Below are positions 1-64,000 of a stretch of DNA of 64,000 bases, piece after piece; the first letter of the stretch is position 1, and the number at the start of each line of letters is the position of its first letter. Source of the stretch: Epithemia pelagica (lineage: Eukaryota; Protista; Bacillariophyta); assembly GCA_946965045.2 (NCBI GenBank), contig OX337236.1, positions 1,550,001-1,614,000 on the forward strand, written 5' to 3'. The position numbers were made by a program, and so were the translations under genes. The notes beneath the pieces were generated by a model, which was not told where the DNA came from, searched no databases, and saw only the letters and a list, made by a program, of their open reading frames with translations.

Positions 1-1585
1 TCCATTACCAAAAGGGCGTGGAATGTCGAAGAAGACCGAACCATCTTGGAATGCCACATGTCCATGGGGAATAAATGGGCTGGAATCGCCAAGTATCTTC
101 CGGGAAGGTAAGTTGTTTTTCCGTAGCAGTATTTGTGGATACGATGAGACCGAGCAACTGATTCCAATTATGTTGTTTGTTTCTAGAACTGACAATGCCA
201 TCAAGAATCATTGGAACTCGTCCATGAGGAAAAAGGTCGAGAAATATCTGGCACACAAGTTGGGAGTTGACGAATCACAAATCAAGCCCAGAGAAGACGG
301 TCGGTACGATGGCATGCTGAACGATGTCGATAACTTACTGAGAGCTGTACGGGAATCAGAGCCATCGTCACGAGGAAGCAGTCAATCGAAACGAGCAAAG
401 TTAAATGCCGCTTCTGCATCTGTCGCCTCGGCATCTCGCATAGGTTTCTTTCCCTACCCCTCCCTGTCGACCTATGCCAACTATTTGTCAACAGGAGAAA
501 GTGCAGTGTTGCCCTCCACTGCGTGGACATCATGGGCCAGTCAAACAACCTCTCCCTACATAACGGCCCCTCAAACACCACCAGGTGAGAAGAAGGCCGA
601 TGGCGAATGTTTAAGCGCCAGAAAATCCATTTTCGATGAGACTTCGCCCGGTCTGTTTGGAGGGAACTTGGAAGAACGACTAGGCAACAGTCCTTCGTTT
701 GGAAAAGTTCAGGGAATGACTCCAGGATCTACCTTTGGAGACACATGTACCACCCCATTCCCCAGCGATACTCAAATGAAGCTGTCACCAGAGGAAGCGG
801 AAAGCCTTAACAAGACTTTATTTTCCGAAGGAGTCATGACCCCCTTTCCCAAGACTCCCAACTTGAATCAACACCGGCCGAGGGAAGCAATACGATTTCA
901 CATTGGTTCCATTGAAAAAGAAAACAAAACCAAGATCAGCAACATGAGGTTTGGCGGCTGCGTTCCGATATCGCCCCTGGCGGACAAACGGTCAAGAGCG
1001 GGTCTGTATGACGAGGATGTCTCCATGGATCAAGACTCGGGACCTAGCTTTCCAGACCTGGAAAGGTCAAAGTCTCCCACAGAACAAAAGAATACGTCAC
1101 AGTTTGAAGACGTAATGCCGCCACCAAAGCCGTTCTCCAGCGAGGTTGTCAATCATCTTGCACCTTCTACGGCCAAAAAATCCCATGAGAAAACACCGAC
1201 ACGGGACGTTGATCTGTTTGTTGTACCACCCCATTCGATTGACGCAGACAAGTTTTTGAAGGATTTGGAAACACCAGCCACTAGTCGAACCGTGGAGATG
1301 GGCGAGTCCTTTTGGAATGATGATCCGGACGCAGGGTTGAGTCCAATGCCCATGCATTTCACACCCGCAAGTCGCACAGTTAAAGCAAGCGACAACAATG
1401 CAAGTTCGACCAAGAAAAGGCCCCTGTCGTCAGAGCCATGTCCCGGTCATCAGTCCACGTCGAGTCCTCCAGATTTCAAACGACACAGGAACGAAAGTAG
1501 TAGTCAAGAACAGCAAGCTTCAATTCCAGAGGAGAACAAACGATCCTCCGAAACCAACCATGGAGTCGTTTCGGTCTCCCAGTAG
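1..1585 (+). CDS. MYB-family transcription factor (c-Myb/3R- or R2R3-like), 5' end outside window
   Basis: Splicing GT-AG intron 108-186 gives WNVEEDRTILECHMSMGNKWAGIAKYLPGR|TDNAIKNHWNSSMRKKVEKY, a canonical last Myb repeat, followed by a long Ser/Pro-rich tail. Confidence 0.9.
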   Translation, partial: PLPKGRGMSKKTEPSWNATCPWGINGLESPSIFREGKLFFRSSICGYDETEQLIPIMLFVSRTDNAIKNHWNSSMRKKVEKYLAHKLGVDESQIKPREDGRYDGMLNDVDNLLRAVRESEPSSRGSSQSKRAKLNAASASVASASRIGFFPYPSLSTYANYLSTGESAVLPSTAWTSWASQTTSPYITAPQTPPGEKKADGECLSARKSIFDETSPGLFGGNLEERLGNSPSFGKVQGMTPGSTFGDTCTTPFPSDTQMKLSPEEAESLNKTLFSEGVMTPFPKTPNLNQHRPREAIRFHIGSIEKENKTKISNMRFGGCVPISPLADKRSRAGLYDEDVSMDQDSGPSFPDLERSKSPTEQKNTSQFEDVMPPPKPFSSEVVNHLAPSTAKKSHEKTPTRDVDLFVVPPHSIDADKFLKDLETPATSRTVEMGESFWNDDPDAGLSPMPMHFTPASRTVKASDNNASSTKKRPLSSEPCPGHQSTSSPPDFKRHRNESSSQEQQASIPEENKRSSETNHGVVSVSQ

Positions 1586-2022
1586 CACGATTGATGGGAC
1601 CTTTTCTCCTAGAAGTTAGACGTAAGACATAACGTAGTACGAAACAGTGATGACAATGACAAAAATGTGAAACGCCATTCATCGTCTATCTACCTATGTA
1701 CTCCTACTCCTAGGTTGTTTTGTCCTAAAAAGAAACTGGTTGTCGGTTGTCCATAGGCGATCGCGGGATTCGATTTCCATCTGCTAGCTATAGGAAGCTC
1801 GTGCGCGAGCACATAGGTAGATAGCGATCGTGCAACTGCTAGCTAGGGGTGGACAGCGGAGTACCTACCGTAAACCGTGAACGGTTGCCTACTCCACAAT
1901 CCAAAAAGAATAGCTAGTTTCCTTGTGCAGATTTTTAAACACGAAACTAGTGGTAGAAATAGCTTAAACGGATTGGTACGGTAAGAATTGGGGCTATCCC
2001 GTCAACATGGTTCGCCCTTCCA

Positions 2023-3333
2023 TTAAAGCACGTAGGCGAGAACGAGCAAGGAAGACAACACTCCCACCACGGAAGCACTCATGGTGCGAGAGGCACCAGA
2101 GAAGTTAGGACCGCATTCATGCGGATCACTGACAATGCTTGCCGCAGTTTCGGCGGTACACTCGCCGTTCAGACCATCCGGAGGGACTGGTTCACCTTTG
2201 AAGACGTCCCTCCAAAAGTGGCGCTTCACAAAGCTCCCTTGGCTGGTACCAACGGTGGAGCACATGTCTTCCAAGACATTGTAGTACTCCGCCTGACGTT
2301 GCTCGAACCACGAATTCTCTCCCATACCCTGGAAATCAAACACCTTCTTGTTTTGCACCGACTTCATTACCGAGAGTTCGTTTTCAAACTGCTCCAAAGT
2401 GGCATCGATATTGCGACCAGGAAAGAACCAGTAGTCAGCATCCTTGCCGAATTGGACGAATTCTTCCGTCGTCATGTACGTCGCGCCGCATTTATCGATA
2501 GCAGCTTGGTTAGTACCTTCGGTGCTGGAAAGAATGTCAATGGAGCAAGCCTCGGCGTATTCGCAGTAGTAGTTGGGGCATTCACCATCATCCCAGCCTC
2601 CACACCAGTCCGAGTAGTATCCACAGAGCAAGGTGGGTTTTGCTCCGTCCGAGACGGCTTCCGAAGTCTTGTCTTTGATACAGGAGAACCTGTGTTCTGC
2701 CGCATCCACAACTTCAGTGGCTGCTTCTTCCATGTTGAAGAAGAGCGAGTAGAACAAGGCCCATTCAAAGATGGCAGCATTGGTCTTTTCTCATCGTGAG
2801 GACACCTTGACGACATGAGAGAATGGCTGACTCTCATATTCTTGAACGAAAGCTACCATATCCGACACTTCGGGAGGATTGTCGCCAACGAGATTGGGCG
2901 TTTCTCCATCCGCCCTCTCCTCAGGAACAGCAACTTCTCCTTCCAAGACGGCTTGGGCAAAGCAGGGCGACCATATATACTGAGGATCCGTCAAAAAGAC
3001 GCCAATCTTGTCACGGGCACCAATCTGTTCCATAAAAGTGAGCATGGGGGTCTGGGTCAAACCGACGGACTCCACAGGAATCTTGACGACCGCGGCGAAA
3101 TCGCTGCGGTTGCGATCCGCCGGGAACTCACACTGGTGAAGAAGGTAGGATTCCTGGGCTTGCTTGTTCGTCGCGATCTTGTAGTTGTCGAAATACTCAA
3201 CGTCCCAAAGCGTAGAATGGGAGGGCTTGACTTTGATCGGGAAGAGATCGACACCATCGGCGCACTCATCGGCATCAGCACTGCCGATGGTGGCAATCAG
3301 CAACAACACAGAGGTTAAACGAAGGCGTACCAT
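2023..3333 (-). pseudogene. CBA1-like (cobalamin acquisition / periplasmic-binding-protein fold) secreted protein interrupted by one in-frame TGA at 2791-2793
   Basis: ORFs 2791-3333 and 2023-2757 share a frame and read VKVSSR*EKTNAAIFEWALFYSLFFNMEE. Signal peptide, DLFPIKV..WDVEYFDNYKIATN..YLLHQC and EW..FY..FFN.E motifs match the algal CBA1/ABC substrate-binding family; hydrophobic GPI-like C-terminus. Confidence 0.7.
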
Positions 3334-3771
3334 GGTTCGGACAAAAGTATCTTTGGCAGACCACTACTTGTGAGCCTCTCACGATATCTTTTTGTGTGGC
3401 CAGAAGAGGACCCTTGACCTTCACACTTCACACCTTCTTCACATTTTTTTGTTAAATAACACCCTCACCTTTGACATGCTGATTGCTGATCTCTCGTACG
3501 CATACACGTACTTCATTCGGAAGAACGTGCTTCGGACTACGCTGAGGATTGGCACCTTGCTGAATCGTCGGATCAAACTGGATACTGATCCCTAGCGGTT
3601 TGAGAGTGTACGGACTCCAAGCCTTATCCCTTGTGTGATGCGTGCCACCAGCTACCCAGGGAAATGTTTCACATCAAAATCTACTTGTGAACCGACAAGG
3701 ATCTATGATCTATACTGTCATATGTCCAAATGATTAGTTTTGGGACGTTCGCCTATGCAATGGACATTCTC

Positions 3772-5438
3772 TCAACCCGACAGAACAATCTGTGATGCTT
3801 GGTCGCACCAAGGAATCCAAGTTGGACCGAAGGATGTATTCACAATTCCATGAAACAAGCAAGTCTCGTCTTGAGCAATAGGTGGTACAAAGGACTGTTG
3901 ATAAACGGCCAACTTTGACTTCATTATTTCCACAATCAATGGAAAGTCTTGGCTCACGTCGTGGCTTTCTGCTGGGTCGGACAAAAGATTGAACAGAAGA
4001 TATGCATCACCATCTATGCCTCCGGGAGACGGAGTATGTGCTCCATCAGGAACGATGGTACTATGTTCTGGTCCTCCAGATTGTCCTTGAATCAGTTTCC
4101 ACTGTTTCCAACGGATTGCGGGGCCGTACCACATTGCAGTTGCAGGAGATTGTTCTTTCTTCCCCCATTCTGGATTGTACTCAGCGTATCCAACAAAGAG
4201 CTCCTCCCTTGGTGGTGAAGAAGCCTGCATCTTTGTTTGAAGTGATTTTAAATGACACACGCCATCCAGTTTCTTTCCCTCAGGCTTGGCACCAGTCATG
4301 TTGGCAAGGGTTGGGAGCCAGTCGACAGCATGAAACAGATTCTGATAGGCAAAGGGAGATTCGATACCATACGCTGTCTTCAAGGCAGGCCCACTCAGAA
4401 ATGCATCTCCCTTTGTCCCTCCTTCCCATACAGTACATTTGCCACCTCTCAAACGACCATTGGATGAGCCTTGAACCATACATACCGATGTTGGTCCACC
4501 GTTGTCAGTTGTTCCGACAACGACTGTGTTTTCCCACAGATCGTTCGCTTTCAGAGCCTCTGTGACGTTTTGTATGCTTTCATCGACGGCAGACAGCATA
4601 CCTGCATAGACACGTCTGCGTTTTGACCACTGTTTTCTATTCCTGTACTTTTCCAAGTATTTGTCAGGTACTTGGTCGGGGAAATGAACCCCTTGGTGAG
4701 CAAGGTACAAGAACAAGGGGCCTGATTCACTATCGTGTCTCTCTATGATGCTTATTGCTTCCCTGGTAAAAACATGGGTCGAATAGTTCCCGCGTTCGTC
4801 AGCAATTTTCGTACAAGAACTCCCACAAAACTCATGTTCGTCATGTCTCATTTCGTAAGCTGGTGTCGGACCTGGCTTGACGTGGGTAAAGTAATCCGAG
4901 CCACCGTGAAGGAACCCAAAAAAGCTTTGAAAGCCCCGAAAGGTTGGCGTCTGCGCAGTTCTTGCGTGTCCAATGTGCCATTTCCCCACTGCATGTGTCT
5001 GGTAACCCACTTTCCGAAGAACCTGTGGCAAAGTTTCTGAAAACAAGCTCAGACCTTTATAGAGGACATGATTGATCTTCGGTCGAACGTAGGTTGCGTA
5101 CCTTCGTCAAGGGGAAGTCCTTGTGTTTCGTAATCCAAGACAATCGAATGACATCCTGTATGCAGTGGATAACGCCCTGACATTATGGACGCTCTGGTTG
5201 GCGAGCAATAAGGAAGAACATAGTAATTCTCCAAGTTCACTCCATCGCTTACAAGTTGGTCCAGGACAGGCGTATCAATGTTCGATGAATGCCTTCCCAA
5301 ATCTCCAGATCCCAGGTCATCAATCACAACAAACAAGATGTTTGGAAGTCCTTCGATTGATGATAGAACTTGATAGGAGAGGTAAAGGAGAATAGAATAG
5401 CACAGAAGGTATGCTCTCCGTAATAACATGCGTGTCAT
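3772..5438 (-). CDS. Arylsulfatase (ARSB/I/J-like), 2 exons
   Basis: [12 protein letters not shown], formylglycine motif CSPTR..IMSGRYP, GKWHIG and DNGG motifs. GT-AG intron 5037-5101 joins GLPLDE|ETLPQVL; N-terminal hydrophobic anchor/signal. Confidence 0.93.
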
Positions 5439-5813
5439 GGTCTTTTCAAGTCCACGTTGTTTTTGAGACACAGGATCTCCGAGATCTTTTTGGATTTTCG
5501 CAGTCGCACGCGACCACTACAAAATCTTTTCATCCGGTCGCATATGGACGATGTGCTATATCTCTCTCGAGCTACTCCTACCTACTATCTTTAGATAATA
5601 GCGCCTCCTAATATGAGTACGAACGGTTTGACCATGGAGTAACTCCTGGAGTAATGCTACGCGTATAGATGACTCGACCGAAGTCCTCCCAGGGACAACT
5701 AAAGCACTCAAATACAAAACACAAGATCTTCTCTTTGTACGTCCTTGCAGGTAGCAAACTTTGGTGTGCACTCCCTTTCATCCGTCGATGACAAACTTTT
5801 GAAGCGTTCCATT

Positions 5814-6606
5814 TCATGGGTCTACTGGGGTACAGACAAGAATGTCACTACGACTATTCAGATCGACACGAAGACCTTCATCCAGATAGACGGTATCAAA
5901 CCATCCCTCTCCCACCGGTGGCAAGTTGTAGCTGCCAAACTTGCCCAAATCGAGGGTGGCCGATTTGAACTTAAATATTGTTCGAAGCGAGTTGCTTTCA
6001 CTAGGTCCAATCGATCCAGAAACACCAAAACTGCCTCCCCTTTTAAAAGGAATCATGTTTTGCAGCACATCCTCGGATAAAGTCTGTGAGATATCACTGG
6101 ACCATCCCCGCTCAATGAAAAAATTGATCTCCTTTTCTGTCGTCCATACTCTGCAGGCAACAACCAACGAGTTGAGTAAGTTTGTGCGTCTGTTGATGCT
6201 TCGGATTCTCTCACTTGGGATCTTACAGCTTCCATTCTCGTCTCAAAAGAGGACTCGTCGATGCTTCAGCAGTTGGAGACAAGGGAGCAAGCTTCTCAAT
6301 TGTGCTCTCCACCAATGTTCGCTTCTCTGATGATTCCTCCATAGAGCACAGATCCAAAAGCTCAGACTTCAAGGCGCTTCGCTCGTCCTCCTTAGGATCT
6401 TGTTTTCCCAAACTTTCAAATGGATTCTTCAGATCCCATGACAAACCAAATGGTCCTTTCTGCTCCCCTGTGGCCGCCATCTCCATAGAAACTGGCTTTC
6501 CGGTACCATCGGCCACGTAAGGCGTCAATCCGGTCACCAAGTGGCGGCTGGATAGTCCTATCAGCGCTGCTACAAAAAAGAAGTGAGCCAACGTTGTACT
6601 TCCCAT
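5814..6606 (-). CDS. Plastid lipid-associated protein / fibrillin family, 2 exons
   Basis: LKSELLDLC..VESTIEKLAPLSPT..SPLLRREWKL|VWTTEKE and GWFDTVYLDEGLRVD..DILV are PAP_fibrillin motifs; intron 6151-6226; N-terminal signal peptide. Confidence 0.88.
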
Positions 6607-7015
6607 TGCTGCTTATTCTTCTCATGAAAATGTCCAAATACGTACTCCTTGTAGACGACTTTGCGAAAAAACACAGAACCCGGATATACAAAGAAATCGC
6701 TTGACACCATCTATTACGATTATCCCAAATAGGCTCTTTCGAAGTTCGGAGTTCGGATGTTTGATCAAAATCAAGGCCGACCAGCCCCAGATGTGTTTGA
6801 CACAAAACAAAGAAACAGAAAAACAAGAGAAAGAAACAGAAACGCGAGAAACACACGCCTGTCTCTCTAGTGTGACGGCTTTTCGAAATGTAGATATTGG
6901 GCCTCCAGGCTTTCGCATTTCGCATGGATGCGGTCATTGAGCTCGTCCCAGTAGCTCAAAAGATAACATATCGACGAAGGATGCAGGTGTCCCAAAACAC
7001 TTAGTCTTGTTTCTC

Positions 7016-7678
7016 TCAAGCCGTTTTTGTGGCTCGAATCTCGTCCATCAAATCCAATTCCACCACAGAATCTTCCGGGCACTTTTGGCCTTTCGCTCGT
7101 AACAAGTCAGGAAGGTTCTTCGCAACTTGTTCCTCCAAAGTGTTGGGAAAGAATCCGATGAAGTTTTCAATACCCTCAGGCCATCCTGGACCTAAAAAGG
7201 AGAGGAGAACACAAAGTATGCAAACATCCATTAGGCAATTTCTGCTCCTTTTCAGTTTCACATATTGTTGACGTGACAGCATGGTTTTTCTTTCAAAGGT
7301 CGAAAGTTTGTAGTTACTCATGCACTGGCACCAATCTGCAGACGCCTATTTCTACCAACCTTCATGGAACAAATTGCAAATCCTGGTGCCGCAAATATTA
7401 CAAAAGCACCTGGAAATGTTACTGGTTGGCTTTCGAAACCGGTTCAGGTTTTCTTCTCCTTTAACCATTTTGAACTGCTTCTCTTTTTGCGCGGCCACTA
7501 CATGATAGAGTGGAGCGGCGTGAGATCGAAGGCAAGAATCGCAATGACAATACCCTCGAAACAAGGGTTTGTCGCCCTCACTTATTTTCAATTCGTATTC
7601 GATTGCACCGCAATAACAATGGCCCTTGACCAACAGTCCCGAAAACGTGGTGGATGCCGTTGTGTCGTCTTGTGACAT
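7016..7678 (-). CDS. GFA (Mss4-like, Zn-binding) domain protein, 2 exons
   Basis: GHCYCGAIEY, CHCDSCLR and RCFCNICGT motifs; GT-AG intron 7192-7359 joins in frame to GPGW..IGFFPNTL. Confidence 0.82.
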
Positions 7679-8035
7679 TGTGCTTAGAAGTTGTTGTTGT
7701 TTAGTTGACGATCTCTCCGAGTGGCAGCAGACCGAGGCCCGAAAGGGAGGAAAAAAGATACCATGGTGATGGGTCTCGTTAGATAATGGATCTTGATCCG
7801 ATTCTCCCCCCGCTCAGGATTTTTAGAAGAACCCGGATGCACTGCGCATTTTTTGGTTCACAAAAATTTGGCGCGTCCAGGTTGGTGGCAGTCTGGAGTC
7901 AGGAAGTGATCAATCCTTGCCCTTCATCATAGGAGGTAGAAGAATCAGAATCAGCACTTGATTGCCTGAAATTGTCTTTTTGAGAGCTGGCAAGCACTGG
8001 CTGGAAAGCTAGGAGTAATTCAAATTCATTGAAGA

Positions 8036-9042
8036 ATGACGGAGCAACAATCGATACATGGAAGTGAGAATCCAGTTACTGGTGCTCCACCAGACGTGCA
8101 AAATACATCAAAGATGATCTCACCGGCTTCTCATCTCCCTCCGACTGCTCCACTTTCGCCCCCAATCTCGAGTCCCCTCCATCCTCCCGTTGGTGGTGGA
8201 ATACCCTCTCGCTTACGCAGTCGTTCGATGGACCAACAATCCATGGCAGGACCTCTCAGTCCAGTTGCTTCTCGGCAGCCACGAAGCGTTCCTACATCAC
8301 CAATTACGGGCAAACGGTTTTCTCCACACCCACCTGTCCCATCGGGAATGGCCATGATGGGGTTCGCCGATCTTATTCCCATGCCGCATCCTCCTGAACC
8401 CTCCGAGCGACAACGGGTTATGGAATCTGCCGTAGCGTCGGAACGGAAACGTGCCAAAGAGTTGGAAACAGAGGAGGCTAAGATGACGGCGGATGAGCTG
8501 CGAGCCGTGTTGAAAACCGAGCGTCGACGGACGGCCCAAATCATGGCGGATTTGGCCGTGTTTAAACTATCAGCGGTTGAATTCCAGTCCGAAGCCGAGG
8601 TGCTGGAAGAGGGGAGAATTAATGGTCTCATGCGACGAGTCGATCAACTACAGCAAGAAAAGGGAAGAATCATGTTAGACTTAGAACGAGAAGAAGAAAT
8701 GGTAAGTACCTTCGGTTCTAGGATGGTGGCAACGACCAGGACGAATATTATTCTGGTTGTGGATGATGACTCAATGGTGTTTTGTAGTTGACAAATACAC
8801 TTCAGAAGCAGCTGAACGAAGTCAGAAGGGAAAAGGCTCGTTTGGAGCAACAGATTGATCGAGAAAAGAAATCCAATTCTACATTGGAGAACCATTTGAC
8901 TAGTTTGAAGGACAGTAACAGTAGTATTACCAGCACTCCGCTAATGACCCAGGTGCTTGAAGAAGATGAGGAGGAAGAGGACGATAATGAGGAAGAGGAA
9001 CAAACAGAGGACCCTGATAGCAATACTTTAGAGGAACGATAG
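8036..9042 (+). CDS. CCDC6/DUF2046-like coiled-coil protein, 2 exons
   Basis: EEGRINGLMRRVDQLQQEKGRIMLDLEREEEM|LTNTLQKQLNEVRREKARLE after removing GT-AG intron 8702-8787. Confidence 0.8.
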
Positions 9043-9233
9043 TTCGCAGGTCAACTAAGGACAGGTTGAACTCACCCAATCTGTTCACCCCGAACTTTAT
9101 GGCAGAAATATGGTGACCTGTCTAACTTGGACCGCGGTCGGAAATAATATCTCACATAGAAACTTCTAGACGTTTAACTATAAAACAAAATACATCTTTG
9201 CCGTCACCGAAGGATAAACTTTTGACAACCCTC

Positions 9234-10685
9234 TTAAGGATGCATCGTCACTGCCCATGACAGAGTCAGGGCACCCAATGGTGCGAGAAGAGCACCGTAG
9301 GAAAACACATTAGGTTCCTGGATGGCCTGGGATTCCAACCACTTTTTGCCTCTTTTTTGGTCCAAGTACAAATATTGCATACCAAATCCAAATGCTACAG
9401 CACCAATTGCAGACAGAACAAAAGCAAAGTAGTGGGAGCCATGCTGAATTGGAATCAAAATGGCAATGAACGCCAAAGGAGCGTAGGAACGTGTTACCCA
9501 GAGATCAACATTTTGTGAACTGAGCATGCGAAATCCATTTTCTTGAACCATGGCCATACAATAGCCCATAGCAATCGTGGATAAAAGCAAAAGCCAGTCT
9601 GAGTAATCTCCCCAGATGTACGGGAAGAACATGGCCAAACCGATGGGAGCCCAGGAAATGATAGTGGCAACTTTGATTTCGTAGACATATCCACAAAAGT
9701 ACCCATTCATACCAAACGCCGATGCTTGGAGAAGCCCACTAGATGTTTCTCGTTCGCCCGACAGATTTTCAAGTTCATCCAGAGCGTATCCCACGAGCCA
9801 GGTATTGAGAATGATTGTTATGCCACCCAAGAAAGCTAAAAACATTCGGATTCCCGTGCCGACGTGGACGTAAGCCTCCCATGCACCGGGGTAGTAGTAA
9901 CAGACATTCATACCGATCCAAAACCAGAACCAGCCAAACACAAGGAGCGGACCACCAAAATTGTACAAGACGGGTTTGGGGTTCATGCGGCCTTCCATGT
10001 CAAGCGTATCTCCAGCCAACCTGTTTTGCCACATTATAATAGGTGCAATGACGATACAAAGCCCTGTTGTGGACATTCGACCGGTGATGTTCGTTCAGAA
10101 AAAAAGAAGCAAACTTTAAACATGTCGAAAACAATTGTGCTTACCTCCGACCGTTGAGGCGAACAGTGGGGCATCCCTGTCTTCCCAGAAAGTGATGAAA
10201 CCATCCGCAACCATACCACCGATCATGAGGGCGTTCCACAGTCCTTTCTTTTGAGTAAACTTCCGCTCAACAATGGATGTCGGGATCCGGCTTGAATGTA
10301 CCCATCCCAGAAAACAGAGAATAAGACAAGATGCGATTTCTAGGCGTGTGGCCTCGAATCCAAGCCAGTGTCGGCGAGGAAGAAGATTGCTGAATCCTAG
10401 CAACACCCATCCAGCAAAAGCCAAGGGAATGGTTGATGGGACGTTCGATTTTGTGGACGTTTTCGGATTGTCATCCTCTCCTTCGGTTGAGCTTCCCATA
10501 GCCTCGTAGTCACTGCTGGGTTTTTCAGGATCGGTATCTTCGTTCTCTGCATTCCCTGCTAATTTTCCTTGACTCTCCCATTTTCGATCCCATTGCCAAC
10601 CAAAGTATACAATCAGTAGTATCCCAACCAGAGACACAATCGATCTTGTGTTGAGCAAAATGACCAAGTTTAGTTCCTCAGCCAT
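9234..10685 (-). CDS. Multi-pass membrane protein of unknown function, 2 exons
   Basis: Two hydrophobic ORFs joined in frame by GT-AG intron 10064-10144; roughly 10-12 hydrophobic segments; no family recognised. Confidence 0.75.
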
Positions 10686-11839
10686 TTTGAGTCTTCTCGA
10701 TGTAAATGAGCTGAAAGTTTGTGGCTTTCTAAAGTGCAAGCCCCAACCTAGGTTGCTGCGTTCGACAAAAGAGTCCGTCGTTCAGGCAATAGAAAAAGAG
10801 AAGGTTGGCTTCAATGGTTTATGGGTACACAAAAAAATGAGTTAATTGGAGAAAGATTTACAGGCCGATGCTTCGCCGTGTCGGTTCAACGGATTTACTG
10901 GCATGTGAAATGCGTTCTGAACATACACTTTTACAATAGCCTCTTTCTTTCAATTAGGGTGAGTATTACCTCAAAATAGTCGTTCCGTACAACTGGCGAT
11001 ATCAGGGCAATTATGTTTTGGAATATACACGACCAAATATCACTTCAAATTAAGGCTTTACGTAAGCCGAGCATCAAGAATCTCCCGCATCCCACATTTC
11101 GTATTTCAGACTGCTCCGAGCCACCAAGAGAAAATCATGCGACAACGAAACAGAAGCCGATACATTATTAACCTTATAGACAGGGTATCTACGCTGAAAT
11201 AAAACGGAACTTCGTTGATTTGAATCATAGGCCATGGCTGCAGAGAGAGCATGCCCGTTTGCTGTATGATCGGCCGTTTGTTGCAAAAGTGCTACGCCTA
11301 GAGTGTTTTATCTTTTTGATATGGATGATGTACAACCGTACCAACCAGCAGGCCGTGTCTGAAAAAAGCGAACTATCGCCTTCAATATCTTCATGGACCA
11401 TATCAGATGATCCTTGTTTCATCTCTCAACGACCGACGAGCTAATACGAACGTGAATATAAACATTTTACGTTATTGTCTAGTCTATCAAACTTTGTCTG
11501 TTGATGAATAACTTTGCCAAGGTAATGGATCGCGTTCGATTGTAATTTGTAGGAGTAGTCCTTTACGTAGAAGTCAACACAATCCATAGCTTACGGTAGC
11601 CGCAAAAGCTCCTACTCCAAGGAATACCTAGCTACTCCTAGAGAGGAGCAAAGGAGTAGCTAGGTAGGTGCTCTTCTCGAAACCCCCCAGAGGCAATTGC
11701 TCATTTTTGTTATATATAATTTTTCTGAATAGCATGTCTTCGTCTTTCTTTCGCGCCAAAAACTCAGGCCATTCCTTTATTGTAGCTCAACAAAACCAAT
11801 CCGTGCGGGCCGGGCCGGATTTGGTTTTGGAAATTGTGC

Positions 11840-11859
11840 CTAACGCCCAGGGTCTGGAA
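11840..11859 (+). repeat. hAT left TSD (CTAACGCC) and left TIR (CAGGGTCTGGAA)
   Basis: Read directly; matches the right end. Confidence 0.95.
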
Positions 11860-12341
11860 GTCATTTTATGTGCCATCTAAACTTGAATGTAGATTGATTA
11901 TTCACTTTTCCAATCAGTTTAGAATTAAATTAAGAATTAACGATTCACTTCACGACATATACACAATTGAATTAATCTTGAAAGTGTACTAATTTACGGA
12001 TAGTAAATGAACTTAATTACCAAAGTCAATTATGTTTACAATCAATAAATTCACTTAACTTTACTATTCCCCTATTTCATACCCTTTGAATTGAATTCAA
12101 TTCCCAATTCCCTTTTCGAACCAATTGGAATTAAATTCCAATCCCAATTCCCTTTTCGAACGAATTTGAATTGAATGAATCATTCTCAATTCACACCACC
12201 ATTCAGAATAAATGAATTACACATTCACCAATTCCATTCATTCTCTGAATTATGACTCACAGTCACACACTGTACTCCTTATCCTTTCTCCACCATTATA
12301 GTCGTACAACATACAACTAAGAAGATGTTAGGTACGCCTGT

Positions 12342-14399
12342 ATGTTTCAGTATCGACAAACAGCAACACACTCCTTTGTGGAACTTGTCCATATTCCTGA
12401 TGTCTTCCATCTTACACCATTGTACATCGTATACTCTCAGTCGTCACATTTTATCGTACCTATTGTCTCAATGAGCTCCCAACAATACCCAAGTAGTTGT
12501 CGCCCAACAATATCTTTGTCAAGCATATGCTCTCCTGTTGTTTCTCTCTCTCAAGCTCCACACTCATTTTTCAAATTCATTCGAGAAGAACTCCCAGACT
12601 TGTCAACCATGTCTTTTGATTTGAGAATGGAAGCAATACAAGACACCATTCTTGTTTGGCTCATTCGAGAAGATGCTTCAATTCGCTACACTTCGTGCTC
12701 TCTTGATATTCTGACAAGCCATCCATGTCAGATCAAGCCATCTCTTTCTATGGACCAATCCATCTACCTTATCTCATTACTGGTTCACCATGGTTTATAT
12801 CCCTCGCAAGAAATTCCCACCAACTTCCTGTTGAGCAACCCCAAGTTCAAAATGAGCCGGCCTAAAGATGATTTCCCAGTATTGCACCTCCACTGCAGCT
12901 GTCAACCTATATACGAAGTCAACACCGAAGACATTGGATACAAAGAAGCAATTGAATATGTATTATTGAATGGGCAAATTGATACTCAAGAAGACCTCAA
13001 TGTTCAATCGATGGAAGACTATACTCTGGAGTGGATGATACATCGTGATGCACTCATTTCTGTTTCTACATCACACAACAGAACAATTCACCCAGTCTCT
13101 ATCGATCCTCTCTTACAATGCATTGCTACATCAATGTTGTCCCAAATATCCAACAAGATTATATCCCAAGGAGATCCAACCATTCTGTCTACTCCAGTAA
13201 CTACTCCTCCAGATTCGATTGAACCTGCTAATTCCTTCCCCATTGATGGACCATCTCCACCCACATCACCATCTCAATCGACAAAACCATCTCCAGTCAA
13301 TGCAAAACACAACTCATCATCACAAGAAATCGCTGTTGCAAAGCCAAAACCTGACACTCCGACAAAGCGATCTTCTGTTGCCAAACACAGCAACCCACCA
13401 TATTCTCAGATTATGACTCGCAAACAATATGCCACCGCCGCCAACCTCCTCATTAAAGCATCCAGAGCAAGGCGACAAATCTGCTACAAAGATAAGAACA
13501 ATATTCGACACATGCCTGGTCAACCTGTTCGTTTGAAACCCAATGATCTCTCCTTGTACAACAAAACAAAAAGTTCCCCCCCCACAATATCTGAACAGAC
13601 TTTGAGAAAGAGGGTTGTCGACTTGCAGTATTTGAAAAAGCTTCATGAACATTTCCTTTCCAAAGGTCTGGAAGCTCCAAGAGACAGTTGGGAAGACTGG
13701 ATTAACGACCATCTCTCACCAGAATCCGACCGAGCCTTCATGTGCTTGGTTGTGATTCTTATGAGTTCCAACACAAGCGACAAACAATTAGCTAAAGTGG
13801 TACCCACTTTGTTCCAATGTGGGTTTGTCTCTAGTCGGGCAACCAGTGACATTGCACTCAACTATGGGATGAACGCTGTATGTTCCCTATTGGCAGAGAC
13901 TGGTCTATATTATAAGAATGCTGAGGCTATCGTCAACGCAGCAGACTACTTCATCCAACGGCATTCTGGAATTATACCAGAAACCATTACGGTGCAAGAA
14001 CTAATGTGTCTGCATGGGGTTGGGTACAAGACTGCCACAATTGTCTTGGCATTTGCATTTCAAAGAATTGACGGAATTCCAACTGATGTGCATGTACATC
14101 GCTGCTCTCGAGCCCTGGGATGGATCCCCAAATCATGCAACGACCCAGACATGTGCTCGGCTTTGTTGGAGTCTTGGATTCCAAAGGAGTACTGGGAATG
14201 GGTCAACCCAATGTTTGGAGCGCTCGGGCAACTAATACAAGACCCAAAGACACGTCACCAATGTTCAGAAATCCAGATGGATTTCACAGTCCGTCGTCTT
14301 GACAAAGACCATAAGAAGAAACTCTTAGACAGCAAAGAGATCTACAACCTACACAACAATTTCCTTCATTTGTATCGGTCCTATTGCAGTTCCTCATGA
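12342..14399 (+). CDS. Transposon cargo ORF: unknown N-terminal region plus C-terminal endonuclease III (Nth)-like HhH-GPD DNA glycosylase/AP lyase domain
   Basis: FMCLVVILMSSNTSDKQL, HhH motif LMCLHGVGYKTATIVL (Lys codon 14028), GIPTDVHVHRCSRALGW (Asp codon 14085), LESWIPKEYWEWVNPMFGALGQLI. No C-terminal 4-Cys Fe-S motif. The true start may be a downstream Met. Confidence 0.88.
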   Translation: MFQYRQTATHSFVELVHIPDVFHLTPLYIVYSQSSHFIVPIVSMSSQQYPSSCRPTISLSSICSPVVSLSQAPHSFFKFIREELPDLSTMSFDLRMEAIQDTILVWLIREDASIRYTSCSLDILTSHPCQIKPSLSMDQSIYLISLLVHHGLYPSQEIPTNFLLSNPKFKMSRPKDDFPVLHLHCSCQPIYEVNTEDIGYKEAIEYVLLNGQIDTQEDLNVQSMEDYTLEWMIHRDALISVSTSHNRTIHPVSIDPLLQCIATSMLSQISNKIISQGDPTILSTPVTTPPDSIEPANSFPIDGPSPPTSPSQSTKPSPVNAKHNSSSQEIAVAKPKPDTPTKRSSVAKHSNPPYSQIMTRKQYATAANLLIKASRARRQICYKDKNNIRHMPGQPVRLKPNDLSLYNKTKSSPPTISEQTLRKRVVDLQYLKKLHEHFLSKGLEAPRDSWEDWINDHLSPESDRAFMCLVVILMSSNTSDKQLAKVVPTLFQCGFVSSRATSDIALNYGMNAVCSLLAETGLYYKNAEAIVNAADYFIQRHSGIIPETITVQELMCLHGVGYKTATIVLAFAFQRIDGIPTDVHVHRCSRALGWIPKSCNDPDMCSALLESWIPKEYWEWVNPMFGALGQLIQDPKTRHQCSEIQMDFTVRRLDKDHKKKLLDSKEIYNLHNNFLHLYRSYCSSS

Positions 14400-14542
14400 G
14401 TCAATTTCTTATTAGTTACTATCTGTTTTTCCTTGTTTGTTCTTTTTCTTTTTGGTTCTCGCATGTATCTTGTATGTAGTCGTTCTCGTATGTAGTCGTA
14501 TGTAGTCTTTTTCGTTTTCTGTTCCGTCATGTTCTGTATTTA

Positions 14543-17500
14543 TCAGTGGTCTTCATTACTGTTATTGGTGCGGCGTCGCGGACTTGTCCTTCGTTGTTGT
14601 TGTCGTTGTTCTTCTTGCTGCTCTCCGATGTGTTCTGCAGGAGGTGGTTTCTTTGCTCTCGACGATTTGGACTTGGACTTTGTTCGAGATGCCGATTCTT
14701 GAATGGATTGTTGGCGCACTCTTTTGGAAGATGCACTCGTTTGAGTTGTTGCCTTCCTTTTTGATAAGGTGGTGGATCGTTGGGTTGTTGGTGTGGTACT
14801 GTGTGTAGCAGGAGTTGTCGTCGAAACGATTCCTGTCACACTTCCTTGAACACTTCCACTGGTACTGTTGCCTTGATCTGTCGTCGATGTAGTGGGATTC
14901 ATTGTTCGATTTGAAGATGCAGAAATACTAGAACCAGCCATCAAGTTCATTTGTTGTAGTTTGACCGCCTCAATGATGCAAGCATCACTATCTGACTGAA
15001 ATGGGTCCTTGTCTTTGCCAAGACGACCCATGCATTCCATTTGTTCCTTGTCCCCTTCGTCCACGATATCAATGAGCACTACGTCATCGAATTTTTGTAC
15101 CAAATCCAGATTAGAATCACTGCATTTGTATTCGTATTCTGAACCAACAATCCCATCGTTCCCTTCGTCTTCATCAAGTTCAATTTGTTCCCGGGCCTTG
15201 TGGTGCTTCTGCATATCTTTTACACCCTTCAAAATGGTTTTCAGACGTTTCATATGACCTTGAGTGGTCCCTTCAGCAATGGAATCCCATACCGAGACTT
15301 CATCGGTTCCCTGCTCATGTTCCTCAACAGCTTCATTTTGTTCTTCATTATCTTCGCCACTGCCGTAGTCAGTTCCATTGTTGTCTTCATCGTCATCGTC
15401 ATCAACCACGGAGATTACTTCCGCCTCTATTTCGGCCTGGGCCTCGTCTATCTCTTGGCTTGAAGCTGTTCTTTGTTGGTTCTGCAGTTGCTCCTGTGGA
15501 CTTATCTGGCGCTGTGTGGCATTACTCCTAACTTGCTCCTCGGCCTTACCCCTGGTTTGCGCTTCGTCCTCGTTCTCTGTGGTGTGTTGAGATTTCTTTT
15601 TCAGGGTCATTTCATTAACCTCAATCTCTCCACGAACCTTTCTTGTTACCATCTCCATGGTGCGAATCTCGAAATGTTTCTTGAGCTCGTTCCTCATCAA
15701 TCTATTGCTATCAAACCATGAGGAGAAAGAAAATATCCTCTCTTGGAAAGCGTTTGTAGAAGGCTTCGAGAGCCACACGAGGGCACTTGGGAAAATCATC
15801 CTGAAATTACTCTTGTTCGCCTGCCACCACTGTAAGACATCAAAATACTTGCCCACACTGTTGAAATCTTGATCATTACATGCCCGTCTGAACTTTTTCT
15901 TTTCTTGAGGCGTCCATTTTGGTGACTTTTCAGAAAAAAGAACGGTGGGATACTCCCTAATCAACGATTCCCAGGAACTGTGGATAATGCGCTGACAGTA
16001 ATCCTTGAACCCCTTGAATTCGTTGTTACATTGTTCTCTAAAGCTCTTCTTCTGCTCGTCCAACGTGTTAAGATTGTTGTTTTCCACGCACGTGCTGTCT
16101 TCATTCTCTCCATGATTCCGAAAAATATTGAACACATCGTCATCATCCGAGTCGTCGTCTTCTATATCTACAACCTCCTCATTGGCTGTCTCGGCCATTG
16201 GGGCTGGTCCATTCATTGCCAACCTTTCAGGAGTAGAAAACTTTGCTACCATGTCATCAACAAATTGTTTTTGGATTCTGGAGACGTCGTAGTCGTCGTA
16301 GATCTTGATTTTTTTCAGGATGTACGGTGCCATGTAGCAGAGAAACGGATGACCGCAGATAGCATTCTCTGCATGGACGTCGTCACCATTCATCATGTAG
16401 GTGCGAAATTCACGTAGAAGCCGGTTAATAAGCATCCGTGAGGCGGGCAGTAAATCTGCAAACTTGATATTTTTCCTTTTGGAACGGAGTTTCTCTATGG
16501 TTAACCTGGCATCCCAACGTTGGAACTCTGTGTCTAGTTCTGTGGGGTTCACAAGCAGAACAGAGACACCGTTGTCTTTGTGATATTTAATTCCATGATG
16601 GCAACCAAAGATTTCCAGCAAAGAGCCTGCAGCAGAGGAAGGATCATCTGCTTGTAAGGACATGGCGCATTTCTTGAGTGGAGAAAGAATTCCTTCGAAT
16701 TCTGCTATGGCCTGCCAGTCCTCCTTGGACAGATAATTTTCGCGGAAGTCTTTGTCTACAGAAAACTCTTGTGAATTGTAGTCATCCATGACGTACTTAT
16801 CACGTAGGAGATCATGGAATGTGAGAGCGCATCCGAGAACCCTGGTTGTGTTCGGCATACGGATCTCCACTACAACTTGGTGATTTTTTGTTGCGTAGTC
16901 CCTCAATGCCTGGAATCTCTTCTTTCTCTTTGTCATCAGGATTGAAGCTAACTTCAAGGCTTTCTTGTATGTGTCCACAAATCCGGGAAACTGGTCGATT
17001 ACCCTTCCCCCCCTTCGTCGTATAGCCAAGCCGGTGGCGTGCTTAAGAATTAATTCCGCACGATGCATATCGCACTTTCCTCCAGTCTGATTTCCCACAA
17101 TGTACTTTCCGGCAAGGACTGCCGAATTTGTATTGTCGTTTACGGAAGAGGAGAGGTCAGACTGCGTAATTCCAACGGTTGTGAGGATTTTTAGTGTGTG
17201 GGTCGCCACTTGGGCTGCTGTGTGGCCGTCTGTTTCGCAGAGACCTACGGGAATCTTGTAAAACACGCAATTCCTGGGGTCAATCAGCATTAGGCACAAT
17301 CCAAGGATGTCTTTTCGATGGCCTTGCCATATGTCATGACAAATTGTGGCGAAGGGAATTGTTTTGCCACAAATTAGCTTGTAGGCCATCCGGACATTCA
17401 GGCATAGGGAGGAAACAGTTTGGAGAAAATTGTTGTAGGAATCAAGTCGCTTGCGTATGATGGCTTTGTTGCTCATGACACAATCTTTTGTCGACAGCTT

Positions 17501-18310
17501 CTGGGCGTTAAGAATGGCGAATTCCAGCATAGCTCGGAAGGACTTCTTTTCCACTGTTGAAGTGGGTAAGCCGTTGTCGTTGACAAACTGGTAGATTGAT
17601 TGTTGAAACTTGATTCTAGCCTCGTCCTTTGACATCATGGAACCCTTGTAGGATGTCATAAGTGGTTGGTTGCTTTCTACATTGGACTTCGGTCCAATTT
17701 TTTTTTTTCGTTCCATTTCTTCTTTCACATGCGGGTGAAAAGAATCCATATGTTGGCTAACATTCGAAGAGGAGCCACTTTTCTTCTGCTTGCTGACACC
17801 ACAGAGGATGGTAGAGGCGATAAAAGACTTCTCTGGGTCTTCAAAGCAAATCGGGCACACCACAAGACGCTTACATATGGATCCCCATGACTTTTTGGGT
17901 GCTGTTTGGTCCTCTTTTGATGCTTGGTTGAGTACAGCAAAGCATCGAGAAATACCTTCCATTTTGCTAACTTCTTTGGTGTCAAGTCTTGCTTGTAATT
18001 CTGTTAACTGGCAAAAGTCCAAGTGTCTCACTGTTCCCCAGTAGGTATTCAGATTCTTGAAATGCTCTCTCGGTGGACTTTTGAGGAAGGGGACATAGTC
18101 TTTCTCTTTCTTGATTTCTTGATGAATTGCTTCGGTTCGTTGGGCTTGGGTAGGGTGTTGCCTATTCTGTTGATTGTTGTTCCCTTGGGGGGCTAAAGCA
18201 GCGGGTGGGTTCTCGTCTTGCTGTGCAGGTGGAGGGTCTGGGTTCTCTGCTTGTGTGGGATGAGCCGGGGGTGTCTCCTCTTGTTCTGCCATCGTCGGTT
18301 GTGTTGACAT
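14543..18310 (-). CDS. hAT transposase (open frame extends to 18475)
   Basis: BED-like Zn finger (CPIC..HMDSFH), catalytic CHDIW, VNDNT and FQERIFS, CxxH motif KCDMH, hATC dimerisation domain DVLQWWQ..FPSALVWLSKPSTNAFQERIFS; uninterrupted reading frame. Confidence 0.93.
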   Translation of the reverse strand: MSTQPTMAEQEETPPAHPTQAENPDPPPAQQDENPPAALAPQGNNNQQNRQHPTQAQRTEAIHQEIKKEKDYVPFLKSPPREHFKNLNTYWGTVRHLDFCQLTELQARLDTKEVSKMEGISRCFAVLNQASKEDQTAPKKSWGSICKRLVVCPICFEDPEKSFIASTILCGVSKQKKSGSSSNVSQHMDSFHPHVKEEMERKKKIGPKSNVESNQPLMTSYKGSMMSKDEARIKFQQSIYQFVNDNGLPTSTVEKKSFRAMLEFAILNAQKLSTKDCVMSNKAIIRKRLDSYNNFLQTVSSLCLNVRMAYKLICGKTIPFATICHDIWQGHRKDILGLCLMLIDPRNCVFYKIPVGLCETDGHTAAQVATHTLKILTTVGITQSDLSSSVNDNTNSAVLAGKYIVGNQTGGKCDMHRAELILKHATGLAIRRRGGRVIDQFPGFVDTYKKALKLASILMTKRKKRFQALRDYATKNHQVVVEIRMPNTTRVLGCALTFHDLLRDKYVMDDYNSQEFSVDKDFRENYLSKEDWQAIAEFEGILSPLKKCAMSLQADDPSSAAGSLLEIFGCHHGIKYHKDNGVSVLLVNPTELDTEFQRWDARLTIEKLRSKRKNIKFADLLPASRMLINRLLREFRTYMMNGDDVHAENAICGHPFLCYMAPYILKKIKIYDDYDVSRIQKQFVDDMVAKFSTPERLAMNGPAPMAETANEEVVDIEDDDSDDDDVFNIFRNHGENEDSTCVENNNLNTLDEQKKSFREQCNNEFKGFKDYCQRIIHSSWESLIREYPTVLFSEKSPKWTPQEKKKFRRACNDQDFNSVGKYFDVLQWWQANKSNFRMIFPSALVWLSKPSTNAFQERIFSFSSWFDSNRLMRNELKKHFEIRTMEMVTRKVRGEIEVNEMTLKKKSQHTTENEDEAQTRGKAEEQVRSNATQRQISPQEQLQNQQRTASSQEIDEAQAEIEAEVISVVDDDDDEDNNGTDYGSGEDNEEQNEAVEEHEQGTDEVSVWDSIAEGTTQGHMKRLKTILKGVKDMQKHHKAREQIELDEDEGNDGIVGSEYEYKCSDSNLDLVQKFDDVVLIDIVDEGDKEQMECMGRLGKDKDPFQSDSDACIIEAVKLQQMNLMAGSSISASSNRTMNPTTSTTDQGNSTSGSVQGSVTGIVSTTTPATHSTTPTTQRSTTLSKRKATTQTSASSKRVRQQSIQESASRTKSKSKSSRAKKPPPAEHIGEQQEEQRQQQRRTSPRRRTNNSNEDH

Positions 18311-18909
18311 GATGGTAGATCCAGACAGGGTGGACAAGGATGCTGGGCTTTGAAGATGATTAAGAGGCACAATCAAGCCAGACACCATGTGTTGCAAGTT
18401 GCAAGCTGCAACATACAATGAACTGTTGAAGGATTGGTGGATGGACGGTAGAGGTGAGAGGTAAGAGAGTGTCACAAGTCACAAAGATGAGGCGGTTGAA
18501 GGTAGGGTCACTGTGTGATATTGTATAGAAACGTAATTCACATGACACATTGGGGGGAGAATGGTAATTCCATCTGTGCGTAGGAGAAAATTGATTGGAT
18601 TCTCAAATTCTTATAGTGAGTAAGAAGGAATTGGATTGGATTGGGAATTGATATCGTCTGATAAAGTGAATTGAAGGGAATTGGGAAGTGTCTATTTTAG
18701 AGAATTGGGAATTGAATTAGGGAATTGACATTCCCCGTCTGAGATGATGAGACTTGAATCGGAATAGTGAATCCAAGAAAAAATCGGTATTGAGTTGAGT
18801 GGATTGTGAAATTCAATGAAAGTAAAGGAGGAGGATTTCAATTGAATGGCTTAATTCAAGCTAAATTTAAGTTACATTCCCTAAAGTCATTAAAGTCCCA
18901 CTTTTTGAA

Positions 18910-18929
18910 TTCCAGACCCTGCTAACGCC
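18910..18929 (+). repeat. hAT right TIR (TTCCAGACCCTG) and right TSD (CTAACGCC)
   Basis: Read directly; matches the left end. Confidence 0.95.
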
Positions 18930-19480
18930 GTCCTTACGCATTCGCAAAACAAATCCAAAAGACCGCGCCTGTCCCCCATCCTGTCCCCCATCCTCCCCCA
19001 CTCTTCACTTAGAAAAATTGAATACTAAAACTTTTGGTACCAGGGAAGCGACCTTTTACGCAAGAATACCGTTAGAGTCGAACGCCCGTCCATCATGTCG
19101 AACGCCCGCCTGACATATTCGAAACTGAAGGCTGGCCTCTACACTAGCATAAGTAAAACACTATCCCTAATGAATTTCCTGGATTTGTTCGAACAAATCC
19201 AGAGTTCTGGATTGGTTGGAACAAATCCGGAAATGCTCTTTTACCCGGATATGTGACGTCAACGTGACGCAAAATGCTGACGTGCACGAAATTTTGATTT
19301 GGTTTTGCGAGCTAAAGGATTGGCAAAGTCCAAACCACGGTCCGCGATTTGTGGGCAGTGGGCAGTGGGCAGTGGGCAGCACTCTATTATTGCTTGTGTT
19401 GCAATCAAAAGAGGTCCTGGTTGTCAATGGGAAGTCCAAGAAACCAATAACATCTTCATCTGCGTACTCAAATCATCACC

Positions 19481-21936
19481 ATGAGCAGCAAACGATTTAC
19501 AATCAAGGTGAGTTTTAATCTTATCCCCGGAGAATGAGGGTTTGCTGTTTTCTAGTTGCCCTGTGACATCTCCCATACTTGTACGGATCATTGTTTGCAC
19601 CGGTATCCTGTGGAAATTCTCATGGATGATCTTCTCATGGTTTGTGTCAGCCCTTTCGAATGCACCAACCAATGGAGCAAAAAGATGCTCAGCAGACTTG
19701 GAATGTTTTGGCAAATGCTATTGATGAGATCTACAACAGAAATGCTTCCCAACTGAGTTTCGAGGAGCTTTATCGAAATTCGTACAATTTGGTTTTGCAC
19801 AAACACGGTGCTCTTCTCTACGAAGGTGTTACGGAACGCCTCAATGCTCACTTAATGGATACGGTTAAGATTCTTGCGGAAACACCTGAGGCCCAACTAC
19901 TGGAACACATGTCGGAAACTTGGAAAGAGCATCAAATAACCATGGTAATGATTCGAGATATTTTGATGTACATGGACCGCACATATGTGCTGCAGCAACG
20001 GCGACGAATGGTTTACGATCTTGGTCTTCATCTGTTTCGAATCACGGTTTGGGAACACCCAGCAGTTGGTCAGCGCGTCATTGATTTATTGTTGGAGGCT
20101 ATTCGAGAAGAACGGAACGGCTTCCTGACTGACCGTGGACCGGCAAAGGCTGTGCTTACAATGTTGCAAGCATTAGGTCAAGCCGACGGAACTACCAATG
20201 TATATCAGCAAGATTTTGAACAAGTATTTTTGGGGACGACGCAGGAATTCTACCATGCGGAATCCCTGTCCTACCTGAGTTCTAACACAGCTTCCAGTTA
20301 CGTTCAAAAAGCCACGTCTCGTTTGGACGAGGAGAAAGAGCGCGCAACTGCTCTCTCTCTTCCCAGCACCTCCGAGGGTCCATTACTACATATTGTGCAG
20401 ACAGAGCTTATTGAACGCCATGCACGTACGTTGGTGGATATGGAGAATTCGGGCTTTGCGGCCTTGCTGAAAGATGAAACGAAATTGCAAGAAATGGGCA
20501 GTATCTACGATCTGTTTGTGAGAGTACCTAGTTCGGTTGATCATCTTAGGGATGCACTCGCTGATCGCATCAAAACTGACGGATCACATCTCATCAGTGA
20601 TCAAGAAAAGGGCGCGGCTGATCCCCCGGCTTTTGTCAAGGGCGTTTTGGCTATGCGTAAGAAGTATGACGAGATTGTGACCATGTCCTTCCGCAATGAA
20701 AAGAAAGCCCAGAAAAGAATGAAGGAGTCGTTCGAGGATTTTCTCAATAAAGATGCCAGGGCTGCCAGTTGCTTGGCCGTTTATGTTGATGAGCTCTTGC
20801 GTATGGGGCTTCGTGGTGTATCCGAGGAACAGATGAACGAGGAACTCAACAAGGCAATTTTGGTCTTCCGCTACCTCTCTGATAAAGATGTCTTTGAATC
20901 ATTTTACAAACAGCATCTTGCAAAGCGTCTTTTGGGTGGTCGAAGCGCGAGTGACGACGCTGAACGATCCATGGTTAGTTTGTTGAAGGCCGAATGTGGA
21001 TATCAATTTACGACCAAACTCGAAGGAATGTTCAACGATATGCGTATCTCCCGCGAAACCAGAGATAAATATAAGCTCTACAAGCGCCAACAAGAGGCTC
21101 GAGAGGGTTCAGATCTCACCAAAAGCATTGACATTGAAGTCGATGTTCTTACTACTGGATACTGGCCCTCTCAGAACGTTCCACCGTGCACTTTACCTAC
21201 GGAAGTCCAGCAAGCTATCAACCATTTTTCTGCATTTTATTTAGAAAAGCATACTGGCCGCAAACTGTCATGGCAGACTTCCGCTGGTGGCGCGGAGATC
21301 AAAGTGACCTTTGGAACGGCGGAGAAGCCACGACGTCATGAGTTACTTGTCTCTACCTATCAAATGTGTATTTTGCTTTTGTTCAACCAAAGTGATACGC
21401 TGACTCTTGGTCAGATTCGATCCCAGACTCATATCCCTGATCAAGAGTTGCGGAGGCATCTAATCTCATTATGCACGCCGAAGAATCGCATTTTGAAAAA
21501 AGGCAGCAAAGGCCGTGGAATCACCTCGGACAAAGACGCGTTTACGTTCAACAATGATTACACAAGTAAACTGAAACGTGTTCGGATTCCTCTGGTCAAG
21601 GAAACTTCGTTGCTACGGAGTGATTCGGCTGCCGAGGGTGCAAGTGCACAACCTGCGGCTTCTGCGGCTGCTGCTCCCCGTGTTCCAGTCGATGGATCAG
21701 TTCCGGTAGCGGTCGAAGAAGACCGGAGACATTTGGTGGAAGCCTCCATTGTGCGAATCATGAAGGCACGGAAAGCGTTGAATCACAATGATCTGATCGC
21801 CGAAGTCACGCGACAGCTCTCGAACCGCTTTCATCCACCTCCCCAGTTCATCAAAAAACGTATTGAAAGTTTGATTGAACGCGAGTACCTGGAACGTGAT
21901 GAGAATGAACATCGTGTGTATGTGTATGTGGCTTAG
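19481..21936 (+). CDS. CUL3: Cullin-3, 2 exons
   Basis: Exon 1 19481-19507 (MSSKRFTIK), intron 19508-19650. NASQLSFEELYRNSYNLVLHKHG, cullin homology domain and neddylation site IVRIMKARK..IKKRIESLIEREYLER. Confidence 0.93.
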
Positions 21937-22235
21937 TAGCAATCTGAAGGTACCGTTAGGGAACAATCTGATCCTCCACTAGAGAGTAGTTCATGAACCA
22001 TTTGTCCTATTAAATGATAGTATTGCCTCAACTGACGGCAAAAAATCCCTCGATCTCATGTATTTCTGAGTAATTTCGATACTGTTCGTGCCTCAGCCGA
22101 TCACTGCAGGGATGTCCGCCATATCTTATCGTGCGCGCAAGAAACCTGGGGAAGCTGTCTCTTCCTACTAGAGCGCTCGTCGAACGAAGTGTGACTCCAT
22201 GCAAAAATCGCCCACGACTATTTTGATGTTTACAA

Positions 22236-24688
22236 TCATACATCAGCAGAGATCTCATTCGACTCAGGAAGCTTCGGAATATGTTGTCCTACATCAACAC
22301 CAGTCTGTCCGGGCATTGAGCCATCATGCCCAAGATCGTCGGATCTCGAAGGCGCTTGTGTCGCCGCTTGCAACTGCGCAGCCAACGTCCCGCCCATGGG
22401 GCCCTGTAGAAAATTCAAATTTGTCAAATTTAAGGCAGCTGAAGAGGGGGCTTGGCCAGATTGCTGGCTTTGTTGTTGCATGAGTGATCCCGATTGTAGC
22501 GCTTCTTGAAGCTTCATAAAAGCCGAGTTGTCAAGACTCGGCGCTGTAGTTTCCGAACCGCCAGTGGACACCGGCGGGGGAATTCCCGAGTTGTTCATTG
22601 GGGGATTTGGCGCATTCGTCTGGGGAGAGGTCATTCCCGATGTATCGTTTGGCTGAAACTGGGACTGACTCATTGGTCCATTGCCATTGTTTGCATCGAC
22701 GTTGGACAAACCAGAACCGTTGGAGGGTCCGCCATTTTGAAGCGATCCCTGAAGACTGGCTAGAGCACTATAACCGGGTGCCGCTGTCGCCAACCCTGTA
22801 TTCCCAGTCGAAAGGCCCAAACTCGTTAGCGTCTGTGCACTGTTGTTGTCCGCCACACCCCCTGCAGAACGAGGTAACATAGACCCGTGACCCGATTCTT
22901 CTTTCTTCGGTGACTCTTCTACTAGGCCTTGAAAAGCATGCTCTGGTTTCATGCTGGGTTCCTGCTCTCTAAGATCTTCTGATATTTTGTGTATTTGTTT
23001 GTCATCCCCGTCGCTATCCTCTGTCGGAGCTTTCTCCCCTTTCCGAATGCGCTTCATCTTTAGGCAGGCTTGTGGATAATCACGTAAGAAAAGCTCATGA
23101 AAATAGCTATTGTGGTCATTTCCAGACACGATGCGTGAAAAACCCCATCCATTCACTGTTAAAGGCGATCCCATGCATTACAACAAGGACAATTGAATGA
23201 GTGGAACAGCAGAAGAAGCATGGCAAAACCATCCGTCAACAAACCTACCTTGCCGCATAAAAGAAGCATACTTAGCGTGCCTAAAAAAACAGAAAGGAAA
23301 CGTCAGTCTCCGACTCTTGATGTTTCATTCGATGGTATACCATGTTTGACGTACCGGAAGTATAGTGGTATTACAAGCTGCTCAAAGACAGGAGGTTTCA
23401 GGATTCGCCAAGAGCGTCCATGCGGATTCCAGCATATGCATTCCTGAAATTCGGGGTTTGACAATATTTGATGCAATTTGAGCGGGAAGGGCGGTTCCTT
23501 CTTGCCCTTTCCTGCAAAGGGTTCTGCCCAGTCTGCCTGATTTGGTTTCGTAACCGTAGGTGCCACAGGAGCATTGGTCTTGGCATCTGCCTTCATTGCT
23601 CCAAGACCCGCCGCAATGATTGGATTCGTTGACGTTGATTGATTCGTCTGCGTCATTCCATTCATACCCAAAAATCCCATGGCAGGATTGGCACCGGCAT
23701 TGGCCGCAGCCATACCAAGAGCGGCCATTGGATTGGTTCCACCCATGGAACCTAAACCCCCGAATTGAGACATCATCATGGGATTGGCCAGCCCCGCCAG
23801 CATGAGCGGATTGCTCATAATGGAAGCTCCTGGTTGCTGCATGCCCGCAAAGGCTAGATTCGGTGGTAAACCCGCAGCCATCAATTGCTGCGCAACTTGC
23901 AATTGCTGCAATTGTTGGAGATTGAAACCCATGTTACTGCCCATTGCGGCGGCCATAATCGCATTTTGGTTCAATCCAGCCATTGCGTTCATGGCCGCAT
24001 TCTGAAATTGGTTTCCGTCTTGTTGCTGTTGTTGACCAGAGGATTCTTGTTGTTGTTGCTGCTGCTGTTGTGTTTGTAGATGATCCTGCTCGTCTGTCGG
24101 AGAGGGGGTTTGTTGTCCTTTCATGTGGGGTGGATGAGCTGGCATGTTTGGCTTTGGCAATGTTTGGTGTTGTTGTTGTTGTTGCAGTAACGAAGGATTC
24201 GTACCATTCATTTGCTGTTGTTGTTGGTCCGAAAGCTGTTGATGTTGTTGCTGTGTTTGAGGCGATTGGAGACCAGAATGATTCGCCTCACCAAGACCCT
24301 GTGTTCCCGCCACTGCATTGGACATGCCTTGTTGCAACGCGTTCACGTGCTGTTGAAATGGCGTGGTACCCACGAGTAGAGGTACCTGGCCCGGATGAGG
24401 TAGGCTCGATCCATTCATCATCCCTTGTGGCAGACCCGCATTGGAATTATAGTTCAGTGATGTCATGTGATTCTGAATAGCCCCTCCTCCCCCCATCAAA
24501 TTGGACTCATTACCTCCACCGTTTCCCATCAGATGCTGTTGTTGTTGCTGCGATTGCTGATGTTCATCCGGTTGCTGACTATGAGCCTGCGATAGTGTTT
24601 GCTGTGGTGGCATTGATCCTTGTGGCACCGACTGCGAAGAACTGGTATCTAACATCTGTCCAGCAAGTCCTGAACTATACTGATCCAT
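22236..24688 (-). CDS. Heat-shock transcription factor (HSF DNA-binding domain), 3 exons
   Basis: PFPLKLHQILS..CWNPHGRSW..VIPLYFR|HAKYASFMRQ|VNGWGF..YFHELFLRD after removing GT-AG introns 23281-23354 and 23156-23248; long Q/M/N-rich N-terminus. Confidence 0.92.
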
Positions 24689-25551
24689 GTCGGTGTCAAC
24701 CCAATCCGAACCTTGTCAACGCCGCTGTAGCCAAAATAGTTGATTTGATGGATATCGAGAATCGAGATGCACCAACACAACAACGTCAATCGTCAATATA
24801 CTTTTGTTTATTTGCAAAAGCGATTGTGTGAGGAAAGAGGATGATGGTCACAATAAAATTTTGATCTCTTCTCTCTTTTCTGAACATCAAATAGGGGTTT
24901 GTTTCTGTTGTTTCTGAAATGGAAGTGTTTTTGCGCGGTTCTTTCGAGATGCCAGAGAAGTCAGAAACAGGCCAGAAATCGTTGACAGAAGAAGAGAAAC
25001 AGATTGCGGGAGAAAAGCCGGGATAAAGACGCCCATCGTGGTACGACTTTCGATTTTGCCTTTCTGATTCCACTTCTCATCGTTTCATGTCGAGTTTTAA
25101 ATTGTATCAATTTCAACGAAATTTGGTTCTTACATCTCGGTAGTAAAACGGGAAACTCGCGCGCGCGCTACAGAAGGGATAATACAATCCTTATCCGGAA
25201 CAAAGATGCTAAAAGTGTCAAGGGTACTATTGCCAGCCATGCGTTTCCGCCTTCCTATAAGTAGAAGTGACGGCAAGAAAATGTGGCGGAAAGTCATACG
25301 GAAAGCGGGATGTCGTGGCATCAACATTCCACGTTCTGTCAAGATCAAGACCATCACCGGCTCGAAAGCTCGACTAGTCCGCGACCGGTAAAAACCAGTC
25401 GCTTCTGAGGTCTGTCCCGAGTCCCGAGTTCCATTTTCTACGGGATACACCTACCTCTAGGAGTAGCTCCATTAAAATAGTGTGATGTCTACGACAATGA
25501 ACGGCTTCATGAATCATGTTTTCTGGGGCAGAACCATTCTGATGACCCAAG

Positions 25552-25696
25552 GTTTCGATCGTGATGTGTCTGTGTGTCTTTGTCGAGTTTCCAGAATGTT
25601 TTCTCGGCGCAACCCTTGCAGGTTGTCCTTGTGCATATATCAATGGGAGTTGAGCGACAAAGTCTGTTGCGTGAAGCCTCCTGTTGGTCACCTATA
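25552..25696 (+). repeat. Imperfect direct repeat, copy 1 (downstream of PLD-domain gene)
   Basis: GTTTCGATCGTGATGTGTC..GAATGTTTTCTCGGCGCAA..GAGCGACAAAGTCTGTTG.GTGAAGCCTCCTGTTGGTCACCTATA; has an ~25-bp insertion relative to copy 2. Confidence 0.9.
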
Positions 25697-25843
25697 CCGC
25701 ATGGTACAGCGACCAACCCTCTGTCTGTTATTCGCCCGTGCCGCTTTGCGGGTGGACAACGGCGACGATCATTCCCGAAGTGTACCCTCCCACGACACCC
25801 CGACCGGTCCTACACACCGACGGCGGCCAAATAGTAATGAAAG

Positions 25844-26635
25844 TTAATCCATCCCAAACTTACCGTCGCTGCCATTTTGTTGAAGCTCTTCTGCCGTCCG
25901 TTTCTTTCTGTCTTTTGGTTCCTCGGGCTTTAAAGGCACTGTTTTGTCCCAAACAGACGTGAAGATTTTATGATACATATCCAACATTTCCTTGTCTTCG
26001 AACACCAGACCGTCTTCGCCGTGATGATATCGTGATCCATATGTGTAGTCATAGGAACCCGTCATCCCTGCCGTGGCGGTAATAATTGTCTTGGAGTGCA
26101 TAAGCTTCCCTGGCCGTTGTGGTGTGTGGCATATACCATACTCGTGAATTGCCAAACGTTCGACAGCTTCGTAGCGAGCACGACTATGCCCGATGAAGCG
26201 CTGCAACTCAGTTTTATTCATAGCGTCAGGGCCAAAAATGATTTTGATCTGTAGGTCGCTTCCTCCATCTGCCTCGCTTTTGGCGTAATGCGCGAGATGG
26301 TCGATCACACTAAAGTCGGAAAAGTATGGCATCGAAACAAAAACCTCGGATTTGATGGGTGCTTCCTTCAATAAATGGACAAAGGCAACCAAGGGATGCG
26401 CGTCGTGGGCGTAACTCTCGTGATTTCTACCTCGGCGATACGTGTGAACCACGAGCGGACGTTTGGTTGACAACTGCACGGCAGATTCCTCGCCATTACG
26501 GAACCACTTTTGGGAAATGAAATGGCCTTCATCCAGCCATTCAATAGCATCCTGCATCTCGTGCTCGTAGCGCATATCAATAAATCTTTCAGGGGCTGTC
26601 GCCCAGTCATCTTCACAGTCCAAGTCTTGTGCCAT
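25844..26635 (-). CDS. Single-HKD phospholipase-D/nuclease-like (Nuc/Zucchini-type fold) protein
   Basis: VFVSMPYFSD, MHSKTIIT..MTGSYDYT..HGEDGLVFED resemble HxK(x4)D..GSxN..E; first ATG at 26635, while the ORF-track start at 26890 is GTG. Confidence 0.72.
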   Translation of the reverse strand: MAQDLDCEDDWATAPERFIDMRYEHEMQDAIEWLDEGHFISQKWFRNGEESAVQLSTKRPLVVHTYRRGRNHESYAHDAHPLVAFVHLLKEAPIKSEVFVSMPYFSDFSVIDHLAHYAKSEADGGSDLQIKIIFGPDAMNKTELQRFIGHSRARYEAVERLAIHEYGICHTPQRPGKLMHSKTIITATAGMTGSYDYTYGSRYHHGEDGLVFEDKEMLDMYHKIFTSVWDKTVPLKPEEPKDRKKRTAEELQQNGSDGKFGMD

Positions 26636-27025
26636 GGTAGCAAGAGCAGTTCTGGTAGTGGTTGCTTCTTTCAGAACTGTTTCTGTTACTGCTGTTATGG
26701 TAACCGAGGAGGCGAAGCTCAGCTGGTTGGGCTGGTGTGGGTCGTTTAAACAGATCGTCGTTCTCGTTCTCCGTTGACTGTTGACCGCGACGGGCCGTCT
26801 GTCATTGTCATTGTCATACAGTGGTGCATCGCATTGGCTAACCTTCGCTCCATCCAGTCCCGGTCGTTCGTGGCTCAACGTGAGTCTCACGAGTAGTACA
26901 TAGGCCTGGTAGTTTCACCCAAAACCCACACCAACACTCCTACTCCTATGAAGTATTATGCTACTCGTACTCCACATGGTCGAACAAGACAAAACGCTCG
27001 TTCATCTCCCATCGACCATGTAGAA

Positions 27026-27145
27026 GTTTCGATCGTGATGTGTCGGTGTGTCTTTGTCGAGTTGCCCGAATGTTTTCTCGGCGCAATATCACTGGGATTC
27101 GAGCGACAAAGTCTGTTGAGTGAAGCCTCCTGTTGGTCACCTATA
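27026..27145 (+). repeat. Imperfect direct repeat, copy 2 (upstream of PLD-domain gene)
   Basis: Long identical blocks shared with 25552-25696. Confidence 0.9.
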
Positions 27146-28120
27146 TCGCAATCGCAATGAACAGGATTCGCTACTCTAGAGAGAAACTAGGAAGACCACC
27201 TATATACCTATGCATCTTTATGCGTAGGTTTAGGTTGGTGGGAGGGATCCCGTGCTGGCCATGCTGGTACCATGCAAAGCGTATTCCCGTTGTCCAGGAC
27301 ACAGTTGTAGACACCAAGGTTCACATGTGATTCCATTCTATTACATTGGATTGATATGTCGATTGTAGGGAAAAGGTATCAATTAGCATGCCATACGACA
27401 ACCCTAAGTGTTGGATCACATCGGGGCCTAGAGGATCCATATCAGGGCCCCGGTCCTGGTGCAAAGGATTGAGTAACCACGACGGCTATTTGTGTTCGTT
27501 GCATCCCCTACACATTCCAATTCGTTCCATGGCCCATGAAATGATGTCAGGATGAGAATCTGAAAGAGTTCTCAGATACGGGGTTCTGGGTGATGATGAT
27601 TCGGCATGGAAAGAATGGATATCTACAGTCTACGCAGTTTTGCTACTGTCTGCTCGCCTCTTTTGAATGAAAGGATCTTGTATCTTGTGCTCTTCGGATT
27701 TTGAACGGTGCATCTATTCGGATTTCGATCGCGGATCGCGGAGATCTGCTTCCGTGTCTTAATGCAACGTCGACTCTCTGGGGGGCGAAAAAAGTTATAC
27801 GACTGATATTCAGGGGTGTATAAGAAGAGGAGAACGATTCCACTCAATGGGCAGAGCACAAACAAACCGGTTAGATGCCCCCACTTTAATAAGGGGTCAA
27901 AAAACCATTTTCGTTCGAGGCATGGTGACGACGTCGCTGTCGCTCCTGTTTCATCATCATCTTTCTGTGTGGCCACGTCTGCCGTGTGCCAGTCTGTTTT
28001 CGCGGACCACATCCGACCTCGTATTGGCCAATATCCCACACATGCTCACATTTTGGTCTAAAGGACACGTGGTGCAAAAACATTTTATCATATTCTATCG
28101 TTCATAAGAACTTGCACACC

Positions 28121-29539
28121 ATGGGCAAAGGAGGAAACGCCGTACCAGTCGAGAGAAAGATCTCCTGGACTGAAGTCCAACAGCACCGAACGCCTGAGGA
28201 TGCTTGGGTTGTCTACAAGGAAAAGGTCTACGATGTGTCCAACTGGCATGAACATCCAGGTGGCGGTGTGATCTTCACACATGCGGGAGACGATATGACT
28301 GATATCTTTGCCGCATTCCACGCTCCTGGATCTCAAAACTTGATGAAGAAGTTCTACATTGGAGACGTGATTGCCGATACGATCCCCAAAACGGAACAAC
28401 AACTCGCATTCGAGAAAGGATACCGAGAACTCCGATCTCAACTTGTGATGATGGGTCTCTTCAAGTCGGACAAACTGTTCTACGCTTACAAGTGCCTCAG
28501 CACTCTTTTGCTTTGGGTTGTTCCATGCTACATTGTTCACATCTCGGATAGCACATTGGTTCACATGGCGTGTGCCTTTTGCATTGGTCTTTTGTTCCAA
28601 CAATGTGGATGGTTGGCTCATGACTTTATTCACCACCAAGTTTTCCGCTACCGCAAATACGGAGACTTGGCTGGTATCTTCTGGGGCAACTTTTTGCAAG
28701 GATACTCTGTGCAATGGTGGAAAAATAAGCACAATGGTCATCATGCTGTGCCCAATCTTCACAGTTCCTCGGCTCTCAGCCAAGATGGTGACCCGGATAT
28801 TGATACTATGCCCTTGCTTGCCTGGAGTTTGAAACAAGCCCAGTCTTACCGTGAGCTCTCCAAAGATGGCAAAGACTCCCCCGTTGTCCGCTTCCTTGTA
28901 CGCAACCAGGCTCTCTTCTACTTCCCGATCTTGTTGTTGGCCCGCTTGTCTTGGATGAACGAGTCCTTCAAGTTCGCGTTTGGCCTTGGAGCCGCCTCGG
29001 AAAACGCTGCCCAAGAGCAAAAGTTGAAGGGGCTCATGTACCCTCGTCTTGAACGTGGTGCCATTTTGCTTCACTACGCCTGGATGTTCGCAGTGTCCTC
29101 TGGATATGGAACCTTTGGTATTGGCAAGTCCATTGCATTTTTCATGATGTCTACTTGCTCGTGCGGTTTGTTGTTGGCTTTGGTGTTCGGATTGGGACAC
29201 AACGGCATGGCCACATATGACGCCGATGCCCGCCCTGATTTTTGGAAGCTCCAAGTTACCACCACCCGAAATGTCATTGGAGGCCACGGTTTTCCTCAAG
29301 CCTTTGTGGATTGGTTCTGCGGTGGACTTCAGTTCCAAGTGGACCACCACTTGTTCCCCACCCTTCCTCGTCACAATCTGCGAAAGGCTCATGCATTGGT
29401 CGAATCGTTTTGCAAAGAATGGGGTGTCAAATACCATGAGGCCGATCTTGTGGACGGTACGATTGAAGTTTTGAACCATTTGAACAATGTGTCCAACGAA
29501 TTTGTTTTGGACTTTGTGAAGGATGGCCCTACCATGTAA
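28121..29539 (+). CDS. Front-end delta-6 fatty acid desaturase
   Basis: Cytochrome b5 HPGG and His boxes HDFIHH, HNGHH, QVDHH. N-terminus MGKGG..RKISW.EV..H..PEDAW..KVYDVSNWHEHPGG closely resembles the Phaeodactylum D6 enzyme as I recall it. Confidence 0.92.
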   Translation: MGKGGNAVPVERKISWTEVQQHRTPEDAWVVYKEKVYDVSNWHEHPGGGVIFTHAGDDMTDIFAAFHAPGSQNLMKKFYIGDVIADTIPKTEQQLAFEKGYRELRSQLVMMGLFKSDKLFYAYKCLSTLLLWVVPCYIVHISDSTLVHMACAFCIGLLFQQCGWLAHDFIHHQVFRYRKYGDLAGIFWGNFLQGYSVQWWKNKHNGHHAVPNLHSSSALSQDGDPDIDTMPLLAWSLKQAQSYRELSKDGKDSPVVRFLVRNQALFYFPILLLARLSWMNESFKFAFGLGAASENAAQEQKLKGLMYPRLERGAILLHYAWMFAVSSGYGTFGIGKSIAFFMMSTCSCGLLLALVFGLGHNGMATYDADARPDFWKLQVTTTRNVIGGHGFPQAFVDWFCGGLQFQVDHHLFPTLPRHNLRKAHALVESFCKEWGVKYHEADLVDGTIEVLNHLNNVSNEFVLDFVKDGPTM

Positions 29540-30422
29540 ATACATTAGATTCACCATATTATATTAAGTTCAGTAGAGGCAGATGATACGGATTGTCGGT
29601 CGTATGTCATAGGAGTAGCTAAGTTGCTTTAAAAAGTCTGAAAGATACTCTCGGGAGTTGAAGGTATCAGTAGCTTCTAGCTACCCGCACTTTTCTTTCG
29701 AATTGCACTGGTTATGGTAGGCCAAGGAAGTAACACTTCCGAAGGTAAGAAATCCCTTGGACGTGAAAATGACGTTGAGGCTTGCTTCAAACGGCATGTC
29801 CGAGCTTGCTTTTGACGAACGCAATCAATTGATGAAGAGGGAAAAGAAACAAAGCTATCCCTCGATCGAGACCAATGCTTGGATGATGCATTGTTTAGCA
29901 GAGCATGTTTGGGATCGTGAAAATCTGCTTGATCTTGGCACCCGTAACCCAACCTAAGAATTCTTCCAATAGATGATCCCTGTTGCTTCCTTGCCTTTCC
30001 ACGTTCTTTCGTTTGAGATCTCCAGTGTGGAATGCCCTTTCTTTCACCATAACAAAGTTCCCATTAAGAGTTGAAAAGGAGAAGAAAAGAAACGTTACTC
30101 GTTAGTCTTTCCTGATTGGAGTATCACAGAGTGTAGCTTGTAGAGTCGTCTCGCCCATTCGAAATATGTGTCGTTGCAGCATCCTAAGAGAGTTCGACAT
30201 GTGATATGGTTGAAAATATGAGTCCAAAGATTAGATTACTTAAATTGTTACCGTGTTTCGAAAACTAATGACCATGCAATGAGACCATTCCAAAAAGTAT
30301 CCAAAAAATGGTCTCTCCACAGAAGAAGATTTGTGCGTGAGTGTGCGATTGAATCGGTGCCGTCGTCGTAGAAATATCGTGAGGAGGGGAGGCTAGGCCA
30401 AAATTCATCCTGGGTGTACCAT

Positions 30423-31322
30423 TTAGTCGGTCCACAACTTGCCACTGGGGTAAATGGTGTTGAGAGTGGACTGCGCAGCCAAAAAGCCCATGGCAGTGGA
30501 GGATCCAGCAATGCAGGATCCAACCATGTCAGGAGTACCATCCTTGATGCCGACCACGTCGATCAACCAGTTCTGAGTGGGAAGGTAGGCGGCGTCGGTT
30601 CCGACAAAAAAGGCCGTAGCACCTCCAATGGCCGTCGAAAGAGAGGCATCCGTCTTTTGGTTGTCAAAAGTGGGCTCTTCAATGTAGGTCAAAGGACCAC
30701 TGAGGATCGAACGTCCAACTCTCAAACCGAGGTAGAAGGCCACACCACAACCTGCCCATGTACCAAAAAAGACAGAGTTGAAAGGCAAGTTGGCACCTTG
30801 GAGGACATTCACCAAAGGCTGCCATGCAGTTCCGGAGCAAAAGGCGGCAGAGCCGAGCAAAATTCCGGTGTGCAATTCTTGAGTGAGGTTGATCTCAGAG
30901 TCGTAAACAGCCTTCTTGATTCCGTAGTATCCAACGTGACCGGCCAATACACCCAAAGCATCACCAAGTCCAGTGGTCACGGCAAAGTTGAACGAGTCGC
31001 CAGCATATCCCCATCCGTCGGCAACAACCGAGGCCGTTTGCCAGCCGAATCCAGCTGGGAAGATCTTGGATACGATCACTTCGCCAGTGTAGGTGAAACG
31101 GTCCAACACCGACGTGGTCTTGGCAGCTTCGGGCGCAGCTTCCGAGGCAGTGGCGTCGGCAGGTCGGACCGCCGATGAGTGGAATTGCCGACGGTCATCT
31201 TCTTCCTTCTTCTTGTTGTTCATGGGAGCCATGGACGAAGTTGAGCGAATGACAATGCCATTGCTACGACGAGCCAAGGCGGCGAGCATGGGACTACGAC
31301 GAAAGGCGACGGAGGAAATCAT
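30423..31322 (-). CDS. Conserved algal membrane protein of unknown function with probable mitochondrial transit peptide
   Basis: Arg/Ser-rich acid-poor N-terminus ending RRQFHSSA; Gly/Ala-rich hydrophobic body (EVIVSKIFPAGFGWQ); host-like codon usage. Confidence 0.75.
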   Translation of the reverse strand: MISSVAFRRSPMLAALARRSNGIVIRSTSSMAPMNNKKKEEDDRRQFHSSAVRPADATASEAAPEAAKTTSVLDRFTYTGEVIVSKIFPAGFGWQTASVVADGWGYAGDSFNFAVTTGLGDALGVLAGHVGYYGIKKAVYDSEINLTQELHTGILLGSAAFCSGTAWQPLVNVLQGANLPFNSVFFGTWAGCGVAFYLGLRVGRSILSGPLTYIEEPTFDNQKTDASLSTAIGGATAFFVGTDAAYLPTQNWLIDVVGIKDGTPDMVGSCIAGSSTAMGFLAAQSTLNTIYPSGKLWTD

Positions 31323-32103
31323 TGTCACGGATGGAATGTTTTGAACTGTTGGAAGATATGAGCAACGGATTGGATCGAACCAGTGTTAGATTTATGACAA
31401 TATCTTGTTTGTGCAATGTCACGCAAAAGAGCCAACGGCAGCCAAAGCAAGATCGCAAGTTTTCGTGGCTCCGAGGTTACCTACCTACGGCAACTTGTCT
31501 TTTTGAGCTCCTTTGATGTGTGTCTCGCTCGTCGACGAGATTGCTTGTCGTCGATTTCCTCTGCGCAAGTTACAAGTAATGGTGTCTTGGACGCAACCAA
31601 GACATTTTGGAATACAACTCTGACGTTGCTACTCCTCTTCGTTTTCCCCCCATGCCGAAACTTCCGTCATCTCAACACGAAGTTTGCAAGAATCTTGGTC
31701 GCCCGAACAAATCGGTCACACAACCCATCATCTCCATATCCTCTTTGCTGTTTCGGTTATTCGATTTTCTATGAATGAATCACCACTCGATATTTCGTCA
31801 GCCTCTTGGTATTGTTGTCACGCGCGTCACAGATCCCATGATTGCTGAGACATGGACCGAAAGATTTTTCGTATTCAGTTCTCAAGAGTATATCGCCGGT
31901 CTCGGTATGAAGAATAGACGCGCGATTACACGTCACGTGACGCGGCAACGCGCAAAATACGTAAGAAATACGAGTAATAGACTCCGTACGAAAATGCAAT
32001 TGCGTTTGCGTTCTCCCTTTCTTTCTTTTTCGCGTTCCGATTTCGCTTTTCGGCTTTGACGAGTCAGTTCCACTGTACAGATTTCTGTATTCTGTTCTAC
32101 TCG

Positions 32104-32133
32104 TACAAGCTGGTTCGAGACGAAACCTGCATG
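32104..32133 (+). repeat. Left TA TSD and 28-bp TIR of the large Tc1/mariner-type element
   Basis: TA+CAAGCTGGTTCGAGACGAAACCTGCATG read directly. Confidence 0.93.
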
Positions 32134-32450
32134 GCCTAAATAGTGTCGGAAAAACTAACAATAAAGTAGGACTACACTTTAGCCGACAGTTTCCTAGCGT
32201 TCTGGTTTGCCTTCGGGTTTTTAGGTTACGAGCTTGCCCTCACATTTTGTCACGCATTTCATTCAAAAAGCAAATATCGATAACGATTAGTGACCGCTTC
32301 CCATGACGATGGCCGTCGTAGGCCCTTCGATGCGACACCACCCCTCCAGACTTTTAGTATAGGTGTAATATAACAATGCTAGAACGGTGGTGTCGCATCA
32401 AACGACCTGCATCTCGTGTTATACCAGTAGTTACTAGCTAGTAGTGCTTT

Positions 32451-34554
32451 GCAACCTGAAACAACAGCAGCCGAAGACGAAGAAGAAGAAGAGAGTCGCC
32501 GTCATCCTCCCAACCCTTGCAACCTGAGACAACAGCAGCCGAAGACGAAGAAAAAGAGAGTCGCTGTCATCCTCCCAACCCTTGCAACCTGAAACAACAG
32601 CAGCCGAAGAAGAAGAAGAAGAAGAAGAAGAAGAAGAAGAAGAAGAAGAAGAAGAAGAAGAAGAAGAAGAAGAAGAAAAAGAAGAAAAAGAAGAAAAAGA
32701 AGAAAAAGAAGAAAAAGAAGAAAAAGAAGAAGAAGAAGAAGAAGAAGACGAGAGTCGCCGCCATGCTCCCAACCCTTCTTGCAACCTGACACAACAGCAG
32801 CCAAAGAAGAAGAAGACGAGAGTCGCCATCATCCTCCCAACCCTTCTTGCAACCTGAAACAACAGCAGCCGAAGAAGAAGAAGAAGAGAGTCGCCGTCAT
32901 CCTCCCAATCCTTGCAACCTGAAACAACAGCAGCCGAAGAAGAAGAAGAAGAGAGTCGCCGTCATCCTCCCAACCCTTGCAACCTGAAACAACAGCAGCC
33001 GAAGAAGAAGAAGAAGAAAAAGAAGAAGAGAGTCGCCGTCATCCTCCCAACCCTTGCAACCTGAAACAACAGCAGCCGAAGAAGAAGAAGAAGAAGACGA
33101 GAGTCGCCATCATCCTCCCAACCCTTGCAACCTGAAACAACAGCAGCCGAAGAAGAAGAAGAAGAAGAAGAGAATCGCCGTCATCCTCCCAACCCTTGCA
33201 ACCTGAAACAACAGCAGCCGAAGACGAAGAAGAAGAAGAGAGTCGCCGTCATCCTCCCAACCCTTGCAACCTGAAACAACAGCAGCCGAAGACGAAGAAG
33301 AAGAAGACGAGAGTCGCCATCATCCTCCCAACCCTTGCAACCTGAAACAACAGCAGCCAAAGAAGAAGAAGAAGAAAAAGAAGAAGACGAGAGTCGCCGT
33401 CATCCTCCAAACCCTTGCAACCTGAAACAACAGCAGCCGAAGAAGAAGAAGAAGAAGACGAGAGTCGCCGTCATCCTCCCAACCCTTGCAACCTGAAACA
33501 ACAGCAGCCGAAGAAGAAGAAGAAGAAGAAGAAGAAGACGAGAGTCGCCGTCATCCTCCCAACCCTTGCAACCTGAAACAACAGCAGCCGAAGAAGAAGA
33601 AGAAGAAAAAGAAGAAGAGAGTCGCCGTCATCCTCCCAACCCTTGCAACCTGAAACAACAGCAGCCGAAGAAGAAGAAGAAGAAGAAGAAGAAGACGAGA
33701 GTCGCCGTCATCCTCCCAACCCTTGCAACCTGAAACAACAGCAGCCGAAGAAGAAGAAGAAGAAGAAGAGAATCGCCGTCATCCTCCCAACCCTTGCAAC
33801 CTGAAACAACAGCAGCCGAAGACGAAGAAGAAGAAGAGAGTCGCCGTCATCCTCCCAACCCTTGCAACCTGAAACAACAGCAGCCGAAGACGAAGAAGAA
33901 GAAGACGAGAGTCGCCATCATCCTCCCAACCCTTGCAACCTGAAACAACAGCAGCCAAAGAAGAAGAAGAAGAAAAAGAAGAAGAAGAGAGTCGCCGCCA
34001 TCCTCCCAACCCTTCTTGCGACCTGAAACAACAGCAGCCGAAGAAGAAGAAGACGAGAGTCGCCGTCATCCTCCCAACCCTTGCAACCTGAAACAACAGC
34101 AGCCGAAGAAGAAGAAGAAGAAGAAGAAGAAGAAGAAGAAGACGAGAGTCGCCGTCATCCTCCCAACCCTTGCAACCTGAAACAACAGCAGCCGAAGAAG
34201 AAGAAGAAGAAGAAGAAGAAGAAGACGAGAGTCGCCGTCATCCTCCCAACCCTTGCAACCTGAAACAACAGCAGCCGAAGAAGAAGAAGAGAATCGCCGT
34301 CATCCTCCCAACCCTTGCAACCTGAAACAACAGCAGCCGAAGGAGAAGAAGAACTGTCATCTTGTATCATTGCCGATCACCTCGTCTTTCCCCAGCAGCA
34401 GTAGCATTAACCACAACTACCTATAGTACAACAACTGCAAGAGTCGCCGTCATCCTCCCAACCCTTGCAGCCATCATCATCGTCATCCTCTGGAAGAACA
34501 GCAGCCAAAGAAGAAGAAGAGAGTCGCCGTCATCCTCCCAACCCTTGCAACAAC

Positions 34555-34605
<51 letters not shown>

Positions 34606-34640
34606 CTGAAACAACAGCAGCCGAAGAAGAAGAAGAACTG
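32451..34640 (+). repeat. Compound minisatellite: constant ~50-bp unit interrupted by a variable (GAA)n tract; ~25 units plus 2 degenerate copies
   Basis: Unit GCAACCTGAAACAACAGCAGCC-(GAA)n-GAGAGTCGCCGTCATCCTCCCAACCCTT, counted by hand; longest GAA/GAAAAA tract at ~32605-32748. Confidence 0.97.
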
Positions 34641-34709
34641 TCGTCTCGTATCATTGTCGATCACCTCGTCCATCTCCTCGTCTGTCTCGTTCGCTGTGTC
34701 GTCAACACG

Positions 34710-37700
34710 ATGAAAGATCCTCCATCAAAGAAGCTTTACGACAAGGTTATCCAGGAATTCGCGCATCGCGTCACTCCGAGTGGCTTTCCATGGAGAGGCA
34801 ATTGGATCGTTGATGAGCAGATTGCATTATTCTTGGCGCAATGGGTACCCGACCTAAAAAGTGCGTACGAGCTCAACCAAGCTCTGATGCGTTCAGCCTC
34901 ATTGAAAATTTTACTTCAGCAGAAGTCACGCAACGAAAAGGGTGTCTATCGATTTCAATTTCGGTGCCGTGAAGGAAGGAAGTGTTTCTATTTTGTCGCA
35001 TCAAACGATGAACCACCCAACTTCAAACATACTGCTGATGAGTGGAAGGCCTTTGCGTCCACGATATACTATCGAGCAAGCTCACGGAACAGGAACAAAC
35101 GGAAAAACCAAGCCACACCATCCAAAGATGATGATACCATTTCGACGTGTAGCGAAACAGTCGTCACGACACCAACAGATGCATCCAGTCATGTTGAACA
35201 TGGCGACAGAGTACCAAGCCCAGGAAGTCTATCAAACGAAAGTATCCCGGAGAACAACAGCAACAGTGATGATACGAACAATGGTTCCAGCAATCAAACA
35301 AATTTCTCGTCTATCCAGCATGTTGTTGCGATGGGTGTCTGCAATTTCTTTGGTGGAAGACGAGGACATGGTGGTGAATTAACAAGAGACAAGTTGGAGA
35401 GATGGATCAAAAGCCTTCTCGAAGCTGAGAACTCGTATGACAAGATGATGCGTATGGTGAACAAGGCAAACGAAGAACCTCCACCACGAGCCTGGATCCC
35501 AAAGATCCTGACAAAAGCTCGTATGCTCCGACGGGCGTATCAGCTTGCGCTGCAAACGATGGAGGCAGGTGCAACATGGGGTTCATGCTGTGATACGGTC
35601 ATCGCTGAGTTCAGACACACGAATGCTAACTTATCAGTTTTGCGCAATTCTCGGACACTGCAAGAATGGAATATACAGTTCCGAACGCGGGAAGGCTTCC
35701 CTCATCCGAGCCCATATGTTGAGAGAGGCAAAAGACCGTGCCCCTTCCTTTTTGAAATATTTCCTGAAGCCCTTAAAACCTTTCAAGATTGGGCAAGCAA
35801 GCGCCTTGAAGAACTGTCCTGTGAACTGGCGGCTGGCTACATCAGGGCGCAACTGATCCCGGCAATATATGAGAAGGAGCGTGCTAACCGTCGGGAGCAG
35901 GATCGTGTGCTCACTCTGGATGAATTTAGGTCTTCAATCAGGATGACAACTGTTTCATTTTCCACAGCTTCAAGAATCCTAAGCTTTGCTGGTTTCCGCT
36001 TCTCCGACACCAAGAAGACCTATTACAACGATCGGCATGAGCACCCAGAAAACGTGGACTTTGAGGTGGAAAAACTTGCGCACCGGTGGGTCCAGATTCC
36101 AGTCGAAGAGGCAATCAGACTCGAGAATTGCGACAGTGCTTCGCGTCTCATGAAAGATGTCTGGGCGTTTGAGTTCACCGACCCAAAGAACAACAAACGA
36201 ATGCGCGAATACCACATCGATTGTTTCCCAGAAGTCTTCTTTGAGTACGTCAAAGAAGAGAACAAGCCTTTTGGGGGGAACTTGTCGCACAAATTCCCCA
36301 GCACTGATCGTCGCCCTGTCATGATCATTGGCCAAGATGAAGCCGTCTTCAAGCAGTGGTCATTTTCCAAGAAGTCGTGGCATGACCACAGAGGGCGTGG
36401 ATTACTTTTACCGAAAGATGATGGACATGGCATCATGCTAAGTGCATTTGTCGGTCGAGTTTGGGGATTCTACTTGGACAATGAGGGTGAAGTTTCCATG
36501 CTCACTCGGGATGTGATTGCGGAGATCAACAATGCACGGAGAGATCAGGTGTACTTGGCCAAGGACTCAGCACAAAAAGTTCTTGGCGGTTGCGCGAAGC
36601 GACTACAACAAATTACGGACGCAAGCCCTTTCTGCACATTTTTTGACTACGGTACAAATAACGATGGCTATTGGACCTACGACACAATGGCATTGCAACT
36701 CGAGGACTTAGTTGATTGTTTGAAAGTCCTTTTCCCAGACTTTGACTTTGTCTTTCTTTTTGATCACAGCAGCAATCACGGAAAGAAACAGCAAGATGGC
36801 CTCAATGAGAAAGGGATGAATATAGATTGGGGCGGTGCAGTGGCAAAGATGCATGATACCGTTGTTGAGTCTGTTGGGCCATTCACGCACCCACACTGCC
36901 TTCAACCTGGGTCGACACAATGCATGATCTACACGGAAGAGGATCGTGGTCCTTTCTCGTACAAGCAGTCTCCGCTCACAGATGAGCAGCGAGAAACTAT
37001 GAAGTATGATCGTGTGAACCCAGATGAAACAAAGAAACACAATATCACCAAACAAGAACTGGTGAATCAGCTGGTTCAGAACGAAATTGCACAAGGAGCT
37101 CATTTCGGTGATCGAGACGTCCAAGCCTACCTATCGAAGTCCTTTTCTCAGCTCCAAGGTATGTCAAGAGCAAAAGAACTTCCCGTGGAGGAGCAGCGAC
37201 CTGTGATGGAGCAGGGATGGCTTGGGCAACCAAAGGGTCTGATGCAAGTGCTGTGGGAGCGCGGGTTCATTGACCCGGCAAACGCCAAGAAGTACGTCAA
37301 GGACAAGCGTGCAGCGTGGTTAGATGAGACAGGCAAGGAGGTCCGAGACGACAAGATCGCAGAGTACCAAAAGTATTCCCTGACTTACCTCATGGGAAAA
37401 TGCGAGGACTTCAAGGAAGAGAAGTCAGCACTGGAACAGCTTGCAGCAGATCTCTCGACCCGATACAATAGGATGATTAGAATCATGGCATCAACCAAGT
37501 TCCACTGCGAGTTTGCTGGCGAAGGAATAGAATATGGCTGGGGCTTTGCAAAAAGAGTGTTCCGAAGCATGAAGAGGTTGGAGAAAGACTCAAAAGACAA
37601 CTTCGTGTCGTGTGTGCGAAAGAGTATTGACAAAGTCTCGTTGAGCACAATGCGTAAGTTTGGAGCAAAAGCACGGCGGTACATGCTAACGTACCACTTG

Positions 37701-37865
37701 TTTGACAATCACAGAACAGATGCAATGTTTGAAAGTGATGGTCTATCATACGCAGAGATTGAAAAGTATGTCGATCGAACGATGAAGACCCATCGTTGCA
37801 CTCTTGATCAGGAGCATTCATTCATTCAGAAAGCCTGGAAAGAGTCACAAGAAGCTGAACGATGA
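34710..37865 (+). CDS. IS630/Tc1/mariner-related DDE transposase (long D-E spacing); frame is open from 34362 through degenerate repeats
   Basis: YYNDRHEH, IGQDEAVF (D at 36336), FLFDHSSNH (D at 36762), GWLGQPKGLMQVLWERG, TKFHCEFAGEGIEYGWGFAKR (E at 37530). Confidence 0.88.
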   Translation: MKDPPSKKLYDKVIQEFAHRVTPSGFPWRGNWIVDEQIALFLAQWVPDLKSAYELNQALMRSASLKILLQQKSRNEKGVYRFQFRCREGRKCFYFVASNDEPPNFKHTADEWKAFASTIYYRASSRNRNKRKNQATPSKDDDTISTCSETVVTTPTDASSHVEHGDRVPSPGSLSNESIPENNSNSDDTNNGSSNQTNFSSIQHVVAMGVCNFFGGRRGHGGELTRDKLERWIKSLLEAENSYDKMMRMVNKANEEPPPRAWIPKILTKARMLRRAYQLALQTMEAGATWGSCCDTVIAEFRHTNANLSVLRNSRTLQEWNIQFRTREGFPHPSPYVERGKRPCPFLFEIFPEALKTFQDWASKRLEELSCELAAGYIRAQLIPAIYEKERANRREQDRVLTLDEFRSSIRMTTVSFSTASRILSFAGFRFSDTKKTYYNDRHEHPENVDFEVEKLAHRWVQIPVEEAIRLENCDSASRLMKDVWAFEFTDPKNNKRMREYHIDCFPEVFFEYVKEENKPFGGNLSHKFPSTDRRPVMIIGQDEAVFKQWSFSKKSWHDHRGRGLLLPKDDGHGIMLSAFVGRVWGFYLDNEGEVSMLTRDVIAEINNARRDQVYLAKDSAQKVLGGCAKRLQQITDASPFCTFFDYGTNNDGYWTYDTMALQLEDLVDCLKVLFPDFDFVFLFDHSSNHGKKQQDGLNEKGMNIDWGGAVAKMHDTVVESVGPFTHPHCLQPGSTQCMIYTEEDRGPFSYKQSPLTDEQRETMKYDRVNPDETKKHNITKQELVNQLVQNEIAQGAHFGDRDVQAYLSKSFSQLQGMSRAKELPVEEQRPVMEQGWLGQPKGLMQVLWERGFIDPANAKKYVKDKRAAWLDETGKEVRDDKIAEYQKYSLTYLMGKCEDFKEEKSALEQLAADLSTRYNRMIRIMASTKFHCEFAGEGIEYGWGFAKRVFRSMKRLEKDSKDNFVSCVRKSIDKVSLSTMRKFGAKARRYMLTYHLFDNHRTDAMFESDGLSYAEIEKYVDRTMKTHRCTLDQEHSFIQKAWKESQEAER

Positions 37866-38048
37866 AACCAAGACTATATAGATAAATATCATAGCGTTGT
37901 TTTATCTGCATGAACTACTACTAGACAACAAGACTTTCACCTGATCTATAAAAGGAAACCTTGGACAACGCGGGACATTGAGGTTCTGGCTAAAATATCA
38001 AAATGGTGCTGTACAGTATATACTGGAAAATAGCTTAGTCATTCTCAT

Positions 38049-38130
38049 TTCTGTATGGTATAGTGGTAGAGCGCCACCATGACGGTGAACCCGTCAGCAG
38101 GAGGTCAGGGGATCGATTCCCTCAGGCAAC
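38049..38130 (+). other. tRNA-like sequence with Pol III A and B boxes (tRNA pseudogene or SINE head)
   Basis: A box TGGTATAGTGG 38056-38066 followed by TAGAGCG, B box GGATCGATTCC 38110-38120 in a T-arm-like context, internal hairpin TGACGG-TGAAC-CCGTCA. Acceptor and D stems pair poorly, so not a functional tRNA. Confidence 0.55.
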
Positions 38131-38455
38131 TTTAAGTTCAAGATCCCCGATTCTCGGTGGGCCGCCATATTTGGGGTTTATGGTACAAGACGTTTCCCCG
38201 CTGTCGAGAGAGTCCCCCCTTCATCAGATTTGCGTACAGCAGCCGGCCGCTTGGTCCTTGTGTATAGACACTCAGGGACCCACCTCCTCCGTTGCGCACA
38301 TCATTCTTTTGTGTCGGCTGATAAACTAGTCAAATGTGCTTATTCAATTGGGGTTTGAGACAATTATAATTTTATCTACTCCGGTCTCTAATCCCTAGTT
38401 CCGGATGAAAAGTTATTCAGTCATCACGATTAGGCTGACGTTCGTGGTTATTTCT

Positions 38456-39700
38456 TCAGCATCGAGGTTCATCCGGTTCACTATTGCTTGCTGTTCGATT
38501 CTCATCCTCACCAACATTGGAGGAAGACGGCTTCTCCGGATGGGGCCTCTCCATCTCCGTCGGTTTCTGTAATGGTACCCTCCACGAGTTCGGCTTCTGC
38601 TTCTTCCTCATCATCGTCCTCGTCGACTCTTTCCGTACTGTAGGTATTCTCCGATGGATGCACTTCATTAGATTGCCAGTTCCGAGCTGGTACCAGCTGT
38701 GGATCTCACACGGTGGGTTGTTTTCAGTTGCGTTTTCCTCGACCCGTTTGTTCGGGTGACTCAACTTCTTGGCCCGTCCATGTATTGGACAGTTTGGACA
38801 GCTCCAAATTGCGTTTCTTGTTGCTGCTGTTGTTGTTATTTGTAGTACTGCGTAATGACAAATCCATCGGTTGGTTGTCATCTTCGGATGCTTCGTCCGA
38901 TGCACTCCTTGGTTTGGAATCCACCACAACAACAGGCGCATCTTTGTTTGAGTTTGTAGTCTCGGTTGCGTCCACTTCCATGGATTCCGTATCGTTTGAC
39001 TGTTTCTCTGTACTAGGTTGTTGTTGTGATTTGGGAGTGTCCACATCCATTGATTCCACAGGATCCGACTGTTTCTCTGTAATGGTTTGTATCAATCAAG
39101 CGTTGTTGGACAATCGTACCCGACTCAGAATCCAAGACAAATTCCGATTGCAAGGCCAATTGCAGTGGAAACGACGACGACGACGATGGATTGCTGGCAC
39201 TGTCCTGATTCATTGTACCAAAGGGCAATGGTGTCCCCAACCACGAGGGTGCGGGAGGCAATCCGGGAGGTGTCAAGACGACACGCAAATTCAAGATCAA
39301 GCGATATCGTATGGTACCACGATCCGTCCATTCCACACGCGTCGTGACGGGTTGTTCTTGTGATTGTTTCGGTCGGCTGGATTGGAGGTTGCTGCCGACG
39401 ACGACGATGCAAAGACCAATCGTCCACTTTGCAAGTTCGACTGCAATTGACCAATCCAAAACCCGACAACTTGTGCGTAGGGCGATTTACCTCGAACCAG
39501 GCCAGCATAGACATCGGTAGCCTGTTGCGGCGGATTGGCCGTTTGGGACGACAATTCATTGACATCATTGGCCCCACAATTGTATTGATTGTAATAATCC
39601 GAGTGATAGAGTCGACCATCTTGGTTGTTGTCGTCGTCAACACGAATTTGAGGATGTGAATGAATGAGGCCACAAAAACTGATTCCAATACCAATCGCTC
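38456..39700 (-). pseudogene. Frameshifted, apparently chimeric protein-coding fragments inside the transposon
   Basis: Protein-like segments in different frames (DGRLYHSDYY..AQVVGFW; VEWTDRGTIRYRLILNL..LQSEFVLDSESGTIVQQRL; TEKQSDPVESMDVD; ERVDEDDEEEAEAE) with no continuous ORF or clear introns. Confidence 0.4.
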
Positions 39701-39861
39701 CCAGACATCCCCATCACAGAAAATTTTTCATTTCGAGAAATTGACGCTTACGAGGAGTATTTTTTGGCGCGTGGTAGACTTCAGAGAACCTATTCTAGCT
39801 TAAAATAAAGAAAAAAGAAATGTCCCATTCTTGCGGATATTGAATCTGTCAATCAACCACG

Positions 39862-40953
39862 ATGGTAGCAACGCGCAGCAGTTCCGTTCCAAAGGGAAAG
39901 AGGCCTACTACGGCCATGGCAAACGACAACAAGGGACGACAGAAACCTTCAGCTGTCAAGGTTGCAAGGCAGAGCAAGCCGCCACCTCCAGCATCGTCGA
40001 AGTTGAAACCTCCTGCAGCATCGTCGACGACACCACAAGTTGACAAGGAGGAGGTGGAAGCGCTATCCAATTTGAAATGGTTGCAACTGCAGCCGAATCG
40101 ATTATACTCAACAAAGCCGAAGGAAGTGAGGGAACGCTACCGAAAGCAACAACAAAAAGCGCAAGTTCCCAAGAATGCTGTGACGCCATCCAAGCTCATG
40201 AGGAAGCTGGACGCGCTCTGCAACGGCACTCCAGCAGGAAGGGAGGCGATGCAACAATACATCGCAAAACACATAAAACATGTCGTCAATATACAGGGTG
40301 CCACTGTGAGAAAGGGTCCTACCCCCAAAAATTCTCGCAGCAAGGGCGAGTTCAAGCCAGTTGGTACGTGTCTCCAACCGTCCAACAAAATCAAGAACGA
40401 GAAACGTTGCAAGGGGAAGAATGTGAAGAAGAAGAAGAATCTTGTCTTCTCCGGTACCTACATGATTGATCTGAACGATAAGAACAATCAACACTACGAG
40501 GCCTTTGTCCGCTACAAGGACTATTGCGGAGACATGGTGACCGGTTTGAAGAAAAGGCATTCGGAGTATGCCATCAGGACAAGAGGCAAGACGCCTGTCA
40601 CGTTTGAGGCTTCGCCCGCGGATCTATGGATGGGCCTTCACTTCCTCAATGATCCCAACTTTGCACTGTATGGGACAGGCCAGAAGGTTGATGGGGAGAA
40701 CAGCCAATACAATGTCACCATTGATGGAAATCTCAAGGTGACGGCCTTGCGCGATATAAGAAAAAACGAAGAGCTGTTCCTTTTCTACAACCTGGACGGC
40801 AACGACAAGGACGAGGATGACCACGACAAGGACGAGGATGACCACGAGGACGAGGATGACCACGAGGACGAGGAAGACGACGAGGACGACGAGGACAAGG
40901 ATGACCACGAGGACGAGGAAGACGACGAGGACGACGAGGACGAGGATATCTGA
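39862..40953 (+). CDS. Transposon cargo: divergent SET-domain protein with basic N-terminus and D/E/H-repeat acidic tail
   Basis: WMGLHFLNDP..YNVTIDGNLKVTALRDIRKNEELFLFYN matches the SET C-terminal motifs (F.NH-type, A.RDI..GEEL..DY); intronless intact ORF. Confidence 0.7.
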   Translation: MVATRSSSVPKGKRPTTAMANDNKGRQKPSAVKVARQSKPPPPASSKLKPPAASSTTPQVDKEEVEALSNLKWLQLQPNRLYSTKPKEVRERYRKQQQKAQVPKNAVTPSKLMRKLDALCNGTPAGREAMQQYIAKHIKHVVNIQGATVRKGPTPKNSRSKGEFKPVGTCLQPSNKIKNEKRCKGKNVKKKKNLVFSGTYMIDLNDKNNQHYEAFVRYKDYCGDMVTGLKKRHSEYAIRTRGKTPVTFEASPADLWMGLHFLNDPNFALYGTGQKVDGENSQYNVTIDGNLKVTALRDIRKNEELFLFYNLDGNDKDEDDHDKDEDDHEDEDDHEDEEDDEDDEDKDDHEDEEDDEDDEDEDI

Positions 40954-41030
40954 GCTGCTACAAATGAACTTACGAGTAGAATCATATGTCTTACTATAAA
41001 TACTACTACTACTTACTGTTTCTTGTGTCG

Positions 41031-41907
41031 TTAGTCAAAGTAGTAGTCCTGACTGAAACCGCAGTCCTGCGTTTCTTCGAAGCCATCGTCAATAAATGAA
41101 TCGACCGTCGCGTCGTCATCCATGTCATCATCCACGAGGCCTTGGCGCTCCGAAGTTAGACACTGGGGCGGTGACGGCTTGTATACCAAACCTCCAGCCT
41201 CATACTTCACGTGATTCTCCGCTTGGAGACGATAGATCGCATGCTTCTCACCCGGGGTCATGGCGACCCAAGTCTTGTTGGACGCCATGGCCGTCGCTTC
41301 CGACAGCGGTGCCGAAGTCACCGTATTGGTCTTGGAGGGCGTTGCATGTGGTTTCGAGGGCGTTTTCTCGTGAAAAGAAACAACTTCAAAAGCAAGCAAT
41401 GTCAGATATTTCTGTGCGATTCGTCCAAACAGTTTTCGGCATACCTTGTTGTTTCTTGTCTCTTTCGTTCGCGTCAATATAGTCCTTCTTGTCGTTGCGA
41501 GTGCCATTTGTACTAGCATCAGTATCGTTGAGTGCCTGGACAATATCGGCAAAGGAGATTTTGCCTGCTTTGTTGTGTTTACGGCAGATGGCAAGCCTGG
41601 TCGTCCCATTCTCATCACTGAGAATGAGCTGCCACTGCGTTGCCTCCGCCAGAGCAGCCTTAAACTTCTCCTCCTTGTCATTTGCTCCGATTGGAGCAAA
41701 TGTCTTGATTGAAGGCGTCGGTGACTTGGACGGCTTCTTCGGCGTGTTCGACGTCTTCGCCTTTTTATTTGGCGTCTTTCTGGGTGTCTTGCGCGGCGCT
41801 TCCACAGCCGAGTTCTCCGGAATCCCATCCATTGGATGGGCCGAAAGCATCGCGCGTCGAGCGGCCCGGGCAGCTCGGTCACTGGTGGGGGCAGCGGTGG
41901 TTGTCAT
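41031..41907 (-). CDS. Transposon cargo: basic protein with a partial HMG-box-like helix, 2 exons
   Basis: GT-AG intron 41384-41444 joins ORFs 41386-41991 and 41031-41882 in frame. KTWVAMTPGEKHAIYRLQAENHVKYE resembles HMG-box helix 3 (W..LS.EEK..Y...A....Y); K/TP-rich N-terminus. Confidence 0.55.
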
Positions 41908-42223
41908 CGTTATCGTCGCACTTGTCGTTTTCACAAGTTTGTGGGGTTTTGCTCTCGCAAGTTTGTGGGACAAAAATGGCGTGAGAGGCATAGATGAAGA
42001 GTGGGCATGCTCGGATTGAACGACTGAACATACTCGCAGTACTTAGGCCAACGGATCGCCGTACTTAGGCCAACGGATCCATGGTGCGCGCAAGATATCC
42101 CCAACCCGTGAGATGGTGCCACTTTTTGGAGCCATCCGCAAACGAAACGCAAATTGAATCAAACACACGACAATCAAACAGTGCCAACAGCACAGAGCAC
42201 CGCCCACTTACAAGGATCTTACC

Positions 42224-42721
42224 ATGGAGGGAGTAGACTTCTTTTTCAACCAGGAGTTGGCCGATGGCGACGTCGAAAACGGTGCTGTTGGGTTTCGCAC
42301 GTCGTTCTACGCCCGGCGGGTAAATGTTCTCCTTGCTCCTATCACCGAGGAGCATGGCGAAAGCGGCCGGAATGTTGTTGACCGTGGGCATGTCCTCCTA
42401 CAGCGGGAGGTCGCCACGGACTACCTACGCTTAGCCTTCTACAAGAGGGAAGCTCGGACGGAGCATTCCGATCCATTGGTTGTGCTTCCCGTTGGCTTCA
42501 TTGCTAAGATTGCAATGAAGAAAGCCGCTTCGCCTACAGATAGTGAAAAGAAGAAGGGACGGATTCGATTCTATACGCGGTGTTTGATCGACACGAAGAT
42601 GTGCATGGATCCGATGGTGGTCACAGTGTACATGGAGATCGCGGACATGCACCATCTCCACGCTACACTTGGCTCTATGACGACGAAATTCCCCAATCAG
42701 AAGCTCTTATTTGATGTCTAG
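42224..42721 (+). CDS. Transposon cargo: orphan 165-aa globular protein (weak PH-fold-like pattern)
   Basis: ATG-initiated intact ORF with natural composition, alternating hydrophobic strands and a C-terminal helix; family not recognised. Confidence 0.5.
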   Translation: MEGVDFFFNQELADGDVENGAVGFRTSFYARRVNVLLAPITEEHGESGRNVVDRGHVLLQREVATDYLRLAFYKREARTEHSDPLVVLPVGFIAKIAMKKAASPTDSEKKKGRIRFYTRCLIDTKMCMDPMVVTVYMEIADMHHLHATLGSMTTKFPNQKLLFDV

Positions 42722-42931
42722 ACTAACAACTATATACAGGTGAATGGTTACCGACCACAGGTCTTGCCTATAGAGCCATTAAGGGCATCATTTTCGACGT
42801 TGTATCAGAGTTTTGCCATGGCCATGGCGTCGTCTCCACAAAAGGAAGGGGGCCTATATCGCGACTATAGATTTTTGTGTAGGAATGCCACGTGAGCGTG
42901 TCAGTACAGAATTTTTTCACTCTAATATTCT

Positions 42932-42961
42932 CATGCAGGTTTCGTCTCGAACCAGCTTGTA
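42932..42961 (+). repeat. Right 28-bp TIR and TA TSD of the large Tc1/mariner-type element
   Basis: CATGCAGGTTTCGTCTCGAACCAGCTTG+TA is the exact reverse complement of 32104-32133. Confidence 0.93.
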
Positions 42962-42965
42962 GCTA

Positions 42966-43571
42966 AGGGCTGGGTAAGCCGATCCATGTTCGGCTAAGTA
43001 GGCTCAGTACATTAATCTACGTAGAGTACATAAAATCAGATAGTACACGTCACGCCGGAAATGGTCGGAATTTCAAAAAAATGCAAAAACGCTCGACAAT
43101 GATGGCGAGATCCGGTGACGCCGTATGCATTCACCCATGCATCGCATAAACATCCGACCACCGTAAGTCCTTTGCCTTTACCTTTGAAATTGTTGTCTGA
43201 AATTACAGAAGATTTGCCAAGTTGGCTGAAAAGGTACGCTCATTTTTCTGCAGTGATGAAATCGAACGACCGCCCTAACTCATTCATTTTTCAAGGGTGC
43301 CTGAATCAAAGTGAAAGCAAAGTTGCTCTAGTAGTAAAGATTCTTATTGTAAAAGTGATTCAGGCAGGCTCAATTATCCAGGAAGTTATTGCCATGGGGG
43401 TGATGACCTCGACCATTGTCGAGTGATGGCTTCCAATTTGCATTGTTTCTCGTGGCAGCAAGTTTTCAATTTGAGACCATCCGCCCCACTTCTTACACAG
43501 ACGAAAATAGTACTACGTAGATCAATGTACTGAGCCTACTTAGCCGAACATGGATCGGCTTACCCAGCCCT
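42966..43571. mobile_element. Non-autonomous DNA transposon / MITE (606 bp)
   Basis: 59-bp TIRs with one mismatch (42966-43024; 43513-43571), starting AGGGCTGGGTAAGCCGATCC; flanked by TA at 42964-42965 and 43572-43573; no convincing internal ORF. Confidence 0.9.
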
Positions 43572-43963
43572 TACCTCTAGTAGGTTGAACGACTCTCGAC
43601 ATTTTCTACGTAGTGTACAAATGCCGTACAACGGCGCACGGTGCATTCGGAACACGGATACGGATCCAAAATCCAAATATCCAAAAAGATCCTCTTTCCT
43701 CTTTTGGTGGATCCAAAGTGGATCTTTCGGATCGACGTATGCTAAAGATTCTGTGGCGGATAGACCTCTGAACCTGATGATGATGGATCCAGGATCAACA
43801 TGGAGACCTGTCAACCGCCACTAGTACATTCAGGCACTATACCAGCAAACAAATGGTAAACAAGGAATCGTTCTGACTACCAAGCCTCTCTAGCGCTGGT
43901 CGTCTCGTCAAGGCACGGTATTCAGTACACCTAGAAAGAGAAAGACAACTTCCGACTACCACA

Positions 43964-45511
43964 ATGTCGGTGGAAGTAGAGAATGATGCCGAGATTGAGC
44001 TATTGGGATCCAACGCAGCAGGAGAGTTAATGAAGCAACACGAAGCCAAACTCGATGCCTGGGCCGCCGCTCCCAGAGGGAATTCCGATTCTGTCGCAGC
44101 CGACGTTTTTGTGTGGACCAAAAATCGTTCGACAGACGATCGACTGTACTTGACGCTCCTGTCCAACAACTTGCAACATGGCCTAGCGCCCTCCATTGAT
44201 TGTGCAAGCGTACTCAAGACGGAGCGATGGCGACAATTGTTGCTTTGTATGAATGGACGGATCGACGATTTTGATTTTATCACTCTCTTGTGCCCGTCCA
44301 TCATGCAATCGTATCAAGAACAACGCGAGCAGCTATTGGTGGTTCCACGAGCGCAATTCATCTTGGTAGAAATCTGTCGCTGTCGTCAGGGCTGGTATGA
44401 TCGATTGGATTGGAAAAGGTCACGATGTCAAAGTATGGCTCGACGACTATTTCAAATTCGACCAACCAACGTGTTTTCCATTTTAGAGGCACAAATGGAC
44501 AGTGACGCGTCCACCACCACCAACACGACAACGGTCACTCGTCAGGACAAAGATACGGCGGAGAGAAAAGCCATGTTTGACCAAGAGCTGAAACGACAAC
44601 TCCAATTGTCAGAGAACAACCTACTGGCAGCTCGTCGAGGCGACCAATTGGATCACTGCCTGACACCGGACGAGGCCACTCATTGTCTTCCTCTCAACTC
44701 CCCTGAAGTGGAACAACGATTGCGTAACGCCATGGAACAACTTTACCACCCGAACAAGGATGCGCGAATGCGATTCGTAGTTCTCGATGACGTATTGTCA
44801 ACCCAACTGTCTCAGCAAGCGTACCAAGCTGGTTTGGATTGGTTTGACACGCACGGTGGCAACAGCAGTGATGGAACAGGGCACTCGGTGGACACTGGTT
44901 TCATTGCGGCCCAAACTGTCCATCGACAAGATCAAATTGTCTTTTTGCCCATGTTTGATGCTTCAAGTCATGCCTTGGCTAATGCGATGAAGCAAGTGTC
45001 AACAATCCTGGTTCAGGTTGCAAAGGCAGCGTCCATTATGGCCTCGACATGTTCATCCAGCAACACTGCCCACAAGCACCTGCAATCGACATCGCTACGA
45101 GTACCAAAAGTTGCTCAGTTGGCCCTATATGACGGAGTTATGAAAGAAGAAGACGGTTCCAGCAACAATAAACCAGGATATGTGGCGCACTTGTACAACT
45201 GTGGCGACATTGGTGGAGAGGGAGAAAATTATCGAGAACTGACAGCGATTCTGTACTTGAATGGGCCCTCTCCTTCGTTGTCGGATCCTGGTGGTGCTCT
45301 GCGGTGCTTTGACGATCCGGACCCCCCACCAGAACACGACGACTGTCCGAGTTCATATCATGACATCGAACCTCGTCCTGGACGTCTTGTTTTGTTTCCA
45401 TCTCGACATTTGGTTCATTCCGTCTTACCCGTCTGTGGGTGGAGACGCTTGGCCTTGTCAGTTTGGATTCTTCACGATTCACGCTCCGTTGTCCTTCAAG
45501 AAAGTCGATGA
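43964..45511 (+). CDS. Fusion protein: N-terminal PBDC1/DUF757-like domain and C-terminal EGLN/P4H-like 2OG-Fe(II) oxygenase domain
   Basis: ERWRQLLLCMNGRIDDFDFITLL..VPRAQFILVEICRCRQGWY resembles PBDC1 (KWRPFC..NGIVEDFNYGTLLR..PRIQFFAIEIARNREGYN). GYVAHLYN..RELTAILYLN..GGALRCF..IEPRPGRLVLFPS..HSVLPV..RRLALSVW is an EGLN-type oxygenase. Confidence 0.78.
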   Translation: MSVEVENDAEIELLGSNAAGELMKQHEAKLDAWAAAPRGNSDSVAADVFVWTKNRSTDDRLYLTLLSNNLQHGLAPSIDCASVLKTERWRQLLLCMNGRIDDFDFITLLCPSIMQSYQEQREQLLVVPRAQFILVEICRCRQGWYDRLDWKRSRCQSMARRLFQIRPTNVFSILEAQMDSDASTTTNTTTVTRQDKDTAERKAMFDQELKRQLQLSENNLLAARRGDQLDHCLTPDEATHCLPLNSPEVEQRLRNAMEQLYHPNKDARMRFVVLDDVLSTQLSQQAYQAGLDWFDTHGGNSSDGTGHSVDTGFIAAQTVHRQDQIVFLPMFDASSHALANAMKQVSTILVQVAKAASIMASTCSSSNTAHKHLQSTSLRVPKVAQLALYDGVMKEEDGSSNNKPGYVAHLYNCGDIGGEGENYRELTAILYLNGPSPSLSDPGGALRCFDDPDPPPEHDDCPSSYHDIEPRPGRLVLFPSRHLVHSVLPVCGWRRLALSVWILHDSRSVVLQESR

Positions 45512-45580
45512 TCTTGACACCACTCTGGATTCTTCACGATGCACGCTCCGTTGTCCTTCAAGAAAGTCGATGACCTTGAC
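45464..45580 (+). repeat. 55-bp tandem duplication (period 62) spanning the oxygenase stop codon
   Basis: Copies at 45464-45518 and 45526-45580 differ at 2 positions. Confidence 0.92.
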
Positions 45581-45888
45581 TCGTTTTTGGATTTTGGATA
45601 GAAAACGCGAGGGACGGACCATTCTAGTACCATGGTGAATTCCCCCGAACAGAAACACATTTTCACGAGTAAAGGAATCCATGATATGGGGAGACGCGAT
45701 GATGACTATGAAAGACAACAAGTTATCATAGATTTTCTCCTCTAAAAGTGTTCAGAATCTTTGGCACTAATATCATCTTATCATTTATGGTCGCTATGGT
45801 TTACTCTTTCTTTTGTTTCTTCTATTTCCAAGACACCCAATTCACCTTTTTTCACATTCTTGATTGCCCTCACAGATTAATACACTCT

Positions 45889-48405
45889 TCAGGTCTGAAC
45901 GGCCAATTTCATCAAGTGCTCCATAAAGACGCGAAGTGAAACATCGTCCGTATTCACCTGTGCACCTCCTCCGGCACCGCCACCACCATCGTCAAGATTG
46001 GAATTGTGCGTGACGGATGGATTGAGTTTGGCCATGAGGAACCGAGCTTCGGACTTGTGTTGATCGCATACAATGTAACGGGGAACAGGGAAACGCGCAT
46101 CCATAATCAATTGGGCATCCGACTGAGGCGCTTCCAACAAATCTCGAAAGGCAGCATGCTCGTCTTGTTCATGATAACCCTGTTCACGCCACGCAGCAAT
46201 GGTTTCTCCGTGGAACACAACCACGTGGAAGAACGTGTCCAAGAGCAAAATAACATCAGGTCGCACACTTTCGGCATCTAATAAGGTAGCTTGCGGGGGC
46301 CCGTTAAAAGAATAGGACAAGAGCGTTGGTTGGATCATGACCAAAGAATTGGTTGTGTTCTCGCGGCAAAGAACATATCGATAATACGCCGCCTCGTCAG
46401 GACTCGAGTTGAAGAGCTGCAGAAATTGCGAGCGCCGCAAGTGGAACATGAACTGAGGATAGAGGCTAAATTCGGGGGACAACCGAAAGCTGGATTCGTT
46501 GTCAGGCTCGTATTCCGCAAATTTGGCACACAGTCGAATCAAACAACGGTCCACCCATCGCAAGACGTCCCCCACTTCATCCGTTTCGGTCTGGTAGACC
46601 GCCATGCGAGACGTCAAGACTGCTGCCGCCTCCTGGTCAAAGGACGTGCGCACGGGGCTATTCATCATGGCTTGGCGTTCGGCTACCGGATCATCCTTTG
46701 GGAGGGCCGGTGGATTGTGCCACTGACCACACAAGGTGGTGACACGCAAACGAGTGGATCCATTGGCATGTTGGTATTTCGTCAGAAACTGAATGAAACG
46801 ACGTTTGCCTTCCGGGACTGGCGCGTTGCCTGGATTGGTGATGTCAAAGTAAACGGCAATGGTGGTATTGGGATCCGCTCCACCCAGCGACCACAAGTTG
46901 GTGCCACCCTTGCCAATGACATTTTCCGAAACATTGGGAGCATCCTTTTCGAGACTTGTCACTGGTCCAATCGCACCAGACACCTTGAATTCGCGGGACG
47001 TGAGGACTTCGAGGGAACATGAAAAGGCCATTTGTAACTGCCCGCCGTCTTCAGGAACATCATCCGCAAATCGTTGAAAGACACGACGAAGAGACTCCTT
47101 AAAGACGGACTGTCCAAACGAATCTCCAAGAACGGCGAGACCACCCGTGGCTTCGACGAGTTCCATCATTTCCAACAATCCCACTTGATCTAAACTACAC
47201 GCAAAGACATCCACTGTATGAAAGGGTGCCGAGGTGGGAGTGGGTGTTTGTTGTTTCTTTTTCTTGGCATTGTTGTGATCGCTGCTACCTTGTAGGGCAA
47301 ACAAACTGGGATGGGCCAACTTGGAATAAAATTCACACGCCGGTTTGAAGAGGGGCTCGGTATTTTTTTGTAAGTCGGCATGGGATCGGATGTCTTCTTC
47401 CTTGAGACGAGAGACAATGGCACCCGGACCGCTGGTGCAAGGACCACTGGTAAAGAGCATAATGCGGGCTCCACGGCGAGGAATGGCCAAATGCAACAAG
47501 GACGTCGCCACCGACAAGGCACATCCAGTGGAACGAGCCGGACGCTTGTCATTGGGAACCGGCCACGGATCGCGACGCAAGTCGTCCAAAATCGTTTCCA
47601 ACACAAAGGAACATTCCGAAACAGGCAAGAGGAATCGTTCCAATACTTCTTGCGCCGGTCCACCAATATTGGGTTGTCCATGACCTGGTACCCCGGGCGG
47701 AGGCTGTGGTTGTCCCGGAGCATGCGGTGGTTGTGCTGGTTGCGATTGCTGCCCAACCGATCGTTGTGTGCAACCCAACAACTCTCCCACTCGCCCCGGA
47801 GAATATTCTCGATTGCCTCTAAAAATATACGACTTGGCAATGTTCTCACTGGCCAATTCGTAAACAGACACATTGGTGCCGTACGTGATTAGTCCGACCA
47901 ACGTTTCGGGAGGTAACAAGTTCAAGGCTTGCTGAATGGAATCGGCCAACTCGGTCAATTCTTCCTTGTTGGCATTGCTACCACAGGTGTCAATGACAAA
48001 CAAAAAGACGGGAGGACCAGCGTTGGGGATGGTTTGCAGGGTGTATTCCACGGTCGAAAACTGTGGGATCAACTCGGCGGGAAGATTGGTTTCCGTAATG
48101 TTTTCAGCATAATGGGGAGGAAAGGGATTGCGCGCATTGCAAAAGTTGCACACCCATTGTTTGGAGATGAAATCAATATCGGCATAAAGATTTAAAATGG
48201 CGTGACAAGACGAGCACCGAATCGGATCGTAAGGCAAGGCTTGTGTCGGTGCACTCTGCGGAGGAAGTTTGCGCAACGGTGTGTACAGAGCACCAAAGGG
48301 AGCGACGCTCCGAGTAGCCTCCAAACGACTGCTCGGCCAACAATGAAAGGACTGGCGACTGCCCGTCAATTCTTCCAAGGCTGACAAATCCAAAGGACCT
48401 TCCAT
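45889..48405 (-). CDS. SEC23: COPII coat protein Sec23
   Basis: Zn finger ([23 protein letters not shown]), [12 protein letters not shown], trunk [37 protein letters not shown], gelsolin domain, [29 protein letters not shown]. Confidence 0.97.
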
Positions 48406-48899
48406 ATTTCGAGACCTGGTTTTTCTTCAAGTCCTGTCTAGATCTCGTGTCGTTCTTTTCACGTTTCGTGTGACTAACAACAACAACAACAACATGCCAA
48501 TGCAAAAAGGTCAGGACCAACACCGTTTTGGATCAATTTTCAGGTCCTCTGCTTCAATGACGGTCATACCCAGCATCTCTACCATGTGTATACAACACAT
48601 TTGGTAGAACCATTGTAGAAACCAGCTCCATAAGTGGGAACACTTACCTCTCGTGGTCTCTCCGCCTCGCAATCTAATCTGTTTTGTTGTTTGAACAAAA
48701 AAACCAGAGGTCGGTCATTCCCTCTTTTTTGCCACAGCACCACTTTTTTGGAACAGTGTGACACAAAAAAGGGGTGGGCAGCAAAGATCGTTGCCATGCA
48801 TCAAAGGCGAATGAGTCATGCGCGTGGTCTGTCCGTGTCCGGAGCATTCGGTCGGTCGCACGTTTGGCGTTTGTCGGCTGCAATGTAGAGACTGCGACC

Positions 48900-50120
48900 A
48901 TGGCGAACGCTCAAGTACTAATGGCCGACCGATTGTCGGGTGCCATTCGAGGAACCGATGGGAGTATCATACGAATAGGCCATGCGGTGGATCCTGTGGG
49001 TTCGTCCTCTCTCGCACAAAATGACAAAAACAGCACCAGCAACAGTAACCACAAGACTGCCACCGTCGCGCCCTTGCTGCCTTCGTTAATTCCTATTCGC
49101 ATCAATGTCGTCTCGGCCGACCAAAGCATGCGGATTGTCCAAACGATTTTATGGGATGTCAATTCCCTTGCCACATCCATGCGGAATGACCATTCTTCGT
49201 CTTGTTCATTGCTGGAGACGACCGCTCATGAATTGGCCAATCACATCTTGTCCGATATGGAAGTCCATGGCATGAGTCGAACGGCACGACATTTTACGGG
49301 ACGGGTCGATTTGTGGAATGACAAGGCACAGCAGCTCATTCAAGAACAAATTCAATCACTTTTGCAGAGCGCTGTAGAAACATGGAACCAACAGGCGCGT
49401 TCCAACCAAAAAAAGAGACGACGAGAGGCAACTTTCAAGGAAGAAGAAGAAGGTAGTGTCAAAACTACTCGCAAGAGCCATAATGAGAAATCCACGTCGC
49501 AAGAAACATCAGAAATAAAAGAAAATGAAAGTGAGCCGTCTCTGGCAGGAGACAAGGATAACCAACCAACCGACAAAGTACCGGTCCCTCCAGGAGAATC
49601 TTTTCGAAGTAGTGAAGCGAACAACAAAACTAAGGGCAGTGGGAGCGATCAAAAGAAATCCGCTCGGCGCCCTTTGATACCCATTCGTTTACGCATCATC
49701 TATCAGAATACTCGTATTCACGATGATTTTGAATGGGATTGCAGTCTCCAACATGTTTATTCCCCCCTGCAAATGGCCATGGATTTGGGTCGCGATTTAA
49801 AACTCCCCGAGGAAGCTGTGCAAGCCATTGCCATTGAAATAACGGAGCAAATCATGGCACATTCTGGAAAAGGAGGAGAGTCCTCCTCGAGTACAACGAC
49901 TCCCACCAACTGGAGCGACGAAACGGCTCCCCACTTGTTTCGAACCTTGCAACAACGACACAAGGAATCCAAAGTGGCCATGATGTTGGCACCACCATCG
50001 ACACCGCTCGATATTGCCTCATCCAATACGACGGCCGCATGGGAAATGGATGCGCGCGAATTGACTCAGCAGTCGGCCATACTGTTGGCACACCAAAAAC
50101 CGTCCTCCCGTCCAACATGA
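48900..50120 (+). CDS. SNF5/SMARCB1/Sfh1-like chromatin-remodelling subunit
   Basis: Two SNF5-type repeats: LIPIRINVV..IVQTILWD and LIPIRLRI..IHDDFEWD..SPLQMAMDLGRDLKLP.E..AIAIEITEQI. Confidence 0.8.
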   Translation: MANAQVLMADRLSGAIRGTDGSIIRIGHAVDPVGSSSLAQNDKNSTSNSNHKTATVAPLLPSLIPIRINVVSADQSMRIVQTILWDVNSLATSMRNDHSSSCSLLETTAHELANHILSDMEVHGMSRTARHFTGRVDLWNDKAQQLIQEQIQSLLQSAVETWNQQARSNQKKRRREATFKEEEEGSVKTTRKSHNEKSTSQETSEIKENESEPSLAGDKDNQPTDKVPVPPGESFRSSEANNKTKGSGSDQKKSARRPLIPIRLRIIYQNTRIHDDFEWDCSLQHVYSPLQMAMDLGRDLKLPEEAVQAIAIEITEQIMAHSGKGGESSSSTTTPTNWSDETAPHLFRTLQQRHKESKVAMMLAPPSTPLDIASSNTTAAWEMDARELTQQSAILLAHQKPSSRPT

Positions 50121-50734
50121 CACAAAAGGCTTTGTGTTGGTCGAAAAGTCGCCCTACTGACTGTCCAGCTGCTGACACGAGTGTTTTTGTATGTTCAACA
50201 GAAACTGGTTCGATCGAGTTGCCGGATCAGATCCATCGACGGTATCATAGTAGGCCTCCAGTATGCAATCGTAGTAGAGTCAACCGCCGCATATGTTCCA
50301 TCTCTCCTTTTGACTCGATCGCCCTGAAGAGAACCATTCATGCGTTCTGGGAAATGAATAATCGATTGGAGGGTTCTAGGTAGCAATGAACACGCCTTCT
50401 TCTAACGAAAATACCATTAGCGAGGTACTCCTACAACACATCCTTTCCCCTATCTCGCTGTCCTATGCCTCTAGCCTGGTCCATTCGCCAATTGATCGCG
50501 GATTCATGTGTGGTCAGTGGTGATTCGTGGACCTCATTTTCTCGCGTTGCGTAAGATTTGTGATGCAGCGATCTTTTGATTCTTGTTTCAATTGCGATCA
50601 ATCAATGAACTGGCTACTAAACTTTGGCAGGGTTACGTACCAAAGGCCTTGGCGTTAAGCGACAACCACAATCCCATTGATTGGGAAAATCTTAAAAGAA
50701 GAACGAAAAGGATTGCTTCCGTTTTGGTGTTACC

Positions 50735-51740
50735 ATGGCATCTCAGGCCGCATATTCCAAGGTGTCGGTGGAGGATGGGGTGACGGGGGACAGTGTGGGA
50801 AATTTGCAAGAAAGTTTGGTGGCTGTCCCATCAAGTACAGTGGCGACCTCGACTGTGCCCATGCTTCAAGTGACGGCTCCGGCCGATTTGCCCGAAGGGT
50901 ACGAGATGGAGGCCACCATTGGTGGTACAGAGGATGGTCAAGGTGGTACTGTCATTCAAGTACAGGTACCACCGGGTGGTATTGAAAAAGGACAGACCTT
51001 TTCGGTGCCCTTCCCATCTCAAGTCCAGTCAAGGTTGGCTTCCAGTACCACCATTCGAGTGCCAGTCGGGAACTGGAGGGATGGAATGTTTGAATTCTAC
51101 AAATATGGCGTATGTCATCCTCATTGTTGGACCGCCTGTTGCTGTACGACATGTAAGTGAACGAATTGATGCAACAAAGGTTGTTGCTCGTCTAACAAGT
51201 ATCCCATATTCTCCTCCCTTGTTAGTGGCGGCTGGCCAAGTTATTAGCCGAATGGGCCTGGATTGGACCGGGAAACCAGCTCGATCACCTGGCCAAGCAG
51301 CTGCAGCATTTTCCGTCGTTCTGGGAATTGTCATTGTGTACTATATGGTTCGTGTTCCCTTGGCGATCACCAATTCCATCATTGGTGACTATGATGATGA
51401 TGAAGAACAGAGAGATGACCAACATGAAAATGGAGAAGGCGACGATGATGATGATGATGACGATGATGATGGCATTGTCTTTTTGATCATTATGATTTGG
51501 TTTTGTCTCTTTTGGATCATCATGGCAATTTTGTTGGCCCGTGTTCGATCGACGGTACGAGAACGATATGGAATCCCACCTTCCTGTTTGGGAGAGACAC
51601 TGGATGACCCGGCAGTTTCATGTTGCTGTTGCTGCTTTGCCGCTGGCCAAATGTTGCGTCACACGACCGACTACGAAACTTATCCTTCCACGTGCTGCAC
51701 TCGGACCGGAATACCTCCAACAGCTCCTTCCATCGTGTAA
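50735..51740 (+). CDS. PLAC8-family cysteine-rich membrane protein, 2 exons
   Basis: VTAPADLPEGY, VGNWRDG, CWTACCC, RSTVRERYGIP..DDPAVSCCCCCFAAGQM; GT-AG intron 51153-51225. Confidence 0.87.
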
Positions 51741-52428
51741 CTTGAGTAGGATGAACTAGATTCAATCTTAGATGCCGTTCGCCTCGGTATCGATCGCATG
51801 AATTATATGTATGGTTCCGAACCCGGCCGGAGTCGGATGCGAGGACAGCATTCTGTATACAGCGTTGATCGTTTTAGATCCTATCAATGACCTTTTGGTG
51901 GAATCCGGTTTTGGGAAAATGTCTTGAACTGACGATCGATCTTATGCTGACAATAGATCTATTGATCGTGCGTGAGTTTGTGTCCAATCGACAAAAAGTG
52001 AAAGTGGAAAACGAGTCTTCCAGCAAGCGAGGCGAGATTTTGTTGCCGTTGAGGGCTTATCTAAAATGGGGGATTTCGTCCCACTGGAAAGAGAATTTAC
52101 CGGGCTCAAACAATTCTATTTAAGCGGACACACGCGACCGTGTGACATGTTATTATTATTGAATGAAACATCGAAATGGGTCGCACTATAAATGTTTTCA
52201 CTGGACTGATGAGTGTTTTCCGGTCATCGACTGGCAAAAAGGTTTAAGTAGATGGTCCATTGGCTTTCCCAACCAAGTACAAGCATAAATGGATACTCCC
52301 AAACATTTTTCATCTCATAAATTTTATTCTCCGGCAAGAACGCTTGCTGACATAGAAAGCCCAAAAAAAGAAATCAATTCTTGCCAAACCATTGCCGGAG
52401 ACCCTTCCCCTCAGTATCGACCAGTACA

Positions 52429-53421
52429 ATGAACGCAAACTTTGATGAAAATGGATTCCGCTTGGTGTTTCATGGCTCTGGGTCGATGGAAGACTTTGAA
52501 GACAACGCGGCCCCAAGTTCTACGGCACAGCCAGCAACGACCAGGACGATGCGCGATGCTCACGAAACCGGAGCCATCAAGTTGGACGCGACTGACATTT
52601 CTTGCTTCAATGCAAGTGATTCCTCCATGGACATGAACCTGTTGAGTATTACGGCTGACAATGATGGTCGGAAGCCTTTTGACTTGAATTCCTCGTCGAG
52701 AAATGCGAGCAGTGGTAGCTGGTCTGCCGATAGTAGCTTCCGAGCAAGTCTTGCCAAGAGCATTGCCAGTAAGAGACGAACGAAGAGCAACGTTGCAATG
52801 GAACGATTGCCAAGTCAGAAACATATGTGTGCGACGGAGCCTACAAAGGACACTTCTCCCAGTACACGAAAGAAATCTCACAACACGGAAAGACGAAGAA
52901 GTCTTACCATGCTCAAATCTAAACGTTCCACCACACCAAAGGCTGTGCACGATGTGGATCGAGATGCCGTGATAGCTCGTAGACTCATCTCGGAGCATCT
53001 TGCAAAGAGAAAGGCAAGAACGCGGTCAGATGACAGCGAGACAAAGGATAGTACAGAAGCTGAAGATTCTCAAGATGCCCCTAATCCGAGACCTTCAACA
53101 TCTCACGTGAGTGCTACTACTCCAATGAATGAATTCAATCTCGGCGCAGCTGCCTCGGTCATTGCTTCCAAGGTTCGAAATGGCTCCATTATCGTTCCAG
53201 TCAAGTCTCGACCTCGTTCAAGACCCGATTCACGACCCAAGTCTCGACAACGACGAAATAGCACAGGCCGAGGCCGTTCACACACCCATGCAGAAACGGA
53301 TCGAGGAGAGACTTCCGCCGTTGTAGATGGATCTGCTTCTTTGTCATCTCCTTCCTCCAAGAATGCTGACAGTCCAATTTCAAAACAACCGAGAGCGAAA
53401 CGAACTTCCCATTTATGCTAG
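52429..53421 (+). CDS. Hypothetical Ser/Arg-rich, probably disordered protein
   Basis: 330-aa ATG-initiated ORF between convergent neighbours; no domain recognised. Confidence 0.65.
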   Translation: MNANFDENGFRLVFHGSGSMEDFEDNAAPSSTAQPATTRTMRDAHETGAIKLDATDISCFNASDSSMDMNLLSITADNDGRKPFDLNSSSRNASSGSWSADSSFRASLAKSIASKRRTKSNVAMERLPSQKHMCATEPTKDTSPSTRKKSHNTERRRSLTMLKSKRSTTPKAVHDVDRDAVIARRLISEHLAKRKARTRSDDSETKDSTEAEDSQDAPNPRPSTSHVSATTPMNEFNLGAAASVIASKVRNGSIIVPVKSRPRSRPDSRPKSRQRRNSTGRGRSHTHAETDRGETSAVVDGSASLSSPSSKNADSPISKQPRAKRTSHLC

Positions 53422-53985
53422 TGGAAGATTCGGTTGTGCACTCTGCCACTAGACTCTAAAGCCAATACGCATCGACTCATGGCACTCGCTTGTGTGATAC
53501 AATCGAGTACCGAGTACGAAAACCATTTTTATACATTTATCACCACCGTATAGTCATAGATTCATTCGATAATTGGTAAATCTTCAACATTGATCACATG
53601 TCTGTTTCTGTATGATGAATCAGAAGTTTCAGGTTTCTGCTTTTCTTATCAGATTCGTATCCACACGAAAAGGCGAGAAATGATGCCCCCTTCTTACCTC
53701 CTGAATGATGAACACCTGCAACACTGGGGTATCAAGACAACCTTCTAAACTACAACTACAAACGGGAATTTATACAGAGTCAATTTCGATTCACTCAATG
53801 AATTCCTCTTGCAATGACCAACCATGTTAGCCAGTATTTCGTTGGAAGCTAATTAGGTAACAGCCAACTGCCACGCCGTGGCGCGCAATTGCAGCTGAAG
53901 CAGCTCCCCAACATCCAGGGCATTTTACGCTCTTTCTCGTGTGGTTGAAGGATGGATCTAGTTCGTGGACTTCATACCTCAGTCT

Positions 53986-56900
53986 TCAGTGTAACATAGA
54001 TATTTCTTCAACCATAGCCACAACATCATCCACTAACAACTCCGGAGAAATGTCCTCTTCTCCTTCAGTATCAGCGGATGACGAGCGCATAGTAGTGTTT
54101 CCAGCGATGAGCATACTTTCATCGACCTCCCATCCCCCGTCGCGATTCATTTCGTACACAACCGCTTCCATTGTGTTTCGGTCGAGGTCCAGGAAGGACT
54201 CTATCAAATCCCCATCAACAAATCCATGTGCTGGGTGCTTCCTTCGTTCACCGTGGAATGCTCGAAAGTGCTGGTGACTCAAATCTCCAATGGGCCGGAT
54301 GACTTTGGCCATGGATCTCTCCAAGGTACTGAAGAATGCCGCAGTTCGACCGTCTAAACCAAGAACAACTCCAATACTTCCGTCGACCGTTCCGTACAAC
54401 GTTTGGCTTCCAGTCACAACAACAGGTCGTCGAACCGCACGAGCAGCTTTCGAAGGACTCTTGACTGGACTTTCGGCATTTCCGACTCGTCGCGCCTTTT
54501 GTTGACGCCGACTGGATCCCATTGATCCTCCACTATTGACCGAAACAGGCATAACGAGACTACCTCGCATGAATTTGTTGCACATTTCAGCCAAATGATA
54601 TTCACCGACAATGTCTAATCGTCCGCGTATTTCTTCGGATGACGCGTGCTTGTTTCGCCGAAGACAATACAAGTTGCACCAGTGTTCGGCGGCCAGGTAA
54701 ATGTCGTCGTTAATCATTTCAACAGCGGTGGTCCAGTTCGCGGTGTAGTCCCTCGCAATTTCTTCTAGTATCTCATGTTCCGGAAAATACTGAACAACGG
54801 AAACAGATCGCATCAAATCCCCCACAATGGCCAACATCTCTGCAGGGGCTGCTTTCTTTTCCTTCTTAGAGGAAGCTTCATTTCGCGTCTTGTTGCCATC
54901 AATGGATGTGTTCGTAGTAGACGTAGTCTCCCCTGTACTGGTCAACTGCGGAGGTCTGGCACCACTCTTGAGAAACATGCTAAGAATGTGTCCATGATGT
55001 CCCACACCAACAAACTGGAGATTGGTCAAACCCGCATCGTCGTGTAGGCGGCAGATCATAGTCTTGGAGTTCACTGCACAAAGGATTGTGCCGTTATAAA
55101 ACTGGCAAACACTGAAAACACCTCCATTCGTGGAGAGCTCAGTAACTTGGCGAACTGTTCGATTGCCACCACCAGCAGAGTTTTCGTCTGCTTCGCACGA
55201 AAAAAGAAGAATACGACCACGAGTTATCTCGCTTTCATCGGCGAAGCTGTACCCTGTCCCAATGACGAGAAATGGCTTATAAAGTGAAGCTGCTTGATTT
55301 TCGAGACTATCAGCACCGGCGGCTTCTCGGTCAGGAGTGGTCATTGTCACATAGGCCATGGAAAGAATAGTTTCAAAAGGGTCCAAATCGACTCTCTTGA
55401 TGTCATCAAAGTTGGTGTCGTCCATGAATCGAATGCAGTTTCCCATACTGCTGAGAGCTTCGGCGGTTCCCAAGTGTTTGATGCCACTTTCAATGCAGCC
55501 AACTGCAAACAATCGGCCATCTACACAATGGACAATTCTTCGGGGCGCCATACCGAGCCGACACGTGGTGACATGAAGTTTTTGAATATCATCAATCACA
55601 CCAAGACGGAGACTCGTCTCATCGGCAATACAGAGAGAATAGTGATGCGAGGTGGTTGTCGCAGATCCAGTGGCACCCACGGAATCAAACAACAAGGGAG
55701 AGTAGAATGGTGATGCCACATTGACCGCAATGCTTTGGTGTGCCGGTGGTCGACTAACACTTTCATCAATTTCATCGTCTTCACTGGCAGACAGATTCAC
55801 ACTGGAGTAGCACAGTTTGGGGTTAAAGTGTGCACTTGACGAATGGCCTCCTCCAATACCTGCCAAGTAAATGACTGTCGGTCGATCCCCTGTCGCCAGT
55901 ACACAACTGCCACCCCCGCGAGTACTCAACGGCACCAAATCAATGCGCTGCGTGCCCAAGCAAACCTCTTTCTTGGACCGCACCGAAACTTGACCACGAC
56001 GATCCATGAGAACGGCAAATGAAATCAAACTGCCATCTCCCAAGCCAACAAACAACATATCCACACCTGGACTAGATGCCGTCGTTGTGGCTTTTTGGTT
56101 TGCCCCTCCCGGGTTGTTGCTATTGCTCGACGAGAAATCCAGTGTAATGAGGCATAAACTGCGCGCCATCATGTTGTTGCGATTTCGTCGCCCCGGTGCC
56201 CCCGGTAACAACTCCGACTCGTCTGTATCGTCTTCCGCCTCCGGTTGTGAACTCAAAAAGATCTTTTGTGCTTCGTCCAATGCGTCATTTTTCAGATCCA
56301 ACAATCGCACCGTAAAGTCGTCCCACAGTCCTACAGCCAACCAGCGACTTGAGACAGGAGATGGCCTCTTCGAATCTACCTTGGTCGTTGTCGTGTCCAT
56401 TCCATCCACATCCATGGGAGTGTCGGTTGTGCTGCCTTGAGTCTTGTAGAAAGGATTCAGATTGAGACAACTCACTTCCCGTTCCATCTCTCGTTCTGCC
56501 ACCTTTCGAATGGTGCTGCCTTCTACTTGAAAGTACAAGAGATTTCCTCCGTGTTGTGCCAAGGCTATTTGACCAGTTTCGTTCGCGGCAGCTACGGTGA
56601 TGTGTCCATTCGACCAAGTGTCCAGGACTTGACCACCTTGATCAAACGGACCAATCAAGCGGATCTCAGTTTCCGTAATTTGCAATATTTGATCTTCCGG
56701 AAGGTTTCCAACATACAATGTGCTTGCATCGGACTCTAATCCTGGTAAGACCACTTCTTCTAATGAACCAAATTGTTCTTCCTCCTCCTCGTCTTCTCCT
56801 CCATCTTTGCGTCCTCTTCCTTCGGCATTGGTCATGGTTTTGTCACCATCTTCGTCTTCCTCGCCTTCTGCCGTGGAAAGCGTCACACCGAGCACTCGCG

Positions 56901-59372
56901 TTTGCCCGACAAAGGATTGTACCAGGTAGGTATCCTTTTCATCCTGGTACACTTGACGCAAGGACCACATGTTGGAAATACCGGGAATTTCGACACTGGC
57001 ATACTCATTCATACCAATACCGTTGCGAATCAACCGAAGAGATCCCATTTTGGATGTTCCACTGCAGGTAACCACCTGGGACTGTTGAATGGTGGTGGGT
57101 GTGGAGGAGGGTGCCGCAGCGGCTCGGCTCATGATGGATGATGGAGTTTGGCTCGCAGCATCTCCTAAGGGTGTCGTCGCAGCAGCAGCGGCCGCGGTCG
57201 GCGATGCTGTCGTTGTGGATGCATTAGTGGTGGGTGGTGCCGTGGGGACGAGATCAAAATCCAAAATGGGTCCCAAATTGGTATATTCTTCCAATACTTG
57301 TATGTAGGTGGTATCGGCCAAGAGGACATTCATATCGGTATCCAATGCCGCGGCGGCATTGAGGGCAGCCGCCGAAGCTGCATCGCCGCCTCCATCTTCT
57401 TCCATGGCAGCAGCCGCAGCCGCTTGCGTGCCTCGTCGTCCCGATGCCGTTGTAGTGGCCAAGACCGATTCGTGGACTGGAATGGGTTCATCGTGAATTT
57501 GAATCAATTGAGAATCGCCCAAATGACTGCCGGCATAGACCAATCCATGTCCCAAATAACACAAATCACGACATAAATTGCAACTTCCCAAAGTTTCCAA
57601 TTGGAGTCCCAAGACAAGGGAAGAGGCATTGTTGGTTGTATTTGTCAAGAGGAGGGTCAACATGTGTAAATTGCCAAATTCGTCACTGAGCAAATAACGA
57701 GGCATACCATTGTTGGGATCGGCCGGCAAGTCCGTAGAACTCAGGTAGAGGGCTTGGGGGACGGGGATTATTTTGGTGGTGGTGGAAGAACAATAGGTGA
57801 ATTGACGTTGTCCTATCACAATGACGCCTCCCGAAGTAGGCAACTGAGTCGAAGCAGTTGTGTTGTTGGTGGTCGTCATGCCATTGGAGGAGGTCCCTGT
57901 GGCAGGTGGAACGGCACTGGTGCTGGATGCCGCCGCAGCAGCAGCCGCGGCCGGCGACGGAGGAGGTGGAACCGACAAGAGCATGGCCGATCCTCCATCG
58001 ACGGCTGTTTTCCGAAGCCATTCGACGGCACCTTCATGAGCCAAGGCGGTGGTTTGCAACAGGTACAATTGACGTTTCTGCAAATTCAAGACATGGGTGG
58101 TAACATGTTGGACACCTCGTGCATCTTGATGTAACAAACAGACATGAGGCAAAATATTGGCGCCACCATTGGTCGGAAATTGCAAAAATTCCATGGCCAA
58201 AATGGTCCGTTCTTCCATGCGACAATGAAACAAGGGTCCCAAACACGATCGTGGCAGAGAGGAGGTTGACGAAGAATGGCGCACCACTGTGGAAGAATCC
58301 GTCTTGTAAGACTTTGCATCGTGTTGCTGTTGCGCGCCACGCAGGGGATTGTAGTTGCGATGAATGGGCAAAACGGCCAACAAACCGGTATGCAAATGCA
58401 TGACAATGCATCGTCCGAGAGGATCGACAAGGACGGAAGGACCGGCTTCGGCTTCCCGTCCCAAGACAGCCAAGGCATTGTCATTGACCCACGACGAAGA
58501 GGAGGAGGACGATGGACCTCCCGATGCTCCACCGCCGCCACTGGCCGATCCACCGGCACCTCCTCCTCCGCTGGCTGCACCAGCGGCTCCACTGACCGCT
58601 CCGGCCGCCCCACTCCCGGCACTGGCTGCACCGGCCAATCCACCCGCTCCTTGTGTCCAAAAGGAATCGGCAGTCACACTTCCTGAAGCATGTGTAACAA
58701 TGGGATAAATGCTTCCCCCCGCAGTGGTATTATTGTTCTCATTGTTGTTCGGGGAGGCCCCCAAGACTCCATATTGATGTTGATCCGTGAGAAAAAAGAC
58801 GAGCGAGGTGGGACTATGAAACAAGGAAAAGGGAACCATGTGGGTAATACGACCATACACGGGGACTTGAAATAAGAGAGGAAAGGGATTGGCCAAGTCC
58901 GCCACGGAAGAGTTGTCCGTGGAAGGTGCTCCACCTGCGGCATCTCCACCTGAAGAAGATGAAGAGGCTCGCAATTGTCGTACTTCCAACCGTCCTGCCT
59001 TGGCAATCAAGACATCCTACGGTTGTCCGTGAAAGATAAGCGAAAAAGAGACAAAGCGTCATGAAAACAACAAGAGTGGATTGAATAATGAGGATTGAAC
59101 CATGTCAAACAAACATTGAAACGATATAACATATGCGGAAGTGCGCTTGGTTATCATCTGACCTCTTACGAAGAAAGACAAACAACTCTGTGCAACAATT
59201 CCAATGTACGTACCACGGAGGAGGGTGACACAAAGTTACACTTGGCGGTAGACAAGACACATCCGGGAGGATGAGCCGTCACCACATAATGAGAAATTTC
59301 GGCTTCCAAGGTCGATTCTGGACCCGATGGACTCGTATTACTGGTCGCAGCATTGGAAGATCCAGCAGACAT
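53986..59372 (-). CDS. DDB1: DNA damage-binding protein 1, 2 exons
   Basis: Exon 1 HYVVTAHPP..CNFVS, intron 59017-59213, then DVLIAKAGRLEV. VPVYGRI, YTNLGPILDF, SGTSKMGSLRLIRNGIG, GDRPTVIY, IDDIQKLH, VGDLMRSV, YGTVDGSIG, GFVDGDLIESFLDL. Confidence 0.95.
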
Positions 59373-61598
59373 GCTGCCGTTCTTGATAAAGTGTCACGAA
59401 GTAGGCCTTGAGAGGAGTATGGGTGGTGTCGTATGCAACGCAGATCTTGAGATATAAGAAAAATGAATGCCAGTTTCGTCACCAATGGAATCAACCAACG
59501 CCAGTCCAGGAAAATGGATGATCTCTATTTGTCTTCAGTGATTGCGCAATGCGACTCGGTGAAGCCTTGATGTCCTTCTTGTTCTCGGTCGTTGTCGTCT
59601 TTTGTTTTGTCTTGTGTTCTTGTCAAAGACGATGATCTTCATCTATCTTCATTGTGGGCGGATGGAGATTCTGCGACCAAAAAACCGCCAGGAGGCGGCC
59701 CACTCAATCTCGATGAGGCTAGCTACCCAACCAACCATCACCCCACCACAACCATAGTCTAGCTACCTATAGAGGCACACCTTCCACCCGTTATCGTTAT
59801 CTCCCCCAACCCTATATTGTATAAACCTTACAATCCTCAGTCCTTAGTGCGTCCATTGCTTCAATGAAAGAATATTTATATCCCTCAGGCAGACGAAGCA
59901 ATTGTTTATAGGGAATACGCGTGTTGCGGGTTAAAGCGGATGATGGGGAGGGGCCGAAAGGCGGAATATCCACCAATCCATCCAATCAAGTGATAGACAG
60001 TAGTGAAGGAAACACCGAGGAAGAAGGCCGTCACGTACAAAAAAGACTGAATGGCCACATGTCGTGTATTTATGTTGCTACCTGACCTTGACTAACGTTC
60101 GGCCTGATAGTCTTCCCATTCAATTCTACCCGGCACGCATGGAGAAAGCTCGATTCCAAGTGTTCTTACGCTGAAGAAATGTTGGCTTAGGAGAGGTCAC
60201 AAAAAACGGCCCATCGTTCAAATCCGTTTGACCTCGACAATAAATGAGTAATAGAGACACGAAACAACTCAAGATGGACTGCTGTTCTCCCACGAAAAGT
60301 CCATGGACCCATGTGGAACAGGGAAGCGCAGTACAGGCAACCCTGTAGTGGTAATCCTCAAAGGATCAATCCTCAAAGGGAGCTCTGTCTATTAATGACC
60401 CCAAAGTGGGCAGTTTTGTCGGTGTGAGGAGAGGTAGTGTTCCTTAGGCCATTCTGAGTTCCGCGTCGTTGGACACTTCTTCACCCGCAACAAGTCTATT
60501 TCTGGACAACAAAAAACACCCCTAAAAGAAGAAGAAGAAGCAAGAATCCAAGAGGCCATTTTCCATGAGACAGCCATCCCTTCCACACAACCACATGGTT
60601 CGGCCGCACTCGGGAAACCACAGGCACAAACTGAACGAAAGGACTCTGACCCATGTTCCGATGTGTGATCCATCAATTTCCCTCTCCACAAGAAGAGGTA
60701 CCTAACTCGATTGTTGGACGGGAAACCACCAACATACCCATGTGCGAGAACCACAACACCAATGAGTCGAGAAATCGTTTTGATCTCTCATGTCGTGAGA
60801 AACGCCAAGAAACAGCCATCCCGTTTTGAGACTGACCCTTCCAGCATCCCCACACGAACAAGCCCCACAAGCATTCAGTTCCACAACAGCAGGTGGTGGA
60901 TGGTATTCCCACAATAAGTCTTTCAGACGGCACTTCCTATGTCAACCGGAAATCATCCTTGTCCCCCCCTTGGTAGAAGTTGTTCCATGTATAGGTGCGT
61001 GTGTCCAACGTCGTCGTCGTCGTTTGTCTCTCTATTAGTCTCCTGTATAGATATCGCACGTGCAAGCGTGCGTTGTCATGCACTGTTCCATATGAACCCA
61101 ATGCTCTGTATGTCTTTTGGGCATTCATCGACTGAGAAACAACACCAACACCAACGACCGACGACAACGACACACACACAACGCCATTATCACCTCTTCT
61201 ACAGACATGCGTCTCTCACCTTTGCATCCTCTATTCCAATCTAGACTCAGTCTATGAAATACCAGAGGTAATCATTGCAAGATTCATACGAGACAACAAC
61301 ACCCACCATCCATACCTCATGGTCGATGGTCGCATGATCATGATATATAGGCGGCGGTGAATGATGGTCGATATGTGGGGCAAACCGACAGAACATCTAT
61401 GAAATGACCCGGAGGTTAATTTTTCAGCGTGCCACATGGGCCTGCGTCAGTCGTCACACGCGGTATCTTTTTTTACGCCAACTCAAACCAAACAGTGTCA
61501 GTGATTAGACCCAGCCGTCGAGTCAATTCCATTGACGACGATAAACGATACCCTGACCACAACAATCGATTTCCATCCACCATCGGATAGAGTCAACC

Positions 61599-62306
61599 AT
61601 GATGGTGTCGGCAGTCAAGTTTCAAAGTTTGATGGTGTTTCTGGCACTTGATCGTGTGGCAGCTTGGTCCTCCTTACTTCCACAACAAACGAACACCCTT
61701 CCGGACCTGCAGCACATGAACAACAACAACCAGGGTCTGTCGCGTCGTAACGTGATGCAACAGATTGCATCGGCGGCCGTGTTGGTTGCAACGGTGCCCT
61801 CCTCTGCCGCCTGGGCCGAAGTTACGGAAGAAACACCTCGTGTGACGACACGCATGGGTGGACTGTTGGAGCCCTTTCAAGATGGTCCTCGGAGCATTCG
61901 CATGATGGCGCCGTCGGGTTGGAACAAATTTGATGGGGAAGTGGGTGCGTACGATCTGAAATGGCAAGATTTGGTCGACCCGACGGAAAATATCAAGGTC
62001 ACCAGTACTCCAGTCAAATCCACCACGGAATCGATTGCCGTCTTGGGGGACGTGAAGGAATTGGGCGCCAGCTTGGCTGCCAAACGCAATGCGCAATTGA
62101 TTGCGGCCCAAGAACGACAAACGGATGGCATTGTCTTTTACAAATTTGAATTTGCCCTCAATGATGGCACTCATCAACTCTTGCAACTCTGCGTGAGTCG
62201 AGGCAAGTTATGGAGCATGGACGCCAATGCCAAGGAAAAGCGATGGTCCAAACGGGCCGAACTATACGAAAATGTCCTGGGCAGCTTTATTCCCAAACTC
62301 GCGTAA
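61599..62306 (+). CDS. PsbP-family thylakoid-lumen protein
   Basis: Signal peptide, transit peptide, twin-Arg Tat signal (LSRRNVMQ..AAWA); PsbP domain DLKWQDLVDPTENIKV..LGDVKELG..FYKFEF..SRGKLWSM..EKRW. Confidence 0.9.
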   Translation: MMVSAVKFQSLMVFLALDRVAAWSSLLPQQTNTLPDLQHMNNNNQGLSRRNVMQQIASAAVLVATVPSSAAWAEVTEETPRVTTRMGGLLEPFQDGPRSIRMMAPSGWNKFDGEVGAYDLKWQDLVDPTENIKVTSTPVKSTTESIAVLGDVKELGASLAAKRNAQLIAAQERQTDGIVFYKFEFALNDGTHQLLQLCVSRGKLWSMDANAKEKRWSKRAELYENVLGSFIPKLA

Positions 62307-62624
62307 AACACCACCACCAACAACAACAACAAGTCTACAAACTCGGACGCAACGCAACCCAATCAAAGGCACCAACCGTAACTACCAGAATAATGCAATG
62401 GTTACCAAGACTCTATAGTTGTGTTTCCACAGTGGAATGGTGTAGTGTTGTCTAGTGTGTGCCGCCACCTCGCGCCACAGACCCGAATACACGGCAACAA
62501 GAACGGCTAGTTCCAATCGTGACAATATGTATGGAAGGACTCCTACCGCATTGGTTTGGACTCCGTCCCACACTCTGGGACCAGCAACAACTCGATCGAG
62601 ACTGACTGTTGTGTTGCTTCATGT

Positions 62625-64000
62625 TTAGACCGCCACAGCCTCCTCCTCTTCTTCTTCTTTTTTGGGGTGTTGTTGTTGTTGTGGGTGATGTTGCAACCAT
62701 TCTCGTTCCCATTCCTTGTGTTTGAAACGAACCATCCAGGAATGCAAATGCTTGTCTCGATCCCATTGATGTACGACTGGACTCAGAACCAGTGGTTCAT
62801 TGTTCTTGTTGTTGCTGTTGTTGTGAATGGGCCATTGAAAGACTTGATGCGTCTCGGGATTGTACAAGTTGCCCCATTCCTGGAGCTCCTTGGTCCGCAA
62901 GGCACCCAAATTGTTAATGTGACCTCGTCCTTGTTCCCACACCACAATGCGTTCAATGGCGGTGGCGTGCGTCAATTTTTGACTGTAATACAAATACTGC
63001 TCGACACACAGACAACCAGGCGCAACAAAACGAACGAGAGGACACAATCCACAACAGCAGCAATACAGGGATACAACAAAAGTGTGAGAGACCAACACAA
63101 CAGGACAGGAACACAAGCGTGGCCACAGAGTCGAGCCGCCTCGTGTCCACACTCGACAATCCGTATACATACGTACATTATGAAATCCTTGATCGGCCCC
63201 CATCATTTTGATGTGACATTCATCGTGTTCATTCACCATGGCCCGCAAATAACTTTCAATTGCCACTTGTTCTCCCATGGTGGATCCACTGCAAATCGTC
63301 GGCTTGTCCTTGAGGACTTGGATGGTGGCTTCGCCATAGGCCTTGCGAATCCATTGTTGATTCTTTTTGGAAATGCCCAATCGTGTTGCTTGCGCATTTT
63401 CGCCATACAAGTACAACAAGCCACTCGTCTTTGGTTGGTTGGGATTGGATCGAGGCAATTGGACAAAGGGATTGGTTTGAAAAAACGAGTCACGAGCATC
63501 CAAGAGCATGAGCCAGGATTGTGGTTCATATTGTAAGGACCAGATCCAATACCATTCGTAACGAAGCGTCGCCACGACACGTCCCGGACGGGGATCGGCA
63601 ACGGGTTCCACTCGATTGTCGTTGTCGTCCTTGTATTGCCATCCATAAAAGTGTGTCAGTCGACACATTTGAAAGGGATTGGTATCGCCCTGTTTGGTCA
63701 ATTGTCGATGATTGGTGCCATAATAGTCGGTATTGGACGGAGAGGGATTGTCGCAATCCAATTCTTGTTGATAGACAATCACATTGGGTTTGTCTGGATT
63801 GTGCACGGTAAAGGTTTGCAAATAGTCCACCACATGTGGACTGACAATGCGAGGTTCGGCAATGGCCAAGACCACATCGCCACGATATCCGGTACTCGTC
63901 AAGGTTTCCAAAAACATTTGATACCACGGCAATTTGTATCCTTCGGCATAGGCCAAAATGGCATCCGCATCGGGACGGTGTTGCCCGTACGTGGGTTTCA
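62625..64000 (-). CDS. Putative GT-A glycosyltransferase (diatom-expanded type), 5' end outside window
   Basis: FLETLTSTGYRGDVVL, LRYEWY, LLDARDSFFQTNPF, ICSGSTMG, DQGFHN|YLYY, VVHQWDR; probable in-frame GT-AG intron 62997-63176. Confidence 0.72.
   Translation of the reverse strand, partial: KPTYGQHRPDADAILAYAEGYKLPWYQMFLETLTSTGYRGDVVLAIAEPRIVSPHVVDYLQTFTVHNPDKPNVIVYQQELDCDNPSPSNTDYYGTNHRQLTKQGDTNPFQMCRLTHFYGWQYKDDNDNRVEPVADPRPGRVVATLRYEWYWIWSLQYEPQSWLMLLDARDSFFQTNPFVQLPRSNPNQPKTSGLLYLYGENAQATRLGISKKNQQWIRKAYGEATIQVLKDKPTICSGSTMGEQVAIESYLRAMVNEHDECHIKMMGADQGFHNVRMYTDCRVWTRGGSTLWPRLCSCPVVLVSHTFVVSLYCCCCGLCPLVRFVAPGCLCVEQYLYYSQKLTHATAIERIVVWEQGRGHINNLGALRTKELQEWGNLYNPETHQVFQWPIHNNSNNKNNEPLVLSPVVHQWDRDKHLHSWMVRFKHKEWEREWLQHHPQQQQHPKKEEEEEEAVAV

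Follow-up and report, generated by a model that had tools for sequence, protein, structure and literature searches.

Two unrelated DNA transposon lineages of the diatom Epithemia pelagica each carry a conserved gene for an enzyme of DNA- or chromatin-modification type

The analysed window is a stretch of 64,000 nucleotides of Epithemia pelagica (contig OX337236.1, positions 1,550,001 to 1,614,000). It contains two DNA transposons, each with a second gene beside the transposase gene: a predicted HhH-GPD glycosylase in one and a SET-like protein in the other. The locus thus raises two questions: whether such genes are working parts of the elements or passengers, and, if they are working parts, whether they counteract silencing by the host, as a sequence-only reading of the window had proposed. 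The features of the first element are the following.

11840..11847, no strand: left 8-bp target-site duplication, CTAACGCC, with an identical octamer on the right
11848..18921, plus strand: complete hAT transposon of 7074 bp, with matching inverted ends and 8-bp duplication
12342..14399, plus strand: glycosylase gene, 685 aa (Pfam HhH-GPD, NTHL1 match, AF2 model)
about 13647-14270, plus strand: endonuclease III-like HhH-GPD domain of the glycosylase gene (Pfam, structure match)
14543..18475, minus strand: hAT transposase gene, 1310 aa, convergent with the glycosylase gene (Pfam Dimer_Tnp_hAT, Hermes)
18922..18929, no strand: right 8-bp target-site duplication, CTAACGCC, a perfect copy of the left one

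The hallmarks of the hAT superfamily are an 8-bp target-site duplication, short terminal inverted repeats starting with CAG, and a C-terminal dimerisation domain. Here the inverted ends, CAGGGTCTGGAA and its complement (11848-11859 and 18910-18921), are short, start with CAG and are complementary at 12 of 12 positions. Subterminal AATTCCC/GGGAATT repeats are situated near 12090-12160 and 18630-18720. The score of the window transposase against Dimer_Tnp_hAT (PF05699) is 21.4 bits, exactly the cut-off, and all seven relatives score above it, with 24-31 bits. Hermes is the sole PDB match, and the matched part is limited to the C-terminal region. Elsewhere in the genome the element occurs at 95-100% identity as nine full-length copies and one truncated left end, all of them in unrelated flanks; the nine full-length copies are young, 0.45-0.70% from their own consensus. 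Hence 11848-18921 is an intact hAT transposon with 12-bp ends, a perfect 8-bp duplication and open frames of 1310 and 685 aa, and its combination with a glycosylase is as the sequence-only reading described it. In the diverged hAT sub-families, no complete element with termini was found within the examined loci, which were cut at 10 kb.

The 685-aa frame matches Pfam HhH-GPD with E 5.6e-8 and NTHL1 with E 3e-19. It has the catalytic pair of Endonuclease III, a lysine in the hairpin and an aspartate about 20 residues further on; these residues, Lys563 and Asp582, are invariant in 18 aligned sequences. None of the 18 shows, after the GxxGQ motif, a conserved cysteine pattern of the four-cysteine [4Fe-4S] loop that Nth, DME and ROS1 have in common, and the score against the NCBIfam nth equivalog is 81.8 bits, under the cut-off of 211.7. 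A VIA fold search with the AF2 model yielded NTHL1 (Z 19.0), Mig, a thermostable T:G glycosylase (15.5), ROS1 (11.8) and MBD4 (10.2). ROS1 is a more distant match of the modelled protein than NTHL1, EndoIII and Mig are. A DME/ROS1 affinity is rejected on the difference between the ROS1 and NTHL1 values, together with the missing cluster; no protein longer than 800 aa is seen among the best 150 profile matches. Upstream of the HhH-GPD domain there are two N-terminal repeats, for which nothing was found in Pfam, Atlas or VIA.

The genome contains about 90 loci with the hAT-type glycosylase, at 46-100% identity, and in most of them the open frame is 600-690 aa long. Nineteen diverged loci were examined; in 18 of them the gene adjoins a hAT transposase gene and converges on it, the exception being L018, which has no transposase. 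The glycosylase and transposase trees have 12 of 13 splits in common (random mean 0.28), and the two sets of distances are correlated with Mantel r 0.82, a value matched by none of 5000 permutations. The dN/dS of the glycosylase is 0.11-0.20. The common splits and the low dN/dS point to a single old acquisition of the gene, maintained by selection. One hAT relative, L030, lacks the glycosylase and retains a long open transposase frame; the open frame at the expected place of the glycosylase is unrelated to it. Hence hAT transposition in general does not need this enzyme. Of the hAT copies, three or four are fully intact and others have broken glycosylase frames, and in the derivatives L013, L025 and L027 the transposase is lost but the glycosylase retained.

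The second transposon, element B, has the following features.

32104..42961, plus strand: element B, TA-flanked transposon of 10,858 bp with perfect 30-nt inverted ends
32449..34352, no strand: subterminal tandem array with units of 71, 83 and 151 bp; related copies have an array too
34362..37865, plus strand: transposase, open frame of 1167 aa stop-to-stop, with homologues
38102..39638, no strand: patchwork insert present only in the window copy (genome matches)
39862..40953, plus strand: SET-like gene, 363 aa, with an acidic repeat tail (Pfam SET, relatives)
41031..41991, minus strand: conserved gene in two frames (intron or frameshift), seen in the B1 and B2 relatives
42224..42721, plus strand: conserved 165-aa open frame near the right end (relatives, DNA matches)

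The inverted ends, 32104-32133 and 42932-42961, are perfect over 30 nt counting the terminal TA. The TA is found at both tips of the window copy and of L034, one of the short derivatives that share the same ends, and, in L035, at the single end that was read; in occupied sites alone, a TA duplication and a terminal TA look the same. Element B is a genuine element, and the claim of a second transposon with clean ends and an open transposase frame is confirmed. The insert at 38102-39638 consists of a dispersed repeat of about 100 bp followed by three fragments that are 82-89% identical to one locus each, on contigs C9, C10 and C4; thus element B contains captured pieces of other loci, and capture does occur here. 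Two smaller genes are conserved. The product of 41031-41991 is 37-45% identical in amino acids to frames on the minus strand of the B1 and B2 relatives and matches nothing in Pfam. The frame at 42224-42721 has 63-67% amino acid identity in relatives, and more than 20 copies match it at the DNA level.

The assignment of element B to Tc1/mariner did not stand as made. Members of this group (IS630-Tc1-mariner) have a TA duplication, inverted repeats, a transposase of the DDE_3, Transposase_1 or IS630 type, and DD(34-41)E/D spacing. Element B shows TA and terminal inverted repeats. Its transposase probably starts at 34710, which yields 1051 aa (P0005), and has 212 homologues, Fragilaria crotonensis being represented among them. 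Residues D543, D685 and E934/E941 (P0005 numbering) are invariant, and these candidates are separated by about 142 and about 250 residues, not by the DD(34-41)E/D spacing. Single sequences have no match in Pfam, NCBIfam or PDB, nor does a 22-sequence profile in PDB, although the Atlas language-model features are 0.89-0.91 similar to those of DDE_3 clusters. Given that no family matches, Tc1/mariner is a lead rather than an assignment.

SET-domain methyltransferases are recognised by a cofactor-binding GxG motif, NH(S/x)C, and the catalytic tyrosine of ELxF/Y. The window frame scores 18 bits against Pfam SET, under the cut-off of 22.4, with the C-terminal third alone matched. Eight of eight members of the family match Pfam SET at E <= 0.01 (best 5.8e-6), and the best PDB match of the family profile is EZH2 (E 5e-7), MLL and NSD being far weaker. 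The window copy has undergone an in-frame loss of 32 residues, with the junction near 40525, which takes out the SET-N GxG segment (NAGLGAFAA...GE..GYY) kept in seven of seven relatives. In all eight sequences the position of the NH motif reads GLHFANDPN, with ND instead of NH, and Tyr309 in ELFLxYN is invariant. The SET gene of the window is therefore open yet not intact, and its methyltransferase activity has probably been lost. The SET-like character read from the sequence is seen across the family, whereas the intactness of this copy did not hold; an HMG-like gene, also proposed, is without support, as none of the open frames of element B matches HMG even at E <= 10.

A word-based search with the window SET protein found no relative. 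The genome has about 60 loci with a SET-like domain, and the gene stands beside the transposase gene in at least 20 relatives (6 + 14) from several sub-families, with dN/dS of 0.12. The protein consists of a minimal SET domain, with no further domain on either side, and no SET-transposase fusion is seen among 120 predicted transposase homologues. In one sub-family the SET-like domain is part of a 971-aa open frame, and complete SET relatives include the open frames of L041 and L045. An AlphaFold model of a complete relative, made from a single sequence, has pLDDT 36.

Co-phylogeny, dN/dS of 0.1-0.2 and conservation across sub-families make both enzyme genes long-standing, selected components of their elements and not chance captures. 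Hence there are indeed two unrelated DNA-transposon lineages, each with an enzyme of DNA- or chromatin-modification type, and the "one example of each" of the sequence-only reading understated the case, given the numbers of glycosylase and SET-like loci. Very probably the glycosylase was acquired once, by a hAT clade that has diversified, and has been co-inherited since, and the SET gene accompanies the transposase of a TA-inserting family. The opposite view, that these are host genes picked up passively, as in Pack-MULEs, and have no role in the elements, may appeal to the captured fragments at 38102-39638. It is already contradicted by the co-phylogeny with its 12 of 13 common splits and by the dN/dS; moreover, the frames stay open across 31-60% amino acid divergence in dozens of copies, and the lone host-like Nth locus of the genome is merely 31% identical to the hAT glycosylase. 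We regard passive capture as highly improbable, and random capture is rejected for both genes.

What the enzymes do for the elements is a separate matter. That both are multi-gene cut-and-paste transposons with an old, selected enzyme gene whose product works on the DNA or chromatin of that same element and benefits it, seems to us an evenly balanced proposition. The glycosylase would flip a base and, by means of Lys563 and Asp582, excise a cytosine that is modified, either 5mC itself or a product of its oxidation or deamination, and host base-excision repair would put back unmodified C. The outcome would be less methylation or less CpG decay on the element, with targeting possibly supplied by the two N-terminal repeats. 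The SET protein would methylate a histone-tail lysine on the element or close to it. An epigenetic role of the two proteins is a tentative reading, and we lean somewhat against it. We doubt its more specific form, in which the glycosylase would be a base-excision demethylase, Nth-derived and cluster-less, targeted by a duplicated N-terminal domain to 5mC or its derivatives on its own element.

Methylated DNA is a plausible substrate. C5-DNA-methyltransferase domains are present in the genome, and in Phaeodactylum tricornutum the loss of DNMT5a de-represses young transposons (PMC9998398). The observed/expected ratio of CpG is 0.66 in the hAT element versus 0.92 in the remaining window, and among the hAT copies CpG sites show, per site, about three times as many transitions as the remaining C/G sites, on seven events only. 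Hence the hAT copies do not appear to be protected from decay linked to methylation. On the chromatin side, SET enzymes write methyl marks and do not erase repressive ones, and EZH2 is a repressive writer. For a predicted SET writer with EZH2 as the best match, repression fits as well as activation. A counter-silencing role is thus not shown: the glycosylase is NTHL1-like with no Fe-S cluster, CpG decay is visible in the hAT copies, the SET protein would be a writer, and its window copy is damaged.

Other roles have to be weighed against action on the element's own epigenetic state. The enzymes might serve transposition or break repair, the glycosylase/AP-lyase nicking or processing donor or target DNA and the SET protein marking breaks and so aiding end joining. 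This would suit a repair-type, NTHL1-like glycosylase with both bifunctional catalytic residues, and the linkage and co-evolution of both genes with the transposase. We know of no cut-and-paste mechanism that uses a glycosylase, and the hAT relatives of the L030 type manage long open transposase frames without one. The SET part of SETMAR is reported to mark chromatin at breaks (PMC2847698). On balance such a role is unlikely. The glycosylase might instead guard the sequence rather than the expression of the element, removing T or U opposite G after deamination of methylated or plain cytosine, in the manner of Mig and MBD4, and so slowing the decay of copies. The structural matches to Mig (Z 15.5) and MBD4 (Z 10.2) and the DNMT domains of the host agree with that; however, the hAT family still shows depleted CpG and an excess of CpG transitions, and the catalytic lysine, invariant in the hAT glycosylase, is absent from Mig and MBD4. 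We consider it quite unlikely.

The SET protein, finally, might write a repressive mark, either limiting the element itself or silencing host genes or rival elements. The EZH2 match and the minimal SET domain without flanking domains point in this direction, and there is an analogy in the SET protein of a chlorella virus (vSET), which silences host chromatin. Distant sequence matches, however, do not settle substrate specificity, and we hold this possibility to be improbable.

To our knowledge, DEMETER/ROS1 represent the sole glycosylase route to active demethylation. They share with the hAT glycosylase the HhH-GPD fold with catalytic Lys and Asp; they are host genes with an Fe-S cluster, a split catalytic domain and extra C-terminal domains, while the hAT glycosylase has no cluster and is closer to NTHL1. 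If the latter does remove 5mC, active demethylation by a glycosylase would have arisen a second time, independently and outside plants, and for the first time as the property of a mobile element; a compact demethylase without an Fe-S cluster might also become a tool. Few transposon-owned tools against silencing have been described, namely VANC for plants, TET/JBP for fungi and SET for oomycetes. The hAT clade is large, young and still intact, and its glycosylase has persisted while the clade diverged deeply; it extends the list by a new class of enzyme, in ecologically important algae.

Transposon-borne epigenetic enzymes as such are already published, while the literature searched contained no hAT with a glycosylase gene. 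In fungi, TET/JBP dioxygenase genes are carried by Kyakuja-Dileera-Zisupton, hAT7, Harbinger, IS3EU, EnSpm, Plavaka and Helitron transposons (PMC12730594). As here, these include cut-and-paste elements and a hAT lineage, with a modified-cytosine enzyme as the second gene and many copies, in several superfamilies. The fungal enzyme is a dioxygenase, whereas here it is a HhH-GPD base-excision glycosylase; the TET genes moved between superfamilies (PMC12730594), whereas the glycosylase has stayed with one hAT clade and diverged along with it. VANC of the Arabidopsis VANDAL elements (MuDR) is transposon-encoded, lowers the methylation of its own family and, as cited in PMC12730594, is a demonstrated anti-silencing factor. 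It provides a functional model for counter-silencing, a role only proposed for the glycosylase and the SET protein; it belongs to no known enzyme class and has no similarity to either of them.

For the SET gene, the closest parallel is in Phytophthora, where HarbingerS and MuDR transposons have a gene for a histone methyltransferase of the SET type (Repbase Reports 2014, as cited in PMC12730594). These too are stramenopile DNA transposons with a SET gene beside the transposase; compared by description only, element B differs in its TA-flanked transposase of about 1000 aa with no Pfam match. SETMAR/Metnase likewise associates a SET domain with a TA-type transposase (PMC2847698). It is, however, a domesticated fusion gene of the primate host, whereas the SET of element B is a separate gene in mobile copies.

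Two unrelated lineages of DNA transposons have independently, and long ago, acquired genes for enzymes of the DNA- or chromatin-modification type, and both genes are maintained by selection. The hAT element of the window is organised as follows:

11848-18921: hAT element, 7074 bp, with 12-bp perfect inverted repeats, CAGGGTCTGGAA and its complement
11840-11847 and 18922-18929: 8-bp target duplication CTAACGCC, identical on both sides
12342-14399 (+): glycosylase open frame, 685 aa
14543-18475 (-): hAT transposase open frame, 1310 aa

Both frames are long and their orientation is convergent. The sequence-only reading, a hAT transposon with clean ends and duplication carrying an HhH-GPD glycosylase, is confirmed by this arrangement. 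The transposase scores exactly at the Pfam cut-off for the hAT dimerisation domain, which seven diverged relatives exceed, and the only match in a PDB search is the Hermes transposase. The assembly (60.5 Mb, 23 contigs) contains nine full-length copies and one truncated left end at 95–100% identity, and the left-end flanks of all ten are mutually unrelated. The nine copies differ from their own consensus by 0.45–0.70%, and three or four of them retain both frames open. This family is young, with recent activity. The transposase gene of one young copy (C3:4152560-4167995; G000 is the handle of this genome, C1, C2 etc. its contigs) is interrupted by an insert of about 8.4 kb.

An old hAT clade has the glycosylase as one of its core genes. 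A six-frame search of the genome with its catalytic domain yields 96 matches, corresponding to about 90 loci with 46–100% amino acid identity, most of them in open frames of 600–690 aa; the only locus resembling the host's own Nth is distant (31%). The transposase core gives at least 78 matches, with 68 of the 141 candidates scored. Of 19 diverged loci, each read to 10 kb, 18 have the glycosylase next to the transposase and in convergent orientation. The trees of the glycosylase catalytic domain and of the transposase core from 16 elements share 12 of 13 splits (random mean 0.28, random maximum 3), and the patristic distances correlate with r = 0.82, matched by none of 5000 permutations. The dN/dS ratio, computed only where synonymous sites are unsaturated, is 0.11–0.20. 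In three derivatives (L013, L025, L027) the transposase has suffered large internal deletions, and the glycosylase frame is still open (600–627 aa); locus L018 has a 682-aa glycosylase frame, the transposase being absent from the 4.6 kb downstream. One hAT relative, L030 (G000 C2:5833000-5842999), with a 40% identical transposase of 1235 aa, has no glycosylase; an unrelated low-complexity open frame of 460 aa occupies the equivalent position. L030 has a twin copy at C7:1338190.

As to the kind of glycosylase, the window protein matches Pfam HhH-GPD (E 5.6e-8), human NTHL1 (E 3e-19) and NCBIfam nth (E 5e-23, yet far under the cut-off of that model). The helix-hairpin-helix lysine and the aspartate, residues of bifunctional glycosylase/AP-lyases, are kept as K563 and D582 across an alignment of 18 sequences, none of which has the four-cysteine Fe-S loop typical of Nth, MutY and DME/ROS1. 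The best structural alignment of the AlphaFold model (pLDDT 73) is with NTHL1 (Z 19.0), followed by EndoIII (16.8), the T:G glycosylase Mig (15.5) and MutY (15.4), with ROS1 (11.8) and MBD4 (10.2) well behind. Judging by the model, the enzyme is NTHL1-like, not ROS1-like. Two repeats make up the first 300 residues of the same model; their fold is predicted with confidence, and Pfam, Atlas and VIA yielded no match for it. In a set of 1.84 billion representative proteins the glycosylase profile picks out 43 at E <= 1e-30, the next matches being ordinary Nth proteins. Most of the family members looked up derive from large ENA contigs, probably of this species, and a few from short environmental ones.

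The second transposon, element B, has the following features:

32104-42961: element B, with perfect 30-nt inverted ends and TA at each tip
32449-34352: GAA-rich tandem array, units of 71, 83 and 151 bp, between the left end and the transposase
38102-39638: patchwork insert, a short dispersed repeat and three fragments
41031-41991 (-): conserved gene, family-wide, no Pfam match
42224-42721 (+): conserved open frame, family-wide, no Pfam match
Transposase frame: 1167 aa stop-to-stop, probable product 1051 aa (P0005)

It is the only full-length copy of its sub-lineage. A 1.3-kb derivative (L034) likewise carries TA at each of its ends, as does another short copy (L035) at the single end read. The TA tips and perfect ends agree with the Tc1/mariner type initially proposed, but the transposase has no match in Pfam, NCBIfam or PDB, even with a 22-sequence profile, and its invariant acidic residues (D543, D685, E934/E941), candidates for catalysis, lie much farther apart than those of Tc1/mariner. 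The only positive hint of the superfamily comes from an Atlas feature search, with DDE_3 clusters at 0.89–0.91; in a cluster from this search Bacillariophyta are the commonest taxon. Hence the Tc1/mariner assignment is a lead, whereas element B can safely be considered unrelated to hAT. Among the 212 homologues are proteins of the diatom Fragilaria crotonensis, and many others come from contigs of marine metagenomes; SAP, present in some, is their only Pfam domain. The closest named homologues, like the Atlas cluster, point to a diatom as the host. The transposase belongs to a family of proteins of about 1000 aa (P0005-P0124) that lacks Pfam annotation and is widespread in diatoms and marine metagenomes; this family may be a transposase group that has not been described or modelled.

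The SET-like frame of element B (363 aa) appears unique in a DNA-level search. At the protein level, all relatives examined keep the gene next to their transposase: six copies belong to one sub-family and fourteen to another. About 39 more loci form a group that has the C-terminal SET-like segment, and 12 of them lie 2.3–2.6 kb downstream of transposase-like DNA; with these and the glycosylase loci, the initial count of one example of each does not hold. Between the sub-families dN/dS is 0.12. Each of the eight aligned members has a Pfam SET match (best E 5.8e-6), and the family profile matches the SET domain of EZH2 (E 5e-7). The usual NH motif is ND in all aligned members, and the catalytic tyrosine is invariant. 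The cargo of the window, taken at first to be intact, has lost 32 residues in frame, and with them two features of all seven relatives, the SET-N strand and the GxG motif that binds the cofactor. This loss explains its sub-threshold Pfam score and makes the window copy probably inactive, as far as can be judged from its sequence. The proposed recruitment of such genes by two unrelated lineages is upheld. The 'HMG-like' cargo found no support among the element B frames searched.

In a more distant sub-family (G000 C1:5120177-5123231 and about 11 similar loci) the SET-like segment lies inside a 971-aa open frame, seemingly extending back to the second catalytic motif of the transposase, 2.3 kb upstream. 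Hence this frame may be a transposase–SET fusion; none was seen among 120 predicted homologous proteins in databases.

Transposons encoding epigenetic enzymes are already known. Eleven fungal transposon lineages, a hAT group included, carry TET/JBP (PMC12730594), and the same source lists SET in oomycete HarbingerS and MuDR, and VANC of Arabidopsis among transposon-encoded epigenetic factors. In the full-text literature, which leaves most subscription journals and Repbase Reports outside, neither an HhH-GPD glycosylase encoded by a transposon nor a diatom DNA transposon carrying SET turned up.

The function suggested for both enzymes was to counter silencing. Plants demethylate via glycosylases, and this genome encodes C5-DNA-methyltransferase domains; both points count in favour. 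So does the loss of DNMT5a in Phaeodactylum tricornutum, where methylation is depleted and young transposons are de-repressed (PMC9998398). The CpG observed/expected ratio, 0.66 in the hAT element vs 0.92 in the rest of the window, is neutral or adverse. So are the transitions among the nine hAT copies, which affect 7 of 80 CpG sites vs 21 of 725 other C/G sites; these numbers are small, but they lean the way expected of methylated DNA. The same applies to the NTHL1-like rather than ROS1-like character of the glycosylase, and to the SET gene: SET enzymes add marks, and EZH2, the closest relative of solved structure, writes a repressive mark. On balance, we consider it rather unlikely that the glycosylase counters silencing by base excision. 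That the enzymes serve repair or transposition, or that the glycosylase protects against deamination, are live alternatives.

That the two elements lie 13 kb apart is probably a coincidence: if about 90 glycosylase–hAT loci were spread uniformly over 60.5 Mb, any given site would have one within 13 kb with a probability of about 4%, and transposons tend to cluster.

The patchwork of element B starts with a repeat of about 100 bp, of which the genome has 11 copies or more. Three fragments come next, each resembling one locus elsewhere: C9:228378 (82% identity), C10:75386 (89%) and C4:227977 (87%). It is a real but passive capture with the look of a transduplication, whether of host sequence or of other DNA. 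Arrays related to that at 32449-34352 are seen in relatives at C9:2321579, C13:213026 and C4:2192611. Finally, a 616-bp foldback element (42961-43576), with 64-nt inverted ends that are 97% complementary, begins exactly on the last base of the right end of element B; probably one of the two was inserted next to or into the other.

Follow-up and report, generated by a model that had tools for sequence, protein, structure and literature searches.

Does the stretch between 32104 and 42961 of the DNA analyzed here, a 64-kb window from the raphid pennate diatom Epithemia pelagica, constitute a single mobile element, and if so, what are genes other than a transposase doing inside it? The Tc1/mariner element is the textbook example of a minimal transposon, with one gene and two short repeats. 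The initial annotation nevertheless joined everything between these positions into one unusually large, multi-gene element of the Tc1/mariner type with chromatin-directed cargo. We conclude, with a probability of roughly 0.87, that the stretch is a single copy of a TA-targeting, multi-gene, cut-and-paste transposon from a highly divergent branch of giant-transposase elements related to IS630/Tc1/mariner, and that its accessory genes would serve the element, most likely via chromatin.

The ends of the element are sharply defined. Positions 32104–32133 and 42932–42961 form a 30-nt inverted repeat (TA plus 28 bp) that is 100% complementary. The left terminal inverted repeat (TIR; 32106–32133, plus strand, 28 bp, tip CAAGCTGGTTC) is the perfect complement of the right TIR (42932–42959, minus strand, 28 bp), and the TA target-site duplications lie directly 5' of the former (32104–32105) and directly outside the latter (42960–42961). 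Allowing up to three mismatches, the 28-mer has exactly two matches in the 64-kb window, one per strand, and none in 100 dinucleotide-preserving shuffles of the window, so the annotated perfect 28-bp repeat with TA at both ends is borne out. TA is present at both ends in every family copy examined. It flanks the window copy and eight other copies at unrelated sites, one of them in Fragilaria. The tip itself, CA(A)GCTGG across the family, is common to the window copy, the E. pelagica subfamilies E2 and E3, the Fragilaria element, and metagenomic elements.

The 28-bp TIRs and TA enclose a constant gene set that is carried as one block to unrelated loci. A sister copy in the same genome (L005, 8928–17327) is 96–99% identical to the window copy. 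Its flanks are unrelated to those of the window copy, its 28-bp TIRs are identical, TA adjoins each of them, and the genes follow in unchanged order. In a 99.8% identical haplotig, the sister copy is missing exactly from TIR to TIR, in agreement with the annotation of the TIRs and their contents as one unit. The haplotig is not a clean empty site because a different 1.1-kb TIR element sits at that spot. In principle, each TIR of the window could come from a separate short element, the two lying in opposite orientation and enclosing host genes, and the one point in favor of this is that no empty site was shown for the window copy. But the same TIR pair and genes are present at an unrelated locus and are absent as one block from the haplotig, and the window contains neither a second transposase nor an internal TIR in addition to the two 28-mers, making such an arrangement extremely unlikely. 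A composite transposon was also rejected, as the ends are not complete short elements with their own TIR pairs and there is one transposase gene. The empty TA site that the initial annotation proposed looking for was not found: exact-protein look-ups of two genes flanking the window copy gave only the same contig, and the four sequencing runs searched over 39800–45500 yielded assembler contigs only, none of which spans 42961. A high-copy repeat of ∼50–150× depth adjoins the right end of the window copy and accounts for the lack of a spanning contig.

The cargo recurs in other copies, which the annotation had likewise proposed as a check. Subfamily E2 has four copies at different loci and E3 has one further locus, all of them flanked by TA and with the four genes in unchanged order. 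Across the window copy, the sister copy, E2, and E3, the order is transposase, SET gene, minus-strand gene(s), and a gene of ∼165 codons, despite the transposases of lineages with identical gene order being only 55–61% identical. Elements in the E. pelagica genome range from 7.0 to 10.9 kb and have four or five conserved ORFs. For a 44%-identical subfamily in L004, no TIRs were recovered by k-mer or motif search. Reading frames are all open in the window and sister copies (W and W2), E2, and E3, and comparisons of accessory genes between subfamilies show saturation at synonymous sites (pS of 0.63–0.92), whereas non-synonymous divergence is 0.21–0.43. Judged by these substitution patterns, genes of the window, sister, E2, and E3 elements are under purifying selection, which has kept the set together while at least three subfamilies diverged.

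These patterns bear on whether the accessory ORFs are instead functionless, passively captured host genes (transduplicates) that look conserved as a result of recent copying. DNA transposons often take up host fragments, the SET gene of the window copy is damaged, and a SET paralogue elsewhere, with no transposase within 10 kb, lies outside any recognizable element and shows that a host source exists. However, the excess of synonymous over non-synonymous change extends to all accessory genes, and open frames and an unchanged order have persisted alongside strongly diverged transposases; we therefore regard passive capture as very unlikely. Several copies are young and intact: the transposase is 100% identical at three loci, and the haplotypes are polymorphic for one insertion. 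This makes the family accessible to bench experiments, and a TA-targeting vector with large cargo capacity could be developed from it for diatom genetics.

Single-gene relatives that share the TA-CAGCTGG tips occur in Fragilaria and in metagenomes, with sizes of 3.4–4.6 kb; the extra genes of the E. pelagica elements are therefore a derived module. The annotation of an unusually large multi-gene member holds with respect to the four or five conserved ORFs, but the 10.86-kb size is inflated relative to the 8.4-kb sister copy. A search of full-text literature, with Repbase outside its range, turned up neither this family nor any Tc1/mariner-type element that carries a SET gene.

The transposase gene (P0001; 34710–37865, plus strand) is predicted to encode a giant, Tc1/mariner-related DDE enzyme of 1051 aa. 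The protein has a DDE/D triad (D543, D685, and E941) in an RNase H-like catalytic domain that is closest to those of Tc1/mariner enzymes, and structurally it comes closest to Metnase (the top match), Mos1, and Sleeping Beauty in their catalytic domains. The second D is in an F-D-H/C-S-S context. In fungal relatives, the E motif is C-E-L-N-P-I-E-x-x-W, the Tc1 signature. Alignment with the fungal proteins using hhalign gave a probability of 100% (E of 4e-53), and two of those fungal proteins pass the PF13358 cut-off, a strong though indirect sign of homology. Neither the window protein nor two relatives directly matched the Pfam transposase models (DDE_3 PF13358 and relatives), PDB sequences searched with a profile built on the transposase family gave only low-complexity noise, and IMG/VR viral contigs contained no relatives of the transposase or of the SET protein. 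The spacing of 255 residues from D685 to E941 in the window copy is far beyond the published range for this group, in which the second D and the E/D are separated by 34–41 residues in Tc1/mariner proper and by 78–111 residues in Sailor (PMC8533490). With 1051 aa and ∼255 residues between D and E, the predicted protein is not a typical Tc1/mariner enzyme. The assignment to a DDE transposase of the Tc1/mariner type is thus upheld by the triad, TA, and TIRs but needs qualifying in view of the spacing, size, and lack of a direct Pfam match. The catalytic core of the superfamily appears to tolerate an insertion of ∼255 residues, and a Tc1/mariner-related transposase can reach three times the usual size.

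Downstream is a putative SET/PR-type methyltransferase gene (39862–40953, plus strand) with a predicted product of 363 aa and an acidic repeat tail. The nearest solved relatives of its profile are the PR domains of PRDM/MECOM and the domain of EZH2 (E of 3.5e-5 to 2.5e-4). Between subfamilies, pN is 0.37–0.40 versus a pS of 0.70–0.82. The conserved block reads L-H-F-x-N-D-P-N, followed by E-L-F-x-x-Y. SET domains usually have the motif N-H-x-C-x-P-N, from which PR domains depart, and N-D-P-N stands in its place in this protein. In the window copy, a 96-bp in-frame deletion near 40520 has cost the SET domain 32 residues at its start, and a complete domain includes N-terminal strands with the glycine-rich cofactor-binding motif. 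The 32 residues are kept in the sister copy, in which the domain is complete (gene at L005 14171–15319), as well as in E2, E3, and L4. The Pfam SET score of the window copy is 18.0 bits, below the cut-off of 22.4, whereas orthologues in L002, L004, and L005 score 25.7, 25.0, and 22.5 bits, respectively, all above it. Of the three ORFs initially annotated as intact, a SET-like one is indeed present and that of 165 codons is intact, but the SET gene of the window copy is not truly so because of its deletion.

The minus-strand ORF A (41386–41991) has 201 codons and combines a basic N-terminal part made of TP(R/K)K repeats with a conserved central block. It is conserved in W2, E2, and E3, with a dN/dS of 0.32–0.45. 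Its annotation as HMG-like was abandoned, as Pfam gave no match to an HMG box or any other domain for it: the window ORFs had no match at E ≤ 0.01, and the E2 orthologues, searched at E ≤ 1, gave chance-level rows only and no HMG box. Beside it on the minus strand, ORF B (41031–41288; 85 aa, acidic C-terminus) is also conserved in W2, E2, and E3 (pN of 0.38–0.42 versus pS of 0.74–0.92). ORF B may be either a separate small gene or a second exon of ORF A; models that splice the two have many frame-open GT-AG candidates, none of which stands out. A search of sequencing runs for transcripts yielded only runs of unstated type that resemble DNA. The best conserved accessory gene is the one that encodes 165 aa (42224–42721, plus strand), with 58–67% identity between subfamilies and a dN/dS of 0.12–0.22. 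Homologues of its product were found only within the E. pelagica genome, and fold prediction yielded no usable model (pLDDT of 30). The Atlas returned only weak GRAM/PH-like leads, on which no claim is based, and in all, two accessory proteins are without a recognizable fold.

These features are consistent with the following mechanism. The 1051-aa DDE enzyme would bind the TIRs, cut out the whole TIR-to-TIR segment, and reinsert this at a TA in the manner of Tc1/mariner enzymes. The accessory genes would serve the element rather than the host, most likely by acting on chromatin at or around the element, with the SET protein contributing lysine methylation and the basic TPKK-repeat protein contributing DNA or chromatin binding. 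Such action could tune the silencing of the element itself or its choice of integration sites. The initial view of the cargo as chromatin-directed now draws on the SET domain and the basic TPKK-type repeat, the HMG-like part having been dropped.

A real transposon may also have extra genes that are unrelated to chromatin and act as transposition cofactors or copy-number regulators, in which case the SET-like fold would serve for binding or would methylate something other than histones, for instance the transposase. Such cofactors would resemble the Myb-like second protein of PIF/Harbinger or MURB of MuDR. Fixed gene order and purifying selection fit any function that is useful to the element. 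The SET sequence is off the usual cofactor-binding motif, two accessory proteins have no detectable fold, and single-gene relatives transpose without the extra genes, marking these as an add-on rather than a core requirement. In contrast, the nearest solved relatives of the SET protein are histone-directed PR/SET and EZH2 domains, and lysine-rich repeats of the TPKK type, as in the minus-strand protein, are typical of DNA and chromatin binders. SET genes in other DNA transposons are, moreover, described as histone methyltransferases in work cited in PMC12730594. Given evidence on both sides, we consider functions unrelated to chromatin possible but rather unlikely, and favor a role via chromatin. 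More speculatively, this giant transposon lineage of diatoms might have acquired and kept a chromatin toolkit of its own (a SET/PR-type enzyme that methylates, a basic protein that binds DNA, and a further small protein) that writes or mimics histone marks on the element or its target to escape silencing or steer integration, with the ∼255-residue insertion as a docking site for the partners. We regard this fuller scenario as rather unlikely.

Comparisons with known systems place the element among, yet apart from, its relatives. Tc1, Mos1, Sleeping Beauty, Hsmar1, and others of the IS630/Tc1/mariner group resemble it in TA duplication, short TIRs beginning with CA, and a DDE triad, but their transposases are ∼340 aa rather than 1051 aa, and they are 1–3 kb with one gene rather than 7–11 kb with four or five. 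Multi-gene relatives of Tc1/mariner, 4–7 kb in size, exist in ciliates (Tec1/Tec2 of Euplotes, TBE1 of Oxytricha, and Sardine/Thon of Paramecium), and a study of Fanzor reportedly describes Tc1/mariner elements that carry it. Like the diatom element, these have further ORFs beside a DDE transposase, but their transposases are of ordinary size and the extra genes encode a tyrosine recombinase, a kinase or zinc-finger protein, or TnpB-like nucleases, rather than a SET protein. SETMAR (Metnase) of anthropoid primates, the top structural match, also combines SET methyltransferase and mariner-family transposase. SETMAR is, however, a fused host gene whose transposase is domesticated and immobile, whereas the diatom element has two separate genes in a mobile element, an independent association.

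Accessory genes that plausibly act on the epigenetic state of an element, and are under selection, are a further point of likeness. VANDAL/Hiun MuDR elements of Arabidopsis carry VANC, the function of which has been shown experimentally. Fungal transposons carry a TET/JBP dioxygenase (PMC12730594). Both differ from the diatom element in enzyme class and transposon superfamily, and function in the diatom is inferred. By their description, the SET-encoding Phytophthora transposons of the HarbingerS and MuDR families (Kojima and Jurka 2014, as cited in PMC12730594) also have a SET lysine methyltransferase gene as a regular second gene in a TIR transposon of a stramenopile. The oomycete carriers are Harbinger and MuDR elements, whereas the diatom carrier is Tc1/mariner-related, targets TA, and has two or three more conserved genes. 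The diatom element is a third, independent case after the oomycete Harbinger and MuDR, in another stramenopile group, which suggests that transposons have repeatedly resorted to this pairing in their conflict with chromatin-based silencing. A transposon lineage can add extra genes as a stable module, with one gene of a histone-methylating enzyme type among them.

Relative to other family members, the window copy is, from its sequence, enlarged and partly damaged, with an expanded minisatellite, an extra segment, and the loss of the start of its SET domain; its transposase, 165-aa gene, and TIRs are intact. The minisatellite (32449–34352), correctly annotated inside the unit, has a 71-bp period and ∼24 units, and lies between the left TIR and the start of the transposase. 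The sister copy retains only ∼375 bp of it, whereas the ENA assembly of the window locus has 663 bp more. The extra segment (37980–39006) is 1,027 bp, lacks TIRs, has ATT microhomology at both borders, is missing in the sister copy, and had no match in any other locus compared. The 10.86-kb span of the window copy, versus 8.4 kb for the sister copy, is because of this segment and the 1.9-kb minisatellite. A stretch near 38064–38130 that had been annotated as tRNA-like falls within the extra segment; ARAGORN predicted zero tRNA genes in the window and Rfam gave no tRNA match at E ≤ 1 in 32000–43700, and the label was discarded. Inside the left end, a subterminal 41-nt imperfect hairpin (32320–32408; 73% complementary, 7-nt loop) showed a weak, sub-threshold microRNA-like match in the Rfam search (E of 0.16).

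The element is delimited by an inverted repeat of 30 nt (TA plus 28 bp; 100% complementary), the arms of which, at window positions 32104-32133 and 42932-42961, are 10,798 nt apart. A search for the 28-mer that tolerates three mismatches gives exactly two sites in the 64-kb window, one on each strand, and not at all across 100 dinucleotide-preserving shuffles, which bears out the perfect, TA-flanked 28-bp repeat of the initial annotation. Between the terminal inverted repeats (TIRs) lie a minisatellite with a period of 71 bp (32449-34352), a 1051-aa ORF encoding the transposase (34710-37865), ∼2 kb without conserved coding sequence, a 363-aa ORF that matches SET weakly and has an acidic repeat tail (39862-40953), two minus-strand ORFs, B (41031-41288) and A (41386-41991), and a 165-aa ORF (42224-42721). 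Two components proposed from inspection were not recovered: ARAGORN found no tRNA genes in the window and Rfam no tRNA matches within the element at E ≤ 1, and none of the ORFs matches an HMG box in Pfam.

Comparison with loci from another assembly of the same genome (ENA ERZ21939226) indicates that everything between the TIRs moves as one unit, as first proposed. On another contig, a protein (P0082) that shares over 90% identity with the window transposase is encoded in a sister copy of the element (L005 8928-17327; 8,400 bp). This copy has 28-bp TIRs identical to those of the window copy and a TA at each end, and its flanks are unrelated, with topoisomerase II, MutS, and HSF genes on one side and an acetyltransferase gene on the other. 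The two copies are 96-99% identical from end to end and have the same gene order. In L012, a contig allelic to L005, the flanks are 99.8-99.98% identical to those of the sister copy, homology breaks at L005 8926 and restarts at 17330, 1-3 bp from the TIR ends, and the 8.4 kb is missing in full. The sister copy is therefore a presence/absence polymorphism of a complete TIR-to-TIR block, though the site is not a clean empty one, because in the L012 haplotype the same spot is occupied by an unrelated element, 1,129 bp long, that has 28-bp TIRs of its own. This element (L012 12152-13301, reverse strand; TIR tip CCCTCCGACTAGG) is at most 6 bp from the sister-copy position, with 6 differing bp at the site. 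That the two haplotypes have different transposons within these few bases suggests a hot spot for insertion or a replacement.

Two diverged subfamilies in this genome, E2 (6,975 bp) and E3 (8,370 bp), have the same build as the window element, with TIRs that begin TA-CAAGCTGGTT and TA at either end. E2 is present at four loci that differ in their flanking genes, and its transposase is 100% identical at three of them. The alternative that two independent short elements happen to enclose host genes is rejected given the sister copy, the whole-block absence in L012, and the shared build of E2 and E3. No empty site for the window copy was found by flanking-gene look-ups or among assembler contigs, of unknown library type, from sequencing runs compared over 5,701 nt (39800-45500). 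One E2 copy (L008) sits between direct duplicates of at least 5.6 kb (L008 1-5660 and 16882-21917; 95-98% identical, ∼16.9 kb apart) that contain a TLD-domain gene and two others.

Gene order and orientation are identical throughout the window, E2, and E3 subfamilies in ORF-by-ORF BLASTP, and the further cargo-bearing copies that the initial annotation proposed to look for are thus represented by the sister copy, E2 at its four loci, and E3. Identity between subfamilies is 54-61% for the transposase, 36-45% for the SET gene, 36-48% for the minus-strand ORFs, and 58-67% for the ∼165-179-aa ORF. A fourth subfamily (L004) has a transposase that is 44% identical (37-43% in pairwise BLASTP), with a SET gene downstream of it. 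In Nei-Gojobori counts between subfamilies, synonymous sites are saturated (pS of 0.63-0.92) and nonsynonymous change is much lower (pN of 0.28 for the transposase, 0.37-0.40 for the SET gene, and 0.21-0.27 for the 165-aa gene). Where computable, dN/dS is 0.10-0.20 for the transposase, ∼0.25 for the SET gene, 0.12-0.22 for the 165-aa gene, 0.32-0.45 for ORF A, and ∼0.17 for ORF B. This pattern shows that selection has kept all of them inside the element lineage, and the extra genes rank as core accessory genes and not as accidental cargo.

The SET orthologues in L002, L004, and L005 score 25.7, 25.0, and 22.5 bits, respectively, against a Pfam SET cut-off of 22.4, and among solved structures they come closest to MECOM, PRDM2, PRDM12, and PRDM16 (PR/SET domains) and to EZH2. 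The sub-threshold score of the window copy reflects a 96-bp in-frame deletion near 40520, through which the SET domain lacks, at its start, 32 residues that all other copies have; its SET enzyme is probably inactive. Hence, of the cargo ORFs initially described as intact, the 165-aa gene is so and the SET gene is not; the transposase and both TIRs of the window copy are also intact. ORF A combines a basic TP(R/K)K repeat with a central block that is conserved; repeats of this type bind DNA, as in linker histones. No recognizable fold was found in ORF B or the 165-aa protein. ORFs A and B may be separate genes or exons of a single spliced gene.

The window copy differs from its sister in other respects. 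Its minisatellite is ∼1.5 kb longer than that of the sister, which has only ∼5 units, and is 663 bp (∼9 units) longer again at the same locus in the ENA contig (L001). Because length differs between assemblies of one locus, the array is either unstable and hypervariable or hard to assemble and inconsistently assembled. A 1,027-bp segment (37980-39006) is missing from the sister; given ATT microhomology at its borders and no TIRs, it could be either an insertion in the window copy or a deletion in the sister. A 41-nt imperfect hairpin (32320-32408), ∼200 bp inward of the left end, is kept in the sister, where the region is 97% identical, and matches a microRNA model at chance level only (E = 0.16).

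The transposase belongs to an extensive family of ∼1000-aa proteins of diatoms (e.g., Fragilaria crotonensis) and aquatic metagenomes, with remote matches to fungal proteins annotated as Tc1-like. Pfam has no match for the window transposase itself, and a Foldseek search with its AlphaFold model, built from the alignment (mean pLDDT of 76.6), returned nothing significant. In an alignment of 28 sequences, D543 (G-Q-D-E), D685 (F-D-H-S), and E941 (C-E-x-A-G-E-G-I-E-Y-x-W) are invariant. In pairwise alignments, D685 aligns to the fungal F-D-C-S-S motif and E941 to the fungal C-E-L-N-P-I-E-x-x-W, which is the signature that Tc1 and Sleeping Beauty have at their catalytic E. Of these fungal proteins, two exceed the Pfam DDE_3 cut-off at exactly these motifs, and profile-profile comparison of the diatom-type and fungal groups gives a probability of 100% (E = 4e-53, 561 columns). 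The transposase is related to Tc1/mariner enzymes and is predicted to work like them. It departs from Tc1/mariner proper in spacing, size, and gene number: D685 and E941 are 255 residues apart, whereas published D-E spacings are 34-41 in Tc1/mariner and 78-111 in Sailor, with transposases of 323-676 aa (PMC8533490).

Relatives elsewhere have the transposase only. In F. crotonensis, it is the sole gene of an element that measures 4.56 kb and has TA-CAGCTGGTTTC repeats as its ends. Among 80 metagenomic loci fetched by the family profile, at least eight are full elements that span 3.45-3.94 kb from one TA-CAGCTGG(T/G)T tip to the other, and HMM searches of all six-frame ORFs found no accessory genes in these loci. 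Homologues of the 165-aa protein were found in this genome only. The accessory module is thus derived, belonging to the lineage found in this diatom, whose own Sec23 protein shares 90% identity with that of Epithemia clementina. The SET profile matches 650 proteins at E ≤ 0.001 in a library of 1.8 billion proteins. One SET paralogue in this genome (L015 10001-11215; 404 aa) shares 43% identity with the fourth subfamily's SET gene, and the 10 kb to its left and to its right contain no transposase relative, making a cellular source for SET capture plausible; the paralogue could be a remnant or could belong to the host gene family from which the capture occurred. No relatives of the transposase or SET protein were found in IMG/VR.

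IS630/Tc1/mariner elements with several genes include Tec, TBE, and Sardine of ciliates and those with Fanzor, and an anti-silencing factor is known from VANDAL elements. Fungal transposons with TET/JBP dioxygenases are described in PMC12730594, which also cites reports of SET genes inside Harbinger and MuDR transposons of Phytophthora. Full-text literature searches, the scope of which did not extend to Repbase, returned no description of this family of giant transposases, nor of any mariner-like element that targets TA and has a SET gene.

A 614-bp nonautonomous element (42962-43575) begins directly after the right TA, with 64-nt TIRs that are 97% complementary and unrelated to those of the large transposon. 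Its word depth in three runs is ∼50-150x that of its flanks, and so it is a high-copy MITE-like repeat. A contig from one run (X1) skips 42967-43568, suggesting that a similar site exists without a copy. In the next host gene to the right of the large transposon (43964-45511), a PBDC1 domain is, according to Pfam, fused to a 2OG-Fe(II) oxygenase.
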